Shown: piece by piece, positions 1 to 64,000 of the stretch
How the letters are laid out: each line of letters opens with the position of its first letter
How positions within the stretch are numbered: the stretch's first letter is position 1
Notes under the pieces: model-generated
Database searches by the model: none
Seen by the model: the letters and a program-made list of their open reading frames with translations, nothing else
What the model was told of the DNA's origin: nothing
Translations under genes and position numbers: made by a program
NCBI RefSeq assembly: GCF_003019035.1
Contig: NZ_CP027447.1
Reading direction: 5' to 3' (one strand)
Length of the DNA: 64,000 bases
Source of the DNA: Escherichia coli
GTDB lineage: Bacteria > Pseudomonadota > Gammaproteobacteria > Enterobacterales > Enterobacteriaceae

Positions 1-3000
1 CATTATTACTTCCGCGACTATCGACCCGGAACGCTTTTCGCGCCACTTTAATAATGCGCCGATTATCGAAGTCTCCGGTCGGACCTATCCGGTGGAAGTG
101 CGCTATCGCCCGATCGTTGAAGAAGCTGATGACACCGAGCGCGATCAGTTGCAGGCGATTTTTGACGCCGTAGACGAACTGAGCCAGGAAAGCCCTGGCG
201 ACATTCTGATCTTTATGAGCGGTGAGCGGGAAATTCGCGATACCGCCGATGCGCTGAACAAGCTAAATCTGCGGCATACCGAAATCTTGCCGCTTTATGC
301 GCGGCTTTCGAACAGCGAACAGAACCGCGTGTTCCAGTCGCACAGTGGACGGCGCATTGTGCTGGCGACCAACGTCGCGGAAACCTCGCTGACCGTACCG
401 GGTATTAAATACGTTATCGACCCCGGTACAGCGCGTATCAGCCGCTACAGCTATCGCACCAAAGTGCAGCGTTTGCCGATTGAACCCATTTCGCAGGCGT
501 CTGCCAATCAGCGTAAAGGCCGCTGTGGTCGTGTGTCCGAAGGGATCTGTATTCGTCTCTATTCCGAAGACGATTTCCTTTCGCGCCCGGAATTTACCGA
601 TCCGGAGATTCTGCGTACCAACCTGGCCTCGGTTATTTTGCAGATGACTGCGCTGGGGCTGGGCGATATCGCTGCGTTCCCGTTTGTTGAAGCACCGGAT
701 AAACGCAATATCCAGGATGGCGTGCGTCTGCTCGAAGAACTGGGCGCGATCACCACGGATGAACAGGCCAGCGCCTATAAACTGACGCCGCTCGGTCGCC
801 AGCTCTCGCAGTTGCCTGTCGACCCACGTCTGGCGCGTATGGTGCTGGAAGCGCAAAAACATGGCTGCGTGCGTGAGGCGATGATTATCACGTCCGCGCT
901 CTCCATTCAGGATCCGCGCGAGCGTCCGATGGATAAACAGCAGGCATCGGACGAAAAACATCGTCGCTTCCACGACAAAGAATCCGACTTCCTCGCGTTT
1001 GTAAATCTGTGGAATTATCTTGGCGAGCAGCAAAAGGCGCTTTCTTCCAACGCCTTCCGTCGCCTGTGTCGTACCGATTATCTCAACTATCTGCGCGTGC
1101 GCGAATGGCAGGATATCTACACCCAGTTGCGCCAGGTGGTGAAAGAACTTGGCATTCCGGTTAACAGCGAACCGGCGGAGTATCGTGAAATTCACATTGC
1201 GTTGCTGACGGGTTTACTTTCCCATATCGGCATGAAAGATGCCGATAAACAAGAATATACCGGCGCACGTAACGCGCGTTTCTCCATTTTCCCCGGTTCC
1301 GGCTTATTTAAAAAGCCGCCGAAATGGGTAATGGTGGCGGAACTGGTAGAAACCAGCCGCCTGTGGGGGCGCATTGCTGCGCGTATCGACCCGGAATGGG
1401 TAGAACCCGTTGCTCAGCATTTGATTAAACGCACCTACAGCGAACCGCACTGGGAACGGGCGCAGGGCGCGGTGATGGCAACGGAAAAAGTCACTGTTTA
1501 TGGTTTGCCGATTGTTGCTGCGCGCAAGGTCAACTACAGCCAGATCGATCCGGCGTTATGTCGTGAACTCTTTATTCGCCACGCTCTGGTGGAAGGTGAC
1601 TGGCAGACGCGTCACGCATTCTTCCGTGAAAACCTGAAACTGCGGGCCGAAGTGGAAGAGCTGGAACACAAATCACGTCGCCGCGATATTCTGGTTGATG
1701 ACGAAACGTTGTTTGAGTTCTACGACCAGCGCATCAGCCACGATGTAATCTCCGCTCGTCACTTCGACAGCTGGTGGAAAAAAGTCAGCCGCGAAACGCC
1801 TGATTTGCTCAACTTTGAAAAGAGCATGTTGATCAAAGAAGGGGCGGAAAAAATCAGCAAGCTGGATTATCCGAACTTCTGGCATCAGAGCAATCTCAAG
1901 CTGCGTTTGAGCTATCAGTTTGAGCCCGGCGCGGATGCTGACGGTGTGACTGTGCATATCCCGCTGCCGCTGCTTAATCAGGTAGAAGAGAGCGGGTTTG
2001 AATGGCAAATCCCCGGCCTGCGCCGCGAACTGGTGATTGCTCTGATTAAATCGTTGCCGAAACCGGTACGCCGTAATTTTGTACCTGCGCCAAACTATGC
2101 CGAAGCGTTTTTAGGCCGCGTCAAACCGCTGGAGTTACCGTTGCTCGACAGTCTTGAGCGCGAGTTACGGCGGATGACCGGTGTTACCGTTGACCGCGAA
2201 GACTGGCACTGGGATCAGGTGCCCGATCACCTGAAAATCACCTTCCGCGTGGTGGATGACAAAAACAAGAAGCTAAAAGAAGGGCGCTCTCTACAAGATC
2301 TGAAAGATGCGCTGAAAGGCAAAGTGCAGGAAACGCTGTCTGCGGTGGCGGATGACGGTATCGAGCAGAGCGGCTTACATATCTGGAGTTTTGGTCAGCT
2401 GCCGGAAAGCTACGAACAGAAGCGTGGTAACTACAAAGTGAAGGCGTGGCCGGCGCTGGTGGATGAACGCGACAGCGTGGCGATCAAACTGTTTGATAAT
2501 CCGCTGGAACAAAAGCAGGCAATGTGGAACGGTCTTCGCCGTCTACTGCTGCTGAATATTCCATCGCCGATCAAGTATTTGCATGAAAAGTTACCGAACA
2601 AAGCCAAGCTGGGGCTGTACTTTAACCCGTATGGCAAAGTGCTGGAGCTGATCGACGACTGTATCTCCTGCGGGGTGGATCAACTGATCGACGCCAATGG
2701 TGGCCCGGTCTGGACGGAAGAAGGCTTTGCTGCGCTGCATGAGAAAGTGCGTGCCGAACTGAACGACACGGTGGTGGATATTGCGAAGCAGGTCGAGCAA
2801 ATTCTTACGGCAGTGTTCAATATCAACAAACGTCTGAAAGGGCGGGTGGATATGACCATGGCGCTGGGGCTTTCTGACATTAAAGCGCAGATGGGCGGGC
2901 TGGTGTATCGCGGTTTTGTGACTGGTAACGGCTTCAAACGGTTGGGCGACACGCTGCGTTATTTGCAGGCGATTGAAAAACGACTGGAAAAACTGGCGGT

Positions 3001-3229
3001 TGATCCGCATCGTGACCGTGCTCAGATGCTGAAAGTCGAAAACGTCCAGCAGGCGTGGCAGCAATGGATCAACAAACTGCCGCCTGCACGTCGTGAGGAT
3101 GAAGACGTGAAAGAGATCCGCTGGATGATAGAAGAGCTGCGCGTCAGCTACTTCGCTCAACAACTTGGTACGCCTTATCCGATTTCGGATAAGCGTATTT
3201 TGCAGGCGATGGAGCAGATTAGCGGTTAA
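1..3229 (+). CDS. hrpA: ATP-dependent RNA helicase HrpA, C-terminal ~1045 codons; 5' end lies upstream of the window
   Basis: Open frame runs from the window edge to the stop at 3227-3229; translated sequence recognised as the HrpA C-terminal region; hairpin terminator follows. Confidence 0.9.
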   Translation, partial: IITSATIDPERFSRHFNNAPIIEVSGRTYPVEVRYRPIVEEADDTERDQLQAIFDAVDELSQESPGDILIFMSGEREIRDTADALNKLNLRHTEILPLYARLSNSEQNRVFQSHSGRRIVLATNVAETSLTVPGIKYVIDPGTARISRYSYRTKVQRLPIEPISQASANQRKGRCGRVSEGICIRLYSEDDFLSRPEFTDPEILRTNLASVILQMTALGLGDIAAFPFVEAPDKRNIQDGVRLLEELGAITTDEQASAYKLTPLGRQLSQLPVDPRLARMVLEAQKHGCVREAMIITSALSIQDPRERPMDKQQASDEKHRRFHDKESDFLAFVNLWNYLGEQQKALSSNAFRRLCRTDYLNYLRVREWQDIYTQLRQVVKELGIPVNSEPAEYREIHIALLTGLLSHIGMKDADKQEYTGARNARFSIFPGSGLFKKPPKWVMVAELVETSRLWGRIAARIDPEWVEPVAQHLIKRTYSEPHWERAQGAVMATEKVTVYGLPIVAARKVNYSQIDPALCRELFIRHALVEGDWQTRHAFFRENLKLRAEVEELEHKSRRRDILVDDETLFEFYDQRISHDVISARHFDSWWKKVSRETPDLLNFEKSMLIKEGAEKISKLDYPNFWHQSNLKLRLSYQFEPGADADGVTVHIPLPLLNQVEESGFEWQIPGLRRELVIALIKSLPKPVRRNFVPAPNYAEAFLGRVKPLELPLLDSLERELRRMTGVTVDREDWHWDQVPDHLKITFRVVDDKNKKLKEGRSLQDLKDALKGKVQETLSAVADDGIEQSGLHIWSFGQLPESYEQKRGNYKVKAWPALVDERDSVAIKLFDNPLEQKQAMWNGLRRLLLLNIPSPIKYLHEKLPNKAKLGLYFNPYGKVLELIDDCISCGVDQLIDANGGPVWTEEGFAALHEKVRAELNDTVVDIAKQVEQILTAVFNINKRLKGRVDMTMALGLSDIKAQMGGLVYRGFVTGNGFKRLGDTLRYLQAIEKRLEKLAVDPHRDRAQMLKVENVQQAWQQWINKLPPARREDEDVKEIRWMIEELRVSYFAQQLGTPYPISDKRILQAMEQISG

Positions 3230-3253
3230 CCCTGCTATTTGCCTGATAAATCT

Positions 3254-3287
3254 AAAACCCGGTAAGCATTTAGCGCCGGGTTTTTTA
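3254..3287 (+). terminator. Rho-independent terminator after hrpA
   Basis: Inverted repeat aaaacccgg...ccgggtttt followed by a T-run. Confidence 0.6.
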
Positions 3288-3500
3288 TTAATTCTAAAAC
3301 GGTAAGCGAAAAAATTCAGGAATTCAGAAAAATACAATTCTCTGCTGCAAGATGAATAATGTTTATCTACAGCATTTCCTTAAAAGATATGTCAGGCTTG
3401 CGGAGTGGCGGTTAAGGGAATACGACTTCCTCCTTTCAGAGTGCTCCGCTTCTCACTATTATCTCACGCAGTATTCTTAAGGGAACGATAAGGAGGAACC

Positions 3501-4301
3501 ATGAACATTACCCCGTTTCCGACGCTTTCGCCGGCAACCATAGATGCCATAAATGTTATCGGACAGTGGCTGGCGCAGGATGATTTCTCCGGTGAGGTGC
3601 CGTATCAGGCCGATTGCGTGATCCTTGCAGGCAATGCGGTTATGCCGACTATCGACGCGGCATGTAAGATTGCTCGCGATCAGCAAATTCCTTTACTGAT
3701 TAGTGGTGGTATCGGTCACTCGACAACTTTTTTGTATAACGCCATCGCACAGCATCCGCACTACAACACTATCCGCGCCACCGGCAGAGCAGAAGCTACC
3801 ATTCTGGCGGATATCGCTCATCAGTTCTGGCACATTCCGCATGAAAAAATCTGGATTGAAGACCAGTCAACAAACTGCGGTGAAAACGCACGCTTTAGCA
3901 TCGCGCTATTGAATCAGGCCGTAGAACGAGTTCACACAGCTATCGTTGTACAGGACCCCACCATGCAGCGGCGCACGATGGCGACGTTCCGCCGTATGAC
4001 CGGGGACAATCCCGATGCACCACGCTGGTTGAGTTATCCCGGATTCGTTCCTCAGTTAGGAAATAACGCAGACAGTGTAATCTTTGTTAATCCGTTGCAA
4101 GGATTATGGCCGGTTGAGCGTTATCTATCGCTACTCACTGGCGAGCTGCCGCGTTTACGCGATGATAGCGATGGCTACGGCCCCCGCGGGCGAGATTTTA
4201 TCGTTCACGTTGATTTTCCGGCAGAAGTCATTCAGGCATGGCAAACGCTGAAACACGATGCGGTGCTCATCGAGGCGATGGAAAGTCGCTCGTTACGTTA
4301 A
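3501..4301 (+). CDS. ydcF: DUF218-family protein YdcF
   Basis: 266-aa ORF with strong SD (aaggagg) 7 nt upstream; sequence and position match E. coli ydcF. Confidence 0.85.
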
Positions 4302-4497
4302 AAATTGCCCGTTTGTGAACCACTTGTTTGCAAACGGGCATAACTCCTGCCTTTTATTTCTGCCTCTTATTCCTTTTACACTTGTTTTTATGAAGCCCTT
4401 CACAGAATTGTCCTTTCATGATGCCGTCTCTCTGATGATTGATGTTAATTAACAATGTATTTACCAAAAACAAACATATAAATCACAGGAGTCGCTC

Positions 4498-5937
4498 ATG
4501 TCAGTACCCGTTCAACATCCTATGTATATTGATGGACAGTTTGTTACCTGGCGTGGAGACGCATGGATTGATGTGGTAAACCCTGCTACAGAGGCTGTCA
4601 TTTCCCGCATTCCCGATGGTCAGGCCGAGGATGCCCGTAAGGCAATCGATGCAGCAGAACGTGCACAACCAGAATGGGAAGCGTTGCCTGCTATTGAACG
4701 CGCCAGTTGGTTGCGCAAAATCTCCGCCGGGATCCGCAAACGCGCCAGCGAAATCAGTGCGCTGATTGTTGAAGAAGGGGGCAAGATCCAGCAGCTGGCT
4801 GAAGTCGAAGTGGCTTTTACTGCGGACTATATCGATTACATGGCGGAGTGGGCACGGCGTTATGAAGGCGAGATTATTCAAAGCGATCGTCCAGGAGAAA
4901 ATATTCTTCTGTTTAAACGTGCGCTTGGCGTGACTACCGGCATTCTGCCGTGGAACTTCCCGTTCTTCCTCATTGCCCGCAAAATGGCCCCCGCTCTTTT
5001 GACCGGTAATACCATCGTCATTAAACCCAGTGAATTTACGCCAAACAATGCGATTGCATTCGCCAAAATTGTCGATGAAATAGGCCTTCCGCGCGGCGTG
5101 TTTAACCTTGTTCTGGGGCGTGGTGAAACCGTTGGGCAAGAACTGGCGGGTAACCCAAAGGTCGCAATGGTCAGTATGACAGGCAGCGTCTCTGCAGGTG
5201 AAAAGATTATGGCGACTGCGGCGAAAAACATCACCAAAGTGTGCCTGGAATTGGGGGGTAAAGCACCGGCTATCGTAATGGACGATGCCGATCTTGAACT
5301 GGCAGTCAAAGCCATCGTTGATTCACGCGTTATTAATAGTGGGCAAGTGTGTAACTGTGCAGAACGTGTTTATGTACAGAAAGGCATTTATGATCAGTTT
5401 GTCAATCGGCTGGGTGAAGCGTTGCAGGCGGTTCAATTTGGTAACCCCGCTGAACGCAACGACATTGCGATGGGGCCGTTGATTAACGCCGCGGCGCTGG
5501 AAAGGGTCGAGCAAAAAGTGGCGCGCGCAGTAGAAGAAGGGGCGAGAGTGGCGTTGGGTGGCAAAGCGGTAGAGGGGAAAGGATATTATTATCCGCCGAC
5601 ATTGCTGCTGGATGTTCGCCAGGAAATGTCGATTATGCATGAGGAAACCTTTGGCCCGGTTCTGCCGGTGGTCGCATTTGATACGCTGGAAGAGGCTATC
5701 TCAATGGCGAATGATAGTGATTACGGCCTGACCTCATCAATCTATACCCAAAATCTGAACGTCGCGATGAAAGCCATTAACGGGCTGAAGTTTGGTGAAA
5801 CTTACATCAACCGTGAAAACTTCGAAGCTATGCAAGGCTTCCACGCCGGATGGCGTAAATCTGGTATTGGCGGCGCAGATGGTAAACATGGCCTGCATGA
5901 ATATCTGCAGACCCAGGTGGTTTATTTACAGTCTTAA
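4498..5937 (+). CDS. aldA: Lactaldehyde dehydrogenase (NAD-dependent aldehyde dehydrogenase)
   Basis: 479-aa ORF; aldehyde dehydrogenase catalytic Cys/Glu context ([15 protein letters not shown]); synteny. Confidence 0.93.
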   Translation: MSVPVQHPMYIDGQFVTWRGDAWIDVVNPATEAVISRIPDGQAEDARKAIDAAERAQPEWEALPAIERASWLRKISAGIRKRASEISALIVEEGGKIQQLAEVEVAFTADYIDYMAEWARRYEGEIIQSDRPGENILLFKRALGVTTGILPWNFPFFLIARKMAPALLTGNTIVIKPSEFTPNNAIAFAKIVDEIGLPRGVFNLVLGRGETVGQELAGNPKVAMVSMTGSVSAGEKIMATAAKNITKVCLELGGKAPAIVMDDADLELAVKAIVDSRVINSGQVCNCAERVYVQKGIYDQFVNRLGEALQAVQFGNPAERNDIAMGPLINAAALERVEQKVARAVEEGARVALGGKAVEGKGYYYPPTLLLDVRQEMSIMHEETFGPVLPVVAFDTLEEAISMANDSDYGLTSSIYTQNLNVAMKAINGLKFGETYINRENFEAMQGFHAGWRKSGIGGADGKHGLHEYLQTQVVYLQS

Positions 5938-5947
5938 TGAGTGGAAG

Positions 5948-5970
5948 AGGCGGAGGTTTTTCCTCCGCCT
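5948..5970. terminator. Bidirectional hairpin between convergent aldA and gapC
   Basis: aggcggagg-ttttt-cctccgcct perfect inverted repeat. Confidence 0.6.
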
Positions 5971-5977
5971 GTGTGCG

Positions 5978-6979
5978 TCAGAGTTTAGCGAATTTTTCGA
6001 GGGTGCGAATGAGCTGTGTGACGAAGCCATATTCGTTATCGTACCAGGCGACCGTTTTCACCAGTTGTAAATCGCCCACGGCGGTAATTTCCGTTTGCGT
6101 GGCATCAAACACCGAACCGAAATGGCTGCCAATGATATCGGAAGAGACTATTTCTTCATCGGTATAACCAAATGACTCGTTATTGGTGGTTGCTTGTTTA
6201 AGTGCGTTATTCACCTCTTCGGCAGTCACTTTTTTTCCGAGAATGGACACCAGCTCAGTGACCGAACCTGTTTTCACCGGCACGCGTTGCGCATGACCTT
6301 TCAGTTTGCCGCTCAGTTCCGGGATCACCAGACCAATGGCTTTTGCCGCACCTGTAGTGTGGGGAATGATATTTTCTGCCGCTGCACGTGAAGCGCGTAG
6401 ATCTTTACCTCGCGGACCATCCACCAGTGACTGAGTGCCGGTATAGGCATGAATGGTCGTCATCGTGCCGACTTCTATTCCGAAACTGTCGTGCAAGGCT
6501 TTGGCCATCGGTGCAAGACAGTTAGTGGTGCATGACGCCACGGAAACAATGGTGTCGTTGCCATCCAGTGTGTCGTCATTGACGTTATAAACGATGGTTT
6601 TCATTTCACCGGCAGGGGCGGAAATCAACACCTTCTTCGCACCAGCATCAAGGTGCGCCTGCGATTTCTCGGCGGAGGTATAAAAGCCAGTACATTCGAC
6701 AATGATTTCTGCGCCTTTCGCTTTCCATGGAATATTTTTAGCCTCTTTTTCGGCGTAAACCGCGATACTTTTTCCATCAACGATAAGTGAATCTTCCGTA
6801 AAATCAACGCTCCAGGGGAACGGTCCGTAGTTTGAATCATGTTTCAACAGGTAGGCGAGAATTTTTGGGGAAGTGAGATCATTAATAGCAACAATGTCTA
6901 TGTTGCTTTTGACTTCAAGTAATCGACGCAACACCAGTCGACCGATACGACCAAAACCGTTAATACCAACTTTACTCAT
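5978..6979 (-). CDS. gapC: Glyceraldehyde-3-phosphate dehydrogenase C, intact 333-aa frame
   Basis: Uninterrupted 333-aa ORF with GAPDH motifs (NGFGRIGR N-terminus, SCTTNCLAP active-site Cys region). Confidence 0.9.
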
Positions 6980-7167
6980 GGTCTTCTCCTGTCAGGAACG
7001 TTCGGATGAAAATTGATCCTTTCCAGGCTTAGACCAGGATGGCGGGATGGGCAATCTACATTCTTGCCGTGAAACGTAACGTACTGAAAACGGGTGAACA
7101 ATATTTAATGAAATTTTAAGAAAAGCTCGTTATGTTAACGGAAAATTATGTTAAAGCAGGAAATGTT

Positions 7168-7698
7168 ATGGAAAGTAAATATTCAAGGTTACAAATCGGC
7201 ATTCACTGGCTGGTCTTTTTGCTGGTTATCGCAGCGTATTGCGCAATGGAGTTTCGTGGTTTTTTCCCACGTGGCGATAGGCCGCTTATCAACATGATTC
7301 ATGTTTCCTGTGGCATCTCAATTCTCGTGCTGATGGTTGTTCGTCTTTTGTTAAGGCTTAAATACCCAACTCCGCCGATTGTACCTAAACCAAAACCGAT
7401 GATGACGGGACTGGCGCATTTGGGACATTTGGTGATCTATCTCCTGTTTATTGCGCTGCCAGTGATTGGTTTGGTGATGATGTATAACCGGGGCAACCCG
7501 TGGTCTGCGTTTGGTATGACAATGCCTTATGCAGCAGAGGCCAATTTCGAACGGGTTGATAGCTTAAAGTGGTGGCATGAGACGCTGGCGAATCTGGGAT
7601 ATTTTGTCATCGGGTTGCACGCTGCGGCTGCACTGGCACACCACTATTTCTGGAAGGACAACACACTTCTACGCATGATGCCGCGTAAACGTTCCTGA
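7168..7698 (+). CDS. cybB: Cytochrome b561
   Basis: ORF 7132-7698; internal Met at 7168 gives the 176-aa protein beginning MESKYSRLQ; multiple TM helices. Confidence 0.85.
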   Translation: MESKYSRLQIGIHWLVFLLVIAAYCAMEFRGFFPRGDRPLINMIHVSCGISILVLMVVRLLLRLKYPTPPIVPKPKPMMTGLAHLGHLVIYLLFIALPVIGLVMMYNRGNPWSAFGMTMPYAAEANFERVDSLKWWHETLANLGYFVIGLHAAAALAHHYFWKDNTLLRMMPRKRS

Positions 7699-7704
7699 AG
7701 GATC

Positions 7705-7772
7705 TTTAAAGAAAACGCCTGTACTAAAACCGACCCGCGGTACAGGCGAAGAGTACGGGCCTACATCGGAAG
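7705..7772 (-). ncRNA. rydC: Candidate small RNA RydC with its own minus-strand terminator
   Basis: Minus-strand sequence cttccgatgtaggcccgtactcttcgcctgtaccgcgggtcggttttagtacaggcg followed by a T-run; matches recalled RydC sequence and its position between cybB and ydcA. Confidence 0.5.
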
Positions 7773-7942
7773 CGCCTATTATATTTATTTGTATGACAAA
7801 TAAAACCATAATCCTTGTCCATATGTCCATCTGGCTTATCTTTAATCAATTCACACGATCTTTGATCTCATCAACAGTATCAAAATAAACCAGCGTATAA
7901 CGTTCAAATCGAACATAAGATTCGATAAACCATGGAGGTTAT

Positions 7943-8116
7943 ATGAAAAAACTGGCACTTATCTTGGTTATAGGAGCGCTTGTTTCCTTTTATGCCGATG
8001 CCGGGCGCAAACCCTGTTCTGGTTCGAAAGGGGGGATCTCACACTGTACGGCAGGCGGCAAATTTGTCTGTAATGATGGTTCTATTAGTGCATCGAAAAA
8101 AACATGCACTAACTGA
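7943..8116 (+). CDS. ydcA: Small secreted protein YdcA (57 aa, N-terminal signal peptide)
   Basis: ATG at 7943 preceded by ggagg; hydrophobic N-terminus MKKLALILVIGALVSFYADA; below the 60-aa ORF track cutoff. Confidence 0.75.
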   Translation: MKKLALILVIGALVSFYADAGRKPCSGSKGGISHCTAGGKFVCNDGSISASKKTCTN

Positions 8117-8160
8117 AGTGTAAAAGGGGTGCCATGAGAAAATGAATCTGCTAGTCAGAT

Positions 8161-8181
8161 GCGCGGGGAAAATCCCCGCGC
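8161..8181 (-). terminator. Hairpin terminator of the hokB transcript
   Basis: gcgcgggga-aaa-tccccgcgc perfect inverted repeat immediately 3' of hokB on the minus strand. Confidence 0.6.
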
Positions 8182-8187
8182 TTGCCC

Positions 8188-8347
<160 letters not shown>

Positions 8348-8735
8348 TTTGCCGGATGGCGGGTAAGAGGCTAAGATCTGAATTGCTAGGTTCATTCGTT
8401 GGCCTCGGTTGATAGAAATATCGGTCGGGGCCTTCGTCTTTCTGATTCCCGGTTAGCCTGAAAACAGAAAGTCTCAGGCACCCGTGAGCATCCTATGTGG
8501 TTTCCTTAGGGACGAAAATAATCACCTGACGAAATTGCGTGCTGTTTTCCAGAATTTTTCGTCATTCGGGTTAGCCGGTTTAGCCATTCGTTACTCTCTT
8601 CATTCCAATAGCATTAATTTTCTCTGCAATAATTGTTGTAAAAATGTGACGCAAAGAGGTTTTTGGTCATAAGTAATTACCGTCAAGTGCCGATGACTTT
8701 CTATCAGGAGTAAACCTGGACGAGAGACAACGGTA

Positions 8736-10376
8736 ATGAATACAACTCCCTCACAGCGATTAGGTTTTTTGCATCACATCAGGCTGGTTCCGTTATTTGC
8801 CTGCATTCTTGGCGGTATCTTAGTTCTATTCGCATTAAGTTCTGCTCTGGCTGGCTATTTCCTCTGGCAGGCCGATCGCGATCAGCGTGATGTTACTGCG
8901 GAGATTGAGATTCGGACCGGGTTAGCGAACAGTTCAGATTTTTTGCGTTCAGCCCGGATCAATATGATTCAGGCCGGGGCAGCGAGTCGTATTGCGGAAA
9001 TGGAAGCAATGAAGCGAAATATTGCGCAAGCCGAATCGGAGATTAAACAGTCGCAGCAAGGTTATCGTGCTTATCAGAATCGGTCGGTGAAAACACCTGC
9101 TGATGAAGCCCTCGACACTGAATTAAATCAACGCTTCCAGGCTTATATCACGGGTATGCAACCGATGTTGAAATATGCCAAAAATGGCATGTTTGAAGCG
9201 ATTATCAATCATGAAAGTGAGCAGATCCGACCGCTGGATAATGCTTATACCGATATTTTGAACAAAGCCGTTAAGATACGTAGCACCAGAGCCAACCAAC
9301 TGGCGGAACTGGCCCATCAGCGCACCCGCTTGGGTGGGATGTTCATGATTGGCGCGTTTGTGCTTGCCCTGGTCATGACGCTGATAACATTTATAGTGCT
9401 ACGTCGGATCGTCATTCGTCCACTGCAACATGCCGCACAACGGATTGAAAAAATCGCCAGTGGCGATCTGACGATGAATGATGAACCGGCGGGTCGTAAT
9501 GAAATCGGTCGCTTAAGTCGTCATTTACAGCAAATGCAGCATTCACTGGGGATGACTGTAGGGACCGTTCGACAGGGCGCGGAAGAGATTTATCGTGGCA
9601 CCAGCGAAATTTCCGCTGGCAATGCGGACCTTTCATCTCGCACTGAAGAACAAGCGGCGGCAATTGAACAAACTGCCGCCAGCATGGAGCAACTCACTGC
9701 GACGGTGAAACAGAATGCGGATAACGCGCATCATGCCAGCAAACTGGCGCAAGAGGCTTCTATTAAAGCCTGCAATGGCGGGCAGACGGTTTCCGGTGTA
9801 GTAAAAACGATGGGCGCTATCTCCACGAGTTCGAAGAAAATTTCTGAGATCACCGCCGTCATCAACAGTATTGCTTTCCAGACGAATATTCTGGCACTGA
9901 ATGCTGCCGTTGAAGCCGCGCGAGCGGGTGAGCAAGGGCGTGGATTTGCCGTTGTCGCCAGCGAAGTACGGACACTCGCAAGCCGCAGCGCTCAGGCGGC
10001 GAAAGAGATTGAAGGCTTGATCAGTGAATCAGTCAGGTTAATTGACCTGGGATCGGATGAGGTGGCCACGGCCGGGAAAACCATGAGCACTATTGTTGAT
10101 GCCGTCGCGAGTGTCACACATATCATGCAGGAAATTGCCGCCGCCTCGGATGAACAAAGCAGAGGCATAACGCAGGTTAGCCAGGCGATTTCAGAAATGG
10201 ATAAGGTGACGCAACAGAATGCTTCTCTGGTAGAAGAGGCCTCAGCGGCGGCGGTGTCCCTTGAAGAACAGGCTGCACGATTAACTGAGGCGGTGGACGT
10301 ATTCCGTCTGAACAAACATTCTGTGTCGGCAGAACCTCGCGGAGCGGGTGAACCAGTTAGTTTCGCTACGGTGTGA
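8736..10376 (+). CDS. trg: Methyl-accepting chemotaxis protein III (ribose/galactose sensor)
   Basis: 546-aa ORF with two TM segments, HAMP region and conserved MCP signalling domain. Confidence 0.9.
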
Positions 10377-10387
10377 AAATGTTCAAG

Positions 10388-10409
10388 GAAGGGATCGACA
10401 GATCCCTTC
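10388..10409. terminator. Hairpin between convergent trg and ydcI
   Basis: gaagggatc-gaca-gatcccttc inverted repeat. Confidence 0.5.
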
Positions 10410-10414
10410 ACCTT

Positions 10415-11338
10415 TCAGAACGGCATTGATTTTCGAATAGCGTTAATCATCAACTGGCAACCAGAAGAGAACGTCGCATCTACGCGGGTCAGTATTCCAA
10501 TCGGTTCGCCTGCACCATGCCCCGGAACAGGCAGGGCCACCAGCGTGGCATGACGCAGGTCGTCTTTTACAGCGCCAGAAGGGACAAACCACACGTAGTC
10601 GTATTCAACCGTAAGTTGACGAGATAGCGAAGCAGACAGTGTTTCGATACAGCCCGAAGGAATTTTACAGCCTTGGCTCTGCACTAATGCATCTGAATGC
10701 TGGCGTGGCGCAGTGCCTTCTGGTGATACAACGACCGGCCATTCCAGCACCCGGCTTAGCGTTACGTTCTCCTGAAGTAGCGGATGATTAGGGCGGACAA
10801 CCAGCTTCAGCGATTCAAGAAACAGCAGTTCGTAATTAAGCCCGGTCATCAGTTCAGGATCTGACATCCGACCAATGCCGATATCTATTTCCCCGGTTTT
10901 TAAACCCGCAAGAATCATAGGGTTACTCATTGTCGCAACTTGCAAGGTCGTCTCTTTTTGTTGCTGATGAAACTGACCTATAACCGAAGGTAATATCCCC
11001 AGTGCCGCAGTCGGTAGTGCACCAACCCTGACGACATCATTATTAAGACCTTCTTTACGATGAAGCGACTGTCCAGCAGTGTTGATGGCGTCAAGAACTC
11101 TGACTGCATGCGTTAAAAATTGTTCGCCGGGTAAGGTAAGTTGCGCCCCCTGACGACCACGCTCAAACAAGCGTGCGCCCGTCAGCTGCTCCAGTTCATT
11201 CAATGTCTTAGAGAGCGCAGGTTGACTCAAATTAAGGGTTTCAGCCGCGCGCCCCAAAGTTCCTTGTTGTGCGACAGCTACGAATGTATGAAGGTGGCGC
11301 AAACGGATGCGCTGACTAAACAGACTATTTTTTTCCAT
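10415..11338 (-). CDS. ydcI: LysR-family transcriptional regulator
   Basis: ORF 10415-11479; likely start at the Met of MEKNSLFSQRIRLRHLHTF (307 aa); N-terminal HTH, LysR substrate-binding domain. Confidence 0.85.
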   Translation of the reverse strand: MEKNSLFSQRIRLRHLHTFVAVAQQGTLGRAAETLNLSQPALSKTLNELEQLTGARLFERGRQGAQLTLPGEQFLTHAVRVLDAINTAGQSLHRKEGLNNDVVRVGALPTAALGILPSVIGQFHQQQKETTLQVATMSNPMILAGLKTGEIDIGIGRMSDPELMTGLNYELLFLESLKLVVRPNHPLLQENVTLSRVLEWPVVVSPEGTAPRQHSDALVQSQGCKIPSGCIETLSASLSRQLTVEYDYVWFVPSGAVKDDLRHATLVALPVPGHGAGEPIGILTRVDATFSSGCQLMINAIRKSMPF

Positions 11339-11554
11339 AAGCGATGTTAAAAACGAAGCGGTGTCGCTGACAAGTGAAGTTGTTTGATTATGATAACTTG
11401 ATTGCAAAATATTATTAACAATTAAAGCAATTATGTTACAGCAAAATGGATAATATTGATGTTTTCGCGGCGAGATCACAGTTTGTAAATTCTTCCCGCC
11501 GGAGTGAATGCGGTTACCTACACTCCAGATTACTGACCACTGGAGGCAGACACT

Positions 11555-12898
11555 ATGGCGAACAGCATCACGGCGGATGAGATTCGGGAACAGTTTTCGC
11601 AGGCAATGTCAGCCATGTACCAGCAAGAAGTTCCGCAGTACGGCACGCTGCTGGAACTGGTAGCTGATGTGAATCTGGCTGTGCTGGAAAACAATCCTCA
11701 ACTGCACGAAAAAATGGTAAATGCAGACGAGCTGGCGCGACTGAATGTTGAACGTCATGGGGCGATTCGTGTTGGGACTGCACAAGAGCTTGCTACTCTT
11801 CGGCGGATGTTTGCCATTATGGGGATGTACCCGGTGAGCTATTACGATCTCTCGCAGGCGGGAGTGCCGGTACATTCCACAGCATTTCGGCCCATTGATG
11901 ATGCTTCTCTGGCGCGTAATCCCTTCCGCGTTTTTACTTCATTACTCCGCCTTGAGCTTATCGAGAACGAAATTTTGCGCCAGAAAGCGGCGGAGATTCT
12001 GCGTCAGCGCGATATCTTCACCCCACGTTGTCGACAATTGTTAGAGGAATATGAGCAGCGGGGCGGTTTTAACGAAACACAGGCACAGGAGTTTGTGCAG
12101 GAAGCCCTGGAAACGTTTCGCTGGCACCAGTCAGCAACGGTGGATGAAGTAACCTATCGCGCCTTGCATAACGAACATCGGCTGATTGCTGATGTGGTCT
12201 GTTTTCCTGGATGCCATATCAACCACCTGACGCCACGCACGCTGGATATCGACCGGGTGCAGTCGATGATGCCTGAATGCGGAATTGAACCCAAAATTCT
12301 GATCGAAGGGCCGCCGCGCCGCGAGGTACCGATTTTACTACGCCAGACCAGCTTTAAAGCACTGGAAGAGACGGTGTTGTTTGCAGGGCAGAAACAGGGC
12401 ACGCATACCGCGCGCTTTGGTGAAATAGAGCAGCGTGGCGTGGCATTAACGCCGAAAGGACGACAACTGTATGATGATCTACTGCGGAACGCTGGAACCG
12501 GGCAGGATAATCTCACTCACCAAATGCATTTACAGGAAACCTTCCGCACTTTTCCTGACAGTGAGTTTTTAATGCGTCAGCAAGGGTTGGCATGGTTCCG
12601 GTACCGTCTGACGCCTTCAGGTGAGGCGCATCGTCAGGCGATTCATCCCGGAGACGATCCACAGCCCTTAATTGAACGTGGTTGGGTAGTGGCGCAACCC
12701 ATTACCTATGAAGATTTCTTGCCTGTTAGCGCGGCGGGGATCTTCCAGTCAAATCTGGGTAATGAAACGCAGGCACGCAGTCACGGTAATGCCAGTCGCG
12801 AAGCATTTGAGCAGGCGTTGGGCTGCCCGGTTTTGGATGAGTTCCAGCTTTATCAGGAAGCGGAAGAACGCAGTAAACGTCGCTGTGGTTTGCTTTAA
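11555..12898 (+). CDS. ydcJ: DUF1338-family protein YdcJ
   Basis: 447-aa ORF; synteny between ydcI and opgD. Confidence 0.85.
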   Translation: MANSITADEIREQFSQAMSAMYQQEVPQYGTLLELVADVNLAVLENNPQLHEKMVNADELARLNVERHGAIRVGTAQELATLRRMFAIMGMYPVSYYDLSQAGVPVHSTAFRPIDDASLARNPFRVFTSLLRLELIENEILRQKAAEILRQRDIFTPRCRQLLEEYEQRGGFNETQAQEFVQEALETFRWHQSATVDEVTYRALHNEHRLIADVVCFPGCHINHLTPRTLDIDRVQSMMPECGIEPKILIEGPPRREVPILLRQTSFKALEETVLFAGQKQGTHTARFGEIEQRGVALTPKGRQLYDDLLRNAGTGQDNLTHQMHLQETFRTFPDSEFLMRQQGLAWFRYRLTPSGEAHRQAIHPGDDPQPLIERGWVVAQPITYEDFLPVSAAGIFQSNLGNETQARSHGNASREAFEQALGCPVLDEFQLYQEAEERSKRRCGLL

Positions 12899-13122
12899 AT
12901 TCTGACCATCCGCCTTTGCAAAAATTTGCCTGATTTTACAAACGAATCAGGCTCATCCCATCGACATAAAAAAATTGCCGATTTATGCATATTCTCTCAG
13001 TTCAACAATTGGATTATTAATAAATATTGTCTAGAGTGAGCGGTCATAAATAAGCACTTTCTTGCCGCTGAAAACGACCAGCGCGGGACCATTCACAACA
13101 CCAGAAGGACTCACTTTCAGGT

Positions 13123-14778
13123 ATGGATCGTAGACGATTTATTAAAGGTTCAATGGCTATGGCCGCCGTGTGCGGTACCAGCGGCATTGCTTCTCTTTTT
13201 TCTCAGGCGGCATTCGCGGCAGATTCTGATATTGCCGACGGGCAAACCCAGCGTTTTGACTTCTCCATTCTACAGTCAATGGCGCACGACTTAGCGCAAA
13301 CAGCGTGGCGTGGTGCGCCGCGTCCGTTACCTGACACGCTGGCGACAATGACGCCGCAGGCTTATAACAGTATTCAATACGACGCCGAAAAATCGCTCTG
13401 GCATAACGTTGAGAACCGTCAACTGGACGCTCAGTTTTTCCATATGGGAATGGGATTCCGTCGCCGCGTTCGTATGTTTTCTGTTGATCCCGCAACACAT
13501 CTGGCGCGTGAAATTCACTTTCGCCCGGAGTTGTTCAAATACAACGATGCGGGTGTGGATACCAAACAATTAGAAGGGCAAAGCGATCTCGGTTTTGCCG
13601 GTTTTCGCGTGTTTAAAGCCCCCGAACTGGCGCGCCGTGATGTCGTATCATTCCTCGGTGCGAGTTATTTCCGCGCCGTTGACGACACATATCAATACGG
13701 TCTATCGGCTCGCGGCCTGGCGATCGACACTTACACCGACAGTAAAGAAGAGTTCCCCGACTTTACCGCCTTCTGGTTTGATACGGTAAAACCGGGGGCA
13801 ACCACCTTTACCGTTTATGCGTTGCTCGATAGCGCCAGCATTACTGGTGCCTATAAGTTCACTATCCATTGCGAGAAAAGTCAGGTGATTATGGATGTGG
13901 AAAATCACCTGTATGCGCGCAAAGACATTAAACAGCTGGGCATTGCGCCGATGACCAGTATGTTCAGCTGCGGTACTAATGAACGTCGGATGTGCGACAC
14001 CATTCATCCGCAAATCCATGACTCTGATCGTTTGTCCATGTGGCGGGGCAACGGCGAGTGGATTTGTCGTCCGCTGAACAATCCGCAAAAATTGCAGTTC
14101 AATGCTTACACCGACAACAACCCGAAAGGGTTTGGTTTATTGCAACTGGATCGTGATTTCTCCCATTATCAGGACATTATGGGCTGGTATAACAAACGCC
14201 CAAGTCTGTGGGTGGAACCGCGTAACAAGTGGGGTAAGGGCACCATCGGCCTGATGGAAATCCCAACAACGGGCGAAACGCTGGATAACATTGTCTGCTT
14301 CTGGCAGCCAGAAAAAGCTGTAAAAGCGGGTGATGAGTTTGCATTCCAGTATCGTCTGTACTGGAGTGCGCAACCGCCTGTTCATTGCCCATTAGCGCGC
14401 GTTATGGCGACGCGTACCGGCATGGGTGGTTTCCCGGAAGGTTGGGCTCCTGGTGAACACTATCCCGAAAAATGGGCGCGTCGTTTTGCCGTCGATTTCG
14501 TTGGTGGTGATCTGAAAGCTGCCGCGCCAAAAGGCATTGAGCCGGTGATTACGCTTTCCAGTGGGGAAGCGAAGCAAATCGAAATTCTCTATATTGAACC
14601 CATTGATGGTTATCGTATTCAGTTTGACTGGTATCCGACTTCGGACTCCACTGATCCGGTCGATATGCGGATGTATCTGCGTTGTCAGGGCGACGCTATC
14701 AGTGAAACATGGCTGTATCAGTATTTCCCGCCAGCGCCGGATAAACGTCAGTATGTTGACGACCGCGTGATGAGTTAA
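13123..14778 (+). CDS. opgD: Glucan biosynthesis protein D (periplasmic, Tat signal)
   Basis: 551-aa ORF; N-terminal twin-arginine motif RRRFIKGS. Confidence 0.9.
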
Positions 14779-14917
14779 TCGTTTTTTCTTCGGCACCTTC
14801 TTCGGGAGGTGCCGTCTGGTTAAACACGATCCCGCTCGCATTTTTCCCTAAGTTAAATGAGTAATCTGATGGTGTGTATTTCAGATACACCTTGTCAGCC
14901 ACTAACAGGGAGTGCGT

Positions 14918-15142
14918 ATGTTTCCAGAATATCGAGATTTAATATCCCGTCTGAAAAACGAAAATCCTCGCTTTATGTCCTTGTTCGATAAACACAATAA
15001 ACTTGATCATGAAATTGCCAGAAAGGAAGGTTCCGACGGTCGAGGGTACAATGCGGAAGTGGTCCGCATGAAAAAACAAAAGCTACAGTTAAAAGATGAG
15101 ATGCTCAAAATCCTGCAGCAGGAGAGCGTCAAAGAGGTGTAA
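14918..15142 (+). CDS. ydcH: Small conserved protein YdcH (DUF465-like)
   Basis: ORF 14912-15142; likely start at second Met (MFPEYRDLISRLKNENPRF). Confidence 0.8.
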   Translation: MFPEYRDLISRLKNENPRFMSLFDKHNKLDHEIARKEGSDGRGYNAEVVRMKKQKLQLKDEMLKILQQESVKEV

Positions 15143-15151
15143 ACTTTCCTA

Positions 15152-15176
15152 AGCCGCCAGCCAGGCGGCTTTTTTA
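15152..15176 (+). terminator. Rho-independent terminator after ydcH
   Basis: agccgcc-agcc-aggcggct followed by ttttt. Confidence 0.6.
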
Positions 15177-15204
15177 ACAACTGCATGGATTGACTGGAGA
15201 TAAG

Positions 15205-15744
15205 ATGACCGAAACGATAAAAGTAAGTGAATCACTTGAATTACATGCTGTTGCAGAAAGTCATGTCACACCTCTTTATCAGTTAATCTGTAAAAATAGA
15301 ACCTGGTTACAGCAGTCGCTAAACTGGCCGCAGTTTGTTCAAAGTGAAGAGGACACGCGAAAAACGGTGCAGGGCAATGTAATGTTGCATCAACGCGGCT
15401 ATGCCAAAATGTTCATGATTTTCAAAGAAGATGAACTTATCGGCGTTATCTCGTTTAATCGTATTGAACCACTGAATAAAACCGCTGAAATCGGCTACTG
15501 GCTGGACGAATCTCATCAGGGGCAGGGGATCATTTCTCAGGCGCTGCAGGCATTGATTCATCATTACGCTCAGTCTGGTGAACTTAGACGCTTCGTGATC
15601 AAATGTCGGGTGGACAATGCGCAAAGCAACCAGGTCGCTTTGCGCAATGGTTTTATCCTTGAAGGTTGCCTGAAACAGGCTGAGTTCCTGAATGATGCCT
15701 ATGATGATGTGAACTTATACGCGCGTATTATCGATTCACAATAA
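15205..15744 (+). CDS. rimL: Ribosomal-protein-L7/L12 serine acetyltransferase (GNAT)
   Basis: ORF 15190-15744; start at [14 protein letters not shown] gives 179 aa; GNAT fold motifs. Confidence 0.88.
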
Positions 15745-16716
15745 CCCTGCCAACGGCGTTCGAGTAATGCGCTCCTCGCCGTTAATGACTTTTGGACCAC
15801 GGACATGAACCGTGTCGCCATCAAAGGCTTCAACGACGGCGTGGTCGGTTAACTCCACATGGTTTTCAATTATCACCGCACCTGTAATACGGCTCTCACC
15901 TTGTATGACAACGTGCTCGTCGAGCAGAATCGGTCCGCCACGTACCACGGCATTTCCGCCAATCAAGACATGATGTTTTAACACACAATTACCTTCCACA
16001 ATGGCATATTCCGCCACCTGCGAACTGTAATGAATCGTCGGAATGGCATCTTCTTCTATGCCAGCTTTCACCTGCGCGTGACCGTAGACTTTAGCACAAT
16101 CGCATAGCCAGACGTTGTTCTCTTCATTACCCTCAATACTGGCAAAATCAAAAACTTCGGCGCGATGTTCAATAAAAGCATACCGGACGACGGCATCGCC
16201 ATAAATTTGTGCCTGGTGGACAATCCGCGAGGCGCTAACCCTCGCGCGATCATAAATTTGTAGCAGGAGTTGATGGTCGGGCGTTAAGCCTTGTGCGGCG
16301 ACGATCATAGAATGTTGATCAATTAAGGCGTGACCAAATATTCTACATTGACCGCAAACTAATGAGCCACGAATGGTGACACTGTCACTTATATATGCAC
16401 CCTGGCTGATTTCACTATTATCGATCCAGACATTATCCGTTGCGTAAACCTCTCCCCACAGCACGCTGGTGCCGGTGATACGCGTATTCCCGGAAATCAC
16501 CGTTCCGCCGAACGCAATAGCATTCTGGTCGTAAATCCAGCAATTTCCTTCCTGTGCTAACACCGTTTCGCGATCGATCCAGCCGCCAGCGGTTCCTGCT
16601 ATCACATCGTTAAAATCGCTAATGGCGATAATCTGCCGTAATAACACATTTTTTTTAGTGCCATCATCCTGATAACTAAAGGCTCGCTGTTCTTCACTTA
16701 GACGATATTTGCGCAT
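15736..16716 (-). CDS. ydcK: Hexapeptide-repeat (left-handed beta-helix) protein YdcK
   Basis: 326-aa ORF with repeated hexapeptide-like motifs; 3' end overlaps rimL by 9 nt. Confidence 0.85.
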
Positions 16717-16839
16717 AGCGTTTTCCCACAGGTGACTTACTATAACCGTAGCAAATTCTGCGGCTCTGGCTATGCTCGAGAAAATTCCATAAAATGCATT
16801 TCAAATATACTTTATAAATTAAACAAAATGAGTAAGAAG

Positions 16840-17832
16840 ATGCAGAGCGATAAAGTGCTCAATTTGCCGGCAGGCTACTTTGGTATTGTGTTGGGGACGA
16901 TAGGGATGGGATTTGCCTGGCGCTATGCCAGCCAGGTTTGGCAGGTCAGCCACTGGTTGGGGGATGGGCTGGTGATTCTGGCGATGATCATCTGGGGACT
17001 ATTGACTGGCGCATTTATTACCCGACTCATACGCTTTCCGCATAGCGTGCTGGCAGAAGTGCGCCATCCAGTGCTGAGCAGTTTTGTGAGTTTGTTTCCG
17101 GCAACGACGATGCTGGTGGCGATTGGTTTTGTTCCGTGGTTTCGCCCACTGGCGGTGTGCCTGTTCAGTTTTGGTGTCGTGGTTCAGTTGGCTTATGCCG
17201 CCTGGCAAACTGCGGGATTATGGCGCGGATCTCACCCTGAAGAAGCTACCACGCCTGGACTGTATCTGCCGACAGTTGCCAACAACTTTATCAGCGCAAT
17301 GGCCTGTGGTGCGTTGGGCTACACCGACGCCGGTCTGGTGTTTTTAGGCGCAGGCGTTTTCTCATGGCTAAGCCTGGAACCGGTGATCTTGCAGCGTCTG
17401 CGCAGTTCGGGAGAATTACCCACGGCACTGAGGACATCACTCGGCATTCAGCTCGCTCCTGCGCTGGTGGCCTGTAGTGCCTGGCTGAGCGTCAACGGCG
17501 GCGAGGGTGACACGCTGGCGAAAATGCTTTTCGGTTATGGACTGCTGCAACTGCTGTTTATGCTACGTCTGATGCCATGGTATCTCTCCCAGCCATTTAA
17601 TGCTTCATTCTGGAGTTTCTCGTTCGGCGTATCTGCACTGGCAACCACCGGTTTGCATCTGGGGAGTGGCAGCGATAATGGATTTTTCCATACGCTGGCG
17701 GTGCCGCTGTTTATCTTTACCAATTTTATTATTGCAATACTGCTCATCCGTACTTTTGCGCTTCTGATGCAGGGAAAATTGTTAGTCAGAACCGAGCGCG
17801 CCGTTTTAATGAAAGCAGAGGACAAAGAATGA
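16840..17832 (+). CDS. tehA: Tellurite resistance protein TehA (TDT-family transporter)
   Basis: ORF 16732-17832; start at [15 protein letters not shown] gives 330 aa; polytopic membrane protein. Confidence 0.9.
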
Positions 17833-18422
17833 TCATTCGTGACGAAAACTATTTTACTGATAAATATGAATTAACCCGCACACACTCTGAAGTGCTGGAA
17901 GCGGTGAAAGTGGTTAAACCGGGTAAAACGCTGGATCTGGGCTGTGGCAATGGTCGTAACAGTCTTTACCTGGCAGCCAATGGTTATGATGTTGACGCAT
18001 GGGATAAAAATGCCATGAGTATCGCCAACGTCGAGCGCATTAAGTCCATTGAAAATCTGGATAATTTACACACCCGGGTCGTTGATCTGAATAACCTCAC
18101 ATTTGATGGACAGTACGATTTTATTCTTTCGACTGTGGTGCTGATGTTCCTTGAGGCTAAAACCATCCCAGGGCTGATTGCCAATATGCAACGTTGCACT
18201 AAACCTGGCGGTTACAACCTGATTGTGGCGGCGATGGATACCGCTGATTATCCATGTACCGTCGGCTTCCCGTTTGCCTTCAAAGAGGGAGAATTACGTC
18301 GATATTACGAAGGCTGGGAGAGGGTGAAATACAATGAGGACGTCGGCGAGCTGCACCGCACCGACGCCAACGGTAATCGTATTAAACTGCGTTTCGCCAC
18401 GATGCTGGCACGTAAAAAATGA
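17829..18422 (+). CDS. tehB: Tellurite methyltransferase TehB (SAM-dependent)
   Basis: 197-aa ORF overlapping the tehA stop by 4 nt (ATGA coupling); SAM-binding motif [11 protein letters not shown]. Confidence 0.9.
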
Positions 18423-18724
18423 TCCGGTAAGAACAAAGCGCGTGAAAATTCCCCACGCTGAGATGGTTTACTGTTCTTCTTTTCGGTAAGCATATTTTTA
18501 ATCAAAAGGATGTGAAATTAATCACAGTAGTCGAAGTTTTTCATCAGATTAACGCACTGATATTTAACTACTGATGATTGACTTAGCCCCTTTTTCGGCA
18601 TTGACTATGTCGTCTGTAAAGGGGCTGAAAAATTTATTTTCACCAACACTTTTTTTGCCACAACACGAAGCGGCGCTTTTTGCTATAACTTAAAAAGTAA
18701 TATAATCATCTCAGGAAACTATTC

Positions 18725-19393
18725 ATGCGTACCACATCATTTGCGAAAGTTGCAGCTTTATGCGGCTTGTTGGCTCTGTCTGGTTGTGCCTCTAAAATCA
18801 CCCAGCCAGATAAATATTCTGGTTTTTTAAACAATTACTCTGATTTAAAAGAAACAACCTCAGCAACAGGTAAACCTGTTTTACGTTGGGTAGACCCGAG
18901 TTTTGATCAAAGCAAATATGACAGCATCGTCTGGAACCCAATCACTTATTATCCGGTACCAAAACCTTCTACCCAGGTAGGGCAGAAAGTTCTGGATAAA
19001 ATTTTGAACTATACCAACACCGAAATGAAAGAAGCGATAGCGCAGCGTAAACCACTGGTTACCACCGCTGGGCCGCGTAGTCTGATTTTCCGTGGGGCCA
19101 TTACCGGTGTAGATACCAGCAAAGAAGGGCTGCAATTCTATGAAGTGGTTCCTGTTGCATTAGTGGTTGCGGGGACGCAAATGGCTACAGGCCACCGTAC
19201 CATGGATACTCGCCTCTATTTTGAAGGTGAGCTGATTGATGCAGCGACTAATAAACCGGTTATCAAAGTCGTTCGTCAGGGCGAAGGTAAAGACCTGAAT
19301 AACGAAAGTACGCCAATGGCTTTCGAAAATATTAAACAAGTTATTGATGACATGGCGACCGATGCCACCATGTTTGACGTTAACAAAAAGTAG
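18725..19393 (+). CDS. ydcL: Lipoprotein YdcL
   Basis: 222-aa ORF; lipobox LALSGC near N-terminus. Confidence 0.85.
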   Translation: MRTTSFAKVAALCGLLALSGCASKITQPDKYSGFLNNYSDLKETTSATGKPVLRWVDPSFDQSKYDSIVWNPITYYPVPKPSTQVGQKVLDKILNYTNTEMKEAIAQRKPLVTTAGPRSLIFRGAITGVDTSKEGLQFYEVVPVALVVAGTQMATGHRTMDTRLYFEGELIDAATNKPVIKVVRQGEGKDLNNESTPMAFENIKQVIDDMATDATMFDVNKK

Positions 19394-19401
19394 TTCCAGA
19401 C

Positions 19402-19426
19402 GCGCCATCGTTAGATGGCGCTTTTT
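19402..19426 (+). terminator. Rho-independent terminator after ydcL
   Basis: gcgccatc-gtta-gatggcgc followed by ttttt. Confidence 0.6.
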
Positions 19427-19477
19427 ATCCGGTGCGCCGTAAAACCCCGTCCTTCAGGGCGGGGATATAAGGCGCGG

Positions 19478-19917
19478 TTTTGCACCTGACCAGGTGTTTG
19501 CTGTTGTTCAATGTATTGGCGGATGACGGATATTGGCGCACCTCCGCAGCTACTGGCAAAATAGCCAGGACTCCACAAAACGCCTTTGTAGTAATACCTG
19601 ACTGCAATATCTGGTCGATCTCGTCGCAGTAACCTACCCGATACGCCTTTGAGGCTGTTTACCAGACTGGATATCGCCAGTTTGGGAGGTTAGTTAATTA
19701 ACAAATGGACGTGATCTGGTTCGCCATCCATTTCAACCAGTTCAGCTTCAAAATCAGCACATACATTTGAAAAGTAAGTGCGTAGTTTTTCTGTCGCGTC
19801 ATGGTCAAAAATCTGGCGTCGGTATCTGGTGACAAAGACCAGATGAACATGCATCAGGAAAACACAATGCCTTCCACGCCGGATATCGGTTTCTTTTTTC
19901 ACAGACCAAAGTATCAT
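19478..19917 (-). pseudogene. insP: IS200-type Y1 (HuH) transposase tnpA, disrupted by frameshifts
   Basis: N-terminal 75 codons (19693-19917) carry HVHLVFVTRYRR and the HuH motif DHVHLLI and then stop; downstream minus-strand frames give SLVNSLKGVSGRLLRRD and LWSPGYFASSCGGAPISVIRQYIEQQ in two different frames. Confidence 0.7.
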
Positions 19918-19924
19918 TTGACCT

Positions 19925-21133
19925 GTGAAACGATTACAGGCATTTAAATTCCAGTTAAGACCAGGTGGTCAACAGGAGTGTGAAATGAGGCGCTTCGCAG
20001 GCGCATGTCGTTTCGTTTTCAATCGTGCTCTGGCACGTCAGAATGAGAATCATGAGGCCGGTAATAAATACATCCCTTACGGGAAAATGGCTTCCTGGCT
20101 GGTTGAGTGGAAAAATGCCACTGAAACGCAATGGCTTAAAGATTCTCCCTCACAGCCATTGCAACAGTCACTGAAAGACCTTGAGCGGGCTTACAAAAAC
20201 TTCTTCCGGAAGCGGGCTGCTTTTCCCCGATTCAAAAAGCGGGGACAGAATGATGCATTCCGCTACCCGCAGGGCGTTAAGCTCGATCAGGAAAACAGCC
20301 GTATTTTTCTGCCGAAACTGGGCTGGATGCGCTACCGGAATAGCCGTCAGGTCACGGGTGTTGTGAAAAATGTCACTGTCAGCCAGTCCTGCGGTAAGTG
20401 GTACATCAGTATTCAGACAGAAAGTGAAGTATCCACTCCGGCTCACCCTTCAGCATCAATGGTCGGGCTGGATGCTGGCGTGGCTAAACTCGCCACGCTG
20501 TCAGATGGCACAGTCTTTGAGCCTGTAAACAGTTTTCAGAAAAACCAGAAGACGCTGGCGAGACTTCAGCGACAGTTAAGCCGCAAGGTCAAATTCAGCA
20601 ACAACTGGCAGAAGCAGAAACGCAAAATACAGCGACTGCATTCCTGTATCGCAAATATCCGCAGGGACTACCTTCACAAAGTCACAACGGCCGTCAGCAA
20701 AAACCACGCAATGATAGTCATTGAGGATTTGAAGGTCAGCAACATGTCAAAGTCAGCAGCGGGTACGGTCAGCCAGCCGGGGCGCAATGTCCGGGCAAAA
20801 TCAGGTTTAAACCGTTCGATACTGGATCAGGGCTGGTATGAAATGCGCCGCCAGCTTGAGTACAAGCAGCTCTGGCGTGGCGGTCAGGTGCTTGCTGTTC
20901 CGCCAGCGTATACAAGCCAGCGTTGCGCGTACTGTGGTCATACAGCGAAAGAGAACCGCCTGTCACAAAGTAAATTCAGATGCCAGGTATGTGGATATAC
21001 AGCGAACGCCGATGTAAATGGCGCTCGTAACATTTTAGCGGCGGGGCACGCCGTTCTTGCCTGTGGAGAGATGGTGCAGTCAGGCCGCCCGTTGAAGCAG
21101 GAACCCACCGAAATGATTCAGGCGACAGCCTGA
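19925..21133 (+). CDS. insQ: TnpB-family (OrfB/IS605-type) protein, RuvC-like RNA-guided nuclease family
   Basis: 402-aa intact ORF; N-terminal FKFQLRPGG...RFVFNRAL motif and C-terminal zinc-finger-like CAYCGH/CQVCG cysteine pairs typical of TnpB. Confidence 0.85.
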
Positions 21134-21172
21134 ACGTAGCAGGGATCCACGTCCTTCAGGGCGTGGAGGATG

Positions 21173-22348
21173 TCAATATCGGTTTCTGTCAGCGATTAAA
21201 TTCAACACCACGTAACAAACGCCTCCGGCAATTAATCCCCAAAACGCAGAACCAATCCCGGCCAGCGTCAATCCACTTGCCGTTACCAGAAATGCCACCA
21301 CCGCCGCGTCGCGCTCACGCTCATTATGCAGCGCCTGATACAAACTGCCGCCAATGGTACTCAACAGCGCCAGACCTGCCAGCATCTGGATCCAACTTAC
21401 GGGCAGGGCAGCCATCATCCCGGTAATGGCACTACCAAACAGACCTGCGAGCAAATAGAAAATGCCTGCAACGGCAGCGGCCAGCCAACGTTGATCTTTA
21501 TCCGGATGCGCTTCCGGGCTTTGGCAAATAGCCGCGGTGATTGCCGCAATACCGACGGAATAAACGCCGAAAGGGGAAAAAACCAGTGCCAGCAATCCAG
21601 TAAATACAATTAATGGCGAAACAGGAGCCGAATATCCGGCGGCTTTCATTGCTGCGATACCCGGTGCGTTTTGCGATGCCATCGTCACCAGAAAAAGGGG
21701 GAGTGCAACGCTCAGGCTGTGAGCAAACGAAAAATCAGGGCTAATATAAGTGGGGAGAACGGGTTTAAAGACAACATCAGTTGTGACAACGTCACCTTGC
21801 GCGATAACGATCACGACCCCAATAATCATCGCGGCAATTACCGCATAGCGCGGCGCAACGGCCCTGGTTGCCAGCCATACCAGCAACATACTGCCACACA
21901 ACGTAAATTGACCATCCAGGCTCGCAAACGCCTGTAAACCAAAGCGTAATAAAATCCCGGCAAGCATTGCCGCCGCAAGCGAGTGCGGAATAATGCGCAT
22001 CAGACGAGCAAAGAGTCCCGTTATGCCGCAGAGGACTATTAACGCGTTGGTGACAATAAAAACGCCGATGGTTTCGTTAAGTGTTAGTCCCTGCAATCCG
22101 GTGACCAACAAAGCCGCGCCAGGCGTTGACCATGCGGTGAGAACAGGTACGCGATACCATAATGTCAGAGCCAGCGTACTGACGCCCATTACCAGCCCCA
22201 GCGCCGTCATCCAGCCAGAGATTTGTGCAGTGGTGGCTCCGGCGACAATCGCTGCTTGCCAGATTATTGCCGCTGAACTGGCGTAGCCAATTAATACCGC
22301 CAGAAACCCCGCCAGTAGCGTGGGTGGAGGAATAGAAAACAGACGCAT
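21173..22348 (-). CDS. ydcO: BenE-family (benzoate-type) membrane transporter
   Basis: ORF 21173-22471; start at MRLFSIPPPTLLAGF gives 391 aa; about 12 TM helices. Confidence 0.85.
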   Translation of the reverse strand: MRLFSIPPPTLLAGFLAVLIGYASSAAIIWQAAIVAGATTAQISGWMTALGLVMGVSTLALTLWYRVPVLTAWSTPGAALLVTGLQGLTLNETIGVFIVTNALIVLCGITGLFARLMRIIPHSLAAAMLAGILLRFGLQAFASLDGQFTLCGSMLLVWLATRAVAPRYAVIAAMIIGVVIVIAQGDVVTTDVVFKPVLPTYISPDFSFAHSLSVALPLFLVTMASQNAPGIAAMKAAGYSAPVSPLIVFTGLLALVFSPFGVYSVGIAAITAAICQSPEAHPDKDQRWLAAAVAGIFYLLAGLFGSAITGMMAALPVSWIQMLAGLALLSTIGGSLYQALHNERERDAAVVAFLVTASGLTLAGIGSAFWGLIAGGVCYVVLNLIADRNRY

Positions 22349-22439
22349 AGTCACCTCGTGCGTTATAGCGTACAGGCACCGTAGCATTTGTCCGTTATAA
22401 CGCACAAGTGATAAACTTCCGTTTTGCCGGAGGAGTCGC

Positions 22440-22976
22440 ATGGAAAATCTCGCTTGCTTTTTATCCACCACACTTAAACAACTACGTCAGCAGCGCGGCT
22501 GGAGTCTTTCGCGACTGGCAGAAGCGACGGGCGTTTCTAAAGCGATGTTAGGGCAGATTGAGCGTAATGAATCCAGCCCGACGGTCGCGACATTATGGAA
22601 AATAGCCACCGGGTTGAACGTGCCATTTTCGACATTTATTTCTCCGCCGCAGTCCGCAACGCCTTCAGTTTATGATCCACAACAACAGGCGATGGTGATC
22701 ACTTCGCTGTTTCCTTATGATCCACAACTCTGCTTTGAACACTTCTCGATTCAGATGGCACCCGGTGCAATAAGCGAATCGACGCCCCATGAGAAGGGGG
22801 TAATCGAACATGTTGTCGTCATTGATGGACAACTTGATTTGTGCGTTGATGGTGAATGGCAGAGCCTTAATTGTGGGGAAGGCGCTCGATTTGCTGCAGA
22901 CGTCACGCATGTCTATCGTAATGGTGGGGAGCAAACCGTACATTTTCATTCCCTCATCCATTACCCGCGCAGTTAA
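22440..22976 (+). CDS. sutR: XRE-HTH plus cupin transcriptional regulator
   Basis: 178-aa ORF; N-terminal HTH (LSRLAEATGVSKAMLGQIERNESSP) and C-terminal cupin. Confidence 0.85.
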   Translation: MENLACFLSTTLKQLRQQRGWSLSRLAEATGVSKAMLGQIERNESSPTVATLWKIATGLNVPFSTFISPPQSATPSVYDPQQQAMVITSLFPYDPQLCFEHFSIQMAPGAISESTPHEKGVIEHVVVIDGQLDLCVDGEWQSLNCGEGARFAADVTHVYRNGGEQTVHFHSLIHYPRS

Positions 22977-23048
22977 GCGGGAAAACTATTTCGTAACGTC
23001 GCGCTTGTGGCTAAAATAGCCGCCATTTTTCAGCTACTGGATAAGAAA

Positions 23049-25010
23049 GTGACCGTATCTTCTCATCGTCTTGAACTGTTAAGTCCGGCACGCGATGCCG
23101 CCATTGCCCGCGAAGCTATTTTGCACGGTGCCGATGCTGTTTATATCGGCGGCCCTGGTTTTGGTGCCCGTCATAATGCCAGTAATAGCCTGAAAGATAT
23201 TGCCGAGCTGGTGCCGTTTGCCCATCGTTATGGTGCAAAAATTTTCGTCACGCTTAACACCATTTTGCATGATGATGAGCTGGAACCTGCGCAACGGCTG
23301 ATTACCGACCTCTACCAGACCGGCGTCGATGCGCTGATTGTTCAGGATATGGGGATTCTGGAACTTGATATTCCGCCGATTGAACTGCACGCCAGTACGC
23401 AGTGCGACATTCGCACGGTAGAAAAAGCGAAGTTCCTCTCTGATGTTGGCTTCACGCAGATTGTGCTGGCGCGAGAGCTGAATCTTGAGCAGATCCGCGC
23501 GATTCACCAGGCCACGGACGCGACCATTGAATTCTTTATTCATGGCGCACTGTGCGTGGCCTATTCGGGTCAGTGCTACATTTCTCATGCGCAAACAGGG
23601 CGTAGCGCCAACCGTGGCGATTGCTCGCAGGCGTGCCGTTTGCCATACACATTGAAAGACGATCAGGGGCGGGTGGTTTCCTATGAAAAACATCTGCTGT
23701 CGATGAAAGATAACGATCAGACTGCCAACCTCGGCGCGCTGATTGATGCTGGCGTACGCTCCTTCAAGATTGAAGGGCGTTACAAAGATATGAGCTACGT
23801 GAAGAATATCACCGCCCATTATCGCCAGATGCTGGATGCCATTATTGAAGAACGTGGCGATCTGACGCGTGCTTCATCAGGTCGTACTGAACATTTCTTT
23901 GTTCCATCGACGGAAAAGACTTTCCACCGTGGTAGCACAGATTATTTTGTGAATGCCCGTAAAGGCGATATTGGCGCGTTCGATTCGCCGAAATTTATCG
24001 GCCTGCCGGTGGGCGAAGTATTGAAAGTAGCGAAAGATCATATTGATGTTGCCGTTACCGAGCCACTGGCAAATGGCGATGGCCTGAACGTGATGATTAA
24101 ACGTGAAGTCGTCGGTTTTCGTGCCAATACGGTCGAGAAAACCGGAGAAAATCAGTACCGCGTCTGGCCCAATGAAATGCCAGCAGATTTGCACAAAATT
24201 CGCCCGCATCACCCACTAAACCGTAATCTTGATCATAACTGGCAGCAGGCACTGACAAAAACCTCCAGCGAACGTCGGGTGGCGGTAGACATTGAACTGG
24301 GCGGCTGGCAGGAACAACTGATTCTGACCCTCACCAGTGAAGAGGGTGTCAGCATCACGCATACGCTGGACGGGCAGTTCGACGAAGCCAATAACGCCGA
24401 AAAAGCAATGAACAATCTAAAGGATGGTCTGGCAAAACTGGGGCAAACCATCTATTACGCCCGCGATGTGCAAATTAATTTGCCGGGTGCGCTGTTTGTA
24501 CCAAACAGTCTGTTAAACCAGTTCCGCCGTGAAGCCGCCGACATGCTGGATGCTGCACGTCTTGCCGGTTACCAGCGGGGCAGCCGTAAACCGGTTGCTG
24601 ATCCTGCGCCGGTTTATCCGCAAACGCATCTGAGTTTCCTCGCGAACGTATACAACCAGAAAGCGCGTGAATTTTATCATCGCTATGGTGTGCAACTGAT
24701 TGACGCGGCGTATGAGGCACATGAAGAGAAGGGCGAAGTCCCGGTGATGATCACCAAGCATTGTCTGCGCTTTGCCTTCAATCTGTGCCCGAAACAGGCG
24801 AAAGGCAATATCAAAAGCTGGAAGGCGACGCCAATGCAACTGGTTAACGGCGATGAAGTATTAACGCTAAAGTTTGATTGCCGCCCATGCGAGATGCACG
24901 TCATTGGCAAAATCAAAAATCACATACTGAAAATGCCGTTACCGGGAAGCGTAGTGGCATCCGTAAGTCCGGATGATCTGCTGAAAACATTGCCGAAGCG
25001 AAAAGGGTAA
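23049..25010 (+). CDS. rlhA: Peptidase U32-family protein YdcP/RlhA
   Basis: ORF 23007-25010; probable GTG start at 23049 gives 653 aa; U32 family signature. Confidence 0.85.
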   Translation: MTVSSHRLELLSPARDAAIAREAILHGADAVYIGGPGFGARHNASNSLKDIAELVPFAHRYGAKIFVTLNTILHDDELEPAQRLITDLYQTGVDALIVQDMGILELDIPPIELHASTQCDIRTVEKAKFLSDVGFTQIVLARELNLEQIRAIHQATDATIEFFIHGALCVAYSGQCYISHAQTGRSANRGDCSQACRLPYTLKDDQGRVVSYEKHLLSMKDNDQTANLGALIDAGVRSFKIEGRYKDMSYVKNITAHYRQMLDAIIEERGDLTRASSGRTEHFFVPSTEKTFHRGSTDYFVNARKGDIGAFDSPKFIGLPVGEVLKVAKDHIDVAVTEPLANGDGLNVMIKREVVGFRANTVEKTGENQYRVWPNEMPADLHKIRPHHPLNRNLDHNWQQALTKTSSERRVAVDIELGGWQEQLILTLTSEEGVSITHTLDGQFDEANNAEKAMNNLKDGLAKLGQTIYYARDVQINLPGALFVPNSLLNQFRREAADMLDAARLAGYQRGSRKPVADPAPVYPQTHLSFLANVYNQKAREFYHRYGVQLIDAAYEAHEEKGEVPVMITKHCLRFAFNLCPKQAKGNIKSWKATPMQLVNGDEVLTLKFDCRPCEMHVIGKIKNHILKMPLPGSVVASVSPDDLLKTLPKRKG

Positions 25011-25101
25011 AACGCCAGTTTTCGGGTTACTCACCACTCATCAAATCTGCATGATATTGCCTGGCGGGTAAGGCGTCATGCCGCATCCGGCAACAAATGA
25101 C

Positions 25102-25332
25102 TCAACGCTGTCCCGCTTCTGGTTTGCGCGATTTTTGCCAGTAAAAATGCTCGCGCAAACCTTCCGCCGACTCTTCCGCCACAGCACGCAATTCATCGCT
25201 GTCCGCTTCATGACGCAGCTGATGATCCACATTCTTTACCCACATAAATTCATGTCCTTTGTGCCCTGCCATGAGTTGTCCTGAGAACAGTGCACACGTT
25301 AATAAGACAACCGATAACGCCTTCGAAAACAT
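25102..25332 (-). CDS. yncJ: Small secreted protein YncJ (DUF2554)
   Basis: 76-aa ORF with N-terminal signal peptide (MFSKALSVVLLTCALFSGQLMA). Confidence 0.8.
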   Translation of the reverse strand: MFSKALSVVLLTCALFSGQLMAGHKGHEFMWVKNVDHQLRHEADSDELRAVAEESAEGLREHFYWQKSRKPEAGQR

Positions 25333-25493
25333 CCCGCCACCTTTTTCTAACCTTTTGCCGCTATGATGCCAATCGTTTCTTGAGGTTATTATTCAGTTTT
25401 GCAAATTAGCGCAAAGAAATTCTGGAATCTTCCTTCCTGATTTTGCATTGCATTCTGCCGTTGCGGCGATTTAGTGCTATTTTCGAGCAAATT

Positions 25494-25574
25494 ACACACG
25501 GAGGTAAAAAAATCGACGCCGTCCAGCTCGCGGCTAAGGCGCTTGGCAAAGAGTTATCACTGGTGATGGTTTAA
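25494..25574 (+). pseudogene. hicB: 3'-terminal remnant of an XRE-HTH antitoxin gene (hicB-like); no hicA and no hicB body present
   Basis: In-frame tail ...KKIDAVQLAAKALGKELSLVMV* ending at 25574 in the yncJ-ydcR intergenic region, with no start codon or N-terminal domain upstream. Confidence 0.45.
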
Positions 25575-25652
25575 TTACAGTTAACGAAAAGTTGTCATTT
25601 TTAACAACTGATATAGACTGCCGAATCATCTGCACATAATTACGATTCGATA

Positions 25653-27059
25653 ATGAAAAAATACCAGCAGCTTGCAGAACAATTACGCGAGCAGATTGCG
25701 TCGGGTATCTGGCAACCCGGCGATCGTTTGCCTTCGTTGCGTGACCAGGTGGCGCTTTCTGGCATGAGCTTTATGACCGTGAGCCATGCCTATCAGTTGC
25801 TCGAAAGTCAGGGATATATTATCGCGCGACCGCAGTCGGGTTATTACGTTGCGCCACAGGCAATAAAAATGCCGAAAGCGCCAGTCATTCCAGTCACTCG
25901 AGATGAAGCAGTCGATATCAACACCTATATTTTTGATATGTTGCAGGCCAGTCGCGATCCGTCGGTAGTTCCGTTTGCCTCGGCCTTTCCCGACCCGCGA
26001 CTTTTCCCCCTCCAACAACTAAACCGCTCGCTGGCGCAGGTAAGCAAAACCGCCACAGCGATGAGCGTGATTGAAAACTTACCGCCAGGAAACGCAGAAC
26101 TGCGTCAGGCTATTGCTCGTCGCTATGCCTTACAGGGCATCACTATTTCTCCAGATGAAATTGTCATTACCGCCGGGGCGTTAGAGGCATTAAACCTCAG
26201 TTTGCAAGTGGTAACTGAACCGGGCGATTGGGTGATAGTAGAGAATCCTTGTTTCTACGGCGCTTTGCAGGCGCTGGAGCGGTTACGGCTGAAGGCGTTA
26301 TCGGTGGCGACGGACGTTAAAGAAGGGATCGATCTTCAGGCGCTGGAACTGGCGTTGCAGGAGTATCCGGTGAAAGCGTGCTGGCTGATGACTAATAGCC
26401 AGAATCCACTCGGATTTACCTTAACACCGCAAAAAAAAGCACAACTGGTGGCGTTGCTCAATCAGTACAACGTAACGTTGATTGAAGATGACGTTTACAG
26501 CGAACTTTATTTTGGACGGGAAAAACCGCTGCCTGCGAAAGCGTGGGATCACCACGATGGTGTTTTGCATTGCTCTTCGTTTTCGAAATGTCTGGTGCCT
26601 GGTTTTCGTATTGGTTGGGTCGCCGCCGGAAAACATGCACGTAAAATTCAACGCTTGCAGTTGATGAGTACGCTTTCCACCAGCTCACCGATGCAGCTTG
26701 CGCTGGTGGATTACCTTTCTACTCGCCGATACGATGCTCATCTTCGTCGTCTGCGTCGCCAGCTTGCGGAACGTAAACAACGCGCCTGGCAGGCTTTGCT
26801 GCGTTATCTGCCTGCGGAAGTCAAAATTCATCACAATGACAGCGGTTATTTTCTCTGGCTGGAGCTCCCCGAGCCGTTAGATGCAGGAGAATTAAGCCTG
26901 GTGGCACTGACGCATCATATCAGTATTGCGCCGGGTAAAATGTTTTCTACCGGTGAAAACTGGTCACGTTTTTTTCGTTTTAATACCGCGTGGCAGTGGG
27001 GAGAACGTGAAGAACAGGCGGTAAAACAATTAGGCAAACTTATTCAAGAACGGCTGTAA
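25653..27059 (+). CDS. ydcR: GntR/MocR-family regulator with aminotransferase-like domain
   Basis: 468-aa ORF; N-terminal GntR HTH, C-terminal PLP-fold domain. Confidence 0.88.
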   Translation: MKKYQQLAEQLREQIASGIWQPGDRLPSLRDQVALSGMSFMTVSHAYQLLESQGYIIARPQSGYYVAPQAIKMPKAPVIPVTRDEAVDINTYIFDMLQASRDPSVVPFASAFPDPRLFPLQQLNRSLAQVSKTATAMSVIENLPPGNAELRQAIARRYALQGITISPDEIVITAGALEALNLSLQVVTEPGDWVIVENPCFYGALQALERLRLKALSVATDVKEGIDLQALELALQEYPVKACWLMTNSQNPLGFTLTPQKKAQLVALLNQYNVTLIEDDVYSELYFGREKPLPAKAWDHHDGVLHCSSFSKCLVPGFRIGWVAAGKHARKIQRLQLMSTLSTSSPMQLALVDYLSTRRYDAHLRRLRRQLAERKQRAWQALLRYLPAEVKIHHNDSGYFLWLELPEPLDAGELSLVALTHHISIAPGKMFSTGENWSRFFRFNTAWQWGEREEQAVKQLGKLIQERL

Positions 27060-27303
27060 TAGCGTTTAATTTAATTCCTCTCAGGATGGGTAATATGAAT
27101 TTCGAATAGCAGTCATATTTCCTAACTCCTTGTCTATACTCCAGAAGATAACCTTACAGAGGGCATAATGCGCGGTAGCTCACAACCTGATTAAATTTTC
27201 TCAGGGGCGAAGGTGTGCCTGCTAGCCGCCGTCTATGGTTAAACAAGGAGATATTTTTACGGCACGGCGGCTGAACAATTAATTACGACAGGAGTAAGAC
27301 CTT

Positions 27304-28449
27304 ATGAGCAAGATATTTGCCCGCAGCAGCCTGTGTGCGCTCACCATGACAATAATGACCGCTCACGCCGCCGAACCGCCTACCAATTTAGATAAACCGG
27401 AAGGGCGACTGGATATTATCGCCTGGCCGGGATACATCGAACGCGGACAAACTGATAAACAATACGACTGGGTAACGCAATTCGAAAAAGAGACAGGCTG
27501 CGCGGTGAATGTGAAAACCGCCGCGACTTCCGATGAAATGGTCAGTCTGATGACCAAAGGGGGTTACGATCTGGTTACGGCATCCGGCGATGCCTCGCTG
27601 CGCCTGATTATGGGCAAACGCGTGCAGCCGATTAATACCGCCTTGATTCCCAACTGGAAAGCGCTCGATCCGCGCGTGGTTAAAGGCGACTGGTTTAACG
27701 TTGGCGGCAAAGTTTACGGCACACCTTACCAATGGGGGCCGAACCTGCTGATGTACAACACTAAAACCTTCCCGACGCCGCCGAATAGCTGGCAAGTGGT
27801 TTTTGTTGAGCAGAATCTGCCGGACGGCAAGAGCAATAAAGGCCGGGTACAGGCTTATGATGGCCCTATCTACATTGCGGATGCCGCGTTGTTCGTCAAA
27901 GCCACGCAGCCACAGTTGGGCATCAGCGATCCGTATCAACTCACCGAAGAACAGTACCAGGCGGTGCTGAAAGTGCTGCGCGATCAACATAGTTTGATCC
28001 ATCGCTACTGGCATGACACTACCGTGCAAATGAGCGATTTCAAAAACGAGGGTGTGGTTGCTTCCAGTGCATGGCCCTATCAGGCCAACGCCCTGAAAGC
28101 CGAAGGCCAGCCTGTCGCTACCGTTTTCCCGAAGGAGGGCGTTACCGGTTGGGCTGATACCACCATGCTACATAGCGAAGCGAAACATCCGGTTTGCGCC
28201 TACAAATGGATGAACTGGTCATTAACCCCAAAAGTGCAGGGCGATGTGGCGGCCTGGTTTGGCTCGCTACCAGTAGTGCCGCAAGGGTGTAAAGCCAGTC
28301 CGTTATTAGGCGAGAAAGGTTGTGAAACAAACGGTTTTAACTATTTCGATAAAATCGCCTTCTGGAAAACGCCTATAGCAGAAGGGGGCAAGTTTGTTCC
28401 CTACAGTCGCTGGACGCAGGATTACATTGCCATTATGGGTGGTCGCTAA
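27304..28449 (+). CDS. ydcS: Periplasmic substrate-binding protein of a polyamine-type ABC transporter
   Basis: 381-aa ORF with signal peptide; first gene of the ydcSTUV-patD cluster. Confidence 0.88.
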   Translation: MSKIFARSSLCALTMTIMTAHAAEPPTNLDKPEGRLDIIAWPGYIERGQTDKQYDWVTQFEKETGCAVNVKTAATSDEMVSLMTKGGYDLVTASGDASLRLIMGKRVQPINTALIPNWKALDPRVVKGDWFNVGGKVYGTPYQWGPNLLMYNTKTFPTPPNSWQVVFVEQNLPDGKSNKGRVQAYDGPIYIADAALFVKATQPQLGISDPYQLTEEQYQAVLKVLRDQHSLIHRYWHDTTVQMSDFKNEGVVASSAWPYQANALKAEGQPVATVFPKEGVTGWADTTMLHSEAKHPVCAYKWMNWSLTPKVQGDVAAWFGSLPVVPQGCKASPLLGEKGCETNGFNYFDKIAFWKTPIAEGGKFVPYSRWTQDYIAIMGGR

Positions 28450-28466
28450 CTTCGCTGGGGTGTTTT

Positions 28467-29480
28467 ATGACGTACGCAGTGGAGTTTGACAACGTCTCAC
28501 GGTTGTACGGTGACGTGCGCGCAGTAGATGGCGTCAGTATTGCGATAAAAGATGGTGAGTTCTTCTCTATGCTGGGGCCGTCCGGTTCCGGCAAAACCAC
28601 CTGCCTGCGCCTGATTGCTGGATTCGAACAACTTTCCGGCGGGGCTATCTCTATCTTTGGTAAACCCGCCAGCAATCTGCCACCGTGGGAGCGGGACGTG
28701 AATACTGTCTTCCAGGACTACGCGCTATTTCCGCATATGTCGATTCTTGACAACGTCGCCTACGGGCTGATGGTCAAAGGCGTGGATAAAAAACAGCGGC
28801 ATGCGATGGCGCAAGAGGCGCTGGAGAAAGTGGCGCTGGGTTTTGTTCAGCAACGTAAACCGTCACAACTTTCTGGTGGTCAGCGCCAGCGGGTTGCTAT
28901 CGCCAGAGCATTGGTGAATGAACCGCGTGTGTTGTTGCTGGATGAACCGCTCGGCGCACTGGATCTCAAATTGCGTGAGCAGATGCAACTGGAACTGAAA
29001 AAGCTGCAACAGTCTCTCGGTATCACTTTTATCTTCGTTACCCACGATCAGGGCGAAGCGTTATCGATGTCCGATCGTGTGGCGGTTTTCAATAATGGAC
29101 GCATTGAGCAGGTCGATTCCCCGCGCGATCTCTATATGCGCCCGCGCACGCCGTTTGTTGCCGGGTTCGTTGGTACATCGAATGTTTTTGATGCACTGAT
29201 GGCAGAGAAACTTTGTGGCATGACGGGAAGCTTCGCCCTGCGACCGGAACATATCCGCCTCAACACCCCTGGTGAACTGCAGGCCAATGGCACGATCCAG
29301 GCGGTGCAATATCAGGGCGCGGCAACTCGTTTTGAACTGAGACTGAACGGCGGTGAAAAACTGCTTGTGAGTCAGGCCAATATGACAGGCGAAGAACTGC
29401 CTGCCACGCTCACGCCCGGACAACAGGTGATGGTTTCCTGGTCGCGTGATGTGATGGTGCCGCTGGTTGAGGAGAGGTGA
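28467..29480 (+). CDS. ydcT: ABC transporter ATP-binding protein
   Basis: Walker A GPSGSGKTT, ABC signature LSGGQRQR, Walker B LLLDEP. Confidence 0.9.
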   Translation: MTYAVEFDNVSRLYGDVRAVDGVSIAIKDGEFFSMLGPSGSGKTTCLRLIAGFEQLSGGAISIFGKPASNLPPWERDVNTVFQDYALFPHMSILDNVAYGLMVKGVDKKQRHAMAQEALEKVALGFVQQRKPSQLSGGQRQRVAIARALVNEPRVLLLDEPLGALDLKLREQMQLELKKLQQSLGITFIFVTHDQGEALSMSDRVAVFNNGRIEQVDSPRDLYMRPRTPFVAGFVGTSNVFDALMAEKLCGMTGSFALRPEHIRLNTPGELQANGTIQAVQYQGAATRFELRLNGGEKLLVSQANMTGEELPATLTPGQQVMVSWSRDVMVPLVEER

Positions 29481-30422
29481 ATGGCGATGAATGTATTGCA
29501 ATCACCTTCACGTCCAGGTCTGGGTAAGGTGTCCGGTTTCTTCTGGCGTAATCCGGGGCTGGGGCTGTTTTTGTTGCTGCTTGGCCCGCTAATGTGGTTT
29601 GGCATTGTCTATTTCGGCTCGCTGCTAACGCTGTTATGGCAGGGCTTTTATACCTTTGACGATTTCACCATGTCGGTAACGCCGGAACTGACGCTGGCGA
29701 ATATCCGTGCGCTGTTTAATCCGGCGAATTACGACATCATTCTCCGCACGCTGACTATGGCTGTGGCAGTCACTATCGCCAGCGCCATTCTGGCTTTTCC
29801 AATGGCGTGGTATATGGCGCGCTATACCAGCGGGAAAATGAAAGCGTTTTTTTATATTGCGGTAATGTTGCCGATGTGGGCGAGCTACATTGTTAAAGCC
29901 TATGCCTGGACGTTATTGCTGGCAAAAGATGGCGTGGCTCAGTGGTTTTTACAACATCTTGGGCTGGAACCACTGCTGACTGCGTTCCTTACATTACCTG
30001 CGGTGGGCGGCAATACGCTGTCAACTTCCGGGCTGGGGCGCTTTCTGGTGTTTCTCTATATCTGGCTGCCGTTCATGATCCTGCCCGTGCAGGCGGCGCT
30101 TGAGCGTTTGCCGCCGTCATTGTTGCAGGCGTCAGCTGATCTCGGCGCACGTCCACGACAAACCTTTCGCTATGTGGTGCTGCCGCTGGCGATCCCGGGT
30201 ATTGCCGCTGGCTCTATCTTTACCTTCTCACTCACACTGGGCGATTTTATTGTCCCGCAGCTGGTTGGCCCTCCAGGATATTTTATCGGCAATATGGTTT
30301 ATTCCCAGCAGGGGGCGATTGGCAATATGCCGATGGCGGCGGCATTCACCCTGGTGCCGATTGTTCTCATCGCACTCTATCTGGCGTTCGTGAAACGTCT
30401 GGGAGCGTTCGATGCACTCTGA
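29481..30422 (+). CDS. ydcU: ABC transporter permease
   Basis: 313-aa polytopic membrane ORF immediately following ydcT. Confidence 0.88.
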
Positions 30423-31206
30423 ACGCGCACCGTTTTTCCTCAAACTGGCGGCCTGGGGCGGCGTGGTTTTCCTACATTTTCCCATCCTGATTATCGCCGC
30501 CTATGCGTTTAACACTGAAGATGCGGCGTTTAGTTTTCCACCGCAAGGCCTGACGCTGCGCTGGTTTAGCGTGGCAGCACAGCGTAGTGATATTCTTGAT
30601 GCCGTGACACTGTCACTTAAAGTGGCAGCGCTGGCGACATTAATCGCGCTGGTGTTAGGGACGCTGGCCGCTGCCGCGCTGTGGCGACGAGACTTTTTCG
30701 GCAAAAACGCCATTTCGCTGTTACTGCTGCTGCCCATTGCGCTGCCGGGCATTGTCACTGGTCTGGCGCTATTAACCGCCTTTAAAACCATCAATCTGGA
30801 GCCGGGATTTTTCACCATCGTGGTCGGCCATGCGACTTTTTGCGTAGTGGTGGTGTTTAACAATGTCATCGCCCGTTTTCGCCGCACCTCGTGGAGTCTG
30901 GTTGAGGCGTCAATGGATCTTGGGGCCAATGGCTGGCAAACCTTCCGCTACGTAGTGTTGCCGAATCTCAGTTCGGCGCTACTGGCAGGAGGAATGCTGG
31001 CGTTTGCCTTGTCGTTCGATGAAATCATCGTGACGACCTTTACGGCAGGTCATGAACGAACGTTACCGTTGTGGTTGCTCAATCAGCTTGGGCGACCGCG
31101 TGATGTACCGGTAACCAACGTGGTGGCACTGCTGGTTATGTTGGTAACAACCTTGCCGATCCTGGGGGCCTGGTGGCTAACCCGCGAAGGCGACAATGGT
31201 CAATAA
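30412..31206 (+). CDS. ydcV: ABC transporter permease
   Basis: 264-aa membrane ORF overlapping the ydcU 3' end. Confidence 0.88.
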
Positions 31207-31227
31207 CCACTGATACAGGAATATGCT

Positions 31228-32652
31228 ATGCAACATAAGTTACTGATTAACGGAGAACTGGTTAGCGGCGAAGGGGAAAAACAGCCTGTTTATAATCCGG
31301 CAACGGGGGACGTTTTACTTGAGATTGCCGAGGCATCCGCAGAGCAGGTGGATGCTGCTGTGCGCGCGGCAGATGCAGCATTTGCCGAATGGGGGCAAAC
31401 CACGCCGAAAGCGCGTGCGGAATACCTGCTGAAACTGGCGGATGTTATCGAAGACAATGGTCAGGTTTTTGCTGAACTGGAATCCCGTAATTGTGGCAAA
31501 CCGCTGCATAGTGCGTTCAATGATGAAATTCCGGCGATTGTCGATGTCTTTCGCTTTTTCGCTGGTGCGGCGCGCTGTCTGAATGGTCTGGCGGCAGGTG
31601 AATATCTCGAAGGCCACACATCGATGATCCGTCGCGATCCGGTGGGGGTGGTGGCCTCTATTGCCCCGTGGAACTACCCGCTGATGATGGCGGCGTGGAA
31701 ACTGGCTCCGGCGTTGGCGGCAGGGAATTGTGTGGTACTCAAGCCCTCGGAAATCACGCCCCTCACTGCCCTGAAGCTGGCTGAGCTGGCGAAAGATATC
31801 TTCCCGGCAGGCGTGATTAACGTACTGTTTGGCAGAGGCAAAACGGTGGGCGATCCGCTGACCGGACATCCCAAAGTGCGGATGGTGTCGCTCACGGGCT
31901 CTATCGCCACTGGGGAACACATCATCAGCCATACCGCGCCGTCCATAAAGCGTACTCATATGGAACTTGGAGGCAAAGCACCAGTGATAGTTTTTGATGA
32001 TGCGGATATTGAAGCAGTGGTCGAAGGTGTACGTACTTTTGGCTATTACAATGCCGGACAGGATTGTACAGCGGCTTGTCGGATCTATGCGCAAAAAGGT
32101 ATTTACGATACGCTGGTGGAAAAACTCGGTGCTGCAGTGGCAACGTTAAAATCGGGTGCACCGGCTGAAGAGTCTACGGAGCTTGGACCTTTAAGCTCGC
32201 TGGCGCATCTCGAACGCGTCAGCAAGGCGGTAGAAGAGGCGAAAGCGACAGGGCACATCAAAGTGATCACCGGTGGTGAAAAGCGCAAGGGTAATGGCTA
32301 TTACTATGCGCCGACGCTACTGGCTGGCGCATTACAGGATGATGCCATCGTGCAAAAAGAGGTATTTGGTCCGGTAGTGAGTGTTACGCTCTTCGACAAC
32401 GAAGAACAGGTGGTGAACTGGGCGAATGACAGTCAGTACGGACTTGCATCCTCGGTATGGACGAAAGATGTGGGCAGGGCGCATCGCGTCAGCGCGCGGC
32501 TGCAATATGGTTGTACCTGGGTCAATACCCATTTCATGCTGGTAAGTGAAATGCCGCACGGTGGGCAGAAACTTTCTGGTTACGGCAAGGATATGTCACT
32601 TTATGGGCTGGAGGATTACACCGTCGTCCGCCACGTCATGGTTAAACATTAA
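31228..32652 (+). CDS. patD: Gamma-aminobutyraldehyde dehydrogenase
   Basis: 474-aa aldehyde dehydrogenase (ELGGKAP, catalytic Cys context); synteny after ydcV. Confidence 0.9.
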
Positions 32653-32748
32653 GGATAATATTGCAGATCGTAAGAGTATGAGATGATCTTGCGTACTGTC
32701 AGAGCACTGATTTCTCTGACAGTACGTGCTGCGTGCAAAATCACTACA

Positions 32749-32844
32749 TCAAATAAACCAGCCAAATCTCATAGAGATAAGAGTAAACAAACCAACAGCA
32801 GCAAAGACATTTATCAGTACTACAGTTCTACTGGAAACATTCAT
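32749..32844 (-). CDS. yncL: Small membrane protein YncL (31 aa)
   Basis: Minus-strand translation MNVSSRTVVLINVFAAVGLFTLISMRFGWFI; below the ORF track cutoff. Confidence 0.7.
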   Translation of the reverse strand: MNVSSRTVVLINVFAAVGLFTLISMRFGWFI

Positions 32845-33038
32845 TTTTGCCACCTTTTATCATTGCCCCTATGTGTATAGTACGGGTTAAGAAAATCCGC
32901 AATAATACTCATTCTGAAGATGGATAAGGGCAAGTTGCTGTTTGATGATTTTTTCTCAAACGGGTGAAAAAACTTGATGCACGTCAAAAAATGACGCATA
33001 TTTGCGCGCGTTTTATTCATCTGGCTGGACGCCCGTAC

Positions 33039-33212
33039 ATGTCTCTCTATCAACACATGCTTGTTTTTTATGCGGTTATGGCAGCAATCGCATTTCTTAT
33101 CACCTGGTTTCTTTCTCACGATAAGAAACGCATCCGTCTCTTAAGCGCCTTTCTGGTGGGGGCAACATGGCCGATGAGTTTCCCGGTGGCGCTGTTATTT
33201 TCACTGTTTTAA
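33039..33212 (+). CDS. ortT: Small membrane toxin OrtT (57 aa)
   Basis: ORF 32964-33212; start at MSLYQHMLVFYAVMAAIAFLITWFLSHDKK gives 57 aa; two predicted TM segments. Confidence 0.8.
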   Translation: MSLYQHMLVFYAVMAAIAFLITWFLSHDKKRIRLLSAFLVGATWPMSFPVALLFSLF

Positions 33213-33297
33213 ATCTTACGCACTGGCTTGACGGCACCACGCAGACTTATATCATTTGGATGAATCGATAAATTTCACAAGTGGCTAAGGAGAAAGT

Positions 33298-33531
33298 ATG
33301 TCGCATCTGGATGAAGTCATCGCGCGCGTGGATGCCGCGATTGAAGAGAGCGTCATTGCCCATATGAACGAATTATTAATCGCCCTGAGCGATGACGCGG
33401 AGTTAAGTCGGGAAGATCGCTACACCCAGCAGCAGCGTTTGCGCACAGCGATCGCCCATCACGGTCGCAAACATAAAGAAGATATGGAAGCGCGCCACGA
33501 ACAGTTAACCAAAGGTGGCACCATCCTCTGA
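33298..33531 (+). CDS. ydcY: Small conserved protein YdcY
   Basis: 77-aa ORF; synteny. Confidence 0.8.
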   Translation: MSHLDEVIARVDAAIEESVIAHMNELLIALSDDAELSREDRYTQQQRLRTAIAHHGRKHKEDMEARHEQLTKGGTIL

Positions 33532-33981
33532 TTAAAATGTGCGCCTGGCCACCAGCCAGGCGCCAACCACAAGTAAAATTGCGCCACAAATTGGGCCGAA
33601 CAACGCCCGTAGTGGTACGCCATGACTGCGAAAGATATCCAGCACCAGACCGCCAATCAACTGGCTGGCGACCAGTACTGCAATAGTTGTCGCCGCTCCC
33701 ACATTCTGATATCCGCTGATACTGGCGAAGACAAAAAACGATCCCAGCAAGCCAGGTATAAGTGTCCACCATCGCACGCTGGACACCAGTTCGCCAAACC
33801 CCGCCATACCTTGTTTAAACCATAAAATAGAAACAAAGAGCACAATCCCCACCAGTGAGTTCAGCAACATGGCGATGAGAATGGTAGAGGAGGTCTGGGT
33901 GATGCGCACCATCAGCGTGTTCTGGACTACCAGACCAATTCCGGCGGCAATCAAAAAAGCAAGGGTGAGCGACTGATTCAT
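33532..33981 (-). CDS. ydcZ: DMT-superfamily inner membrane protein
   Basis: 149-aa hydrophobic ORF; overlaps the mnaT start by 4 nt. Confidence 0.85.
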   Translation of the reverse strand: MNQSLTLAFLIAAGIGLVVQNTLMVRITQTSSTILIAMLLNSLVGIVLFVSILWFKQGMAGFGELVSSVRWWTLIPGLLGSFFVFASISGYQNVGAATTIAVLVASQLIGGLVLDIFRSHGVPLRALFGPICGAILLVVGAWLVARRTF

Positions 33982-34496
33982 CCAATCGCGTCCGGTTCAG
34001 TGCGTTCGTCGAGTTGCAACTGCATAAATGTCAGATCCAGCCAGCGCCCAAATTTAGTGCCCACCTGCGGCATTTGCGCGGTGACGACAAATCCCAGCGA
34101 CTGGTGGAGATGCAGCGAAGCCTGATTTTGCGATTCGATCCCGGCGACCATGACATGCTTCCCGCAATCCCTCGCTTCATCAATCAATCGGCTTAACAAT
34201 TTACGCCCAAGACCTTTGCCCTGATGATCGGGATGGACATAAATCGAATGTTCCACGGTATGGCGAAAACCATCGAAACTACGCCAGTCGCCAAACGAGG
34301 CATATCCTGTAACTACGCCATCTTCTTCACTCACCAGCACCGGATAACCTGCTAAAGTCCGCGCTTCGAACCAGGCAATGCGGTTATCTGCATCCACCGT
34401 TTGGTCATTCCAGATAGCCGCCGTATACAACACGGCGTGGTTATAAATTTCCGCAATGGCAGCACAGTCGGCTTTGCGGGCAAAACGGATGGACAT
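33978..34496 (-). CDS. mnaT: L-amino acid N-acyltransferase (GNAT)
   Basis: ORF 33978-34730; start at MSIRFARKADCAAIAEIYN gives 172 aa; GNAT motifs. Confidence 0.85.
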   Translation of the reverse strand: MSIRFARKADCAAIAEIYNHAVLYTAAIWNDQTVDADNRIAWFEARTLAGYPVLVSEEDGVVTGYASFGDWRSFDGFRHTVEHSIYVHPDHQGKGLGRKLLSRLIDEARDCGKHVMVAGIESQNQASLHLHQSLGFVVTAQMPQVGTKFGRWLDLTFMQLQLDERTEPDAIG

Positions 34497-34676
34497 GTCT
34501 GGCCTCGATAAAATAATGATGGTGATGTTATCAATACTATCGAAAACAGCCCGAAGCAACGGATTCCTCGATGAAATTATTGCGTGCTGCAGAGGGGATG
34601 TGACGGCTGCAAACAAAACCATTCCTGCGAGCCTGCTACTATTGATGGATTCATGCCAAAAGCACAGGAGAGCATT

Positions 34677-35714
34677 ATGGGGCAACAAAAGCAGCGTAAC
34701 CGCCGTTGGGTTCTGGCCTCGCGTCCGCATGGCGCACCGGTTCCGGAGAATTTCCGTCTTGAAGAAGATGATGTCGCCACACCGGGTGAAGGACAGGTGT
34801 TACTGCGCACAGTTTATTTGTCCCTGGACCCGTATATGCGTGGACGTATGAGCGATGAGCCATCTTATTCACCGCCGGTTGATATTGGCGGCGTGATGGT
34901 CGGCGGTACGGTGAGCCGTGTCGTGGAGTCGAATCATCCTGATTACCAGCCTGGCGACTGGGTGCTGGGCTACAGTGGATGGCAGGACTATGACATATCC
35001 AGTGGTGATGAACTGGTGAAACTTGGCGATCATCCGCAAAATCCATCGTGGTCGCTGGGTGTGCTGGGGATGCCAGGCTTTACTGCTTATATGGGCCTAC
35101 TGGATATCGGTCAGCCTAAAGAGGGCGAAACGCTGGTGGTTGCGGCGGCGACAGGACCAGTAGGGGCGACGGTGGGGCAAATCGGCAAACTTAAAGGTTG
35201 TAGAGTGGTTGGGGTGGCCGGCGGCGTGGAAAAATGCCGCCATGCTACTGAGGTGCTGGGCTTCGATGTTTGTCTTGACCATCACGCGGATGATTTTGCC
35301 GAACAACTGGCGAAAGCGTGCCCAAAAGGTATTGATATCTATTATGAAAACGTGGGCGGTAAGGTATTTGATGCAGTGCTACCTTTACTTAATACATCTG
35401 CGCGCATTCCCGTTTGTGGCTTAGTGAGCAGCTATAACGCTACAGAGCTACCACCCGGTCCGGATCGTTTACCTCTGTTGATGGCTACGGTGCTGAAAAA
35501 ACGTATTCGCTTGCAAGGATTTATTATCGCTCAGGATTATGGTCACCGCATCCATGAGTTTCAGAAGGAGATGGGGCAATGGGTGAAAGAGGATAAAATT
35601 CACTATCGTGAACAAATTACCAACGGTTTGGAGAATGCCCCACAGACGTTTATTGGCCTGCTGAACGGCAAAAACTTCGGTAAAGTTGTTATTCGCGTCG
35701 CGGATGATGATTAA
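34677..35714 (+). CDS. curA: NADPH-dependent curcumin/enone reductase (MDR family)
   Basis: ORF 34584-35714; start at MGQQKQRNRRWVLASRPHG gives 345 aa; Rossmann motif AAATGPVG. Confidence 0.88.
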   Translation: MGQQKQRNRRWVLASRPHGAPVPENFRLEEDDVATPGEGQVLLRTVYLSLDPYMRGRMSDEPSYSPPVDIGGVMVGGTVSRVVESNHPDYQPGDWVLGYSGWQDYDISSGDELVKLGDHPQNPSWSLGVLGMPGFTAYMGLLDIGQPKEGETLVVAAATGPVGATVGQIGKLKGCRVVGVAGGVEKCRHATEVLGFDVCLDHHADDFAEQLAKACPKGIDIYYENVGGKVFDAVLPLLNTSARIPVCGLVSSYNATELPPGPDRLPLLMATVLKKRIRLQGFIIAQDYGHRIHEFQKEMGQWVKEDKIHYREQITNGLENAPQTFIGLLNGKNFGKVVIRVADDD

Positions 35715-35912
35715 AGATACGACGGCGGCATAAAGCCGCCATAAAAATCCAGGCAAAAAGCTTATTTTCAGCTTTAATTAACTAACCACGTCATTGTTCT
35801 GCTGCTAATAACAACAAAGGTGAGTGGTTTATGATTATTCACTTTAATACACCAGGTGAACTCCTTCTGCCATGCAGGCAGGGTTGGACAGAAAACACGC
35901 GAAGGAATTAAA

Positions 35913-36578
35913 ATGCCTGGAACGGGAAAAATGAAACATGTCAGTTTGACTCTGCAGGTTGAGAACGACCTGAAACATCAGCTTAGTATTGGCGCATTAA
36001 AACCTGGCGCACGCCTGATTACTAAAAATCTGGCGGAGCAATTAGGTATGAGTATTACACCTGTGCGTGAAGCATTATTACGTCTGGTTTCGGTGAATGC
36101 GCTTTCTGTCGCACCAGCGCAAGCATTTACAGTTCCGGAAGTGGGGAAACGTCAATTAGACGAAATCAATCGGATCCGCTACGAGCTGGAATTAATGGCA
36201 GTTACTCTGGCTGTTGAAAACCTCACCCCGCAAGACCTGGCGGAACTCCAGGAATTGCTTGAGAAATTACAGCAGGCGCAAGAAAAGGGCGACATGGAAC
36301 GAATCATTAATGCGAGCAGGCTATTTCGCTTAGCAATTTATCATCGTTCAAATATGCCCATTCTGTGTGAGATGATTGAGCAACTGTGGGTCAGGATGGG
36401 ACCTGGTTTACATTATCTCTATGAAGCGATTAATCCAGCGGAATTACGGGAGCGTATAGCAAACTATCATCTATTACTCGCCACGCTAAAAGCAAAAGAC
36501 AAAGAGGGATGCAGACATTGTCTTGCTGAAATTATGCAACAGAATATTGCTATTCTATACCAGCAATACAATCGTTAA
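35913..36578 (+). CDS. mcbR: GntR-family transcriptional regulator
   Basis: ORF 35856-36578; start at MPGTGKMKHVSL gives 221 aa; GntR HTH plus FCD domain. Confidence 0.88.
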   Translation: MPGTGKMKHVSLTLQVENDLKHQLSIGALKPGARLITKNLAEQLGMSITPVREALLRLVSVNALSVAPAQAFTVPEVGKRQLDEINRIRYELELMAVTLAVENLTPQDLAELQELLEKLQQAQEKGDMERIINASRLFRLAIYHRSNMPILCEMIEQLWVRMGPGLHYLYEAINPAELRERIANYHLLLATLKAKDKEGCRHCLAEIMQQNIAILYQQYNR

Positions 36579-36584
36579 ATTAAA

Positions 36585-36604
36585 TGCCCGGCAAATGCCG
36601 GGCA
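36585..36604. terminator. Bidirectional hairpin between convergent mcbR and yncD
   Basis: tgcccggca-aat-gccgggca inverted repeat. Confidence 0.55.
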
Positions 36605-36613
36605 TCAAGGTAA

Positions 36614-38716
36614 TTACTCAAATCGCCACGCAATATTCATGCCGACACCATAATTTCGCCCGGGAGCTGGTTCGTAATATCGACCATTTGATTCATTAAC
36701 AATCACCGATCCGACATATTCTTTATCGAATAAATTATCGACACGACCAAATAAATCCATAGTTAAATTGTGGTAATTGTATTTATACCCCGTGAATAAG
36801 CCGACGAGTGTATAAGAAGGTGCTTTGGCCGTATTTTCATCATCTGCCATAATATCGCCCATATAACGTGTTTCTGTGCCTGCATACCAGCCATCTTCCG
36901 GTACGTAACCTAAAGACACAAAGCCCATATTACGGGCGATCCCTGGCATCCGGTTACCGTTACAATCCTGTTCATTGCAAACATTGCTGCGATAGGTCGC
37001 ATCAAGCCAGGTCCAGGACGCTTTTACGCGAAAATCTCCCGCGAAACGTTGATCCCATGCCAGTTCAGCGCCTTGACGACGGGTCTTTCCGGCATTTTTG
37101 TAAGTCGTACGCCCACCGCTACTGCTATCGACAACAATTTCATCATCGGTGTCGGTCTGGAACAATGCGAGACTAAGCAGCCCATCACCAATACGCGTTT
37201 TACTGCCGATCTCAATTGTATCGTTGGTGGAGGGTTTTAACCCAAAGTTCATACCGCTTTGTCCATCAGCACGATAAGACAGCTCATTAATCGTCGGCGT
37301 TTCAAAACCTCGCCCGGCTGCCAGATAGATATTCCAGGCATCGGTCATTGCATATTTTAACGAACCGGCAGGTAGCCATTTGTGATAACTGGCATCACCG
37401 CTGTCATCGCCGTTACCCGGAGTAACGTAATGGTCGTTGGAATCAAACCACACGGAGCTGTAGCGCACGCCAGCATCCAGCGACAGTTTTTCGCTCAGCT
37501 GCCACTGCGTCTGTAAATAGGGATCGACGTTCCACATCAGATTGCGTTCGTCGCGGCGCAACTCACCTTTTTGCCCGTATTCCGGCACGCCGCTATTCAG
37601 GCGGAAGTTATTGTAGCCCTTGCGGTTTTCACTCATGTTTTCGTAGTTCAGGCCGGTAGTGAACGTGAGCGGAACGCCCAGTTCACCACGGTGTGTCCAG
37701 CGGCTGTCTATCCCCTGGTAATGGCGTTGCAGAGTAATCACGCCGCCCGCATGCGACGGGTTAAGTTGGGGGGCCATCGGGATTGACTGGTACTGGGTCG
37801 TTTCTCGCTCTCCGGCATACATCATCACACTCATATCATCCCGCGAACTCAGGCTACGTTCATAGCGCAACCCAGCCTGAGTTTGCTTGATGGTTTTTCG
37901 CGTGTCGTACTGTTCTGCACGAGGCGCTTGTTGTGGATTCGCCTTCCATTCTGCTTTGGTTAGCCCACCTGGGTCATCTGCTTTGATATCCACACTATTG
38001 AAAATCAGGCTTAATTTGCTGGCGTCATCAATGCGTACGCCCAGTTTGGCATTGGCTAAATTTTTCTGTGCGCCACTATGGTCACGATAGCCGTGGGTCG
38101 TAAAACGCGTGGTTGAGACGGTGTAATCAACATCGCCGGGCTGTGTGCCGTCTCCCGTTGCGCCCGTTGCTTTCAGCCCATAGCGCCAGCTGCCAAAACT
38201 GCCGTAGTAACTACTGGCTTCAATGGTTGGTGGCTGTTGTCCGGTCTGGGTGGTGACATTCATTACACCGCCAGACGCGTTGCCATACAGGGCAGAGAAG
38301 GGGCCACGCAGCACTTCCACATTTTGCACACTGCTTAAATCGATGTTGGATGTTTGCCCTTGCCCGTCGGGCATGGTGGCGGGAATACCGTCCACATACA
38401 GGCGAATACCGCGAATTCCGTAAGTGGAACGGGAGCCAAATCCGCGAATCGACAGCTGTAAATCTTGCGCATAGTTCTGCCGGTTTTGTACCTGCAAACC
38501 AGGCACGCCGGTCAGTGATTCGGACAAGTTAATGCGCGGTGTTGCCAGGCGCATCTCCTCGCCATCCACCACGCTTACTGCTGCAGGGGTATCCAGTTCT
38601 GAAACCACCTGCGGCGCGGCACTGACAATCATGGTCTGTTCATCAGCGGCAAAAACAACGGGGGAAAGGACAAGCAGTGCGGGCAAAACGGTCTGTCGGA
38701 CGGAAAAAATCTTCAT
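36614..38716 (-). CDS. yncD: TonB-dependent outer membrane receptor
   Basis: 700-aa ORF with signal peptide, plug region and C-terminal beta-barrel ending ...AWRFE. Confidence 0.9.
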   Translation of the reverse strand: MKIFSVRQTVLPALLVLSPVVFAADEQTMIVSAAPQVVSELDTPAAVSVVDGEEMRLATPRINLSESLTGVPGLQVQNRQNYAQDLQLSIRGFGSRSTYGIRGIRLYVDGIPATMPDGQGQTSNIDLSSVQNVEVLRGPFSALYGNASGGVMNVTTQTGQQPPTIEASSYYGSFGSWRYGLKATGATGDGTQPGDVDYTVSTTRFTTHGYRDHSGAQKNLANAKLGVRIDDASKLSLIFNSVDIKADDPGGLTKAEWKANPQQAPRAEQYDTRKTIKQTQAGLRYERSLSSRDDMSVMMYAGERETTQYQSIPMAPQLNPSHAGGVITLQRHYQGIDSRWTHRGELGVPLTFTTGLNYENMSENRKGYNNFRLNSGVPEYGQKGELRRDERNLMWNVDPYLQTQWQLSEKLSLDAGVRYSSVWFDSNDHYVTPGNGDDSGDASYHKWLPAGSLKYAMTDAWNIYLAAGRGFETPTINELSYRADGQSGMNFGLKPSTNDTIEIGSKTRIGDGLLSLALFQTDTDDEIVVDSSSGGRTTYKNAGKTRRQGAELAWDQRFAGDFRVKASWTWLDATYRSNVCNEQDCNGNRMPGIARNMGFVSLGYVPEDGWYAGTETRYMGDIMADDENTAKAPSYTLVGLFTGYKYNYHNLTMDLFGRVDNLFDKEYVGSVIVNESNGRYYEPAPGRNYGVGMNIAWRFE

Positions 38717-38957
38717 GAAAAAAGCCAGGTTAAGAATGGGAAAACGCCGTCATGGTAATGAAATTGTAAATTTATGGAAAATGAAACGGCACAATACGTT
38801 AAGTAATTGAGAAAATTGTAGTCGTAACGGCAAGAAATGCTCCACATTTGAGAAAATAATGATTACCATTCCCATTTATAACAAGAGCGTAACGATGATT
38901 ACGCTTAGCGAAGCATTGTGAAGCAGCAAAAATATCGGTTCATCAAAGGGAGTCGTC

Positions 38958-40019
38958 ATGCATTTACGTCATCTGTTTTCATTGCGCCTGCGTGGTTCAT
39001 TACTGTTAGGTTCATTGCTTGTTGCTTCATCATTCAGTACGCAGGCCGCAGAAGAAATGCTGCGTAAAGCGGTAGGTAAAGGTGCCTACGAAATGGCTTA
39101 TAGCCAGCAAGAAAACGCGCTGTGGCTCGCCACTTCGCAAAGCCGCAAACTGGATAAAGGTGGCGTGGTTTATCGTCTTGATCCGGTCACTCTGGAAGTG
39201 ACGCAGGCGATCCATAACGATCTCAAGCCGTTTGGTGCCACCATCAATAACACGACTCAGACGTTGTGGTTTGGTAACACCGTAAATAGTGCGGTCACGG
39301 CGATAGATGCCAAAACGGGCGAAGTGAAAGGACGTCTGGTGCTTGATGAGCGTAAACGTACCGAAGAAGTGCGTCCGTTGCAGCCGCGTGAGCTGGTAAC
39401 TGATGATGCCACGAACACCGTTTACATCAGTGGTATTGGTAAAGAGAGCGTGATTTGGGTCGTTGATGGCGAGAATATCAAACTGAAAACCGCCATCCAG
39501 AACACCGGTAAAATGAGTACCGGTCTGGCGCAGGATAGCAAAGGCAAACGTCTTTACACCACTAACGCTGACGGCGAATTGATTACCATCGACACCGCCG
39601 ACAATAAAATCCTCAGCCGTAAAAAGCTGCTGGATGACGGCAAAGAGCACTTCTTTATCAACATCAGCCTTGATACCACCAATCAGCGTGCATTTATCAC
39701 CGATTCTAAAGCGGCAGAAGTGTTAGTGGTTGATACCCGTAATGGCAATATTCTTGCGAAGGTTGCGGCACCGGAATCACTGGCTGTGCTGTTTAACCCA
39801 GCGCGTAATGAAGCCTACGTGACGCATCGTCAGGCAGGTAAAGTCAGTGTGATTGACGCGAAAAGCTATAAAGTGGTGAAAACGTTCGATACGCCGACTC
39901 ATCCGAACAGCCTGGCGCTGTCTGCAGATGGCAAAACGCTGTATGTCAGTGTGAAACAAAAATCCACTAAACAGCAGGAAGCTACCCAGCCGGACGATGT
40001 GATTCGTATTGCGCTGTAA
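38958..40019 (+). CDS. yncE: Secreted beta-propeller protein YncE
   Basis: 353-aa ORF with signal peptide; repeated propeller-blade motifs. Confidence 0.88.
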   Translation: MHLRHLFSLRLRGSLLLGSLLVASSFSTQAAEEMLRKAVGKGAYEMAYSQQENALWLATSQSRKLDKGGVVYRLDPVTLEVTQAIHNDLKPFGATINNTTQTLWFGNTVNSAVTAIDAKTGEVKGRLVLDERKRTEEVRPLQPRELVTDDATNTVYISGIGKESVIWVVDGENIKLKTAIQNTGKMSTGLAQDSKGKRLYTTNADGELITIDTADNKILSRKKLLDDGKEHFFINISLDTTNQRAFITDSKAAEVLVVDTRNGNILAKVAAPESLAVLFNPARNEAYVTHRQAGKVSVIDAKSYKVVKTFDTPTHPNSLALSADGKTLYVSVKQKSTKQQEATQPDDVIRIAL

Positions 40020-40102
40020 TAGATATGGCGAGGGTGAAAACGGAGAGACTTGCCTGACTTTTATCACGCCGTATCCGGCACCTTCGTCAGTAATTTGAAT
40101 TT

Positions 40103-40127
40103 GCCCGGCACGTAGCCGGGCAATTTT
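40103..40127 (+). terminator. Possible hairpin terminator in the yncE-ansP convergent gap
   Basis: gcccggc-acgta-gccgggc followed by aatttt. Confidence 0.4.
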
Positions 40128-40131
40128 GCAA

Positions 40132-41631
40132 TTAACTCGCCGTTTCAGGCTTAAACACAATTTCCTGTTGTTCTTCATCTTCCTCGACGACTGGCGCAGT
40201 GCTGTGAATTTCAGCAACGCGTTTGCGCACACCAAACCAGCCTATAACCAGCAGAATACCGATAATCGGCAGCGCCGCGATAGTATAAGTCCCGTTCGGG
40301 TAATCGAACGCCATCAGCACCAGAACACTCAGTAAAAACAGTAATGTCAGCCAGGAAGTGAAGGGCGCGCCAGGCAGTTTAAAACTGACATCCGCTGCTT
40401 TGCCTTCTTTAATCGCTTTACGCAGGCGCATCTGGCACACGATGATAAACGCCCATGAAGCGATGATTCCCAGCGACGCGAAGTTCAACACAATCTCAAA
40501 TACGCGCGACGGCACCAGATAGTTGAGGAATACGCCGACGACATACACAACCAGTGTCGCCAGAATCCCGGCATACGGCACATGCTGACGACTCATTTTC
40601 GCCATAAAACTCGGTGCGGAACCGCCCATCGCCATTGAGCGCAGAATGCGTCCGGTGCAGTACAGACCTGAATTCAGGCTGGAGAGGGCAGCGGTCAGCA
40701 CCACAATGTTCATAATGCTGCCGATATATGGCACACCCAGTTTAGAGAAAAACGTCACGAACGGACTTTGCCCCGCCTGATACGCGCTCCACGGCAATAA
40801 CATAACCAGCAACACCACGGAGCCGACGTAAAACAGGCCAATACGCCAAATCACACTGTTAATGGCTTTAGGCACCATGGTCTGCGGATCTTTACATTCT
40901 CCGGCAGCTGTCCCCACCATTTCAATGGAGGCAAAAGCAAACACTACGCCCTGAATCAACACCAGCGCAGGCAGCAAACCGTGGGGGAAGAAGCCGCCAT
41001 TATCGGTGATTAAATGAAAGCCAGTGGTGTTGCCATCCAGCGGCTGACCACTACCGAGGAACACTGTACCCACGACCAAAAAGGTCACAATGGCGAGCAC
41101 TTTAATAAGCGCAAACCAGAACTCCATCTCCGCAAACCATTTCACACCGATCATATTCATGGTGCCAACGATGGTAAGTGCAGCGAGCGCAAAGACCCAC
41201 TGCGGCACGCCGCCAAACGCACCCCAGTAATGCATATACAGAGCGACGGCGGTAATATCAACAATCCCCGTCATCGCCCAGTTGATGAAGTACATCCAGC
41301 CAGCAACATAAGCGGCTTTCTCACCCAAAAACTCACGGGCATAAGAGACAAAACTGCCACTGGAAGGGCGGTGTAGCACCAGCTCACCCAATGCACGCAG
41401 AATAAAAAACGAAAACAAGCCACAAATTAAATAAACCAGTGCCAGTGCTGGACCCGCCATTTGCAGTCGGGCTCCTGCACCTAAAAACAAGCCGGTGCCA
41501 ATCGCGCCGCCAATGGCGATCATCTGTACCTGGCGATTGCCCATCGCTTTGTGATACCCCTCTTCGTGGGCATTAAGCCAGCGGCGTTTCGCGGCGTGTT
41601 GATCTGAAGTGTCGGTGTCGTGTTTACTCAT
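40132..41631 (-). CDS. ansP: L-asparagine permease (APC family)
   Basis: ORF 40132-41682; start at MSKHDTDTSDQHAAKRRWLNAHEEGYHKAMGNRQVQMIAIGG gives 499 aa. Confidence 0.9.
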   Translation of the reverse strand: MSKHDTDTSDQHAAKRRWLNAHEEGYHKAMGNRQVQMIAIGGAIGTGLFLGAGARLQMAGPALALVYLICGLFSFFILRALGELVLHRPSSGSFVSYAREFLGEKAAYVAGWMYFINWAMTGIVDITAVALYMHYWGAFGGVPQWVFALAALTIVGTMNMIGVKWFAEMEFWFALIKVLAIVTFLVVGTVFLGSGQPLDGNTTGFHLITDNGGFFPHGLLPALVLIQGVVFAFASIEMVGTAAGECKDPQTMVPKAINSVIWRIGLFYVGSVVLLVMLLPWSAYQAGQSPFVTFFSKLGVPYIGSIMNIVVLTAALSSLNSGLYCTGRILRSMAMGGSAPSFMAKMSRQHVPYAGILATLVVYVVGVFLNYLVPSRVFEIVLNFASLGIIASWAFIIVCQMRLRKAIKEGKAADVSFKLPGAPFTSWLTLLFLLSVLVLMAFDYPNGTYTIAALPIIGILLVIGWFGVRKRVAEIHSTAPVVEEDEEQQEIVFKPETAS

Positions 41632-41897
41632 TGCTCTCCCTGATTGCTTTAATGAAAAAGTCATATAAGTTGCCATGAACAATGTTTATTCATCCTGGCG
41701 ATGATAGTTATCACCATTATTCTTTATGGGTATAAAACTATCGGCGCAGCATCCTACCCGTTATCGATAAACGATGCAAAACATCCCCTTACAATCCTGA
41801 AGGGGAATAATACAACTGACGAAAAAATGACAAATCCTTTTGCTGGTTAACCTGTGTACTGTCCTACACTTAATCTTTAAAAGATTGTGAGGGGCAT

Positions 41898-42515
41898 ATG
41901 ATTAAGGTGTATGGCGTACCCGGATGGGGCTCTACAATCAGTGAGCTGATGCTAACACTGGCTGATATTCCTTATCAGTTCTTTGATGTCAGTGGTTTTG
42001 ACCACGAGGGAACTTCACGCGAGTTATTGAAAACCCTGAACCCGTTGTGTCAGATTCCGACACTGGCGCTGGAAAATGACGAGATTATGACGGAGACAGC
42101 GGCGATTGCATTGATGGTTCTCGATCGTCGCCCGGACCTTGCGCCACCGGTTGGGCGCGCCGAACGTCAGCAGTTTCAACGGCTATTGGTCTGGCTGGTT
42201 GCTAATGTCTATCCAACATTCACTTTCGCCGATTACCCTGAGCGTTGGGCTCCTGACGCACCTGAACAGTTAAAGAAGAATGTTATTGAATATCGAAAAT
42301 CGCTTTATATCTGGTTGAATTCGCAGCTCACTGCTGAACCTTATGCGTTTGGTGAGCAACTAACGCTGGTGGACTGTTATCTTTGCACTATGCGCACATG
42401 GGGGCCTGGGCATGAATGGTTTCAGGATAATGCCACGAATATCAGTGCGATTGCTGATGCTGTATGTCAGTTACCGAAATTACAAGAAGTATTAAAAAGG
42501 AATGAAATTATTTGA
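41898..42515 (+). CDS. yncG: Glutathione S-transferase-like protein
   Basis: 205-aa ORF; GST N- and C-domain features. Confidence 0.85.
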   Translation: MIKVYGVPGWGSTISELMLTLADIPYQFFDVSGFDHEGTSRELLKTLNPLCQIPTLALENDEIMTETAAIALMVLDRRPDLAPPVGRAERQQFQRLLVWLVANVYPTFTFADYPERWAPDAPEQLKKNVIEYRKSLYIWLNSQLTAEPYAFGEQLTLVDCYLCTMRTWGPGHEWFQDNATNISAIADAVCQLPKLQEVLKRNEII

Positions 42516-42590
42516 GTGGGATACCAGAAGATTATGTTATTTATTATTCAGTAACTTTATCCACAATGATGGGCGTAATTAATTAAATTC

Positions 42591-42803
42591 ATGTTATGTT
42601 TTTTAATTTATATCACTCTCCCTTTCATTCAGCTTGTCTATTTCATTTCCTCTGAAAAGAAACTAACTATTCACATTGTGCAGATGTTTCAGTTGTTATC
42701 ACAGGTATTCTATAATCTCAAAATGTTTTTAATGATGGATATGCTCGGAGTTGGAGATGCAATTAATATTAATACAAATAAAAATATCCGGCAGGTATGC
42801 TAA
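42591..42803 (+). CDS. yncH: Small hypothetical protein YncH (AT-rich)
   Basis: 70-aa ORF in an AT-rich interval; position after yncG. Confidence 0.55.
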   Translation: MLCFLIYITLPFIQLVYFISSEKKLTIHIVQMFQLLSQVFYNLKMFLMMDMLGVGDAININTNKNIRQVC

Positions 42804-43623
42804 AAGGATAAATGGCGTTCTCTGTATTTATTCGCAATTATCTGTAGGACAAATATGGAGAGCTTGATGAGTCAGAGCTAAAACAGCAATTGATTAATAA
42901 ACATGTTGATTTATTCAAGAAAATGGATGTATTTTAAATATTGATTCTTAATATAACCTAATCAATAGATTATCACGTGAGAGCTGCACATTATTGGAGG
43001 GGCAGGGGAAAACACCATTTTGGGAACAATGCATCAGGTACTCTTACCACTGAAGCAAGATCATCCGGGCACCAGGTGGTGGTGCAGTGCTTTGGAAATG
43101 GTCCCCTCGGGGGAGTTGTCATTATTTTCTATGCTATTTGCTTATTATATTCATCAGGTGAATTTAATAAATTCCTAATTTGAAATATCCACTATTAAGC
43201 TAGTGTTTAACGACGTTAAGATGGCAATGTGCAGATCATGTTATCAGGGTGGGGCGGTAGCGTATATTCCTTATACAAACCATCATTCATTTCAATGATT
43301 GTTATTGAATTATTTATTGTTGTGAATAAAAAGACATTATGAATATTGGTTTGACTTTGCATATCAGGTTTTTTATTACTCGCTGTAATGTACGAGCCTG
43401 TCGTGAATAACGTCGAGAACCCATCCGTTGCGTTTGTGATTATTTTGTTGACTAAACAGACACCCGTTTCTCTGAAGTAAAATCCCAGACTAAATCATCA
43501 CATAACCATGACATTTTTCTGATATTCCCCGGTAACGCCAGATGTCGACTCGCTTATCTCATCCGCCCGACATGTTGTACATGCAATATGTGCGGATTAT
43601 TATTCATTTTCACGGAGGTTGCT

Positions 43624-45732
43624 ATGTCAACCGGATTACGTTTCACGCTGGAAGTGGACGGCCTGCCACCGGACGCGTTTGCGGTGGTTTCCTTTCATCT
43701 CACCCAGTCACTCTCTTCACTTTTTTCCCTTGACCTTTCTCTGGTCAGTCAGCAGTTTCTCTCCCTTGAATTTGCGCAGGTGCTGGACAAAATGGCCTAC
43801 CTGACGGTATGGCAGGGCGATGACGTACAGCGCCGGGTGAAAGGCGTGGTGACCTGGTTTGAACTCGGGGAGAACGACAAAAACCAGATGCTGTACAGCA
43901 TAAAGGTGCGCCCGCCGCTGTGGCGGGCAGGACTGCGTCAGAACTTCCGTATCTTCCAGAACGAGGACATCAGAAGCATCCTCGGCACCATACTGCAGGA
44001 AAATGACGTCACGGAGTGGAGTCCGCTGTTCAGCGAGCCGCATCCTTCCCGTGAGTTTTGTGTCCAGTACGGCGAAACCGATTACGATTTCCTGTGCCGG
44101 ATGGCGGCGGAGGAAGGCATCTTCTTTTATGAGGAGCACGCGCAAAAAAGTACCGACCAGAGCCTGGTCCTGTGCGACACCGTGCGTTATCTGCCGGAGT
44201 CCTTTGAGATCCCCTGGAATCCGAACACCCGTACCGAGGTGAGCACCCTATGCATCAGCCAGTTCCTCTACAGCGCACAAATCCGCCCATCTTCCGTGGT
44301 GACCAAAGACTACACCTTTAAACGACCCGGCTGGGCAGGGCGTTTTGATCAGGAAGGCCAGCACCAGGATTACCAGCGCACACAGTATGAAGTGTATGAC
44401 TACCCCGGACGTTTCAAGGGTGCCCACGGGCAGAACTTTGCCTGCTGGCAGATGGATGGCTGGCGAAACAACGCAGAAGTGGCGCGCGGAACAAGCCGTT
44501 CGCCGGAGATATGGCCGGGACGGCGAATTGCGCTGACGGGGCATCCGCAGGCGAACCTGAACCGGGAATGGCAGGTGGTGGCAAGTGAACTGCACGGCGA
44601 GCAGCCGCAGGCGGTGCCGGGACGCAGTGGTTCAGGTACCACGCTGAATAACCACTTTGCGGTAATACCGGCAGACAGAACATGGCGGCCACAGCCGTTG
44701 CTGAAACCGCTGGTGGACGGCCCGCAGAGCGCCGTCGTGACGGGACCGGCAGGAGAAGAAATCTTCTGTGATGAACATGGCCGCGTGCGGGTGAAATTTA
44801 ACTGGGACCGTTATAACCCGTCAAACCAGGACAGTTCATGCTGGATCCGTGTGGCACAGGCGTGGGCAGGCACCGGGTTTGGTAACCTGGCGATACCGCG
44901 TGTGGGTCAGGAGGTCATTGTGGACTTCCTCAACGGCGATCCGGACCAGCCGATTATTATGGGGCGCACCTACCACCAGGAAAACCGCACCCCCGGCAGC
45001 CTGCCGGGAACAAAGACGCAAATGACCATTCGTTCAAAAACCTATAAGGGCAGCGGGTTTAATGAACTGAAGTTTGACGATGCGACAGGGAAAGAACAGG
45101 TCTACATCCACGCGCAGAAGAACATGAACACCGAGGTGCTGAATAACCGCACCACGGATGTGATAAACAACCATGCTGAGACCATCGGCAACAATCAGGT
45201 GATTGCGGTTACCAACAATCAGATACAGACGGTGGGCGTTAACCAGATAGAGACGGTGGGCAGTAACCAGATCATTAAAGTGGGCTCTGTTCAGGTGGAA
45301 ACGATTGGACTTGTTCGTGCGCTGACTGTGGGCGTGGCGTATCAGACGACGGTAGGTGGCATTATGAACACCTCGGTGGCCCTGATGCAGTCCTCGCAGA
45401 TCGGTTTGCATAAATCGTTGATGGTCGGGCTGGGTTATGACGTCAAAGTCGGAAATAACGTTACCTTCACCGTTGGTAAAACGAAAAAGGATGATACCGG
45501 GCAGACCGCGATTTACTCCGCCGGTGAGCATCTGGAACTCTGCTGTGGTAAGGCAAGGCTGGTGCTGACTAAGGACGGACAAATTTTTCTCAACGGCACA
45601 AAAATTCATTTGCAGGGTAAGGAGCAGGTTAATGGTGACTCACTGTTGATTAACTGGAACTGTGCAGCCTCGAAATCCCCACCGAAGACCCCTGATGAAA
45701 AGCAGGATACGCCGGATATGAGAGAGTACTGA
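43624..45732 (+). CDS. vgrG: Type VI secretion spike protein VgrG (orphan, no other T6SS core genes in window)
   Basis: ORF 43588-45732; start at MSTGLRFTLEVDGL with SD ggagg upstream; gp27/gp5-like N-terminus and C-terminal beta-helical repeats (VIAVTNNQIQTVGVNQIETVGSNQIIKVG). Confidence 0.9.
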   Translation: MSTGLRFTLEVDGLPPDAFAVVSFHLTQSLSSLFSLDLSLVSQQFLSLEFAQVLDKMAYLTVWQGDDVQRRVKGVVTWFELGENDKNQMLYSIKVRPPLWRAGLRQNFRIFQNEDIRSILGTILQENDVTEWSPLFSEPHPSREFCVQYGETDYDFLCRMAAEEGIFFYEEHAQKSTDQSLVLCDTVRYLPESFEIPWNPNTRTEVSTLCISQFLYSAQIRPSSVVTKDYTFKRPGWAGRFDQEGQHQDYQRTQYEVYDYPGRFKGAHGQNFACWQMDGWRNNAEVARGTSRSPEIWPGRRIALTGHPQANLNREWQVVASELHGEQPQAVPGRSGSGTTLNNHFAVIPADRTWRPQPLLKPLVDGPQSAVVTGPAGEEIFCDEHGRVRVKFNWDRYNPSNQDSSCWIRVAQAWAGTGFGNLAIPRVGQEVIVDFLNGDPDQPIIMGRTYHQENRTPGSLPGTKTQMTIRSKTYKGSGFNELKFDDATGKEQVYIHAQKNMNTEVLNNRTTDVINNHAETIGNNQVIAVTNNQIQTVGVNQIETVGSNQIIKVGSVQVETIGLVRALTVGVAYQTTVGGIMNTSVALMQSSQIGLHKSLMVGLGYDVKVGNNVTFTVGKTKKDDTGQTAIYSAGEHLELCCGKARLVLTKDGQIFLNGTKIHLQGKEQVNGDSLLINWNCAASKSPPKTPDEKQDTPDMREY

Positions 45733-45798
45733 TCCCGTACCTGTTCAGTATTCAGTAACAAACAAGCATTAAAAATAAACAGAAGAAGGAATTGAATC

Positions 45799-45815
45799 AT
45801 GAGCGGAAAACCAGC
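45799..45815 (+). pseudogene. 5' stub of an rhs gene (start codon plus about 5 codons) truncated by an H-repeat element
   Basis: atgagcggaaaacc matches the first 14 nt of the intact rhs at 53550 (atgagcggaaaacccgcg...), followed directly by the H-repeat left end cagggaaagatca at 45816. Confidence 0.7.
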
Positions 45816-47106
45816 CAGGGAAAGATCATCAGAAGTACACTTTTTGTACTAAACAATTCGCATTTTATGTTTAAAAATTGAGATATTCCTCATTACCTGA
45901 AGCTGTTTTTTATTGCTTATACATGATCAAATACTCCTTACATAATTAAGGAGAACAAAATGGAACTTAAAAAATTGATGGAGCATATTTCTATTATCCC
46001 CGATTACAGACAAGCCTGGAAAGTGGAACATAAATTATCGGACATTCTACTGTTGACTATTTGTGCCGTTATTTCTGGTGCAGAAGGCTGGGAAGATATA
46101 GAGGATTTTGGGGAAACACATCTCGATTTTTTGAAGCAATATGGTGATTTTGAAAATGGTATTCCTGTTCACGATACCATTGCCAGAGTTGTATCCTGTA
46201 TCAGTCCTGCAAAATTTCACGAGTGCTTTATTAACTGGATGCGTGACTGCCATTCTTCAGATGATAAAGGCGTCATTGCAATTGATGGAAAAACGCTCCG
46301 GCACTCTTATGACAAGAGTCGCCGCAGGGGAGCGATTCATGTCATTAGTGCGTTCTCAACAATGCACAGTCTGGTCATCGGACAGATCAAGACGGATGAG
46401 AAATCCAATGAGATTACAGCTATCCCAGAACTTCTTAACATGCTGGATATTAAAGGAAAAATCATCACAACTGATGCGATGGGTTGCCAGAAAGATATTG
46501 CAGAGAAGATACAAAAACAGGGAGGTGATTATTTATTCGCTGTAAAAGGAAATCAGGGGCGGCTTAATAAAGCCTTTGAGGAAAAATTTCCACTGAAAGA
46601 ATTAAATAATCCAGAGCATGACAGTTACGCAATGAGTGAAAAGAGTCACGGCAGAGAAGAAATCCGTCTTCACATTGTTTGCGATGTCCCTGATGAACTT
46701 ATTGATTTCACGTTTGAATGGAAAGGTCTGAAGAAATTATGCGTGGCAGTCTCCTTTCGGTCAATAATAGCAGAACAAAAGAAAGAGCCAGAAATGACGG
46801 TCAGATATTATATCAGTTCTGCTGATTTAACCGCAGAGAAGTTCGCCACAGCAATCCGAAACCACTGGCACGTGGAGAATAAGCTGCACTGGCGTCTGGA
46901 CGTGGTAATGAATGAAGACGACTGCAAAATAAGAAGAGGAAACGCCGCAGAATTATTTTCAGGGATACGGCACATCGCTATTAATATTTTAACGAATGAT
47001 AAGGTATTCAAGGCAGGGTTAAGACGTAAGATGCGAAAAGCTGCCATGGACAGAAACTATCTCGCGTCAGTCCTTGCGGGGAGCGGGCTTTCGTAATCTT
47101 TCCCTG
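45816..47106 (+). mobile_element. H-repeat (ISAs1-family) element, copy A, 1291 bp
   Basis: Terminal inverted repeats cagggaaaga (left) and tctttccctg (right); encodes a 378-aa transposase; nearly identical to copies at 50594-51884 and 58348-59638. Confidence 0.85.
45960..47096 (+). CDS. ISAs1-family transposase (H repeat-associated protein, YdcC/YhhI-like)
   Basis: 378-aa ORF with SD aaggag; three near-identical copies in the window. Confidence 0.88.
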
Positions 47107-48889
47107 GCTGCTGGAGTTCACGCGCGACCGCCTGCACCGGGAGACGGTGCGCAGCTTCGGCAGCATGGCAGGCAGTAATGCCGCATACGAACTGACCAGC
47201 ACATACACCCCCGCAGGCCAGTTACAGAGCCAGCACCTGAACAGCCTGGTATATGACCGTGACTACGGGTGGAGTGACAACGGCGACCTGGTGCGCATCA
47301 GCGGCCCGCGACAGACGCGGGAATACGGCTACAGCGCCACGGGCAGGCTGGAGAGTGTGCGCACCCTCGCACCGGACCTGGACATCCGCATCCCGTATGC
47401 CACGGACCCGGCGGGCAACCGGCTGCCGGACCCGGAGCTGCACCCGGACAGTACACTCACAGTGTGGCCGGATAACCGAATCACCGAAGACGCGCACTAC
47501 CTGTACCGTTACGATGAATACGGCAGGCTGACGGAGAAGACGGACCGCATCCCGGCGGGTGTGATACGGACGGACGACGAGCGGACCCACCACTACCGCT
47601 ACGACAGCCAGCACCGCCTGGTGTTCCACACGCGGATACAGCATGGCGAGCCACTGGTCGAGAGCCGCTACCTCTACGACCCGCTGGGACGGCGAATGGC
47701 AAAACGGGTCTGGCGGCGGGAGCGTGACCTGACGGGGTGGATGTCGCTGTCGCGTAAACCGGAGGAGACATGGTACGGGTGGGACGGCGACAGGCTGACG
47801 ACGGTGCAGACTGACACCACACGTATCCAGACGGTCTACCAGCCGGGGAGCTTCACGCCGCTCATCCGTATCGAGACAGAGAACGGCGAACGGGAGAAAA
47901 TGCAACGCCGCAGCCTGGCGGAGAAGTTACAGTCGGAAGGGAGTGAGGACGGTCACGGTGTGGTGTTCCCGGCTGAGCTGGTGAGGATGCTGGACAGGCT
48001 GGAGGAAGAAATCCGGGCAGACCGCGTGAGCAGTGAAAGCCGGGCGTGGCTTGCGCAGTGCGGGCTGACGGTGGAGCAACTGGCCAGACAGGTGGAGCCG
48101 GAATACACACCGGCGCGAAAAGTTCATTTTTACCACTGCGACCACCGGGGCCTGCCGCTGGCGCTCATCAGCGAAGACGGCAATACGGTGTGGAGCGGGG
48201 AGTATGATGAATGGGGCAACCAGCTTAATGAGGAGAACCCGCATCATGTGTATCAGCCATACCGCCTGCCGGGGCAGCAGTATGATGAGGAGTCGGGGCT
48301 GTACTATAACCGCAACCGGTACTATGATCCGTTGCAGGGGAGGTATATTACCCAGGATCCGATTGGGCCGGTGGGGGGGTGGAATCCCTATAGTTATGTG
48401 CTTATTAATCCAGCCCAGTTTATTGACCCAACAGGTTTAACTCAAGAGGACAATTGGACCTATGGTGAGGTAGGTAATAGCTGTGTTACGAGTCAACGCG
48501 ATTTTACTCCCCCGCCCGGACTTGCGGATATGAAAGCCAGCATTGGCGCTGCCTGCTCAAGAAACAATGCTTCCAGAAACTGCCACCCCGTAGATGGTAG
48601 TAATGCTTCTGCACCATCGGATAAAGCCGCATGGGAAAATATTCAAAATGCGACAAATGGTAAAGATTTATCTGGTGGTGGAAATATGTTTTGTGTAGGA
48701 AATGAGGACTGTGCGGTTGTTCATAGCTGTCGTGAAATAGTTAATGCTCGACACCCGGCAGGACGAGTGCGTGAACGTGTAACTCCGTTAACAACGTCAG
48801 GAACAGCAACGCTCAATGGAACAACAGTTTACTTTTATAATGATCCCCGGAATGGCAATTGTCCTGCTCACGAATATATTCCTCAATAA
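47107..48889 (+). pseudogene. rhsE: Orphan Rhs 3' fragment (rhsE-like): distal core repeats plus a divergent C-terminal toxin tip; no native start codon
   Basis: Begins abruptly at the right end of H-repeat copy A; 47107-48355 is collinear, without indels, with 55994-57242 of the intact rhs (about 93% amino-acid identity); DPIGP motif at 48356-48370; unique C-terminal about 173 codons. Confidence 0.8.
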
Positions 48890-48939
48890 AGAAAAGTGGC
48901 CAGACTAAGCTCTAGCCACATTTTTTGGAGATCCTTTTC

Positions 48940-49563
48940 ATGAAAAGGTTTTTTATAACATGTTGCGTTATGACATTATTTTTATTTGTTAAATGTAAAG
49001 CAGCGTGTGTAACTTCCTTATATGAGGTTCAGCAATCGCTCTTTACATACATTTATTTGATTAGACAAGACCCTGTTCATTTTGATTCATATATTAAGAA
49101 TGTGCATAACGAATTAAAAATATTCCATGATATTGATAAAGCAATGAATATAGCCTCAGATATGGTCAAAATTATTGATATAAAGACCCGTTTATCATTT
49201 AATAATGATTTATATATATTACAAGGGGAACGACAGTATGCAATAGTTAAGAGTGAAGGGGAAAGTAGTCAATTAAAATCATCAGCATTTATCATATCTA
49301 ATTACCCACTATTTAAAAACAAAGTTCTGTTAATTTTATCCGCTACTAGTCCCGTTCAGTTGGTTATATTGTCTTTTGATCAATGTCTTAATGTGGAGGT
49401 GTTATTTGATTCAATGTCTCCAGTTTTCGCTAAGTATAGAGAAGATATTAGTGCAACATTACCATTATGGAAGGTTATTTTGACAAAAAATGATATAGAA
49501 TTATATGAGTACCATAGAACAAATCCATACTCACTTAACAAATTATTGAGCATGTCAAAATAA
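48940..49563 (+). CDS. Putative immunity protein for the orphan Rhs-CT (AT-rich, signal-peptide-like N-terminus)
   Basis: ORF 48925-49563 (TTG) or ATG at 48940 (MKRFFITCCVMTLFLFVKCKAAC...); directly downstream of the toxin tip; low GC. Confidence 0.6.
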   Translation: MKRFFITCCVMTLFLFVKCKAACVTSLYEVQQSLFTYIYLIRQDPVHFDSYIKNVHNELKIFHDIDKAMNIASDMVKIIDIKTRLSFNNDLYILQGERQYAIVKSEGESSQLKSSAFIISNYPLFKNKVLLILSATSPVQLVILSFDQCLNVEVLFDSMSPVFAKYREDISATLPLWKVILTKNDIELYEYHRTNPYSLNKLLSMSK

Positions 49564-49748
49564 CGGTCAAGTATTCAACGTTGTAATATTATTCCTTTTG
49601 CTGAGTGTCTCGAACGGCTAAAGTTGACGTAAAATGCCACGTTTTGTGGGCAAACCGAATCGGTTAAAAAGCATGGTCCGGGAAAAGCTTAACATCAGCG
49701 CTATCGGTGCCAAATGTGCAGCAGGCCTTTCCAGCCTGATTACCAGGG

Positions 49749-50004
49749 CAGGGCGGGATCGTGAATATTGTGATGCATATCACATGAACTCCTGGTTTTA
49801 ACTTATTATTTCGGTTAAAATTTAACCACTGAAATCATTAGGATTCGAGCAAAGGGACGGCATATGGATATTCAAAATTTACTGGATTATATTTCTATAA
49901 TTCCTGATTATCGTCAGCAAGGGAAAATAAGGCATAAATTGTCAGATATTTTATTGCTCACTATATGTGCTATTATTGCCGGTTCTGATGAATGGGAGGA
50001 TATT
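49749..50004 (+). mobile_element. Truncated H-repeat variant (fragment D): left end plus first about 47 codons of transposase
   Basis: IR-like cagggcgggatcgtga at about 49749; ORF start 49864 ([48 protein letters not shown]) interrupted by the next element. Confidence 0.65.
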
Positions 50005-50593
50005 CAGGGCAAGATCATGAAAATCGTGATGTAAATCACAATTTTCAACCTGGCTTTAACTCCTTCAGGAGATTAAAATTTAACCTATGGAATAACTAAA
50101 AAGATAAAAAAGGACGCCAGATGAGTATTCAAAGTTTGCTTGATTATATTTCAGTGTTCCCTGATATACGACAACAAGGAAAGGTTAAACATAAATTATC
50201 TGATATTTTGTTTCTCACCGTATGTGCAGTAATTGCAGGTGCCGATGAGTGGCAGGAAATTGAAGATTTTGGACATGAAAGACTGGAATGGCTAAAGAAA
50301 TATGGTGATTTTGATAATGGCATTCCGGTCGATGACACCATTGCACGCGTTGTGAGTAACATTGACAGTTTGGCCTTTGAAAAGATGTTTATTGAATGGA
50401 TGCAGGAGTGCCATGAAATCACTGATGGTGAAATTATAGCAATAGATGGAAAGACCATAAGAGGCTCCTTTGATAAGGGAAAAAGGAAAGGAGCAATCCA
50501 TATGGTGAGTGCATTCTCGACTGAAAATGGTGTTGTACTGGGGCAGGTGAAAACGGAAGCCAAAAGTAATGAGATTACAGCCATTCCAGAGTT
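50005..50593 (+). mobile_element. Truncated H-repeat variant (fragment E) inserted into fragment D and itself cut by copy B
   Basis: Left end cagggcaagatca at 50005; transposase N-terminal 158 codons (ORF 50121..., diverged from copies A-C) ending where the copy B left IR starts at 50594. Confidence 0.7.
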
Positions 50594-51884
50594 CAGGGAA
50601 AGATCATCAGAAGTACACTTTTTGTACTAAACAATTCGCATTTTATGTTTAAAAATTGAGATATTCCTCATTACCTGAAGCTGTTTTTTATTGCTTATAC
50701 ATGATCAAATACTCCTTACATAATTAAGGAGAACAAAATGGAACTTAAAAAATTGATGGAACATATTTCTATTATCCCCGATTACAGACAAGCCTGGAAA
50801 GTGGAACATAAATTATCGGATATTCTACTGTTGACTATTTGTGCCGTTATTTCGGGTGCAGAAGGCTGGGAAGATATAGAGGATTTTGGGGAAACACATC
50901 TCGATTTTTTGAAGCAATATGGTGATTTTGATAATGGTATTCCTGTTCACGATACCATTGCCAGAGTTGTATCCTGTATCAGTCCTGCAAAATTTCACGA
51001 GTGCTTTATTAACTGGATGCGTGACTGCCATTCTTCAGATGATAAAGACGTCATCGCAATTGATGGAAAAACACTCCGGCATTCTTATGACAAGAGTCGC
51101 CGCAGGGGAGCGATTCATGTCATTAGTGCGTTCTCAACAATGCACAGTCTGGTCATCGGACAGATCAGGACGGATGAGAAATCCAATGAGATCACAGCTA
51201 TCCCTGAACTTCTTAACATGCTGGATATTAAAGGAAAAATTATCACAACTGATGCAATGGGTTGCCAGAAAGATATTGCAGAGAAGATACAAAAACAGGG
51301 CGGTGATTATTTATTCGCTGTAAAAGGAAATCAGGGTCGGCTAAATAAAGCCTTTGAGGAAAAATTCCCACTGAAAGAATTAAATAATCCAGAACATGAC
51401 AGTTACGCAATGAGTGAAAAGAGTCACGGCAGAGAAGAAATCCGTCTTCACATTGTTTGCGATGTCCCTGATGAACTTATTGATTTCACGTTTGAATGGA
51501 AAGGTCTGAAGAAATTATGCGTGGCAGTCTCCTTTCGGTCAATAATAGCAGAACAAAAGAAAGAGCCAGAAATGACGGTCAGATATTATATCAGTTCTGC
51601 TGATTTAACCGCAGAGAAGTTCGCCACAGCAATCCGAAACCACTGGCACGTGGAGAATAAGCTGCACTGGCGTCTGGACGTGGTAATGAATGAAGACGAC
51701 TGCAAAATAAGAAGAGGAAACGCCGCAGAATTATTTTCAGGGATACGGCACATCGCTATTAATATTTTGACGAATGATAAGGTATTCAAGGCAGGGTTAA
51801 GACGTAAGATGCGAAAAGCTGCCATGGACAGAAACTATCTCGCGTCAGTCCTTGCGGGGAGCGGGCTTTCGTAATCTTGCCCTG
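50594..51884 (+). mobile_element. H-repeat (ISAs1-family) element, copy B, 1291 bp
   Basis: Same IRs and length as copy A. Confidence 0.85.
50738..51874 (+). CDS. ISAs1-family transposase (H repeat-associated protein)
   Basis: 378-aa ORF, a few substitutions relative to copy A. Confidence 0.88.
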
Positions 51885-51896
51885 CTTTGTAATGGT

Positions 51897-52079
51897 ATGG
51901 CAGGAGGATATGAATTTGCAGTAAGTAAATTTGGTCAGTCGGCCTATGATGCCGCACAGGAAAAAGCATTAAATAACTATATGGAATTTGAAATGTTAGA
52001 TTTATTACAAAGCATGGGAGAGAATGTCAATCCAGATGAATATAAGCAGGCGCATGATAGAGTTGTTAATCCAAATTGA
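51897..52079 (+). CDS. Small ORF (60 aa) starting just outside the copy B right end; possibly the 3' remnant of a toxin tip
   Basis: ORF 51852-52079 begins inside the IS right end; first ATG outside the IS at 51897 (MAGGYEFAVSKFG...); stop overlaps the next gene. Confidence 0.35.
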   Translation: MAGGYEFAVSKFGQSAYDAAQEKALNNYMEFEMLDLLQSMGENVNPDEYKQAHDRVVNPN

Positions 52080-52093
52080 ATGCAGAGGGGAGT

Positions 52094-52657
52094 ATGTTAT
52101 TAAAACTGATAATGTTATTTTCAATATTTTTTATCCCGTTTTTGGCAGGTTGCAGTATGTTTGATGATGTTTTTGAGAAAAACTACTCATTGAGTTCTGT
52201 CGCCAGTTTTCCAGATGACGTTGATGAATTAAAAGAAATATGGTTTTTTTGTGAAAGATGTTTAAGTGATGAGCAGTGCGAAAATCATGACATTAAACAA
52301 TGTAGAGATGTAACTATTCCCGGTAGAGATGAAGCATTAAGTAAAGCTGTAGGCAGAGCCAATGTCGAAGCTGTTTACTTTCTTGTTGATGTGGCAAAAA
52401 CTGATGTCAATGGTATTACAGGTAAATATAAGGAAACACCATTAATTATTGCTGCATATTATGGAACTCAAGCACATCAGGATATAGCTGAATTTTTGCT
52501 ATTGCATGGGGCAGATATTAATAAAACTTACCCAGCCATTGGGCGAAATCCTCTAGGTGTCGCCAGATGGAAGCATAATGTCGATTTCGTTAATTTTCTA
52601 CTGAAGCATGGTGCTGAACCAGCAGTACATATGGGGTCGATTGAGAATAAAGAGTGA
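52094..52657 (+). CDS. Ankyrin-repeat lipoprotein (candidate immunity protein)
   Basis: ORF 52076-52657; ATG at 52094 preceded by gagggga; lipobox FLAGC; ankyrin-like repeats (TPLIIAAYYGTQAHQDIAEFLLLHGADIN, NPLGVARWKHNVDFVNFLLKHGAEP). Confidence 0.7.
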   Translation: MLLKLIMLFSIFFIPFLAGCSMFDDVFEKNYSLSSVASFPDDVDELKEIWFFCERCLSDEQCENHDIKQCRDVTIPGRDEALSKAVGRANVEAVYFLVDVAKTDVNGITGKYKETPLIIAAYYGTQAHQDIAEFLLLHGADINKTYPAIGRNPLGVARWKHNVDFVNFLLKHGAEPAVHMGSIENKE

Positions 52658-53100
52658 GATTTAACAAAAATGCAATTCATGCTCTCGCCTTGGGTGACGG
52701 TATTGATACTGCTTTTAAGTGTTCAGGAAAAATGGAAAGTGGTAAACCCTTAAAATCTTCGGGCAAATGGGATTACTCTGTTGGTGGGACAAATGGTGCC
52801 TTTCTTTATCTTAAAGACTATTCAAATATTTTGACGGCTGGCCACACAGGAAATCTGGCAGTTACTTTTCTTGGAAGTTACAATGCTCAATATTCAATAA
52901 ACGGAAACTCTCTGGATGTAGTTGTAACAAATTCTTCAACGATACAATCAGCGACACATCCCCCAATCCTGGAGTATACAAAATGGTGGCAGGATAATAT
53001 TGGTAATCCTTTGGATAGAAAATTTCAAAAAGGTCCCACGTCCCCAAAAACACAAACCATAAATTTACACTTTGATTTGTCATGTGCGTGCAAAAAATGA
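52654..53100 (+). CDS. Hypothetical protein, translationally coupled to flanking genes
   Basis: GTG at 52654 overlaps the upstream stop; alternative ATG at 52732; stop overlaps the downstream ATG (atga) at 53097. Confidence 0.5.
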   Translation: MRFNKNAIHALALGDGIDTAFKCSGKMESGKPLKSSGKWDYSVGGTNGAFLYLKDYSNILTAGHTGNLAVTFLGSYNAQYSINGNSLDVVVTNSSTIQSATHPPILEYTKWWQDNIGNPLDRKFQKGPTSPKTQTINLHFDLSCACKK

Positions 53101-53480
53101 AAATTTTATTTATGTTATTATTAATTATCTTGAGTGGATGTGATGGCGAAAATGATGCCAAATTTGTTGGGCAATGGCTTGCTGATATTGATGGTGATAT
53201 AAAATCAGAATTGATCGTGAAGGCAAATGGAATTTTTTATTTCAAGAATATGCCTATGGAGACAGTTTGTCGCGAGGATAAAACATATAAGGCTAATTTT
53301 TTCGGGGATTGGACTATTAATATTGACAATAGGATTGATATTTCAATGGATAATGTTAATTCTGAACGGTGTAATATTCCATCCTCGTATTTAATTAATG
53401 GGTTTTATGATGGTGGATATTTTTTATGTCAGAAAGGATTGTCTTTTTTCCAGACGGACCTGATGAGCCAGGTAATATGA
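53097..53480 (+). CDS. Small lipoprotein (candidate immunity protein)
   Basis: ORF 53082-53480; ATG at 53097 (MKILFMLLLIILSGCDGEND) with lipobox LSGC; AT-rich. Confidence 0.6.
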   Translation: MKILFMLLLIILSGCDGENDAKFVGQWLADIDGDIKSELIVKANGIFYFKNMPMETVCREDKTYKANFFGDWTINIDNRIDISMDNVNSERCNIPSSYLINGFYDGGYFLCQKGLSFFQTDLMSQVI

Positions 53481-53549
53481 TCATTTATATTAAACAATGA
53501 AAGTATTGATCGTGAGCAGATTAAATATATAAGAAATTAAGGAGATACC

Positions 53550-56500
53550 ATGAGCGGAAAACCCGCGGCACGCCAGGGTGATGCCACGCTGAAAGGCGGT
53601 CCGATAGTCCAGGGGTCAGCGGGGGTGCTGATAGGCGCGCCCACCGGCGTGGCGTGCTCGGTGTGTCCGGGCGGGATGACTTCGGGCAACCCGGTAAATC
53701 CGCTGCTGGGGGCGAAGGTGCTGCCCGGCGAGACGGACCTTGCCCTGCCCGGCCCGCTGCCGTTCATTCTCTCCCGCACCTACAGCAGCTACCGGACGAG
53801 GACGCCTGCCCCGGTGGGCGTTTTCGGCCCCGGCTGGAAAGCGCCTTCGGATATCCGCTTACAGCTACGTGATGACGCACTGATACTCAACGACAACGGC
53901 GGGCGGAGCATTCACTTTGAGCCGCTGCTGCCGGGGGAGGCGGTGTACAGCCGCAGCGAGTCAATGTGGCTGGTGCGCGGTGGTAAGGCAGCGCAGCCGG
54001 ACGGCCACACGCTGGCGCGACTGTGGGGGGCGCTGCCGCCGGATATCCGGTTAAGCCCGCATCTTTACCTGGCGACCAACAGCGCACAGGGGCCGTGGTG
54101 GATACTCGGCTGGTCAGAGCGGGTGCCGGGTACTGAGGACGTACTGCCAGCGCCGCTGCCGCCGTACCGGGTGCTTACCGGGCTGGCGGACCGCTTCGGG
54201 CAGACGCTGACGTACCGGCGTGAGGCCGCCGGTGACCTGGCCGGGGAAATCACCGGCGTGACGGACGGTGCCGGGCGGAAGTTCCGTCTGGTGCTGACCA
54301 CGCAGGCGCAGCGTGCGGAAGAGGCCCGCACCTCTTCGCTATCTTCTTCTGACCGTTCCCGCCCTCTCTCAGCCTCAGCGTTCCCCGACACACTGCCCGG
54401 TACGGAATACGGCCCCGACAGGGGCATCCGTCTTTCGGCGGTGTGGCTGATGCACGACCCGGCATACCCGGAAAGCCTGCCCGGTGCGCCACTGGCGCGG
54501 TACACGTATACGGAAGCCGGTGAACTGCTGGCGGTATATGACCGCAGCAATACGCAGGTGCGCGCTTTCACGTATGACGCGCAGCACCCGGGCCGGATGG
54601 TGGCGCACCGTTACGCGGGAAGGCCGGAGATGCGCTACCGCTACGACGATACGGGGCGGGTGGTGGAGCAACTGAACCCGGCAGGGTTAAGCTACCGCTA
54701 TCTTTATGAGCAGGACCGCATCACCATCACGGACAGCCTGAACCGGCGAGAGGTGCTGCATACAGAAGGCGGGGCCGGGCTGAAGCGGGTGGTGAAAAAA
54801 GAACTGGCGGACGGCAGCGTCACGCACAGCGGGTATGACGCGGCAGGAAGGCTCACGGCACAGACGGACGCGGCGGGACGGCAGACAGAGTACGGTCTGA
54901 ATGTGGTGTCAGGCGATATCACGGACATCACCACGCCGGACGGGCGGGAGACGAAATTTTACTATAACGACGGGAACCAGGTGACGGCAGTGGTGTCCCC
55001 GGACGGGCTGGAGAGCCGCCGGGCGTATGATGAGCGGGACAGGCTGGTAACGGAGACATCGCGCAGTGGGGACGTCATCCGGTATGCTTATGATAATCCG
55101 CACAGTGAATTACCGGCCACGACAACAGATGCGACGGGCAGCACCCGGCAGATGACCTGGAGCCGCTACGGGCAGTTGCTGGCGTTCACCGACTGCTCGG
55201 GCTACCAGACCCGCTATGAATACGACCGCTTCGGCCAGATGACGGCGGTCCACCGCGAGGAAGGCATCAGCCTTTACCGCCGCTATGACAACCGTGGCCG
55301 GTTAACCTCGGTGAAAGACGCACAGGCCCGTGAAACGCAGTATGAGTACAACGCCGCAGGCGACCTGACTGCCGTTATCACCCCGGATGGCAACCGGAGT
55401 GAGACACAGTACGATGGGTGGGGAAAGGCCATCAGCACCACGCAGGGCGGGCTGACGCGCAGTATGGAGTACGATGCTGCCGGACGTATCACCACGCTGA
55501 CTAACGAGAACGGCAGCCACAGCGACTTTAGTTACGATGCGCTGGACCGCCTGATACAGCAGGGCGGCTTTGACGGGCGGACGCAACGTTATCATTATGA
55601 CCTGACCGGAAAACTCACGCAGAGTGAAGATGAGGGGCTTGTCATCCTCTGGTACTACGATGAATCGGACCGTATTACTCACCGCACGGTAAACGGTGAA
55701 CCGGCAGAACAGTGGCGGTATGACGGCCACGGCTGGCTGAGAGAAATCAGCCACCTGAGCGAAGGCCACCGTGTTGCCGTCCACTATGGCTATGATAATA
55801 AAGGCCGCCTGACCAGTGAGCGCCAGACGGTGCATCACCCGGAGACGGGAGAGCTGCTCTGGCAGCATGAGACCGGACATGCGTACAACGAACAGGGGCT
55901 GGCAAACCGCGTCACGCCGGACAGTCTGCCGCCGGTGGAGTGGCTGACCTATGGTAGCGGTTATCTGGCAGGCATGAAGCTGGGCGGGACGCCGCTGCTG
56001 GAGTTCACGCGCGACCGCCTGCACCGTGAGACGGTGCGCAGCTTCGGCAGCATGGCAGGCAGTAATGCCGCATACGAACTGACCAGCACATACACCCCTG
56101 CAGGCCAGTTACAGAGTCAGCACCTGAACAGCCTGGTGTATGACCGTGACTACGGGTGGAATGACAACGGAGACCTGGTGCGCATCAGCGGCCCGCGACA
56201 GACGCGGGAATACGGCTACAGCGCCACGGGCAGGCTGGAGAGTGTGCGCACCCTCGCACCGGACCTGGACATCCGCATCCCGTATGCCACGGACCCGGCG
56301 GGCAACCGGCTGCCGGACCCGGAGCTGCACCCGGACAGTACACTCACAGTGTGGCCGGATAACCGCATCGCGGAGGATGCGCACTATGTCTACCGCCACG
56401 ATGAATACGGCAGGCTGACGGAGAAGACGGACCGCATCCCGGCGGGTGTGATACGGACGGACGACGAGCGGACCCACCACTACCACTACGACAGCCAGCA

Positions 56501-57803
56501 CCGCCTGGTGTTCTACACGCGGATACAGCATGGCGAGCCACTGGTCGAGAGCCGCTACGTCTACGACCCGCAGGGACGGCGAATGGCGAAACGGGTATGG
56601 CGGCGGGAGCGTGACCTGACGGGGTGGATGTCGCTGTCGCGTAAACCGGAGGTGACGTGGTACGGCTGGGACGGCGACCACCTGACGACGGTGCAGACCG
56701 ACAGCACACGTATCCAGACGGTATACGAGCCGGGAAGCTTCACACCGCTCATCCGCATCGAAACAGACAACGGCGAGCGGGAGAAAACGCAGCGGCGGAG
56801 CCTGGCGGAGAAGCTCCAGCAGGAAGGGAGCGAGGACGGACACGGTGTGGTGTTCCCGGCTGAACTGGTGAGGATGCTGGACAGGCTGGAGGAAGAAATC
56901 CGGGCAGACCGCGTGAGCGGTGAAAGCCGGACGTGGCTTGCACAGTGCGGGCTGGCGGTGGAGCAACTGGAAAAACAGGTGGAGCCGGAATACACGCCGG
57001 AACGCACACTGCATCTTTACCACTGCGACCACCGGGGACTGCCGCTGGCGCTTATCAGCGAAGACGGCAATACGGTGTGGAGCGCGGAGTATGATGAATG
57101 GGGAAACCTGCTTAATGAGGAGAACCCGCATCATGTGTATCAGTCATACCGTCTGCCGGGGCAGCAGCATGATGAGGAGTCGGGGCTGTATTATAACCGG
57201 AACCGGTACTATGACCCGCTACAGGGGAGGTATATCACCCAGGATCCAATCGGGCTAAGAGGTGAATGGAATCTGTATAAATATCCATTAAACCCTGTTC
57301 GGTTTATAGATTCTTTGGGTTTAAAATTCCATGTTAACGGTGATCCAAGTGATTTTAATCAGGCTGTTGAGTATTTAAAACAAGATTCACGAATGAAAGA
57401 AGCTATAGATTTTTTATCAAGCTCTGAAGAAACCATAAAGATAGAGTATATTGATGAAACCGACGTTAGATTTGACCCGGATAAAATGACTATATATTGG
57501 AATGGTAAGGCGGCTTTATTTTGTTCAACTGATTTAAAATCGAAATCACAATCACCTGCATTAGGTTTGGGGCATGAGTTTGCTCATGCGCACTTATATC
57601 TTATTGATAAGGATGGTTATATGGGGCTTGTGAGACGTGCGGATGAACAATATAAAAATAAAGAAGAGGCGAGAGTTATCACTTTAATTGAACAGCATGC
57701 GGCGAAAACTTTAGGTGAGTGTACCAGAACAGCATATAATGGAGTGTATTATCGTGTGAATACACCAACGCAGACGGCAACAATAAATGGCACGCCAGAA
57801 TAG
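53550..57803 (+). CDS. rhs: Full-length Rhs polymorphic toxin: PAAR-like N-terminus, YD-repeat shell, DPxGL autoproteolysis motif, C-terminal HExxH-containing toxin tip
   Basis: 1417-aa ORF with SD aaggag; N-terminal [11 protein letters not shown]...CSVCPGG; RHS/YD repeats; PxxxxDPIGL at 57243-57257; C-terminal about 180 aa contain [11 protein letters not shown]. Confidence 0.92.
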
Positions 57804-57815
57804 TGAGATTTTTTT

Positions 57816-58265
57816 ATGATGAAATATTTGATGGTTTTATTGTCTCTATTTTCTGCTTCGGTATTGGGGATGGGGCGAGTGAATGAATTGTGTGGAATAG
57901 ATAGTGTGAAAACGATAGAAATAATTAATCTTCCAGCATATGTTACCACCTTAACCCCGCTTAGCAAGGAAGGTCTCAAGAGAATATACAAACATAAAGT
58001 GGTGGTGAATGGAGTTAGCGATTTTTATGCTGGTGAGATAATTGATTTATTGCAAATGAAGTATTTCAGGAAGGAGGAGAATAACGATATAAGATGGGGG
58101 GTTGACATTGTTTCGAATAAAAATAATAAATGTGAAATTTATTTTGATGGTTTTGGTGAATGTGGAAGTGTGAATGGCATTAACGTATGTTTTGAAAAAA
58201 ATGAAATGATAGATTGGATTAAAAAAGAAATCCCTTTTCTGTCGCAAGAAATAGGTGGTCTTTAA
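57816..58265 (+). CDS. Putative cognate immunity protein with N-terminal signal peptide
   Basis: 149-aa ORF 12 nt downstream of the rhs stop; hydrophobic N-terminus MMKYLMVLLSLFSASVLG; AT-rich. Confidence 0.7.
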   Translation: MMKYLMVLLSLFSASVLGMGRVNELCGIDSVKTIEIINLPAYVTTLTPLSKEGLKRIYKHKVVVNGVSDFYAGEIIDLLQMKYFRKEENNDIRWGVDIVSNKNNKCEIYFDGFGECGSVNGINVCFEKNEMIDWIKKEIPFLSQEIGGL

Positions 58266-58322
58266 ATGGTAGGGCAATATTCAAAGACAGTATAGGTAAC
58301 TATTTGTATGGACATGTAAGGT

Positions 58323-58372
58323 CAGGGAAAGATCACGTAACGCTGCTCAGGGAAAGATCACGTAACGCTGCT
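58323..58372 (+). repeat. Perfect 25-bp tandem duplication of the H-repeat left terminus
   Basis: cagggaaagatcacgtaacgctgct occurs twice in direct tandem (58323-58347 and 58348-58372); measured from the second unit the element is 1291 bp, the same as copies A and B. Confidence 0.85.
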
Positions 58373-59638
58373 TTTTTGTACTAAACAATCCGCATTTTAT
58401 GTTTAAAAATTGAGATATTCCTCATTACCTAAAGCTGTTTTTTATTGCTTATACATGATCAAATACTCCTTACATAATTAAGGAGAACAAAATGGAACTT
58501 AAAAAATTGATGGAACATATTTCTATTATCCCCGATTACAGACAAGCCTGGAAAGTGGAACATAAATTATCGGATATTCTACTGTTGACTATTTGTGCCG
58601 TTATTTCGGGTGCAGAAGGCTGGGAAGATATAGAGGATTTTGGGGAAACACATCTCGATTTTTTGAAGCAATATGGTGATTTTGATAATGGTATTCCTGT
58701 TCACGATACCATTGCCAGAGTTGTATCCTGTATCAGTCCTGCAAAATTTCACGAGTGCTTTATTAACTGGATGCGTGACTGCCATTCTTCAGATGATAAA
58801 GACGTCATCGCAATTGATGGAAAAACACTCCGGCATTCTTATGACAAGAGTCGCCGCAGGGGAGCGATTCATGTCATTAGTGCGTTCTCAACAATGCACA
58901 GTCTGGTCATCGGACAGATCAGGACGGATGAGAAATCCAATGAGATCACAGCTATCCCTGAACTTCTTAACATGCTGGATATTAAAGGAAAAATTATCAC
59001 AACTGATGCAATGGGTTGCCAGAAAGATATTGCAGAGAAGATACAAAAACAGGGCGGTGATTATTTATTCGCTGTAAAAGGAAACCAGGGGCGGCTAAAT
59101 AAAGCCTTCGAGGAAAAATTTCCGCTGAAAGAATTAAATAATCCAGAGCATGACAGTTACGCAATGAGTGAAAAGAGTCACGGCAGAGAAGAAATCCGTC
59201 TTCACATTTTTTGCGATGTCCCTGATGAACTTATTGATTTCACGTTTGAATGGAAAGGTCTGAAGAAATTATGCGTGGCAGTCTCCTTTCGGTCAATAAT
59301 AGCAGAACAAAAGAAAGAGCCAGAAATGACGGTCAGATATTATATCAGTTCTGCTGATTTAACCGCAGAGAAGTTCGCCACAGCAATCCGAAACCACTGG
59401 CACGTGGAGAATAAGCTGCACTGGCGTCTGGACGTGGTAATGAATGAAGACGACTGCAAAATAAGAAGAGGAAATGCAGCAGAATTATTTTCAGGGATAC
59501 GGCACATCGCTATTAATATTTTGACGAATGATAAGGTATTCAAGGCAGGGTTAAGACGTAAGATGCGAAAAGCAGCCATGGACAGAAACTATCTGGCGTC
59601 AGTCCTTGCGGGGAGCGGGCTTTCGTAATCTTTCCCTG
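58348..59638 (+). mobile_element. H-repeat (ISAs1-family) element, copy C, 1291 bp
   Basis: Same terminal IRs; internal bases 14-25 differ from copies A and B (cgtaacgctgct versus tcagaagtacac). Confidence 0.85.
58492..59628 (+). CDS. ydcC: ISAs1-family transposase (H repeat-associated protein, ydcC-equivalent position)
   Basis: 378-aa ORF; position before yddH corresponds to ydcC of reference strains. Confidence 0.8.
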
Positions 59639-59744
59639 TTTGTTTATATAAATGCCAAGATATTCTTTCTCAAAATATTGACTTCAGATTAACCGTGTTC
59701 CACGCAAACAATTTTCAAACATTCATCAATAGATAAGGAATTCC

Positions 59745-60212
59745 ATGTTTATACGACCAGTCAAACCTTCAGATGTTGAACCATTACTGGATATGCTGCT
59801 TGCCAGTGGACAATTTGATCAAGATGGCCTTCATCATGTACAAAAAACACTAACACATTATTTCTCAGGTCAATCTGCCGATTTATGGTTTAGTGCAGAA
59901 CACTTAGGACTGGCAGGGATTGCCTATTGCGCTCCTGAAGTGATGACAAATGATGTCTGGAATTTATTAATGCTCTGGATCAGTCCTTCCCATCAGCGCC
60001 AGGGAGTGGGACATCTGCTGATTAACGAAATAGAAAAAGAGCTCACAATTAAACAGGCAAGACTACTTTTAGTAGAGACCTCCAGCCATATCGATTTTAG
60101 TGCCGCCCGCGCATTTTATACAAAACAGGGCTTTATCAATGAAGCTATAATACGCAATTACTATGATGTTGGTGAGGATAAATTAATCTTCACTAAGAAT
60201 ATACAATCGTGA
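59745..60212 (+). CDS. GNAT-family N-acetyltransferase
   Basis: 155-aa ORF; acetyl-CoA binding motif QRQGVGHLL; sits where a 77-aa tautomerase gene (pptA) is expected from recalled reference gene order. Confidence 0.7.
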   Translation: MFIRPVKPSDVEPLLDMLLASGQFDQDGLHHVQKTLTHYFSGQSADLWFSAEHLGLAGIAYCAPEVMTNDVWNLLMLWISPSHQRQGVGHLLINEIEKELTIKQARLLLVETSSHIDFSAARAFYTKQGFINEAIIRNYYDVGEDKLIFTKNIQS

Positions 60213-60277
60213 AATAAAATGTGCTTTTAACTCATATGGAAACATTGCTTAAAAAACCGGTCGCTGCATATGATTCT

Positions 60278-60847
60278 TTAGCCCGCGGTGACTCGCTTCC
60301 CGCTGGTAACAAACGTGCCAGCGCCTAAATGATGCAACGTATTGAGCTTATCATCATCAAACTGCCAGCGGCCTTCGACAAATACCCGTGCGTCTGCCGC
60401 TGCTGATACCACTTCGCCAAACAGCGTGTCGTATTTCTCTTGCGCGGAAGTCGCTGGTAGCAATCGGCACTCCATCCACGCCAGACATTTCTCTTCAACA
60501 AGTGGCAAACCAAGCACCGGACCTTCCACCACCGGAATGCCATAGCAATTAAATTTATCCTCTTCACGCCCAGATACACTTCCCACTGCCCACGTCCAGT
60601 TAGTCGCTGCAACGCCTGGGATAACGATGCCAAATTTACCGTTACGCTCAATCAACTCCCTGGTCCATGTCGACTTATCTACCACAATCGCCACGCGTGG
60701 CGGTTCAAACTCTACGGGCATAGACCAGGCTGCTGCCATCACATTACGTCGCTGTGATTTTTCATCAAAAGTTGTTATCAAAACTGTGGGGCCGTGGTTT
60801 AACAGACGGCTGGCATGGTGTAATTCGACGGGAATGAATTGGCTCAC
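60278..60847 (-). CDS. yddH: Flavin reductase-like protein
   Basis: 189-aa ORF; flavin reductase-like fold; synteny next to nhoA. Confidence 0.85.
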   Translation of the reverse strand: MSQFIPVELHHASRLLNHGPTVLITTFDEKSQRRNVMAAAWSMPVEFEPPRVAIVVDKSTWTRELIERNGKFGIVIPGVAATNWTWAVGSVSGREEDKFNCYGIPVVEGPVLGLPLVEEKCLAWMECRLLPATSAQEKYDTLFGEVVSAAADARVFVEGRWQFDDDKLNTLHHLGAGTFVTSGKRVTAG

Positions 60848-61021
60848 GATATCGCCTCGCTATGAAGGGTGTTTTAAAAGCGTAGCTCGTAACGCAATAA
60901 GTAACGAAATTAACGGGATTGGCGATTTGCGAACGTGATGCATGTCCGCGATCGCACAAAATAGCCGGTGCGGCGTCTATTCCAGGTTATAAGTTGAGAA
61001 AACCACTAAGGGAAACGCCTG

Positions 61022-61867
61022 ATGACGCCCATTCTGAATCATTATTTTGCCCGTATTAACTGGTCGGGAGCTGCTGCGGTCAATATTGATACGCTGCGTG
61101 CATTGCACCTGAAACACAATTGCACTATTCCGTTTGAAAACCTCGACGTTTTGCTGCCGAGGGAAATACAGCTTGATGATCAATCGCTGGAAGAGAAACT
61201 GGTGATAGCCCGTCGTGGCGGTTACTGTTTTGAGCAGAATGGCGTGTTTGAGCGGGTGTTATGCGAGCTGGGGTTTAACGTTCGCAGCTTGTTAGGGCGC
61301 GTAGTGTTATCAAATCCGCCAGCATTACCGCCGCGCACCCATCGTTTGCTGTTGGTGGAACTGGAAGGGGAAAAATGGATTGCTGATGTCGGCTTCGGTG
61401 GGCAGACGCTAACCGCGCCGATTCGTTTAGTTCCCGATCTCGTGCAGTTCACGCCACACGGAGAGTATCGGTTGTTACAGGAGGGTGATGATTGGGTGTT
61501 GCAGTTTAATCATCATCAGCACTGGCAGTCGATGTACCGTTTTGATCTCTGCGAGCAGCAACAAAGCGATTATGTGATGGGCAATTTCTGGTCGGCGCAC
61601 TGGCCGCAGTCGCATTTTCGCCATCATTTGCTGATGTGTCGCCATTTGCCGGACGGTGGCAAGCTAACGCTGACCAATTTTCATTTTACCCATTATGAAA
61701 ATGGGCACGCAGTTGAGCAGCGAAATCTACCAGATGTGGCGTCGTTATATGCCGTGATGCAGGAACAGTTTGGTCTGGGCATGGATGATGTGAAACATGG
61801 CTTTACTGTGGATGAGTTAGCGCTGGTGATGGCGGCGTTTGATACGCACCCGGAGGCGGGAAAATAA
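61022..61867 (+). CDS. nhoA: Arylamine N-acetyltransferase (N-hydroxyarylamine O-acetyltransferase)
   Basis: 281-aa ORF; catalytic Cys in RRGGYCFEQN. Confidence 0.92.
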   Translation: MTPILNHYFARINWSGAAAVNIDTLRALHLKHNCTIPFENLDVLLPREIQLDDQSLEEKLVIARRGGYCFEQNGVFERVLCELGFNVRSLLGRVVLSNPPALPPRTHRLLLVELEGEKWIADVGFGGQTLTAPIRLVPDLVQFTPHGEYRLLQEGDDWVLQFNHHQHWQSMYRFDLCEQQQSDYVMGNFWSAHWPQSHFRHHLLMCRHLPDGGKLTLTNFHFTHYENGHAVEQRNLPDVASLYAVMQEQFGLGMDDVKHGFTVDELALVMAAFDTHPEAGK

Positions 61868-61880
61868 TTTATGTCAGGTT

Positions 61881-61985
<105 letters not shown>

Positions 61986-62014
61986 GCCAGACACAGCGCC
62001 GTCAGGCGCTGTTG

Positions 62015-63238
<1,224 letters not shown>

Positions 63239-63241
63239 GTT

Positions 63242-64000
63242 TCAGAGTTCAATTGCCCATTCGGCATGAAACAAAATCACCGCCGTGCCAGAAATGGTGA
63301 CTTTCTCCGGTTGGTTATCGCGAATTGTCACCGTCACTTCAATTACGCCGTCACGCCCTAATGCGCGCCCCTGATGGCCTTTAACATGCAACACGTTGCC
63401 ATCGTGGGGCAATACGTTGTGATGTACCAACCATGCACCCATCGGGCCATTGGCATTGCCAGTCACCGGATCTTCCACAATACCAATCGCAGGCGAGAAC
63501 ATGCGACCATCGGTTTCGTTTTTGCCTGGGCGGATCTGGAACGGGAAGAAACCATTGCAGCCAATCTGTTTGCTGATTGTGGTCAGCGCAGCAAGGTCAG
63601 GCGAAAGGGCGTCGATATCCACTTCCGGCTTCAGTGGAATCATCACTTTTGAGTGTCCTGTGGTAGCCACCTGGATTGGCAAGCCTTGCAAAATATCGTC
63701 TTCAGTGAGATGAAGCGCGTTGATAATCGCTGCACGTGTTTCACCTTTCAGCGGTGGCTCAAAGCCTGGAGTACCTTGTTCCAGCGAAATACGATAATCA
63801 TCATTTTGCTTTTCGATAGTCACACGATGTTTTCCTGCCAGCGACGTTTGCCAGACGGTGCAATTTCCTAAACCTAACACCTTTGCACGTACATAGTGCG
63901 CAGCTACTGTCGCGTGACCACAAATCGGAACTTCAACCGTTGGCGTAAAGTAGCGGATGCGCACATCGCTGTCGTCGCTGTGCAGCAGAAAAGCAGTTTC
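63242..64000 (-). CDS. yddE: PhzF-family isomerase-like protein, C-terminal 240 codons; 5' end beyond the window
   Basis: Open minus-strand frame to the window edge; PhzF/DapF-like fold motifs. Confidence 0.85.
   Translation of the reverse strand, partial: ETAFLLHSDDSDVRIRYFTPTVEVPICGHATVAAHYVRAKVLGLGNCTVWQTSLAGKHRVTIEKQNDDYRISLEQGTPGFEPPLKGETRAAIINALHLTEDDILQGLPIQVATTGHSKVMIPLKPEVDIDALSPDLAALTTISKQIGCNGFFPFQIRPGKNETDGRMFSPAIGIVEDPVTGNANGPMGAWLVHHNVLPHDGNVLHVKGHQGRALGRDGVIEVTVTIRDNQPEKVTISGTAVILFHAEWAIEL

Follow-up and report, generated by a model that had tools for sequence, protein, structure and literature searches.

The DNA analysed here, a 64,000-nucleotide window of Escherichia coli (contig NZ_CP027447.1), contains a variable interval of ~17.7 kb that runs from the end of yncG at 42515 to yddH (Table 1). 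The order yncE-ansP-yncG-yncH-(vgrG/rhs)-...-yddH-nhoA agrees with that of the K-12 rhsE region (b1455-b1461, where rhsE is also placed in the E. coli W genome paper, PMC3032704) and with that of strains E. coli C, D8 and 88-3493, and beyond the island the right end of the window carries yddH, nhoA, IS621 and yddE. At the left edge, 42513 is the last base common to strains with other cargo, and homology to the Nissle-type genome EcN_Sk stops there; at the right edge, homology to EcN_Sk returns at 59683 and that to K-12 and E. coli C at 60270. The flanking genes and these breakpoints agree with the limits of the original prediction, 42520-60215. The GNAT acetyltransferase gene beside yddH stands at the position held by pptA in K-12, E. 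coli C and D8 and is common to B2-type strains; at least 80% of it is present in 431 genomes, mostly at ~94.8% identity.

Table 1 Genes and sequence features of the yncG-yddH interval and its immediate flanks.
Feature	Position	Strand	Evidence
yncG, glutathione S-transferase family, conserved left flank	41898-42515	+	Pfam GST domains; annotated yncG in SCU-301, E. coli C, K-12, D8, EcN
yncH (DUF5445), 70 aa	42591-42803	+	PF17520 E 9e-41; annotated in K-12
AT-rich locus-specific spacer 5' of vgrG, GC 0.37	42804-43612	.	98.6% identity to K-12 up to 43556
vgrG (TssI), intact, 702 aa, T6SS spike protein	43624-45732	+	TIGR03361 623.9 bits, cut-off 186
5' stub of the rhs originally after vgrG, 17 nt, ATGAGCGGAAAACCAGC	45799-45815	+	colinear with E. 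coli C until 17 nt into rhsD
H-repeat copy 1 (ISAs1 family, ISEc1/ydcC type)	45816-47106	+	transposase ORF 45960-47096; NF033564 417 bits, cut-off 70
3' third of rhs core (to ~48330) and tip CT1	47107-48889	+	NF041261 positions 833-1261 only
imm1, candidate CT1 immunity gene	48925-49563	+	directly 3' of CT1 in window, SCU-301, D8, 88-3493
IS1 transposase remnant (approximate limits)	49600-49750	+	annotation of colinear stretch in SCU-301, D8, 88-3493
Degenerate 5'-end remnant of ISAs1-family element	49749-50004	+	71% identity to 50005-50261
5' 589 bp of second ISAs1-family element (ISEc26-like, K-12 yncI type)	50005-50593	+	cut off by H-repeat copy 2
H-repeat copy 2	50594-51884	+	transposase ORF 50738-51874; repeat-family comparison
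CT-X, last 64 codons of PLA2-like Rhs tip	51885-52079	+	97.3% colinear with D8 rhsI end
Ankyrin-repeat lipoprotein, orphan CT-X immunity gene	52076-52657	+	Pfam Ank_2 E 5e-21; lipobox LAGC
ORF148 (CT-Y), N-terminally truncated, unnamed polymorphic-toxin tip family	52654-53100	+	17 homologues
ORF132, lipoprotein, lipobox LSGC	53082-53480	+	sequence; ORF annotated at same place in D8
Full-length rhs, 1417 aa	53550-57803	+	NF041261 2717 bits, cut-off 2000, positions 1-1261
imm2, candidate CT2 immunity gene (RhsH 'dsORF-h1' type)	57816-58265	+	N-terminal signal-like segment in sequence
Tandem duplicate, 25 bp, of H-repeat copy 3 left end	58323-58347	+	sequence read
H-repeat copy 3	58348-59638	+	transposase ORF 58492-59628; repeat-family comparison
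GNAT N-acetyltransferase, 155 aa	59745-60212	+	Pfam Acetyltransf_7/1/10
yddH, flavin reductase, conserved right flank	60278-60847	-	Pfam Flavin_Reduct; annotations

The stretch 42520-43620 had been described as AT-rich and devoid of convincing genes. It is indeed AT-rich (GC 0.30-0.37), but it holds yncH (GC 0.30), which belongs to the variable content of the site, as EcN has no yncH between yncG and PAAR. The spacer after yncH presumably carries the vgrG promoter. In the AT-rich stretch upstream of vgrG an Rfam search returned no family, promoter-like sites were no more frequent than in shuffles and the H-NS motif showed no enrichment. Apart from the AT-richness, these searches gave nothing in favour of the silencing or regulatory role suggested for it in the original prediction. 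Of 5426 complete E. coli genomes, 3380 (62%) have an intact spacer-vgrG junction. VgrG itself, whose start was first put at 43588 and is corrected in Table 1, is comprised of Phage_GPD, Phage_base_V and Gp5_trimer_C domains (Pfam) and matches the VgrG structure 7q5p in the PDB with an E value of 5e-100.

The rhs gene that originally followed vgrG was destroyed by an H-repeat, which leaves a short 5' stub and a 3' fragment consisting of core and CT1 together with its candidate immunity gene. Copy 1 of the H-repeat, with the ends CAGGGAAAGAT...ATCTTTCCCTG, stands in place of nt 18 to ~2444 of the rhs core. The 3' fragment, the core piece of which is 93.7% identical to 55994-57255, has no N-terminal region and therefore cannot load onto the spike. 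CT1 is a Cys-rich putative toxin domain with DPIGP where DPxGL is expected; its homologues are few and unnamed, one of them with a Rhs-type prefix, and D8 and 88-3493 carry this tip on rhs genes that are full-length and frameshifted. The imm1 product bears a hydrophobic signal-like segment at its N-terminus and had no match in family searches.

The five H-repeat copies or remnants of the original prediction resolve into three complete and two partial elements. The complete copies are each 1291 bp long and 97.9-98.5% identical to one another, and all three encode an intact 378-aa transposase, with 1-4 residue differences. Inspection of the junctions of copies 1, 2 and 3 revealed no target-site duplication. 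The counterpart of the degenerate remnant at 49749-50004 is annotated in SCU-301 as a 'Transposase family protein' fragment, while the neighbouring partial element is 97% identical to K-12 yncI and to the pseudo-H-repeat of E. coli C and contains DDE_Tnp_1_assoc and a truncated DDE domain (Pfam).

Two orphan tail/immunity modules follow copy 2. CT-X is devoid of its catalytic part; the full tip, in D8 rhsI, contains the phospholipase-A2-type motif CRNHDICY, and on this motif, rather than a family search, we take CT-X to be PLA2-like. The ankyrin lipoprotein gene lies directly 3' of the CT-X rhs in D8 as well. Longer homologues of CT-Y open with Rhs-type prefixes (...DPLGL / YD) and have an additional WLTGTGPRHR segment that is absent from ORF148. 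ORF132, which gave no match in family searches, is by its position probably the orphan immunity gene for CT-Y. The segment 51885-53560 was found in 3 of 5426 genomes: SCU-301, the chromosome of D8, where it occupies the same locus with no H-repeat at its left, and a 1.4-kb record with no context.

One of the rhs fragments of the original prediction, the gene at 53550-57803, is complete. Its product has a short PAAR-like N-terminus, a DUF6531 domain, 12 YD repeats and the hyperconserved core end, and the nearest solved relatives are Tse5 (8cp6, E 1e-118), P. protegens RhsA, Tse15 and Tre23. The PAAR match is under threshold (PF05488, E 0.039), and residues 48-145 align to the start of the Tse5 chain in 8cp6_B, where its cage begins. 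The core, with a GC of 0.64, extends to ~57215 and the tip CT2, with a GC of 0.38, spans ~57216-57803. CT2 resembles, in sequence, a zinc metallopeptidase of the M91/NleD-like (NleD/HopH1) type, its HEFAH motif sitting inside an invariant 14-residue block. Its homologues are named M91 peptidases and 16 of 19 family members match PF14891; CT2 itself falls below the Pfam M91 cut-off (14 versus 25 bits). An AF2 model reached a pLDDT of 94.5, and the zincin matches from a Foldseek search against the PDB were all non-significant (best E 0.088). HopH1/NleD-like domains have been catalogued in polymorphic toxins before (PMC3482391). About 1000 genomes carry relatives of imm2, at 88% DNA identity, under the annotation 'RHS element protein dsORF-h1', and in 88-3493 the CT2-imm2 pair forms a detached tip after an H-repeat.

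The base composition follows these modules. Within the island, GC per 500 bp ranges from 0.30 to 0.68, with a standard deviation of 0.116 versus 0.039 in the 42 kb flank (169 windows); 57% of the island windows lie beyond the entire flank range and 83% beyond the flank mean +/- 2 SD, a spread that far exceeds chance. The rhs cores (GC 0.63-0.64, GC3 0.76) and vgrG (0.55 and 0.67) alternate with tips, immunity genes and ORFs (0.29-0.47 and 0.26-0.33; imm1 0.29) and with H-repeats (GC 0.405), in a flank of about 0.50. Thus, GC windows and third codon positions bear out the predicted alternation and its assignment to modules, and composition is patchy rather than uniform. The patchwork is the textbook signature of Rhs elements and arises because these are mosaics, in which AT-rich tips, immunity genes and H-repeats of other origins adjoin a GC-rich vgrG/rhs-core block with an origin of its own. 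Rhs loci generally combine a core rich in G+C with an extension rich in A+T, followed by a GC-poor region in which core and tip sequences occur as fragments (PMC2935791).

The content of the site is accessory and variable, since K-12, E. coli C, D8, 88-3493 and EcN all differ between yncG and yddH, and the present architecture occurs in 1 of 5426 complete genomes, that of SCU-301, rather than in all relatives. K-12 keeps a truncated version (yncH, the pseudogene rhsE b1456, ydcD, yncI, ydcC, pptA) that lacks vgrG as well as the initial ~2.2 kb of rhs, E. coli C contains one vgrG-rhs-ydcD unit, and E. coli C, D8 and 88-3493 carry fuller elements with differing rhs, tip and immunity sets. With all of these the island shares the chromosomal site, the left arm (yncG, yncH and spacer, 96-98.6% identical), the rhs core family, the ydcC-type H-repeat (97%) and the yncI-type partial H-repeat. 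It differs from them as follows: an H-repeat interrupts the rhs next to vgrG; 7.8 kb farther downstream, past two orphan immunity modules, there is a second rhs, complete and with tip CT2; and the GNAT gene replaces pptA. In EcN (B2) an unrelated PAAR-vgrG-DUF4123 island occupies the same site. [quoted passage not shown]

The toxin and immunity blocks are bracketed by three H-repeats that are near-identical, point the same way and retain intact transposase ORFs, and the EcN island has H-repeat end remnants at both edges. Such features could point to a composite transposon or mobile genomic island, in which the whole or an H-repeat-bracketed segment (e.g. 50594-59638) moves as a unit. We consider this improbable, given that target-site duplications are missing from all three copies, that the island has neither a tRNA nor an integrase and its edges no common repeat of at least 11 nt, and that 51885-53560 is so rare and in D8 lacks an H-repeat to its left; consistent confinement to the yncG/yddH site refutes this reading.

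As originally predicted, vgrG is the sole T6SS structural gene found in the window; positions 1-42364 are colinear with SCU-301 (99.993% identity), whose annotation there contains no T6SS gene. The whole-genome check was run on this near-identical strain and revealed a complete T6SS-1 cluster at aspV (tssB, C, E, F, G, J, K, L, H, A, M, tagH, vasI, two hcp, vgrG, rhs), which accounts for the lone island vgrG. The island vgrG and rhs core are 97.9% and 96.8% identical in DNA to those of the cluster. In both places vgrG-rhs is followed by a small ORF, an IS1 remnant and an ISEc1 H-repeat, but hcp and tss genes are absent from the island, whose tips and immunity genes also differ. Homology between the two vgrG genes starts 11 nt before the start codon, in a common block that begins at 43613 and excludes the spacer, so that the island copy stands behind a different, AT-rich upstream sequence. 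E. coli rhsE has been reported downstream of its own vgrG (PMC7216683).

Across the island SCU-301 is 99.5% identical to the window, and its annotation has frameshifts in tssH, the island vgrG and the island rhs and an in-frame loss of 972 bp from the rhs core. The T6SS may be decaying in the lineage of the window, or the SCU-301 assembly may be in error. With these three genes annotated as pseudogenes, the first rhs destroyed, two more tips truncated and only a pseudogene left in K-12, one could regard the whole island as a functionless relic kept by drift, with no live effector. That is unlikely, though less so than unitary movement: the window vgrG, the 1417-aa rhs, imm2 and the three transposase genes are all uninterrupted and match family models end to end, the many SCU-301 frameshifts look like assembly errors at such identity, and most complete genomes keep the spacer-vgrG junction. 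Least probable of all is that the arrangement is an assembly artefact, produced by wrong joins among H-repeats of 1.3 kb and rhs cores of 1.3-3.7 kb. Long repeats of 94-98% identity are often mis-joined by short-read assemblers; however, the separately deposited SCU-301 has the same order of blocks and junctions save for the 972 bp, the repeat copies differ by 1.5-6% and are hence distinguishable, and the sequences joined at every junction also occur at the locus in other strains.

Tse5 of P. aeruginosa is an rhs effector encoded beside a dedicated vgrG outside the main cluster (vgrG1c-tse5, PA2685-PA2684) and likewise has a short stretch N-terminal to the cage, but it belongs to another genus, has a pore-forming tip and is accompanied by neither H-repeats nor detached-tip arrays. 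Detached 'orphan' tips are reportedly also a feature of Rhs loci in Salmonella. In the C-terminal displacement model of Jackson et al. 2009 (PMC2935791), where the GC peak of a core piece marks a detached tip, fragmentary core-tip pieces and immunity genes surround a full-length rhs, as they do here. CT2 in particular is detached in 88-3493 and fused to a full core in the island. In contrast to that study, the detached CT1 fragment is found here on the 5' side of the live gene, and H-repeat ends, not core homology alone, mark the breakpoints. 'Pathogenic island 2' of STEC O22:H8 strain 154 (VgrG, Rhs-ART, Rhs-peptidase M91) is also a vgrG island outside T6SS-1 with no EagR/adaptor gene and, by its description, also encodes an Rhs with a C-terminal M91-type HExxH domain (bioRxiv 10.1101/2024.03.05.583533). 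A premature stop splits that gene, with loss of the PAAR region, and the paper's description thus sets it apart from the intact gene of the island. The PAAR region is required for translocation (PMC7216683, citing Ma et al. 2017).

The island is of a known kind, the long-described RhsE element, which the original prediction did not name; it is genuine but ordinary. Its rearrangement has left junctions with no target duplications, and from the block order compared with D8 and 88-3493 we suggest a D8-like or 88-3493-like ancestor, in which an H-repeat-associated deletion would have removed rhs nt 18 to ~2444; further steps may have come from recombination among the H-repeat copies and among the rhs cores. 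The island VgrG would act as a spike of the T6SS-1 machine encoded ~1.3 Mb away at aspV, to which the intact Rhs would attach through its short PAAR-like N-terminus, its YD-repeat cage enclosing the putative M91-like zinc protease. Autoproteolysis at the DPIGL motif would free the toxin, which would be fired into neighbouring bacteria while the exported imm2 product shields sister cells. The 3' core with CT1 and imm1, the PLA2-like tail with the ankyrin lipoprotein and the truncated CT-Y with its lipoprotein would be remnants for which delivery is no longer possible, yet they may retain immunity genes against toxins of related strains and give homology for a swap of the tip in the live gene by C-terminal displacement.

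The interval of about 17.7 kb between yncG and yddH corresponds to the RhsE vgrG-rhs island, which is well known but has here been scrambled by IS elements into a rare form. To build the map we listed the ORFs, searched them against family collections and compared the interval with annotated genomes; gene identities and arrangement are read from it directly, and all island genes lie on the + strand. The observation behind the original prediction was confirmed and its interpretation is essentially right, with small corrections. The five copies or remnants of the H-repeat, an ISAs1-family element (ISEc1), resolve into three complete and two partial elements. The vgrG gene is, as predicted, unaccompanied by any other T6SS structural gene in the window: positions 1-42364 are colinear with housekeeping genes only of the near-identical sister genome SCU-301, and the right end holds yddH, nhoA, IS621 and yddE.

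Features of the yncG-yddH interval, in window coordinates (CT, Rhs toxin tip; imm, candidate immunity gene)
Feature	Position	Strand	Remark
yncG	41898-42515		
yncH	42591-42803		DUF5445, E 9e-41
AT-rich spacer	42804-43612		809 bp
vgrG	43624-45732	+	intact, 702 aa
rhs 5' stub	45799-45815	+	first 17 nt
H-repeat copy 1	45816-47106	+	
rhs core fused to tip CT1	47107-48889	+	last third of core
imm1	48925-49563	+	small AT-rich ORF
IS1 remnant	~49600-49750		
Two partial ISAs1-family elements	49749-50004, 50005-50593		
H-repeat copy 2	50594-51884	+	
CT-X	51885-52079	+	last 64 codons of Rhs tip
Ankyrin-repeat lipoprotein	52076-52657	+	
ORF148	52654-53100	+	truncated CT-Y tip, third toxin family
ORF132	53082-53480	+	lipoprotein
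Complete rhs	53550-57803	+	1417 aa, tip CT2
imm2	57816-58265	+	ORF downstream of complete rhs
Duplicate of H-repeat end	58323-58347		25 bp
H-repeat copy 3	58348-59638	+	
GNAT acetyltransferase gene	59745-60212	+	
yddH	60278-60847	-	

The predicted alternation of GC-rich core with AT-rich tips and immunity genes is borne out module by module. The rhs core has a GC content of 0.63-0.64 (0.636 over 53550-57215) and a GC3 of 0.76, and vgrG has values of 0.55 and 0.67; tips, immunity genes and orphan ORFs have a GC content of 0.29-0.47 and a GC3 of 0.26-0.33. The H-repeats are at 0.405 and the flanks at ~0.50. In 500-bp windows the standard deviation of GC is 0.116 across the island against 0.039 in the 42.5-kb left flank, and 57% of the island windows fall beyond the entire range of the 169 flank windows.

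The stretch upstream of vgrG, 42520-43620, had been described as AT-rich and devoid of convincing genes; it is indeed AT-rich, but it contains yncH, for which a literature search returned unrelated papers only. Rfam gave no match over this stretch at E ≤ 1, and it holds 3 promoter-like sites against 5.5 expected and 1 terminator-like site against 0.8 (an island-wide scan gave 36 sites against 29 +/- 5). The spacer is the only possible place for the vgrG promoter and is 96-98.6% conserved among strains with this left arm. Silencing of such AT-rich DNA by H-NS is plausible on general grounds. The high-affinity H-NS motif is TCGATAAATT; allowing one mismatch, it was found 0 times in the island and 9 times in the window, against 5.4 expected.

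VgrG (TssI) matches TIGR03361 at 623.9 bits (cut-off 186) and TIGR01646 at 441.8 bits (cut-off 121.8). It contains the Pfam domains Phage_GPD, Phage_base_V and Gp5_trimer_C, with both gp27-like and gp5-like parts, and its closest solved relatives in a PDB search are T6SS spikes (E 5e-100). A complete T6SS-1 gene set lies at aspV in SCU-301, ~1.3 Mb from the island. SCU-301 is 99.993% identical to the window over 42,364 bases, effectively the same lineage, and its core cluster stands in for that of the window's own genome. The island is 97.9% identical to this cluster in vgrG and 96.8% in the rhs core, and the homology begins 11 nt before the start codon of the island vgrG. Thus, the island vgrG-rhs is a paralogue of the T6SS-1 cluster end, set behind a different AT-rich upstream region. 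E. coli rhsE has been placed behind its own vgrG, and published analyses treat such islands as supplying additional cargo to the core machine (PMC7216683, PMC6730261). By this scheme Rhs would load on VgrG, the toxin would be released by autoproteolysis and then delivered, CT2 would act as a protease from which imm2 protects, and the remnant modules may form a reservoir.

The original prediction spoke of rhs fragments, and this holds for all but one of them: the complete Rhs matches NF041261 end to end (positions 1-1261, 2717 bits, cut-off 2000) and has 12 RHS_repeat stretches. The island contains each of the parts by which Hill and co-workers recognized Rhs elements (as in PMC2935791), namely core, core end with tip, and downstream pieces. 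In the full rhs the hyperconserved core end (PxxxxDPxGL / DPXG-(18)-DPXG) is followed by a tip of GC 0.38; in the CT1 fragment the core end reads DPIGP and the tip has GC 0.47. Both match TIGR03696. The downstream ORFs imm1, imm2, the ankyrin ORF and ORF132 have GC 0.29-0.36, and three pieces lie detached, namely core/CT1, the CT-X tail and the truncated CT-Y. DPIGP replaces DPxGL at the core/tip boundary (window 48323-48340) of the CT1 cores in three of three strains, the window, D8 (L003) and 88-3493 (L004); the full-length CT1 genes of D8 and 88-3493 are both annotated as frameshifted.

The solved structures nearest to the intact Rhs are Tse5 (E 1e-118) and then P. protegens RhsA, Tse15 and Tre23. 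The beginning of the Tse5 chain (8cp6_B) is aligned to residues 48-145, which are preceded by a 45-residue segment with a PAAR signature. This segment matches PF05488 over residues 2-20 only, at E 0.039 and 14.6 bits against a cut-off of 27, and the PAAR-like chain 9rce_c gives a weak match (E 0.13). The long E. coli Rhs proteins are named PAAR-Rhs in the literature (PMC7216683).

The tip of the intact Rhs, CT2, carries the zinc site HEFAH (HExxH) within an invariant block. Its relatives in Hafnia, named 'M91 family zinc metallopeptidase', are 43-45% identical (E 4e-23), and 16 of the 19 aligned CT2 relatives match PF14891 (Peptidase_M91), the best at 5e-9. CT2 has the M91 zinc site and is linked to the family by transitive homology. 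Searched alone, it reached PF14891 only at E 0.064 and 14 bits (cut-off 25), with nothing at E ≤ 0.01; the match of its sequence in the PDB is confined to the Rhs linker, and Foldseek with its AF2 model (pLDDT 94.5) returned only non-significant zincin matches from the PDB (best E 0.088). Because CT2 is below the PF14891 cut-off and has no significant Foldseek match, we name it M91-like and not a member of M91. An 88%-identical tip with a downstream gene annotated 'RHS element protein dsORF-h1' occurs in ~1000 genomes.

Of the remaining tips, CT1 is Cys-rich and has six unnamed homologues; Pfam, NCBIfam and the PDB held nothing on a toxin activity for it. The CT-X tip of D8 carries the motif CRNHDICY, from which we take it to be phospholipase-A2-type, and CT-Y belongs to an unnamed family whose longer members begin with Rhs-type DPLGL prefixes. 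The immunity candidates and ORF132 have no family in Pfam or NCBIfam. Read by eye, imm1, the ankyrin protein, ORF132 and imm2 all start with a signal-like or lipobox segment, which would place the action of the cognate toxins in the cell envelope. A possible periplasmic site for CT2 is read in the same way, from the export signal that its putative immunity protein shares with the three other candidates. It is possible, and in our judgement doubtful, that Rhs-CT2 is an antibacterial NleD/HopH1 (M91-like) zinc protease acting in the target periplasm, or that the three intact H-repeats actively shuffle toxin/immunity cassettes at this site and serve as more than passive homology. To our knowledge, NleD/HopH1-type proteases are known experimentally only as type III anti-host effectors.

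The DDE transposase of the H-repeat matches NF033564 at 417 bits (cut-off 70). The element ends are CAGGGAAAGAT, and as terminal inverted repeats they agree at 13-20 of 25 bases. When the flanks of all three complete copies were compared, no target-site duplication was found. This fits IS-associated adjacent deletion and recombination between copies and not three simple insertions; it is no argument against membership of the ISAs1 family. A tandem duplication covers the initial 25 bp of copy 3 (58323-58372), and positions 13-25 of this end are unlike those of copies 1 and 2.

A course of rearrangement can be proposed from the blocks. The window is colinear with E. coli C across vgrG and the first 17 nt of rhs, up to H-repeat copy 1, beyond which the rhs core resumes at about nt 2445; the vgrG-adjacent rhs therefore lacks nt 18 to ~2444. 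The junction sequence of the H-repeat event is ATGAGCGGAAAACCAGCCAGGGAAAGATCATC. To the left of copy 2 a yncI-type partial H-repeat is interrupted, and to its right CT-X is interrupted within the tip. Two blocks, one from the CT-X tail to the rhs 5' end and the other from the core 3' end through CT1 to imm1, have changed places with respect to D8. In 88-3493 CT2-imm2 stands detached as a tip, and in the window it is joined to a full core, as expected, we infer, from C-terminal displacement via core-to-core recombination (cf. PMC2935791).

The accessory nature of the island was upheld by genome comparison. Of 5426 complete E. coli genomes, 3380 (62%) have an unbroken spacer-vgrG junction; other strains differ between yncG and yddH, and a single genome, SCU-301, covers at least 80% of the interval. 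Among the genomes compared, yncG was nowhere found joined straight to yddH. Neither uniform composition nor an identical island in all related genomes was found. SCU-301 has the same block order as the window, and its rhs core lacks 972 bp between two copies of CACGCCGGAC, a gap due either to true loss of DNA between microhomologies in the YD repeats or to collapse of the assembly. The missing segment corresponds to window 54942-55913 (324 codons, in frame; ~16110-16119 in the SCU-301 sequence, L001), and many frameshifts are annotated around it. K-12 shares the left arm up to 43556 and then jumps directly into the rhs core; vgrG is thus absent there, and its rhsE is annotated as a pseudogene. 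In E. coli C one vgrG-rhsD-ydcD unit precedes two H-repeats and pptA. The order in D8 is vgrG-rhsI(CT-X)-ankyrin-ORF-rhsII(CT1)-imm1-IS1'-H-repeat-further fragments, and that in 88-3493 is vgrG-rhs(CT1)-imm1-IS1'-H-repeat-detached CT2-imm2-another rhs.

In the B2 strain EcN, homology to the window stops at 42513 and restarts at 59683, and the site is occupied by different T6SS cargo, PAAR-vgrG-DUF4123-..., present twice. This bears on the idea that the island is what remains of a former T6SS core cluster, which we reject: the EcN site has PAAR, vgrG and adaptor cargo only, with 0 tss core genes. The yncG/yddH site is therefore a hotspot for auxiliary cargo. H-repeat remnants lie at both edges of this unrelated EcN island (L008 11757-11912 and 239-467), a left-end piece adjoining yncG and an internal piece adjoining the GNAT remnant, which hints that exchange at this hotspot takes place at H-repeats.

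Nor is the island mobile in the classical sense. A composite transposon or mobile island would be suggested by its H-repeats, but the target duplications are absent, no tRNA lies in 38000-64000, no integrase is found among the ORFs, the island edges have no common word of 11 nt or more, and the inner segment occurs at this locus only. To the right, at window 59639-60277, an intact GNAT gene (155 aa) stands where K-12, E. coli C and D8 have the tautomerase gene pptA. This segment is at least 80% covered in 431 genomes, mostly at ~94.8% identity and including B2 strains such as the Nissle-type EcN, whose copy looks degenerate (only a 216-nt ORF is annotated). The right flank, 60270-64000 (yddH, nhoA, yddE), is 93.9-95.1% identical to K-12 and EcN, against 98.6% (K-12) and 97.4% (EcN) for the left flank, 37651-43556; it thus has the look of a diverged allele that may have been brought in along with part of the island. 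An IS621 element (IS110 family, 1276 bp, window 61932-63207; 326-aa transposase ORF at 62035-63015, - strand) lies between nhoA and yddE in the window and in SCU-301 and is absent from K-12, D8 and EcN. Just upstream of it, at 61873-61911, Rfam naRNA4 matches weakly (E 0.11, below the gathering score). An IS200/IS605-type unit at window ~19411-21133 comprises a tnpA pseudogene (~19411-19917, -) and a gene for the RNA-guided nuclease tnpB/insQ (~19925-21133, +), its coordinates being transferred from the SCU-301 annotation via the 99.993% colinear match.

Descriptions of this locus type, with its GC mosaic, detached tips, immunity genes and H-repeats, go back to the 1990s. According to Hill and co-workers, as summarized by Jackson et al. 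(PMC2935791), rhs loci have a G+C-rich core, an A+T-rich extension and a vgr association, and their downstream region is GC-poor and contains fragments of core and tip; the island matches this description point by point. In the E. coli W genome paper, rhsE is listed at b1455-b1461 and H-repeats are mentioned beside tips (PMC3032704). A 2012 catalogue includes HopH1/NleD-like metallopeptidase domains of RHS toxins (PMC3482391). For a STEC strain, a preprint describes a vgrG island that lacks an adaptor gene and carries an Rhs tipped with an M91-type domain; it reports no experimentally characterized T6SS-associated example of M91-tip toxins (bioRxiv 10.1101/2024.03.05.583533). The island is therefore a new allele of a known kind, and its importance beyond annotation is small. 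Experiments could be worthwhile only on the intact Rhs with its M91-like tip and on the candidate exported immunity protein imm2. The allele illustrates cleanly how insertion sequences, together with core-to-core recombination, retire one Rhs toxin, promote another and keep the old immunity genes.

Follow-up and report, generated by a model that had tools for sequence, protein, structure and literature searches.

In the E. coli locus studied here, the rhs gene next to vgrG is represented by two pieces lying on either side of an H-repeat insertion sequence: a short start stub and a headless 3' fragment that ends in a toxin tip and is followed by a presumed immunity gene. It is an ordinary IS-associated pseudogene, or orphan cassette, in a classic rearrangement locus. 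The original prediction, made from the letters of the DNA, had described an rhs gene split in this way, and its anatomy is confirmed, every coordinate included. All positions refer to the window, i.e., the whole stretch of 64,000 nt that was analysed (contig NZ_CP027447.1), and the features described below are on its + strand. From the annotation of SCU-301, PCN033, and K-12, the locus is the E. coli RhsE locus (yncH … yddH/nhoA).

vgrG and the rhs Start Stub

The gene of the T6SS spike protein, vgrG (43588..45732), is intact: its ORF of 714 aa (RefSeq-style start at 43624) runs without internal stop to the TGA at 45730-45732 and, in a profile search, matches TIGR03361 over positions 1-512 of 513 (E = 2e-187). 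Behind it lies the native vgrG-rhs intergenic spacer of 66 nt with its ribosome-binding region (45733..45798, …GAAGGAATTGAATC), which has a single mismatch to that of strain PCN033 and is colinear with those of PCN033, EcPF16, 2824, YZMc3-1, and D8. An rhs start had been announced 67 bp past the vgrG stop; indeed, the ATG at 45799 begins on the 67th base.

The stub (45799..45815, ATGAGCGGAAAACCAGC) consists of nt 1-17 of a vgrG-linked rhsE-type gene. Its first 14 nt (45799-45812) are identical to the start of the rhs gene at 53550 and the IS takes over from 45816, both as foreseen, and it matches the native vgrG-linked rhs start of PCN033 at 17 of 17 nt. Colinearity with PCN033, EcPF16, 2824, YZMc3-1, and D8 through vgrG and the spacer breaks exactly at 45815; together with the perfect match of the 17 nt, this tells us that the stub is not a chance ATG. 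Its reading frame continues into the IS, where it ends at 45852 (MSGKPARERSSEVHFLY, then a stop codon).

The H-Repeat at the Joint

The element at the joint, copy A (45816..47106), is a complete H-repeat of 1,291 bp, ISEc1-like and belonging to the ISAs1 family. BLAST comparison with the two other copies of the window, B and C, gave 98.5% and 97.4% identity, respectively. Copy A has what is expected of the family, namely a unit of about 1.29 kb, a full-length transposase (ORF 45960-47096, open, 378 aa, 417 bits against NF033564 over positions 1-314 of 314), and perfect 11-bp terminal inverted repeats (CAGGGAAAGAT/ATCTTTCCCTG; IRL 45816-45826, IRR 47096-47106), around which complementarity reaches 15 nt into the flanks. 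The H-repeats described by the Hill laboratory are said to be 1,291 bp long, to have 11-bp terminal inverted repeats and a 378-aa ISAs1 transposase, and to lie within an Rhs element. Structurally, copy A is no different from the H-rpt components of Rhs elements in the ISAs1 family, and its position alone is notable; H-rpt is also mentioned in the E. coli W genome paper (PMC3032704). A search for outward promoters returned none above chance.

Although copy A is a member of the ISAs1 family, no 10-bp target duplication surrounds it, the flanks being GAAAACCAGC on the left and GCTGCTGGAG on the right. It is, therefore, not a simple insertion; two separate H-repeat junctions have been joined. Simple insertions of the same element, in the same orientation and inside an rhs gene, are found in rhsE::ISEc1 of EcPF16 (core nt 2386-2395, duplication GTGGAGTGGC; the right junction of the window would lie 50-59 nt further along the gene) and in PAAR-Rhs::ISEc1 of ET490 (10-bp duplication GCTGCTCCCC). 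Both of these keep the two gene halves and a 10-bp duplication, whereas the window has lost 2,427 nt and has no duplication. The original prediction, which had offered IS insertion with adjacent deletion or recombination between two copies, was therefore framed in the right terms.

The Headless Fragment and Its Presumed Immunity Gene

To the right of the IS, the sequence resumes inside an rhsE-type gene and keeps its final 1,783 nt (47107..48889), from core nt 2445 to the core end (~48439), the toxin tip, and the stop. Positions 47107-48368 align gap-free to 55994-57255 of the intact rhs (93.7%), which puts 47107 at exactly nt 2445, where the prediction had said "about"; nt 18-2444 are missing (2,427 nt, 815 codons; about 2.4 kb had been expected), and the H-repeat stands in their place. 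The reading frame of the fragment opens at 47108 with neither a start codon nor an N-terminal domain. Against RHS_core (NF041261), it covers positions 820-1261 of 1261 with 937 bits, under the 2000-bit cut-off for a full-length core; its conserved core end is recognised by TIGR03696 (residues 366-444, E = 2e-24) and RHS PF03527 (E = 1.6e-17), and a variable tip follows. This tip, CT1, has 149 aa (48440-48886) and no family match. The fragment has neither a start codon of its own nor the vgrG-linked N-terminal PAAR-like/DUF6531 region; just the 17 nt at 45799-45815 remain of the start. The lost residues 1-815 include DUF6531, the majority of the RHS repeats, and a weak match to the PAAR motif; in the YZMc3-1 orthologue, DUF6531 and the PAAR match lie in residues 1-123.

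The next gene (48970..49563, 197 aa) is intact and is the putative cognate immunity gene for CT1, a function read from its position only. Its product differs by 2 aa (99% identity) from that of the gene following the full-length rhs in YZMc3-1 and matches no Pfam or NCBIfam family.

Judging by what it has lost (start, PAAR-like/DUF6531 region, and all but about one third of the YD-repeat shell), the remnant could presumably be neither made nor loaded on VgrG. It would persist as an orphan toxin/immunity cassette, both activities being putative; the presumed immunity gene may still be useful and could protect against kin with a full-length CT1 toxin. With 1.26 kb of core at 93.7% identity, the cassette would also offer the downstream intact rhs a substrate for tip-swapping.

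The Rest of the Locus

The immunity gene is followed by IS debris (49605..50593), an IS1 fragment (~49605-49755) and then diverged ISAs1-like (yncI-like) pieces, cut by copy B. We identified these from the annotation of SCU-301 and 2824; the K-12 yncI region matches 50005-50593, and the ORF at 50121-50630 matches positions 1-130 of 314 of an ISAs1 transposase. Copy B (50594..51884) is in direct orientation and differs from copy A at 20 sites. Directly at its right end lies what is left of another rhs, "rhsX": the final 195 nt (64 codons) of the toxin tip (51885..52079). It is a second decapitated rhs at the locus; this tail is colinear with strain D8, where the vgrG-linked rhsX is intact, and its translation matches the D8 C-terminus. 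Next, as after rhsX in D8, come the gene of an ankyrin-repeat protein (52094-52657) and a pair of small ORFs, all presumed to be immunity or accessory genes (52094..53480).

The sole full-length rhs of the locus is the intact rhsE-type gene at 53550..57803 (1,417 aa), which has a different toxin tip, a complete RHS_core (2717 bits, 1-1261 of 1261), and an N-terminus of the same type as vgrG-linked genes. It is likely the working partner of vgrG, which probably serves it. For annotation, the candidate T6SS effector is the gene at 53550, and the vgrG-adjacent rhs should be left out of effector counts; beyond annotation, the significance of the finding is small. Copy C (58348..59638), again in direct orientation, has its first 25 nt duplicated directly upstream (58323-58347). 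Copies B and C lack target duplications and join unrelated sequences.

Uninterrupted Pairs and Distribution of the Junctions

Genomes with an uninterrupted vgrG-rhs pair, the comparison by which the split was to be judged, bear it out. Strains 2824 and YZMc3-1 carry vgrG-rhs(CT1)-immunity-IS1' without interruption and run colinearly with the window as far as 45815 (~97.9%); their match resumes over 47107-49710, with the same tip, immunity gene, and IS1 fragment, at 97.7%, compared with 93.7% for the paralogous intact rhs. Compared with nt 2445-4227 of the full-length gene of YZMc3-1, the fragment is gap-free, open throughout, and 97.1% identical, its codons showing 30 synonymous and 17 non-synonymous differences. 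As both strains are colinear on the two sides of the H-repeat, 2,427 nt have been replaced by the IS.

We surveyed 5,426 complete E. coli genomes for the two junctions. The left one (stub/H-repeat) is present in 83, of the ST648 type, and the right one (H-repeat/nt 2445) in SCU-301 only; in 80-82 of the 83, the H-repeat of the left junction is followed on its right by unrelated DNA. The ST648-type allele (82 complete genomes, e.g., ST648, MS6198, ECONIH1, and WB61) has an identical vgrG, 17-nt stub, and H-repeat, but continues with AT-rich unrelated DNA containing a 150-aa ORF, then a second H-repeat and pptA, and has neither the rhs 3' fragment nor an intact rhs. Between the window and ST648, we counted 2 mismatches in 40171-47106 and 272 in 31716-40170. 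The block shared almost unchanged with ST648 (6.9 kb, 99.97% identity) stops at the right terminus of copy A, and the flanks of the window are about 2.8% away from every complete genome except SCU-301. Copy A itself matches copy 1 of ST648 at all 1,291 positions. The remaining copies in the comparison depart from it at 20-43 sites; copy B and those of 2824, EcPF16, and K-12 all do so at position 1286, which is only 5 nt short of the end.

Origin of the Joint

Our preferred explanation, which taken as a whole we hold to be about as probable as not, is that a single vgrG-linked rhs was decapitated via recombination between H-repeat copies during an import between lineages. One H-repeat junction would have formed at rhs nt 17 and a second at nt 2445 (target GCTGCTGGAG), and homologous recombination between the two copies would then have deleted the intervening DNA. 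The setting would probably be the inter-lineage import of an ansP-vgrG-stub-H-repeat block that is now also found in the ST648 clone, the right crossover falling within the H-repeat; by sequence comparison, the ST648-type import may have gone in either direction. Recombination through H-repeats is favoured because copy A equals the ST648 copy and the near-identical block ends at its right terminus. On the other hand, neither precursor that it predicts, H-repeat right end with rhs nt 8 onwards or rhs nt 2454 with H-repeat left end, is present in any of the 5,426 genomes. Copy A also shows no chimerism, and the crossover would need a near-identical partner or a position at the extreme end.

Breakpoints falling exactly at the IS terminus fit a transposase-mediated adjacent deletion equally well. 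An H-repeat inserted at nt 17 (or 2445) would have removed the 2,427 nt by intramolecular transposition of the same copy, so that one copy suffices and homologous recombination is dispensed with. We regard this as rather unlikely, even if it accounts for breakpoints coinciding with both IS termini and for the missing duplication, and even if the 10-bp duplications around simple insertions show it to be an element that transposes. A non-chimeric copy A, identical to the ST648 copy with the same left flank and another right flank, is what independent right-hand deletions from a fixed IS would leave, and the right flank (GCTGCTGGAG) resembles the ET490 target (GCTGCTCCCC). However, the window lacks the right-flank DNA of ST648, and other E. 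coli hardly ever have it, so nested deletions from a common ancestor stay hypothetical, and a block nearly identical to ST648 on a divergent background implies a homologous exchange ending in the IS. Nor did the 5,426 genomes contain a simple-insertion ancestor. Transposition of the H-repeat has, moreover, never been observed experimentally according to PMC3032704.

One has to remember that the stub and the fragment need not be the ends of one physical gene copy: the stub and copy A lie in the ST648-like 6.9-kb block, which stops at the IS, and, with the rhsX tail at copy B, the stub may belong to a different gene. It would then be the start of rhsX, of which nt 18-4008 were replaced by the block 45816-51884 (H-repeat A, orphan CT1 fragment, immunity gene, IS debris, and H-repeat B); an H-repeat-bounded segment could, for example, have integrated by recombination in a resident H-repeat. 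D8 is colinear over 37807-45815 (98.2%) and 51885-54510 (97.3%), and, taking D8 as the reference, one replacement is enough to account for the left half of the locus; copies A and B, which have the same orientation, are 98.45% identical. The CT1-type rhs of D8 is the second gene and not the vgrG-linked one, and an H-repeat followed by a headless rhs, from core nt 2348, is a downstream orphan in 2824, YZMc3-1, and D8. We nevertheless consider this origin unlikely, given that 2824 and YZMc3-1 link vgrG directly to a CT1 rhs matching both stub and fragment, that the rhsX-ankyrin module is rare (3 of 5,426 genomes), and that at least as many events are needed as with one gene. Copy A being ST648 copy 1 throughout, and copy B differing at 20 sites including 1286, also fit poorly with a simple integration into a resident H-repeat of the ST648 type.

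Fragments of core and tip with immunity genes are common downstream of rhs (PMC2935791; PMC3032704), and our fragment retains a conserved core end and a distinct tip, as would a "dissociated C-terminal tip" pushed downstream by an incoming one, the H-repeat being incidental. Such a displacement is very improbable here, as the fragment is upstream of the intact rhs, its 5' boundary is the IS terminus to the base, and a start stub has been left beside vgrG, with a full gene at the orthologous position of 2824. A mis-joining across the three 1.3-kb H-repeat copies is barely credible: having three nearly identical repeats in 14 kb is a classic cause of assembly errors, but copies A, B, and C are told apart at 20-36 sites with consistent flanks, and the complete genome of SCU-301, sole other carrier of the right junction, has the same order and is colinear over 35500-54941.

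Comparison with Known Systems

The arrangement had also been likened to the rhsE pseudogene of laboratory strains (K-12 b1456, with ydcD, yncI, and ydcC, the latter being the H-repeat). The same chromosomal locus, between yncH and yddH/nhoA, and a headless 3' core fragment that ends in a toxin tip and has a further gene behind it are indeed shared, with an H-repeat and a yncI-like ISAs1 nearby; the endpoints are not, which makes the resemblance superficial. The K-12 deletion begins about 32 bp before the vgrG ORF and reaches rhs nt ~2208, leaving no vgrG and a joint without IS or stub: K-12 homology stops at 43556 and resumes at nt 2209 of the intact rhs. The K-12 fragment thus starts at core nt ~2209 instead of 2445, and its tip and immunity gene (ydcD) differ from those of the window, the 197-aa protein included.

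Orphan Rhs C-terminal tips (Jackson et al. 2009, PMC2935791; Salmonella orphan rhs, PMC7043789) likewise have a core end, a distinct tip, and an adjacent presumed immunity gene, and, like them, our fragment may recombine with a nearby full-length rhs. Whereas a displaced tip is expected to follow a full-length rhs and to repeat part of its core, the fragment (47107-48889) precedes the only full-length gene (53550-57803), is bounded by an IS, and probably comes from a formerly vgrG-linked gene without having been displaced by an incoming tip.

The locus offers a base-resolved example of H-repeat copies acting as breakpoints and as portable stretches of homology while Rhs loci evolve. The target duplications around simple insertions argue that H-repeat/ISEc1 moves. 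Whether it is an active remodeller of Rhs loci is more doubtful, and we put this forward tentatively: the element would prefer rhs genes, make headless toxin/immunity cassettes, and give crossover points for vgrG-rhs exchange between distant lineages. What suggests it is the simple insertions (nt 2386-2395, and another in a PAAR-Rhs), the 6.9-kb ST648-identical block ending at an IS terminus, and the clustering of H-repeat/rhs junctions at core nt 2348, 2386, and 2445.

Layout of the RhsE Locus

The window carries the RhsE locus, which is flanked by yncG-yncH on one side and yddH-nhoA on the other in the annotated records of strains SCU-301, PCN033, and K-12. It opens with vgrG (ORF 43588-45732, stop codon TGA at 45730-45732), whose product is a full-length TssI/VgrG (TIGR03361, positions 1-512 of 513). 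There follow a 17-nt rhs stub from ATG 45799; H-repeat A (45816-47106), the first of three ISEc1 copies in direct orientation; and a headless rhs 3′ fragment (47107-48889) running from core nt 2445 to the end of the gene and including a 149-aa toxin tip, CT1 (48440-48886), preceded by the conserved motif DPIGPVGG. Next come a presumed immunity gene of 197 aa (48970-49563), IS1 debris and yncI-like ISAs1 debris, H-repeat B (50594-51884), the final 195 nt of another rhs tip (51885-52079), an ankyrin-repeat gene with two small ORFs, a full-length rhs (53550-57803) with its downstream gene, H-repeat C (58348-59638), a GNAT gene, and yddH.

H-repeat A is complete: it is 1,291 bp long, its terminal inverted repeats measure 11 bp, and its transposase frame (378 aa, ISAs1 family) is open. 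The debris after the IS1 fragment (49711-50593) consists of diverged ISAs1-like pieces, in which an ORF (50121-50630) corresponds to transposase positions 1-130 of 314 before H-repeat B cuts it off. In strains 2824 and D8, an H-repeat breaks the IS1 fragment at the site equivalent to 49710.

Decapitation of the vgrG-Linked rhs Gene

The original prediction held that an H-repeat had split the vgrG-linked rhs gene, leaving a start stub and a 3′ fragment with about 2.4 kb of core missing, and proposed to check this by alignment to the intact rhs at 53550. We ran that alignment, and all the features described were found in place. An rhs-type start lies beyond a 66-nt spacer after vgrG, its first 14 nt identical to the intact rhs; the complete H-repeat directly follows the stub; and the sequence from 47107 onward gives an ungapped alignment with 55994-57255 of the intact rhs (93.7% identity), so that nt 18-2444 are absent (2,427 nt, 815 codons). 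The stub also matches the start of the native vgrG-linked rhs in PCN033 at 17/17 nt (ATGAGCGGAAAACCAGC), and in five other strains colinearity over vgrG, the spacer, and these 17 nt stops exactly at 45815; it is therefore a real remnant rather than a chance ATG. The interpretation stands with two caveats, namely the ownership of the stub and the likeness to K-12.

Concerning ownership, the uninterrupted vgrG-rhs pair that the prediction suggested looking for exists in strains 2824 and YZMc3-1. Both follow the window colinearly as far as 45815 (97.9%) and again from rhs nt 2445 (window 47107; nt 2454 in 2824, where the gene is 9 nt longer) to 49710 (97.7%), sharing its tip, downstream gene, and IS1 fragment. 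The fragment is as close to this orthologue as the flanks are, and closer than to the paralogous intact rhs (93.7%); the alignment is gap-free and open, with 30 synonymous and 17 non-synonymous codon differences, and the downstream 197-aa protein differs by 2 residues. Given this matching colinearity, identity, and open frame, the simplest reading is that nt 18-2444 of a single vgrG-linked gene would have been replaced by the IS. In the orthologue, the lost part holds DUF6531, most of the RHS repeats, and a weak match to the PAAR motif; the fragment covers positions 820-1261 only of the RHS_core profile. The stub could alternatively belong to rhsX, the gene whose tip adjoins the right end of H-repeat B with its final 64 codons: in D8, rhsX is the vgrG-linked gene, with the same ankyrin gene and then a second rhs after it, and the window shows colinearity with D8 over 37807-45815 and 51885-54510, as if the block 45816-51884 had replaced rhsX nt 18-4008. 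Judged by its own bases, the 17-nt stub fits neither gene exclusively; we regard the rhsX origin as improbable, and it would leave the functional conclusion unchanged. That an IS-associated event decapitated the vgrG-linked rhs is, broadly stated, a reading in which we have high confidence.

The likeness to the rhsE pseudogene of K-12, also part of the prediction, holds for the locus and the missing head. It does not extend to the deletion, which in K-12 begins shortly before vgrG, ends at core nt ~2208, and has no IS at the joint; the K-12 deletion is an independent event. Rhs pseudogenes, relics, dissociated tips, and H-repeats have long been described (PMC2935791; PMC3032704), and in the RefSeq annotation of SCU-301 the fragment is already marked as an RHS protein that is incomplete, with its N-terminus missing. 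The allele is new, but the lesion belongs to a known type, and no novel kind of system is involved.

Predicted Functional Consequences

The stub reads through to a 17-residue peptide; as read from the sequence, the fragment has no start codon and is out of frame with the transposase. When the IS was scanned for promoters reading outward into the fragment, the number of sites did not exceed that in shuffled sequence, and none lay near the right end of the IS. As the N-terminus and most of the shell are absent, we infer that the fragment cannot act as a T6SS effector; it would persist as a putative orphan toxin/immunity cassette. Neither the Cys-rich CT1 tip nor its 197-aa neighbour matched a Pfam or NCBIfam family. 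The fragment shares 1.26 kb of homology with the intact rhs downstream, a homologous substrate comparable to those invoked for tip exchange (PMC2935791; PMC7043789). The most plausible partner of the intact vgrG is the full-length rhs at 53550, whose N-terminus is of the type found in vgrG-linked genes.

H-Repeat Junctions and Their Distribution

The 10-nt flanks of H-repeat A are GAAAACCAGC on the left and GCTGCTGGAG on the right; this copy is not a simple insertion. None of the three copies has a target duplication, and each joins unrelated sequences. Simple insertions do exist elsewhere: in EcPF16 (L005 7810-9100) within rhsE core nt 2386-2395, with the 10-bp duplication GTGGAGTGGC, and in ET490 (L011 3810-5100) within another PAAR-Rhs gene, with the 10-bp duplication GCTGCTCCCC. 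Both are sequence evidence for transposition of ISEc1, which has been stated to be unobserved (PMC3032704). Breakpoints in the rhs core cluster at nt 2209-2454 (window equivalents 55758-56003), with the K-12 rhsE deletion end at nt 2209, the H-repeat-bounded orphan of 2824, YZMc3-1, and D8 at nt 2348, the EcPF16 insertion at nt 2386-2395, and the window junction at nt 2445; this may reflect target preference or sampling chance.

Four junctions bear on the mechanism: AAAACCAGC joined to CAGGGAAAGA; GCTGCTGGAG joined to CAGGGAAAGA, expected of a simple insertion at nt 2445; CTTTCCCTG joined to GAAAACCAGCGG, expected of a simple insertion at nt 17; and CTTTCCCTG joined to CTTTGTAATGG, with the stub before, expected under the rhsX alternative. 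Across 5,426 complete E. coli genomes, the left junction (vgrG end, stub, left end of the H-repeat) occurs in 83, the 40 listed all at 100% identity, and the right junction (right end of the H-repeat, then rhs nt 2445) in SCU-301 only. In 80-82 of these 83 genomes, the DNA on the right of that H-repeat is of the ST648 type, which is essentially confined to the ST648 lineage. Neither predicted simple-insertion precursor was found: the H-repeat right end with rhs nt 8 onwards, and rhs nt 2355-2454 with the H-repeat left end, were each covered at 80% or more in 0 of the 5,426 genomes. Three candidates were rejected: 56% matches, for example in E. coli 042, resembling a reciprocal junction, are spurious (21 bp between two tandem ISAs1 elements); the fragment of GPEC1040, a candidate for a second nt-2445 junction, begins near core nt 1176 at another locus; and WB61, considered as a possible third arrangement, is of the ST648 type.

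Origin of the Allele

Over 40171-47106, which holds the 3′ part of ansP, yncG, yncH, vgrG, the stub, and H-repeat A, the window and ST648 (L004) show 2 mismatches in 6.9 kb, versus 272 over the adjacent 8.4 kb (31716-40170). The upstream flank differs by about 2.8% from every complete genome but SCU-301: window 34000-40100 is 100% identical to SCU-301, and the next best of the 5,426 reaches only 97.2%. In yddH-nhoA (60300-61900), identity to the six strains compared is about 94-96%. The DNA appears to come from a lineage that is divergent and seldom sampled. The mismatch contrast and the divergent flank imply that the block from ansP to the H-repeat moved between lineages by homologous recombination, with its right crossover inside the H-repeat, since the DNA beyond is unrelated. 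Identity to third genomes is only mildly suggestive, and not decisive, as to the direction of the ST648-type import.

The route proposed would start from one H-repeat at rhs nt 17 and one at nt 2445 (target GCTGCTGGAG), with recombination between the two copies, probably during import of the ST648 block; we give it an even chance. Its main rival is an adjacent deletion in situ. H-repeat A matches the ST648 copy at all 1,291 positions, the other compared copies differ from it at 20-43 sites, and one differing site lies only 5 nt from the right end; the two lineages would therefore differ by an event with its breakpoint at, or a few bases from, the IS terminus, as transposase-mediated adjacent deletion predicts. 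Among nine copies compared, H-repeat A showed no chimerism and was identical to ST648 copy 1, a pattern that fits recombination and adjacent deletion alike. We nevertheless consider deletion in situ rather unlikely, and favour recombination between copies. That ISEc1 actively targets rhs genes and supplies crossover points for vgrG-rhs exchange between lineages is a tentative suggestion.

Other Features of the Region

The SCU-301 record contains many frameshifts across the locus and lacks about 970 bp of the second rhs (L001 19419/19410, versus window 54942-55912), which may be either a genuine deletion or an error of long-read assembly. The rhsX remnant (last 195 nt, 64 codons, LCNGMAGGYEF…VVNPN*), which with the adjoining H-repeat B spans 50594-52079, is a second IS-decapitated rhs in the locus; rhsX is intact and vgrG-linked in D8. 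At the left end of H-repeat C, the initial 25 nt (CAGGGAAAGATCACGTAACGCTGCT) occur twice in tandem (58323-58372), and positions 14-25 of this end are unlike those of copies A and B. Relative to K-12, PCN033, 2824, and ST648, a 1.28-kb insertion between nhoA and yddE (61932-63207) contains a minus-strand gene (62035-63015) for an IS110-family transposase of 326 aa (NF033542, 252 bits).

Follow-up and report, generated by a model that had tools for sequence, protein, structure and literature searches.

A conserved core repeat in two rhs genes of a rearranged Escherichia coli RhsE locus, one of them probably decapitated by ISAs1, and the recombination products predicted from its geometry

Rhs loci set which contact-dependent toxins an Escherichia coli strain fires and resists. 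Here, we analyzed a stretch of 64,000 nucleotides of E. coli contig NZ_CP027447.1 (hereafter the window), in which all reading frames are intact. Its first 43 kb are ordinary core chromosome, from hrpA to ansP. Judged by its neighbors in the window, the region that follows is the RhsE locus of E. coli, located between yncG-yncH and yddH-nhoA. The module is headed by vgrG, encoding the T6SS spike protein (43588..45732, plus strand; TIGR03361, 623.8 bits), which is collinear with the vgrG genes of E. coli C, YZMc3-1, D8 and EC42405. On the same strand follow 17 nt (45799..45815, ATGAGCGGAAAACCAGC) that alignment with the YZMc3-1 locus (L003) marks as the start of the original vgrG-linked rhs, cut by the first of three ISAs1 copies. 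This copy, ISAs1#1 (45816..47106, plus strand), is an H-repeat of 1291 bp with a transposase ORF at 45960-47096, and it replaces rhs nt 18-2444. Directly at its end begins copy 1 of the repeat under study (R1, 47107..48355, plus strand), which represents core nt 2445-3693, toward the 3' end of the Rhs core, in the decapitated gene. The same strand then carries tip A (48356..48889), a toxin C-terminal region that is open and intact and contains seven Cys, and a candidate immunity gene for tip A with a signal-peptide-like N-terminus and 29% GC (48940..49563). Remnants of IS1 and a transposase (~49595-49997) lie before a yncI-like fragment of an ISAs1-like transposase (50005..50593, plus strand), which has a partial match to NF033564, matches L002 9055-9643 and is also found in the annotation of SCU-301.

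The right part of the module is bounded by two further ISAs1 copies. ISAs1#2 (50594..51884, plus strand) is 98.5% identical to ISAs1#1 and borders the last 195 nt of a third rhs tip, tip C (51885..52079, plus strand). The latter assignment comes from D8: window 51885-54510 aligns with the D8 locus (L007) at 14001-16626, and the CDS of the first D8 rhs ends at 14195. Since in D8 this segment follows a full-length rhs with tip C, the 195 nt are the tail of tip C, cut by ISAs1#2. An ankyrin-repeat lipoprotein gene (the candidate tip C immunity gene), an ORF of 148 aa and a small lipoprotein ORF come next (together 52094..53480, plus strand; lipoboxes LAGC and LSGC). The intact rhs of 1417 aa occupies 53550-57803 on the plus strand and consists of an N-terminal delivery region with the 5' core (53550..55993), copy 2 of the repeat as located by offset comparison (R2, 55994..57242), and tip B (57243..57803). 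It is followed on that strand by a candidate immunity gene for tip B (57816..58265), which has a signal-peptide-like N-terminus and is always linked to tip B, and by ISAs1#3 (58348..59638), identified by repeat search and by its inverted repeats and preceded by a tandem copy of its own left end of 25 nt (58323-58347). GC content shows the classic Rhs pattern, with 63% in the core, 37-46% in the tips and 29-34% in the immunity candidates.

The intact rhs belongs to the Rhs family over its full length, with 2717 bits against NF041261 (cutoff 2000) across model positions 1-1261. The truncated copy scored 937 bits and covered only model positions 820-1261, as expected of a partial gene. Both core copies were matched by TIGR03696 (E = 2e-24 and 4e-23), and both end in a core boundary of the PxxxxDPxGL type (DPIGP or DPIGL), beyond which come a variable tip and then a small ORF. 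DUF6531 was found in the N-terminal part of the intact Rhs at E = 1e-18; the Pfam match to PAAR was not significant (E = 0.28), and PAAR membership is not claimed. Tip A had no Pfam match, and its best hit in a search of PDB sequences was insignificant (E = 0.21). Tip B contains a HEFAH motif and showed a weak match to Peptidase_M91 (E = 0.09). When the tips and immunity candidates were compared with Pfam, PDB sequences and PADLOC, nothing significant was returned apart from this weak match and, for the immunity candidate of tip C, one of ankyrin type. The toxin and immunity roles are putative and are assigned from position, composition and signal peptides. The candidate immunity ORFs all start with signal-peptide or lipobox sequences, which suggests that the toxins of this locus act in the periplasm. 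A scan of 45600-58400 for promoters and terminators gave counts no higher than in shuffled sequence.

The two copies of the repeat were compared without gaps at an offset of 8887. Over 1249 nt (47107-48355 versus 55994-57242), we found 78 mismatches and no indels, which corresponds to 93.75% nucleotide identity and, in the rhs frame, to 93.3% amino acid identity across 416 codons. The same pair was recovered by a repeat search of the window (family D4). The earlier note on this DNA had described two collinear segments without indels and with about 93% amino acid identity, and these figures bear it out. Mismatches were biased toward the third codon position (47, compared with 17 at the first and 14 at the second) and were clustered: the longest perfect run was 194 nt (47285-47478; p = 5e-5 by permutation), and further perfect runs measured 87, 71, 55 and 54 nt. 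In 50-nt windows, identity drops to background at both flanks (12-38% on the left and 14-30% on the right). The left boundary falls exactly at 47107/55994, where in copy 1 an ISAs1 (H-repeat) element ends. The right boundary falls within the DPIGP/DPIGL codons (~48355-48360) and is the core/tip junction where all rhs alleles cease to match. The same note had also claimed that similarity stops abruptly there and that the tips are unrelated. This holds for the nucleotide sequence, which diverges at DPIG; at the protein level, however, tips A and B keep family motifs for about 28 more residues (WN.Y.Y ... FID..GL), and the NCBIfam Rhs_assc_core domain reaches residue 444 of the truncated copy, 28 residues beyond the end of nucleotide identity. 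The repeat is the 3' third of the Rhs core, a conserved part that this rearranged RhsE locus carries in two rhs genes.

This tract is widespread in the species: of 5426 complete E. coli genomes, 3898 contain it, with a median of 7 sites per genome. Among eight alleles from five strains, its identity ranged from 88 to 96.6%, and the 93.8% between R1 and R2 falls inside this range. Considering this range and the wide occurrence, the tract is ordinary: it is the conserved core common to E. coli rhs toxin genes. Within the same set of eight alleles from five strains, no extra similarity between R1 and R2 was seen that would indicate ongoing exchange within the locus, and the perfect block of 194 nt sits where all alleles are 98-99% alike. 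Sliding-window identities revealed that all compared cores are fine-scale mosaics; some patches are 100% identical in alleles from separate strains, and others in the tandem rhs pair of D8. The recombination outcome recorded in these sequences is patchy gene conversion among cores. We also considered the intact rhs as a simple recombinant with a D8-like 5' part and an EC42405-like 3' part; this was rejected in the sliding-window comparison, where mosaics were present throughout and no single breakpoint appeared.

The origin of the truncated copy is best approached through YZMc3-1, in which vgrG is directly followed by a full-length rhs that carries tip A; the small ORF and the IS1 remnant seen in the window come after it there as well. 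The alignment to L003 has two parts: 43000-45815 of the window corresponds to L003 1501-4317, in which the rhs CDS begins at 4301, and 47107-49710 corresponds to L003 6745-9348 at 97.7%, from rhs nt 2445 on. Taken together, the alignments on either side of ISAs1#1 mean that rhs nt 18-2444 are missing from the window and that ISAs1#1 occupies their position. The 17-nt remnant at 45799-45815 is identical in sequence to the beginning of the intact rhs (from 53550). As read from these alignments, the fragment is the original vgrG-linked rhs of the locus, apparently decapitated by ISAs1, and not a displaced tip: the element sits 17 nt into the gene, the next 2427 nt are gone, and what is left begins at the IS end. 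The label "orphan" used in the earlier note is accordingly misleading, since the fragment appears to be the resident vgrG-linked rhs, marked by its 17-nt remnant and uninterrupted in YZMc3-1.

The element itself is a member of the ISAs1 (H-repeat) family, with a transposase matching NF033564 at 417 bits, terminal inverted repeats (11 bp in ISAs1#1, CAGGGAAAGAT) and three copies of 1291 bp. No target-site duplication was found at any of the three copies in the window. In EcPF16, on the other hand, a simple ISAs1 insertion in the same region of the rhs core has a target-site duplication of 9-10 bp. This difference indicates that the copies in the window are rearranged junctions, and for ISAs1#1 it implies either an insertion with a deletion or recombination between IS copies. 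We looked for matching flanks across the three copies from which a history of IS-IS recombination could be rebuilt, and found none. The decapitation may have come about by one ISAs1 insertion with an adjacent deletion, by two insertions followed by IS-IS recombination, or by import of a pre-formed junction. A more complex history, via a D8-like ancestor and duplication, may also be considered, as in D8 the same ankyrin segment precedes the second-slot rhs, which bears tip A. How these events followed one another is conjectural, and deriving the window from either a D8-like or a YZMc3-1-like ancestor needs at least two or three events.

To place the two tips in a wider context, we examined their arrangement in other isolates. 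Tip A together with its ORF and the IS1 remnant was rare, being present in 11 of 5426 complete genomes, with tip A 99.3-100% identical, and the candidate immunity ORF (48940..49563) was contiguous with tip A in all 11. Four of the 11 loci were inspected and the other seven were classed by annotation names. SCU-301 carries tip A in the same arrangement as the window, D8 carries it on its second tandem rhs, which is a pseudogene, and in the O169:H41 strain the tip A gene is interrupted by IS21. By annotation, three of the seven remaining genomes encode an RHS element core protein (like YZMc3-1) and four a partial RHS (like O169:H41). In 39 genomes, tip B recurred with its ORF at an identity of 99% or more: in strain 1190, which was inspected as an example, it lies in a T6SS cluster adjoining yafV, and in EC42405 it lies on the vgrG-linked rhs of the RhsE locus. 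The segment 51885-53560 was found only in SCU-301, D8 and one small contig. Comparison of isolates for alternative tip arrangements had been proposed as a check in the earlier note; such arrangements exist, in keeping with what is expected of Rhs loci, as tips A and B occur on full-length genes elsewhere (YZMc3-1, EC42405 and D8). A product derived from the arrangement of the window was found in no genome among those compared.

Whether the repeat could mediate exchange depends on its length and its divergence. Shen and Huang are said to have placed the minimal processing segment for RecA-dependent recombination at roughly 25-30 bp in 1986, and mismatch repair is expected to reduce the frequency of exchange. 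R1 and R2 are direct repeats on the same strand, and with 1249 bp at 93.8% identity and perfect runs of 194, 87 and 71 nt they are a usable substrate, as had been proposed. The tract is comparable to the one over which rhs-main and rhs-orphan of Salmonella Typhimurium LT2 recombine (522 bp at 95%) (Koskiniemi et al., 2014; PMC3967940). As it is longer than the LT2 tract and several of its perfect runs are well above this minimal length, its divergence does not forbid exchange, an objection that the earlier note had foreseen.

What such an exchange would yield is set by the order of the genes. Both rhs copies are on the plus strand, with the truncated one (47107-48889) upstream and the intact one (53550-57803) downstream. 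We simulated the products in silico with a crossover inside the 194-nt perfect block. The product of the simulated deletion is bounded by ISAs1#1 to the left and by tip B to the right, and 53550-55993 is missing from it; its open frame of 628 codons starts inside the ISAs1 end, finishes in tip B and lacks the whole N-terminal region and the 5' core. It also loses tip A, the putative immunity gene of tip A and the immunity candidate of tip C. Because the truncated copy is upstream, deletion destroys the intact rhs instead of giving it a new tip. An intrachromosomal deletion would therefore leave ISAs1, a headless core and tip B, and the only intact rhs of the locus would be lost. The simulated reciprocal product is a tandem duplication of 8887 bp with an open gene of 1408 aa, composed of the intact N-terminus, the core and tip A. 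This chimera equals the YZMc3-1 Rhs in length, with 95.1% identity between the two. When the exchange takes place within one chromosome, the excised circle carries this joint as well, so that the fusion would be expected only on this excised circle of 8.9 kb or in a tandem duplication of 8.9 kb made by unequal sister-chromatid exchange. On the whole, we consider it probable (about 0.85) that the locus is correctly described by a shared Rhs core, a vgrG-linked gene decapitated by ISAs1 and products fixed by geometry.

The core tract is also not the only repeat available for recombination. At 1291 bp each, the three ISAs1 copies form direct repeats with 97.2-98.5% identity and perfect runs of 265-653 nt; being longer and more alike, they suit recombination better than the core tract does. 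Recombination of #1 with #2 would delete the tip A module, that of #2 with #3 the intact rhs, and that of #1 with #3 both; these deletions would span 4.8, 7.8 and 12.5 kb, respectively. In addition, each of the two tip cassettes has the core tract on its left and an ISAs1 copy on its right. With these shared flanks, two-sided gene conversion that swaps the cassettes is geometrically possible.

Several other readings of this locus should be weighed against the one preferred here. The earlier note had proposed that RecA-mediated deletion of 8.9 kb fuses the N-terminus and core of the intact gene to the tip of the fragment and so switches the toxin. The repeats do have the direct orientation and the length that this requires (longest perfect run, 194 nt), and an analogous event is known from Salmonella LT2, whose orphan is located 3' of the main gene (PMC3967940). 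In the window, however, the fragment is upstream, and the simulated deletion takes away the 5' part of the intact gene as well as tip A and its immunity gene and ends in tip B; the proposed fusion has the wrong geometry, is already refuted by the coordinates and can be regarded as extremely unlikely. A functional switch might still be reached by duplication, through an unequal sister-chromatid exchange of R2 with R1 over 8.9 kb, or by gene conversion with the core tract as the left and ISAs1 as the right boundary. In the former case a full-length Rhs-tip A chimera would be gained while tip B and all immunity genes are kept, and in the latter the tip A cassette would replace the tip B cassette. 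This reading draws on the open 1408-aa gene of the simulation with its 95.1% identity to a natural full-length tip A Rhs, on the core tract and ISAs1 flanking both cassettes, on tip A being intact and 99.3% identical to full-length alleles, and on isolates whose full-length genes in these slots end in tip A or tip B; in Salmonella, too, a duplicated locus is the setting in which the chimera arises (PMC3967940). Such a product is nevertheless absent from both genomes with this arrangement, R1 and R2 show no extra similarity pointing to ongoing exchange, the ISAs1 copies should outcompete a core tract of 93.8% identity as crossover sites, and tandem duplications are unstable without selection (PMC3967940). 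We therefore consider a switch of this kind unlikely, though it deserves some weight. Its most specific form is a little less likely still, namely that a single unequal sister-chromatid exchange acts as a one-step, reversible "add a toxin" switch, in which Rhs-tip A is gained and Rhs-tip B and the immunity genes are kept, and whose intrachromosomal version releases a circle with a complete chimeric gene. It would take one step, compared with the two steps of duplication and then deletion inferred in Salmonella, and the excised circle with the chimera resembles the circular intermediate postulated for C-terminal displacement.

That displacement model, in which circular intermediates are formed by core-core recombination (PMC2935791), offers a different account of the fragment itself, as a classical dissociated tip (Jackson et al., 2009). 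The composition would fit, as there is a core fragment with a distinct tip and a linked small ORF (PMC2935791). Dissociated tips in Enterobacteriaceae have been described, however, downstream of the full-length gene that they resemble (Jackson et al., 2009; PMC2935791), and here the fragment lies upstream. It starts at the ISAs1 end, with 17 nt of rhs beside vgrG across the element, and an uninterrupted version of the gene is present in YZMc3-1. Moreover, a dissociated tip should have a core near-identical to that of the gene immediately upstream; all that lies upstream in the window is the 17-nt rhs remnant, and the core of the fragment is nearer to the YZMc3-1 allele (96.0%) than to the neighboring intact rhs (93.8%). 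We thus judge this origin to be very unlikely and prefer decapitation of the resident gene. Finally, three ISAs1 copies and two rhs cores are hard for short-read assembly, and the arrangement might be an artefact of collapsed or wrongly joined repeats. The intact reading frames throughout the window argue against this, and SCU-301, for which an independent complete genome is available, has an identical order and identical junctions; an assembly error is therefore hardly credible.

Among known systems, E. coli K-12 has a 5'-truncated rhsE at the same chromosomal site (yncH ... ydcC/ISAs1 ... yddH-nhoA). The Rhs elements of K-12, with H-repeats of the ISAs1 family, were reportedly described by Hill and co-workers (1984-1995), and Rhs cores were named after the unequal crossing-over that gave a duplication. 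As in K-12 RhsE, the window has ISAs1/H-rpt copies associated with rhs cores and a truncated core with a tip and a small downstream ORF. Unlike K-12, the strain of the window keeps vgrG and a second intact rhs with a different tip, and it also contains three ISAs1 copies, all intact, as well as what is left of two more tip/immunity modules.

Another close parallel is the rhs locus of Salmonella LT2. In both cases, a full-length rhs is accompanied by a 5'-truncated fragment with its own tip and immunity gene (a candidate gene in the window) and by a direct core repeat, and homologous recombination can yield a chimeric full-length gene with the tip of the fragment. In LT2, the chimera was found in the context of a duplicated locus (PMC3967940). 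The LT2 orphan lies downstream of the main gene, so that deletion makes the chimera, whereas the fragment in the window (47107-48889) is 5' of the main gene, deletion kills the intact rhs and the simulated frame is headless; the geometry of the LT2-type deletion switch is thus absent. The fragment also appears to have been made by an IS rather than by tip displacement. The systems of Jackson et al. (2009; PMC2935791) and the orphan rhs-CT/rhsI modules of Poole et al. (2011; PMC3150448) share with the window a GC-rich conserved core, non-homologous AT-rich tips and core fragments directly repeated with a neighboring full-length gene. In contrast to these systems, the fragment here is upstream, is bounded by ISAs1 and seems to come from the vgrG-proximal gene itself.

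Recombination between main and orphan rhs genes is already published for Salmonella, and the routes of duplication, conversion and circular intermediates have already been described for Rhs systems; no new principle is involved here. What the locus illustrates is that reactivation of a silent rhs fragment depends on its position relative to the intact gene. For an upstream fragment decapitated by an IS, simple deletion cannot activate the tip, and only duplication, conversion or transfer could do so. If every rhs fragment is treated as a swap-ready "orphan", whether by annotation pipelines or by readers, the outcomes of recombination will be mispredicted. This matters for the biology of the species, as the exchange of tips shapes the competition between E. 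coli strains in the gut.

Within the window, the ISAs1 (H-repeat) element is present in three 1291-bp copies that appear to be intact and lie as direct repeats at 45816-47106, 50594-51884 and 58348-59638, with pairwise identities of 97.2-98.5%, and none of the three is flanked by a target-site duplication. For recombination, these ISAs1 copies provide better substrates than the rhs tract does, and deletion of one or the other rhs module, or of both, could take place via them. The left end of the third copy differs from those of the other two at positions 13-25, and a 25-nt tandem copy of this left end (CAGGGAAAGATCACGTAACGCTGCT) is located directly before the element (58323-58347).

The junctions between ISAs1 and the rhs core were placed on the core coordinates of the window for three strains, giving position 55994 for the window itself (47107), 55896 for YZMc3-1 (position 10638 of its locus) and 55944 for EcPF16 (positions 7909/9201 of its locus). 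The occurrence of three distinct junctions inside approximately 100 nt of the core in three strains suggests that this part of the rhs core is an ISAs1 insertion hotspot. In EcPF16, the junction represents a simple insertion with the target-site duplication GTGGAGTGG.

SCU-301 was the only other genome with the arrangement of the window, and its intact rhs core lacks approximately 970-980 nt, with positions 14410-14419 of its locus corresponding to 54942-55912 of the window. The joint has a 10-nt overlap. Either this gap arose by deletion between short repeats inside the gene, or it is an artefact of a noisy assembly, in which many frameshifts have been annotated. In D8, two rhs genes are arranged in tandem (9993-14195 and 15666-20179 of its locus), and they share approximately 450 nt at 100% identity, while their cores are 87-98% identical elsewhere; such an identical patch is indicative of intralocus gene conversion. 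The second D8 gene, which carries a pseudogene annotation, contains approximately 287 extra nt.

The segment upstream of the intact rhs (51852-53480) holds leftovers of further toxin and immunity modules: a third tip, full length in D8, of which the final 195 nt remain here, followed by an ankyrin-repeat lipoprotein, a small lipoprotein and a 148-aa ORF without a family match. Of 5426 complete genomes, only 3 were found to carry this segment. The IS-remnant region that separates the second ISAs1 copy from the tip A module contains a 50-nt direct repeat (49791-49840 and 50049-50098, 72% identity), which may represent the ends of degraded IS copies. Further downstream, a 326-aa ORF on the minus strand (62035-63015) lies between nhoA and yddE; SCU-301 is annotated with an IS110-family IS621 transposase at this position, where the ORF is absent from all three of E. 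coli C, YZMc3-1 and EC42405.

Tip A, the toxin C-terminal region of the vgrG-linked rhs (48356-48889), contains seven cysteines; it had no Pfam match, and its best hit among PDB sequences was insignificant (E = 0.21). The linked ORF (48940-49563) has a GC content of 29% and a signal-peptide-like start. Every immunity candidate in the locus appears to be exported, and this suggests that the toxins of the locus act in the periplasm.

Follow-up and report, generated by a model that had tools for sequence, protein, structure and literature searches.

The C-terminal tip of an insertion-truncated rhs gene in Escherichia coli is probably a SleB/CwlJ-like toxin that cleaves peptidoglycan in the periplasm, and the small gene that follows it would encode a Sec-exported immunity protein. 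The pair lies within a stretch of 64,000 nucleotides (the window), and the features named below are on its plus strand, except for one palindrome to which no strand is assigned. The translation of 48371-48886, which begins directly 3′ of a DPIGP motif, has 172 residues. A sequence-only reading of this DNA had described a tip of about 173 residues after DPIGP with seven cysteines; all seven are found in the translation, but DPIGP is the first of two Rhs-core motifs, and the boundary between core and toxin is the second, PxxxxDPxGL (48407-48439), which leaves a toxin proper of 149 residues plus stop codon (48440-48889). The seven cysteines all fall within these last 149 residues, the preceding 431 residues of Rhs core having two; at a cysteine frequency of 1.15%, the binomial probability of seven or more in 149 residues is 0.002. 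The domain, a predicted SleB-like glycan-strand-cleaving enzyme, is further marked by the invariant G9-E10 of a YGE motif (E10 is present in 61 of 62 family members and is located in helix 1 of the predicted model), S34, D76 and R113.

At the sequence level the tip indeed belongs to no recognisable toxin family, as had been said of it by eye. Searches of Pfam, NCBIfam and PADLOC return the tail of the Rhs core as the sole match, and comparison with PDB sequences, using either the single sequence or a 62-sequence profile, gives chance matches only (cytochrome oxidase, picornavirus VP4). A word-indexed protein search finds just six matches to the tip and four to the immunity protein, and the family surfaced through an exhaustive HMM search of 1.84 billion representatives, which yields 83 clusters at a cut-off of E≤1e-3, of which 37 remain when the threshold is tightened to E≤1e-30. 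The domain is an unnamed family, with neither a Pfam nor an NCBIfam model. Its carriers among the 83 clusters are Rhs proteins, eCIS cargo proteins and proteins with Sec or lipoprotein signals. The eCIS_core domain (PF13699) is present on 16 of 62 relatives, one of which sits within an eCIS gene cluster, lipoprotein signals are present on others, and in one eCIS cargo protein, P0031, a PG_binding_1 domain directly precedes the toxin domain. The window copy is Rhs-borne, and no N-terminal eCIS_core domain (PF13699) is found on it. A scan of genome contigs adds two metagenome-assembled genomes only, from Acidobacteriota and Planctomycetota; one of the matches is a gene of eCIS type, and in the other the toxin gene is interrupted by a transposase.

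Six of the cysteines, C39, C48, C85, C91, C97 and C141, are kept in 81-98% of the 62 family members, and C15 is seen in five of the 62 aligned members only. Where cysteines are lost, they are lost in pairs: C97 with C141 in eight sequences, C39 with C48 in one, and C85 with C91 in one. This is as expected for three disulfides, and we infer from it that the toxin fold is held by C39-C48, C85-C91 and C97-C141, bonds that could form only outside the cytoplasm.

A structure-prediction search with the tip points to a resemblance to SleB at the level of fold. The best structural match of the confident predicted model is the peptidoglycan lytic transglycosylase SleB, and the matches as a whole are enriched for peptidoglycan lytic enzymes, with SleB appearing twice, together with SpoIID, SleC and many AFDB models named as cell wall hydrolases. 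The SleB match is of moderate strength, and approximately 65 toxin residues lie outside the alignment. SleB/CwlJ and the phage Hydrolase_2 proteins (PF07486) have an N-terminal helix carrying Y-x-E with an invariant glutamate, followed colinearly by a DxxGG strand and a C-terminal aromatic strand, a layout that the toxin appears to share. SleB differs in being without the three predicted disulfides and is shorter than the toxin by about 30 residues, and the toxin has loops that would be stapled by its cysteines. SleB activity requires a catalytic glutamate (PMC12331253). In a low-stringency, non-significant but colinear hhalign alignment, the YGE of the toxin falls on the YxE of SleB and the phage Hydrolase_2 proteins, whose glutamate is invariant, and two further pairs follow in the same order (DxSGGGN with DPTxGA, and GxTxYFY with GxHxFYK). 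In Bacillus cereus SleB, the catalytic residue is Glu157.

Similarity between the toxin family and SleB/CwlJ or Hydrolase_2 does not reach significance by sequence or profile. Pfam Hydrolase_2 (PF07486) has zero matches among the 62 toxin-family members, even at E≤0.1, and SleB is not recovered when the toxin profile is searched against PDB sequences. A protein search with SleB as query returns only close SleB relatives (at least 77% identity), which bring little diversity to a profile, and the profile used for comparison was built from SleB homologues and ten phage Hydrolase_2 proteins. Against it, hhalign gives the toxin family a probability below 1% (P = 0.17), and the comparison with SleB alone is likewise not significant. 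Because these comparisons are non-significant, we make no claim of homology between toxin and SleB and retain a resemblance of fold and motif.

It is conceivable, if rather unlikely, that the target of the toxin in the periplasm or envelope is something other than the glycan strands of peptidoglycan, such as lipid II, a membrane, a different polysaccharide or a lipoprotein, and that the likeness to SleB is coincidental. The exported immunity protein and the disulfide pattern argue for a compartment and not for a substrate, and the SleB link, non-significant by sequence and moderate by structure, leaves about 65 residues uncovered. However, the structural matches are enriched specifically for peptidoglycan lytic enzymes, the invariant YGE coincides with the invariant-glutamate motif of the SleB relatives, and one member of the family is fused to a peptidoglycan-binding domain. 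We favour peptidoglycan cleavage, with Glu10 of YGE as the putative catalytic acid.

Downstream of the toxin, the immunity gene (48940-49563) runs from an ATG at 48940 to a stop at 49563 and encodes 207 residues, with a GGAG Shine-Dalgarno motif read from the sequence at 48927-48930, 9 nt before the ATG. The hydrophobic N-terminus that had been ascribed to this reading frame is borne out by a signal-peptide-like segment, judged by hydropathy and conservation. The protein begins MKR, FFITCCVMTLFLFV, KCKA/AC, with a mean Kyte-Doolittle hydropathy of 2.66 over 14 residues, and the predicted Sec signal peptide, MKRFFITCCVMTLFLFVKCKA, occupies 48940-49002, cleavage being placed after CKA. The PGAP start gives a shorter protein of 197 residues; the MKxFFI start is kept in the Salmonella homologues, as are the n/h/c layout and the CKA/xC site, and an equivalent segment is found in all distant homologues. 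All of the approximately 25 homologues, which come from soil and water metagenomes as well as from E. coli and Salmonella, open with a charged n-region followed by a hydrophobic h-region; their N-termini diverge and their mature parts are conserved. Several of the homologues have lipoboxes, and AxA-type sites are also seen. We considered the window protein as a lipoprotein and rejected this, as no canonical lipobox precedes any of its cysteines (FITC, ITCC, FVKC, KAAC). In the AF2 model (pLDDT 84, with low confidence in residues 1-20 only), the N-terminal half is helical and the C-terminal half is a beta-meander. Like the tip, the immunity protein matches no family in profile-HMM searches of Pfam and NCBIfam, and PADLOC and PDB sequences give no match to it either. 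Between the toxin stop codon and the ribosome-binding site lies an imperfect palindrome flanked by T-runs (48896-48919), which a scan for terminator-like structures flags on the minus strand.

We identify this ORF, annotated as a hypothetical protein, as the immunity gene of the preceding rhs tip. Its linkage to the toxin extends to other genomes, where co-occurrence of the two had been proposed as a check: among the 28 non-eCIS loci with room downstream of the toxin, 26 carry, directly downstream, a homologue of the immunity protein that has a hydrophobic segment at its N-terminus, and the eCIS loci of the toxin domain have no downstream immunity homologue. In Salmonella, the tip is 89% identical and the immunity protein 68% identical to the window pair (68-71% across the Salmonella immunity homologues), and in 11 E. 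coli genomes both ORFs are intact and at least 99.2% identical. The arrangement, a variable tip with a co-varying small cognate immunity gene, is that of Rhs polymorphic toxin modules.

The module is located in an rhs locus beside vgrG, between yncH and yddH. The vgrG gene (43588-45732), which encodes the T6SS spike and is the delivery partner of the following rhs gene, is an uninterrupted ORF whose homologue is annotated as VgrG in strains 88-3493, TB06051 and YZMc3-1. It is followed by an ISAs1-family (H-repeat) element (45816-47106; transposase ORF 45960-47096), annotated ISAs1/ISEc1, and then by the 3′ remnant of the Rhs core (47107-48439), which is open from a GTG at 47147 and ends in the demarcation motif at 48407-48439. 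By blastn, the window matches TB06051 to 17 bp into rhs, the insertion sequence follows, and rhs resumes at L047 position 5737; ISAs1 has thus taken the place of 2427 bp at the 5′ end of the main rhs gene beside vgrG, leaving the 3′ 1.78 kb. The remnant of the core is 97.6% identical to the intact TB06051 gene annotated as RHS element core protein, and TIGR03696 (Rhs_assc_core) matches its last residues weakly. The tip had been called an orphan; it is a detached 3′ fragment, but not a classic orphan, being the end of a main rhs gene truncated by ISAs1. Full-length Rhs, absent from the window, is present as an intact 1408-residue protein in two E. coli strains, TB06051 and YZMc3-1, both with vgrG-rhs-immunity loci. 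GC content is 63-68% in the remnant of the core and 28-31% in the immunity gene. The locus shares with classical E. coli Rhs C-terminal toxin/RhsI modules the YD-repeat core, the PxxxxDPxGL boundary, the linkage to vgrG, the stepwise fall in GC from core to tip to immunity gene, the adjacent small immunity gene, and ISAs1 (H-repeat) elements. Insertion sequence fragments litter the region around the truncated rhs gene, and in other strains rhs is frameshifted or vgrG is truncated.

The truncation also allows a second alternative, which we consider improbable: that the window copy is non-functional, with tip and immunity ORF alike being unexpressed, decaying remnants. The copy has lost the 5′ end of rhs, on which loading onto VgrG depends, promoter-like sites are no commoner than in shuffled sequence, and the insertion sequence fragments and the lesions in other strains would fit with decay. 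Against this stand the integrity and near-identity of both ORFs across the 11 E. coli genomes, and the immunity ORF has kept its Shine-Dalgarno motif and its similarity to Salmonella; moreover, decay would bear on the window copy only and not on the nature of the module. With the first 2.4 kb of rhs lost to ISAs1, loading and delivery of the toxin from this locus can no longer take place, and the remaining role of the locus is probably that of an immunity gene alone.

The sequence-only reading had placed the action of the toxin outside the cytoplasm, and this gains support from four independent lines: the exported-type immunity homologues, the pairwise loss of cysteines, the structural match to SleB, and the PG_binding_1, Sec and lipoprotein fusions. 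A cytoplasmic toxin, for example a nuclease with metal-binding or incidental cysteines and an immunity protein anchored by its N-terminus and facing the cytoplasm, is very improbable: although nucleases of the cytoplasm make up the majority of characterised E. coli Rhs tips, and an N-in anchor would be compatible with a signal peptide judged by hydropathy and conservation, Pfam, NCBIfam, PADLOC and PDB give no match to any nuclease or cytoplasmic toxin family, the cysteines are lost in pairs and not in metal-site sets, several immunity homologues have the lipoboxes or AxA-type sites by which cleaved export signals are usually recognised, and members of the toxin family themselves carry Sec or lipoprotein signals. 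Of the two outcomes named beforehand as speaking against an extracytoplasmic site, homology to a known cytoplasmic toxin family was looked for in these databases and not found, and in place of a missing signal peptide the immunity protein has a signal-like N-terminus.

For the SleB/CwlJ-like toxin that we favour, the intact 1408-residue Rhs protein would enclose the 149-residue C-terminal toxin and release it after PxxxxDPxGL, and the T6SS would fire the released toxin into a neighbouring cell. There it would most likely act in the periplasm as a lytic transglycosylase or muramidase, cutting the glycan strands of peptidoglycan with Glu10. The 207-residue immunity protein, exported by its predicted Sec signal peptide, would neutralise in the periplasm the toxin arriving from sister cells. 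This strategy is in common with that of the Tge1-3, VgrG3 and pesticin-like T6SS muramidase effectors, which are periplasm-delivered glycan-strand cleavers with exported Tgi-type immunity proteins. In contrast, the characterised Rhs tips of E. coli and Salmonella are mostly cytoplasmic nucleases, and the classical E. coli modules have cytoplasmic immunity proteins, whereas that of the window module is predicted to be exported.

A T6SS effector with a SleB fold and a periplasmic immunity protein is already known, and the window pair, as read here, is a further example. In the T6EC3/T6IC3 pair of Acinetobacter rudis, the effector shows its toxicity in the periplasm alone, an immunity protein with a signal peptide neutralises it, and exchange of a glutamate for glutamine (E108Q) inactivates it (Geller et al., 2024, Mol Syst Biol; PMC11148199). 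Like the window toxin, T6EC3 is a T6SS-linked C-terminal toxin that Pfam does not annotate, and its predicted structure matches SleB (PDB 4F55) (PMC11148199). Its essential glutamate lies close to the N-terminal end of the domain, as does the putative catalytic Glu10 of the window toxin, and the natural periplasmic signal of T6IC3 corresponds to the signal-like N-terminus of the window immunity protein. T6EC3 is, however, fused to PAAR and the window toxin to Rhs, and the window family is cysteine-rich and occurs also on eCIS cargo and Sec lipoproteins. As no PAAR protein is present among the 83 clusters, T6EC3 (cluster 275) and the window toxin are probably separate sequence families.

More tentatively, and at less than even confidence, the domain may found an un-annotated superfamily of disulfide-stapled, glycan-cleaving SleB-like toxins spanning T6SS Rhs proteins, eCIS cargo and Sec lipoproteins, in which oxidative folding gates activity. 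The toxin would then be inert in the reducing cytoplasm of its producer and become active once oxidised by the periplasmic Dsb system, be it that of the target or the producer's own. Such gating, if true, would explain why the Rhs (T6SS) versions, exposed to fire from sister cells, are accompanied by an immunity gene and the eCIS versions are not. Together, these observations add a probable cell-wall-degrading Rhs tip with a predicted periplasmic immunity protein, and an un-annotated domain of 83 clusters that recurs in Rhs/T6SS proteins, in eCIS cargo and in secreted lipoproteins. The immunity family is equally un-annotated, and the toxin could represent a second SleB-fold lineage of antibacterial effectors, independent of T6EC3.

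The window covers an E. coli rhs locus, flanked by yncH and yddH, in which an uninterrupted vgrG ORF (43588-45732) is followed by an ISAs1/H-repeat element (45816-47106), an Rhs ORF open from a GTG at 47147 (47147-48889), a 50-bp intergenic spacer with a palindrome (48890-48939) and a 207-aa ORF with GGAG 9 nt upstream (48940-49563). SCU-301 is 99.6% identical to the window across 13 kb. GC content falls stepwise from 63-68% (core) through 44-49% (tip) to 28-31% (immunity gene), as it does in other Rhs modules. The imperfect palindrome (48896-48919; 9-bp stem, T-runs flanking on both strands) lies after the toxin stop, ahead of the Shine-Dalgarno motif of the immunity gene, and could be a terminator, an attenuator or an RNA processing site. 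The seven cysteines that the sequence-only reading had listed after DPIGP are all present, as 48371-48886 translates to 172 aa with exactly these seven. DPIGP itself, taken there as the boundary, is only the upstream half of a bipartite Rhs core end, and a later motif marks the toxin start. This true core/toxin boundary, PxxxxDPxGL, ends at 48439, which leaves a toxin of 149 aa, TQEDNW...EYIPQ (48440-48889). Two cysteines occur in the preceding 431 Rhs-core residues; the binomial probability of seven within 149 aa is ~0.002.

Apart from the Rhs core tail, the tip has no match in Pfam, NCBIfam, PADLOC or PDB sequences, and a word-indexed protein search returned E. coli fragments, an orphan tip from Salmonella (89% identity), one metagenomic protein (47%) and nothing else. 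An exhaustive search of 1.84 billion representative proteins with a three-sequence toxin profile found 83 clusters at E<=1e-3, 37 of them at E<=1e-30, and the toxin is thus a member of a real, wider family. Among the 62 full-coverage members, none of which matches a Pfam toxin family, G9 and S34 are invariant, and conservation is 90% or higher at E10, P25, L28, C39, C48, A64, W65, N67, I68, A71, G74, D76, C85, C91, R113, L117, F132 and Y133. The domain always lies at or near the C-terminus, behind Rhs/YD cores with DPxGL (~10 members), behind eCIS_core (PF13699; 16 members) or behind Sec or lipoprotein signals. In the last group it is followed by a ~110-aa C-terminal domain that has no Pfam match and may be a binding module; P0047, P0056, P0067, P0068 and P0069, all toxin-domain proteins, share it, with the motif ...LARFT..xxHRF...GW.QA(Y/F)FW.... 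In one eCIS_core protein (P0031), a PG_binding_1 domain directly precedes the toxin domain. Locus L008 (6001-10388, JGI contig 3300081718) carries three consecutive eCIS_core cargo genes, the first with the SleB-like toxin domain, in an eCIS cluster that also holds Pvc16_N, an AAA ATPase and CIS_tube, and that has no immunity homologue. At L021 (3749-6162, a Planctomycetota MAG), a toxin gene of the family is divided into two halves by an oppositely oriented ORF of 467 aa, apparently an inserted mobile element, and no immunity homologue lies downstream.

AlphaFold, using the 62-sequence alignment, gave a confident toxin model (pLDDT 92.3, pTM 0.87), in which a small sheet follows three helices and YGE lies in helix 1. 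In Foldseek against AFDB50, the E. coli protein itself was followed by ~13 'cell wall hydrolase / SleB / CwlJ' entries within the top 50, each a weak match (E 0.4-9). We compared the toxin family with a SleB-family profile that combines SleB homologues with ten divergent Hydrolase_2 proteins of phages; within this profile the Glu of Y-x-E is invariant, unlike the second Glu in 'RGE'. The hhalign comparison was non-significant (P = 0.17). When extension was forced, the still non-significant alignment was colinear, placing YGE with YGE, the AAW helix with a W-containing helix, DxSGGGNxMC with DPTxGAxYY, and GxTxYFY with GxHxFYK. Since hhalign gives P = 0.17 and colinearity only when forced, the relation to SleB is taken as a resemblance in fold and motif with moderate support, short of proven homology. 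The catalytic glutamate of SleB belongs to the YGE motif and is numbered Glu157 in the B. cereus enzyme. For its lytic transglycosylase activity SleB requires a catalytic glutamate (PMC12331253). None of the searches identified the toxin as a Tge or lysozyme-type effector.

Six of the seven cysteines in the window are conserved across the family, the other, C15, occurring in only 5 of 62 aligned members; family members contain 4-13 cysteines (median 9). Loss is pairwise: 8 sequences lack both C97 and C141, 1 lacks C39 and C48, and 1 lacks C85 and C91. Additional cysteines likewise come in pairs, position 6 with position 50 and position 100 with one in the C-terminal tail. Such paired loss and gain is a signature of disulfides.

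The immunity protein has no match in Pfam, NCBIfam, PADLOC or PDB sequences, nor its family in Pfam, and its model (pLDDT 84; a helical bundle plus beta-meander) has no convincing structural relative. The proposed pairing with the toxin is borne out in other genomes: an immunity homologue lies directly downstream on the same strand at 26 of 28 non-eCIS loci with room for one, and in both exceptions the toxin gene is disrupted. The hydrophobic N-terminus was likewise confirmed, all homologues starting with positive charge followed by a hydrophobic segment of at least 12 residues (Kyte-Doolittle 2.25-3.1); lipoboxes occur in several of them. A 205-aa homologue after the Salmonella tip is 68% identical to the window's protein; Salmonella homologues keep the MKxFFI start and CKA|xC site, with a divergent hydrophobic core and a highly conserved mature part. 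The protein encoded downstream of P0015, a full-length metagenomic Rhs protein, is 251 aa long, begins with a signal or lipobox sequence and can be aligned to the immunity protein of the window at E = 3e-10. Neither of the two eCIS-type loci fetched has an immunity homologue, which would fit a toxin harmless in the reducing cytoplasm.

We propose that the Rhs tip would be delivered by the T6SS, that the toxin, stabilised by three putative disulfides, would use its SleB-like fold to cleave glycan strands of peptidoglycan in the periplasm, and that the immunity protein would be exported by Sec and neutralise it there. Action outside the cytoplasm is very likely; peptidoglycan cleavage as the mechanism is favoured less strongly. 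T6EC3 of Acinetobacter rudis, an effector fused to PAAR, lacks Pfam annotation and is predicted to fold like SleB; its periplasmic toxicity is rescued by a signal-peptide immunity protein and abolished by E108Q (Geller et al. 2024, PMC11148199). The concept of a SleB-fold T6SS effector with exported immunity is therefore already published. Unlike T6EC3, the family described here is rich in cysteines and is carried on Rhs, eCIS or Sec-exported proteins; as none of its 83 matches is a PAAR protein, it is probably a separate lineage.

Two near-identical full ISAs1 (H-repeat) copies, 45816-47106 and 50591-51884, lie in direct orientation on either side of the tip-immunity module, the first replacing 2.4 kb of rhs; also present are two fragments of ISAs1 transposase genes, both truncated, and a remnant of IS1 (49864-50630, 49634-49801). 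The second copy is directly followed by another decapitated toxin-immunity module (51852-52657). Its tip remnant is 75 aa long, and an ankyrin-repeat protein carrying a lipobox (FLAGC) comes next. The remnant and the ankyrin protein are 93% (over 27 aa) and 97% identical, respectively, to a Salmonella pair that adjoins the same SleB-like tip and whose toxin has a faint PF09056 phospholipase A2 match. A 148-aa ORF (52654-53100) overlaps the ankyrin gene stop by 4 bp and corresponds to a 'hypothetical protein' in SCU-301 (fetched locus L001, 16282-16686). At 53549-54000 another rhs gene begins, its 5' end matching that of the intact E. coli TB06051 rhs at 93% identity, and the window therefore contains at least two tandem rhs genes.

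The gene, whose tip the sequence-only reading had called orphan, is not a displaced orphan cassette, as comparison with TB06051 places ISAs1 inside rhs: the match runs through vgrG and 17 bp into rhs, ISAs1 follows in the window, and the window then rejoins the TB06051 rhs 2427 bp further in. In TB06051 and YZMc3-1, vgrG and the 4227-bp rhs are both intact, rhs ends in this same tip, and the immunity gene is present; 88-3493 and F9792 carry frameshifted or truncated versions. Of 5426 complete E. coli genomes only 11 contain the tip-immunity pair, each with an identity of at least 99.2%. As the rhs 5' end is missing in the window, the toxin there is undeliverable; the immunity ORF is intact and may continue to give protection from strains whose locus is complete.

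Follow-up and report, generated by a model that had tools for sequence, protein, structure and literature searches.

Insertion sequences of the ISAs1 family, as defined in ISfinder, are about 1.2-1.5 kb long and have short terminal inverted repeats which start with CAGGG. Tandem and defective elements of the H-repeat (H-rpt) type have been known downstream of rhs genes since 1993, i.e. the copies C1-C3 at RhsC and the pair yncI/ydcC at RhsE, both in Escherichia coli K-12. The tandem defective RhsC copies (ybfQ, ybfL, ybfD) are said to have been described by Zhao et al. in J Bacteriol 1993. Given in element coordinates, the K-12 RhsC structure is C1 (nt 1-380), C2, then C3 (from nt 25). At K-12 RhsE a defective ISEc26-type element, yncI, is followed by ydcC (H-rptE), which is of the ISEc1/ISEc5-type. 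Among other insertion sequences, IS1 makes adjacent deletions, and IS30 and IS911 insert next to resident ends. To our knowledge, experiments on the ISAs1 family have revealed neither IS-mediated deletion of flanking DNA nor targeting of ends. Nor do we know of an experimental demonstration that an element of the H-rpt type transposes; the 1993 account by Zhao et al. reportedly gives none.

Here we analysed a window, i.e. a whole stretch of 64,000 nucleotides, which represents the RhsE region of an E. coli chromosome with the gene order yncG-yncH, vgrG, rhs genes, yddH, nhoA. It contains three complete H-rpt copies of 1291 bp each (A, B and C) and two fragments (D and E). All five pieces are on the plus strand, co-oriented with the rhs genes, and the stack with D, E and B is located 3' of a toxin/immunity module, as in the Rhs-associated H-rpt arrays at RhsB, RhsC and RhsE of K-12. 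The string CAGGGNNNGATC occurs seven times in the window compared to 0.33 expected occurrences, and none of 100 shuffles reached seven; six of the seven occurrences belong to H-rpt left ends. On the minus strand, 62035-63015 is an ORF of 326 aa. In strain SCU-301 it is annotated as an IS110-like IS621 family transposase and is located between nhoA and yddE.

A stack of truncated elements downstream of a toxin/immunity module

A toxin gene (47147-48889) and a putative immunity gene (48925-49563) are followed downstream by the stack. A sequence-only reading had described 49749-51884 as three generations of ISAs1-family elements inserted into one another. The interval consists of three ISAs1-family (H-rpt) elements in the same orientation. 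The stack reaches further left than that reading had noted, as an IS1-like fragment precedes D. The features are:

49566..49743 (start approximate), plus strand: IS1-like 5' fragment with the left end and the start of an insA-like frame; outermost layer
49744..49748, plus strand: extra CAGGG directly before the left terminus of D; absent from the native IS1-like sequence
49749..50004, plus strand: fragment D, 256 bp; left end, leader and 47 codons (49864-50004); ISAs1 family, PF13808
50005..50593, plus strand: fragment E, initial 589 bp of an ISEc26-type (K-12 yncI-type) element; left end, leader and ~158 codons
50594..51884, plus strand: element B, ISEc1/ISEc5-type H-rpt of 1291 bp, complete with left and right termini
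50738..51874, plus strand: transposase ORF of B, intact, 378 aa
51885..52079, plus strand: 3' tail of an rhs C-terminal toxin ORF, last ~195 bp, cut flush by the right end of B
52076-52657: ankyrin-repeat immunity gene following the rhs toxin tail

Left termini are located at 49749 (CAGGGCGGGATCG), 50005 (CAGGGCAAGATCA) and 50594 (CAGGGAAAGATCA); the last base of a right terminus (AATCTTGCCCTG) is 51884. As had been claimed, each junction coincides with the exact position of the CAGGG left terminus of the next element, i.e. D is cut flush by E and E is cut flush by B. D and E carry the left repeat only. B has both termini, CAGGGAAAGATCA at the left and, as the complement of the right end, CAGGGCAAGATTA. 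The reading frame of E starts at 50121 and comprises 157 codons plus 2 nt up to the B junction. The truncated E frame then runs into the left end of B, which creates a 169-aa ORF (50121-50630) containing the whole PF13808 domain and only the start of the catalytic domain.

D and E share 69% of their nucleotides and 72% of their amino acids; amino acid identities are 66% between D and B and 61% between E and B. With left termini of their own and pairwise identities of about 70%, D, E and B are separate ISAs1-family elements or subtypes, just as the sequence-only reading had it. That D and E are a single contiguous, diverged copy was ruled out because each has a separate left terminus, a leader and a start codon (Met) of its own. 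In profile searches the B transposase scored 416 bits with NF033564 (ISAs1 family transposase; cut-off 70 bits) and matched PF13808 and PF01609 at full length. E scored 183 bits with NF033564 and matched PF13808 and the first third of PF01609, ending at profile position 67 of 200; D matched PF13808 only (51 bits). In size (1291 bp) and in its CAGGG-type inverted repeats B also conforms to the family.

B is 97% identical to the K-12 ydcC H-rpt. Over its 589 bp, E matches the start of the yncI H-rpt of E. coli C and K-12, a pseudogene, at 96.9% identity and is collinear with the full ISEc26 of O157. D was found past its first 11 nt in SCU-301 only; in a distant blastn search of 5,426 complete E. 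coli genomes the next-best nucleotide identity was 73%. Its best protein relative is a Salmonella fragment (79% identical), and the protein search yielded short fragments only. No full-length relative of D was present in the 5,426 E. coli genomes searched by blastn, in the protein search or in 100,044 species genomes; a scan of the latter with 20-mers of D gave four chance matches and no similarity beyond them. The IS1-like fragment is 92% identical to a full IS1-family element on plasmid p12A2, and the homology ends with ...GATTAC at 49743. In SCU-301, 49566-49743 is annotated as a partial IS1 family transposase. The following CAGGG (49744-49748) is possibly a 5-nt stub of the left end of another H-rpt; it is too short to prove this. 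The string CAGGG followed by CAGGGCGGGAT is retained in strain 88-3493.

SCU-301 is the sole strain among the 5,426 genomes in which 49400-52400 is unbroken (99.7% identity). Its complete genome is 100% identical to 49560-50130, and the entire stack is found there, too. The junction between E and B was seen in SCU-301 only.

The right side of B lacks the expected counterparts

To the right of B the tail of the rhs toxin ORF starts abruptly. Strain D8 carries this DNA as the end of an intact rhs gene, and the homology to the window sets in at exactly 51885. The order of the toxin/immunity modules differs between D8 and the window: the module with the ankyrin-repeat immunity gene precedes the 47147-49563 module in D8 and follows it in the window.

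Right halves of D or E are absent from the whole window. In line with this, the last ten nucleotides of each fragment, E 580-589 (TTCCAGAGTT) and D 247-256 (GGAGGATATT), follow no right terminus in the window. None of the 5,426 genomes matched a synthetic query built for the right junction that an insertion at E589 would create. An 8-10 bp target-site duplication, as it goes with the ISAs1 family, is absent at A, B and C, the three complete copies of the window. Because related copies elsewhere do have 10-bp duplications, this absence indicates later rearrangement and not a different family. An intact IS within an IS would show both halves of the recipient collinear and a duplication on the far side; neither is present in the window. 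Thus, of the proposed nested insertions we retain the co-oriented elements, each cut by the next one, and drop the intact nesting, as the right half of a recipient and a target duplication are lacking. The D/E/B interval is a one-sided staircase, not an intact nest. This means that at least one further event, a deletion or a recombination, is needed.

A target motif common to the junctions was looked for by eye across about 16 left-flank and 14 right-flank sequences, and no consensus emerged. The K-12 junction has just 2 nt of possible microhomology (CA). A common target motif was therefore rejected.

Intact nests and shortened versions at related loci

The right junction predicted for a nest of the K-12 yncI-ydcC type was used as a synthetic query. 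It was matched unbroken in 284 E. coli genomes, a count of right-junction matches, with both halves and the duplication read at one locus, that of O121 strain RM8352. At its yafV locus the order is ISEc26 (1-1208), ISEc1 and an ISEc26 3' remnant, and the 10-bp duplication GCGTTAAACA flanks the insert. A second nest with a 10-bp duplication, CAGACAAGCC, was present in metagenome contigs. To judge from these alignments, same-orientation insertion of one H-rpt into another is a genuine mode for these elements. The general statement that H-repeats insert into one another is accordingly carried by related loci, with both halves and 10-bp duplications, and not by an intact nest in the window. In K-12 and in E. 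coli C the left junction at RhsE is identical to that in RM8352, and the right duplication and the remnant are missing. So a one-sided loss has occurred before, and the yncI-ydcC pair of K-12 derives from a genuine insertion event in which one H-rpt entered another.

Other strains have shorter versions of the stack, which in each case follow the putative immunity gene and the IS1-like fragment seen in the window. In 88-3493 and five other strains ...ATTAC is followed by CAGGG, CAGGGCGGGAT and CAGGGAAAGATC, i.e. D comprises only 11 nt and then ISEc1 begins. In TB06051, D8 and two others the IS1-like fragment stops at window position 49710, which is 33 bp before 49743 and 38 bp before D, and is joined directly to the ISEc1 left terminus. 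A comparable variation exists at the starts of rhs genes. There, left termini follow rhs nt 100, about 37 or 17, and in one case a left terminus with a 25-nt stub is located 23 nt upstream of the start. Right termini abut differing points in rhs cores. Hence strains differ in the endpoints of the flanks, and all endpoints, left and right, are joined to an exact IS terminus.

Copies A and C, left-end variants and stubs

The other two complete copies of the window are flanked as follows:

45816..47106, plus strand: H-rpt copy A, complete; replaces 2378 bp missing from an rhs gene (comparison with 88-3493); no target duplication
58323..58347, plus strand: left-terminus stub of 25 nt immediately before copy C
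58348..59638, plus strand: H-rpt copy C, complete; variant left-end cassette CGTAACGCTGCT; no target duplication

Copy A is flanked (45799-47147) by the first 17 nt of an rhs gene on the left and by a 3' part of an rhs core on the right. This arrangement has left 47147-48889 as a 5'-truncated rhs core-toxin fragment directly behind vgrG. Generally, the flanks of A, B and C are non-contiguous rhs pieces. The first 25 nt of copy C (CAGGGAAAGATCACGTAACGCTGCT) are present twice in tandem (58323-58372); at the position of the stub other strains have the first 37-100 nt of an rhs gene, then an H-rpt.

Two left-end variants, TCAGAAGTACAC and CGTAACGCTGCT, were compared at 45816-45840, 50594-50618 and 58348-58372. 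Their differences are confined to nt 14-25, and from nt 26 onward there are none. The variable sites of the three complete copies form a patchwork, in which the left end of B agrees with A and its stretch between about nt 85 and 740 agrees with C. Copy A combines the left-end cassette of B with the right terminus of C and, as far as these sites tell, looks like a recombinant. The patchwork indicates that recombination or gene conversion among co-oriented copies has been active in the locus. The module boundaries carry H-rpt copies, and a comparison of 45816-59638 with D8 and 88-3493 suggests that modules were reshuffled through them.

Metagenome contigs were scanned for a left-terminus motif at most 30 nt upstream of an ISEc1-type left end, a search that also returned many unrelated chance matches. 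Among several distinct H-rpt-related alleles the stub lengths were 11, 12 (in up to three tandem copies), 13, 16, 18, 25 and 34 nt. The 25-nt stub occurred in four sequence combinations, the one at 58323-58347 of the window and three from the scan. Right-terminus stubs were absent from 14 distinct right flanks, which had been chosen for left stubs so that an asymmetry is not established by this number. Between contig SKEH01002363.1 (L028) and the contigs L021 and L080 the copy number of the 12-nt terminus CAGGGAAAGATC varied, with 0, 1 or 3 tandem copies sitting between an 18-nt stub and the full element. Slippage or repeated re-insertion could produce this variation. A shared sequence, TGTGCCGTAGGCACAAAGATGCAAAACGG, follows H-rpt left-end stubs of 14-16 nt at L004 12836-12880 and in roughly 20 metagenome contigs, L027 among them; this sequence may be the end of another mobile element.

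How the stack may have formed

We favor the view that the one-sided stack at the downstream edge of the rhs toxin/immunity module arose by successive insertions in the same orientation, followed by loss of the right-hand parts (probability about 0.6). The anatomy of the stack, the missing right halves and duplications, the insertions with 10-bp duplications at related loci and the mosaic of A, B and C are seen in the sequences, whereas we infer the order of events and how the right halves disappeared. First, an IS1-like element would have inserted after the immunity gene. Second, the ISAs1-family element D would have inserted into the IS1-like element, possibly after an element of which now only CAGGG is left. 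Third, the ISEc26-type E would have entered D at nt 256 and, fourth, the ISEc1-type B would have entered E at nt 589, all in the same orientation. B would then be the innermost and youngest element and is still intact. The right remnants of E, D and the IS1-like element would have been removed together in one event. A likely route is homologous recombination of B with a co-oriented ISEc1-type copy further downstream, the product of which would be one hybrid copy with the left flank from one parent and the right flank from the other. Alternatively, the transposase may have made a deletion anchored on the right end of B. This view is supported by the flush junctions, by the related nests with 10-bp duplications, by the one-sided loss in K-12 and by the patchwork of A, B and C. 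Further support comes from the three complete copies, which lack target duplications and are flanked by non-contiguous rhs pieces, and from the nested endpoints of other strains at the IS1-like fragment. Intermediates were looked for at the junctions of the window, e.g. B followed by E from about nt 580, or E followed by D from about nt 247, and none was found. The divergence among D, E and B (~70% identity) is too great for recombination between them, so that the view needs either an unseen second ISEc1-type copy downstream or a deletion made by the transposase. As a counterpoint, the series from D256 over D11 to the shortened IS1-like fragment can equally be read as leftward deletions from the ISEc1 left terminus, without new insertions.

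The latter point leads to the strongest alternative, in which nothing was nested. D, E and B would have been separate neighbors, and each downstream left terminus would have deleted DNA leftward by intramolecular, replicative or one-ended transposition, up to and including the right part of the upstream element. In favor of this are the variable left endpoints anchored on an H-rpt left terminus, i.e. D256, D11 and the IS1-like fragment to 49710, further the rhs endpoints at nt 100, about 37, 17 and -23, and E1208 versus E589. Right endpoints vary as well, anchored on the right terminus, and the overlapping coordinates of RhsC, C1 (1-380), C2 and C3 (from nt 25), are impossible to obtain from one simple insertion. 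However, three insertions plus two or three deletions, i.e. more events, would be needed here. The co-orientation of all remnants and the clustering of stubs at 11-13, 18, 25 and 34 nt would be left unexplained. Further, true insertions with 10-bp duplications are documented, whereas an adjacent-deletion activity is undocumented for the ISAs1 family. Finally, if an element inserts anew and then recombines with the older copy, the product is exactly that of an end-anchored deletion, and sequence alone cannot separate the two. On balance we consider independent neighbors with leftward deletions unlikely, at a chance which still deserves attention.

Considerably less probable is that the stack was built elsewhere and imported within an rhs accessory block, which would have recombined in through homology to the rhs core at its left and to an H-rpt at its right. 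A block of rhs core, ydcD, yncO, ISEc26 (1-1208) and ISEc1 indeed exists at two loci, RhsE (K-12, E. coli C) and yafV (O121), and locus-specific DNA is found solely to the right of its ISEc1 copy. D without a close relative in E. coli and the differing module order in the window and D8 would fit an import, too. Yet it would only move the question of formation to another genome, and it is compatible with insertion as well as with deletion. Moreover, six further E. coli chromosomes have the left junction of IS1-like fragment, CAGGG and D at this locus, which argues for local descent, at least of the outer layers. An assembly artefact is hardly credible: H-rpt copies 97-99% alike are often collapsed in short-read assemblies, and the metagenome contigs L021 and L078 disagree in this manner, but D, E and B with ~70% identity cannot be confused, the same junctions are present in the finished SCU-301 chromosome and short versions of the junction type occur in many independent assemblies.

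Returning to insertion followed by right-hand loss, the short stubs allow a more specific and tentative proposal, which we hold to be possible and somewhat less probable than its negation. H-rpts of the ISEc1 group may favor the left part of resident H-rpts, and above all its terminal ~35 bp, as a site of co-oriented re-insertion, whereupon new and old copies may recombine and collapse. Each round would leave a short stub of a left terminus, or a longer fragment if the recipient is a diverged subtype, and would also erase the intervening DNA. Repeated rounds could result in upstream erosion, in swaps of the 25-nt left-end cassette between subtypes and in rhs genes cut to fragments. The proposal is in keeping with the stub lengths, with the four combinations of the 25-nt stub and with left-end variants that differ in nt 14-25 only. 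The 34-nt stub and the start of K-12 C3 at nt 25 match the two sides of one kind of insertion with a 10-bp duplication. The clustering of the short stubs, as read from the alleles, hints at self-targeting of left ends. We know of no description of left-end self-targeting for the ISAs1 family. The interval itself had been termed a recurrent insertion hotspot; that label is better applied to the left parts of resident H-rpt copies. Self-targeting, if true, would give the poorly studied ISAs1 family its first described target preference, a matter of modest, specialist interest.

In this strain several short pseudogenes annotated as 'transposase family protein' are explained by the stack. The main use of the present data is in annotation and in the picture of Rhs locus evolution. 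Since H-rpt copies are located at the boundaries of truncated rhs genes and of toxin/immunity modules, insertion plus recombination is a plausible cause of rhs truncation and of the reshuffling of modules between strains.

Comparison with known systems

The products of IS1, IS30 and IS911, i.e. deletion series anchored on an IS end, head-to-tail arrays and short terminal remnants, resemble those in the window; the likeness is in the products only. Closer are the H-rpt arrays of E. coli itself. At K-12 RhsC, as in the window, three co-oriented H-rpts are located 3' of an rhs toxin/immunity module, and of C1 only the left 380 bp are present, ending flush where the left terminus of C2 begins. C3, which is joined to the right terminus of C2, is missing the first 24 nt. 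The RhsC copies are all of one subtype, whereas the window has three diverged subtypes plus an IS1-like layer.

In the yafV nest (RM8352 and 283 further genomes) an ISEc1-type element is inside or after an ISEc26-type element in the same orientation, as in the window, and its left junction is the same as that of K-12 yncI-ydcC. The yafV nest keeps both halves of the recipient and the GCGTTAAACA duplication; the window keeps neither. The yncI-ydcC pair at K-12 RhsE is even at the chromosomal locus of the window, between yncH and yddH/nhoA, and the window has the same element types in the same order and orientation. K-12 yncI, like E of the window, ends flush at CAGGGAAAGATCA and lacks a right remnant. 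The extent of the E-type element differs, with 1203 bp kept in K-12 (cut at ISEc26 position 1208) and 589 bp in the window. The left neighbor differs as well, being ydcD/yncO in K-12 and fragment D in the window. These differences in neighbor and extent identify E of the window as a separate copy. We had considered a simple 614-bp deletion which would convert the K-12-type junction E1208-B into E589-B; with D instead of ydcD/yncO on the left this is now unlikely. Taken together, the window is a strain-specific and deeper example of the known Rhs-locus pattern, with D as an otherwise unseen subtype.
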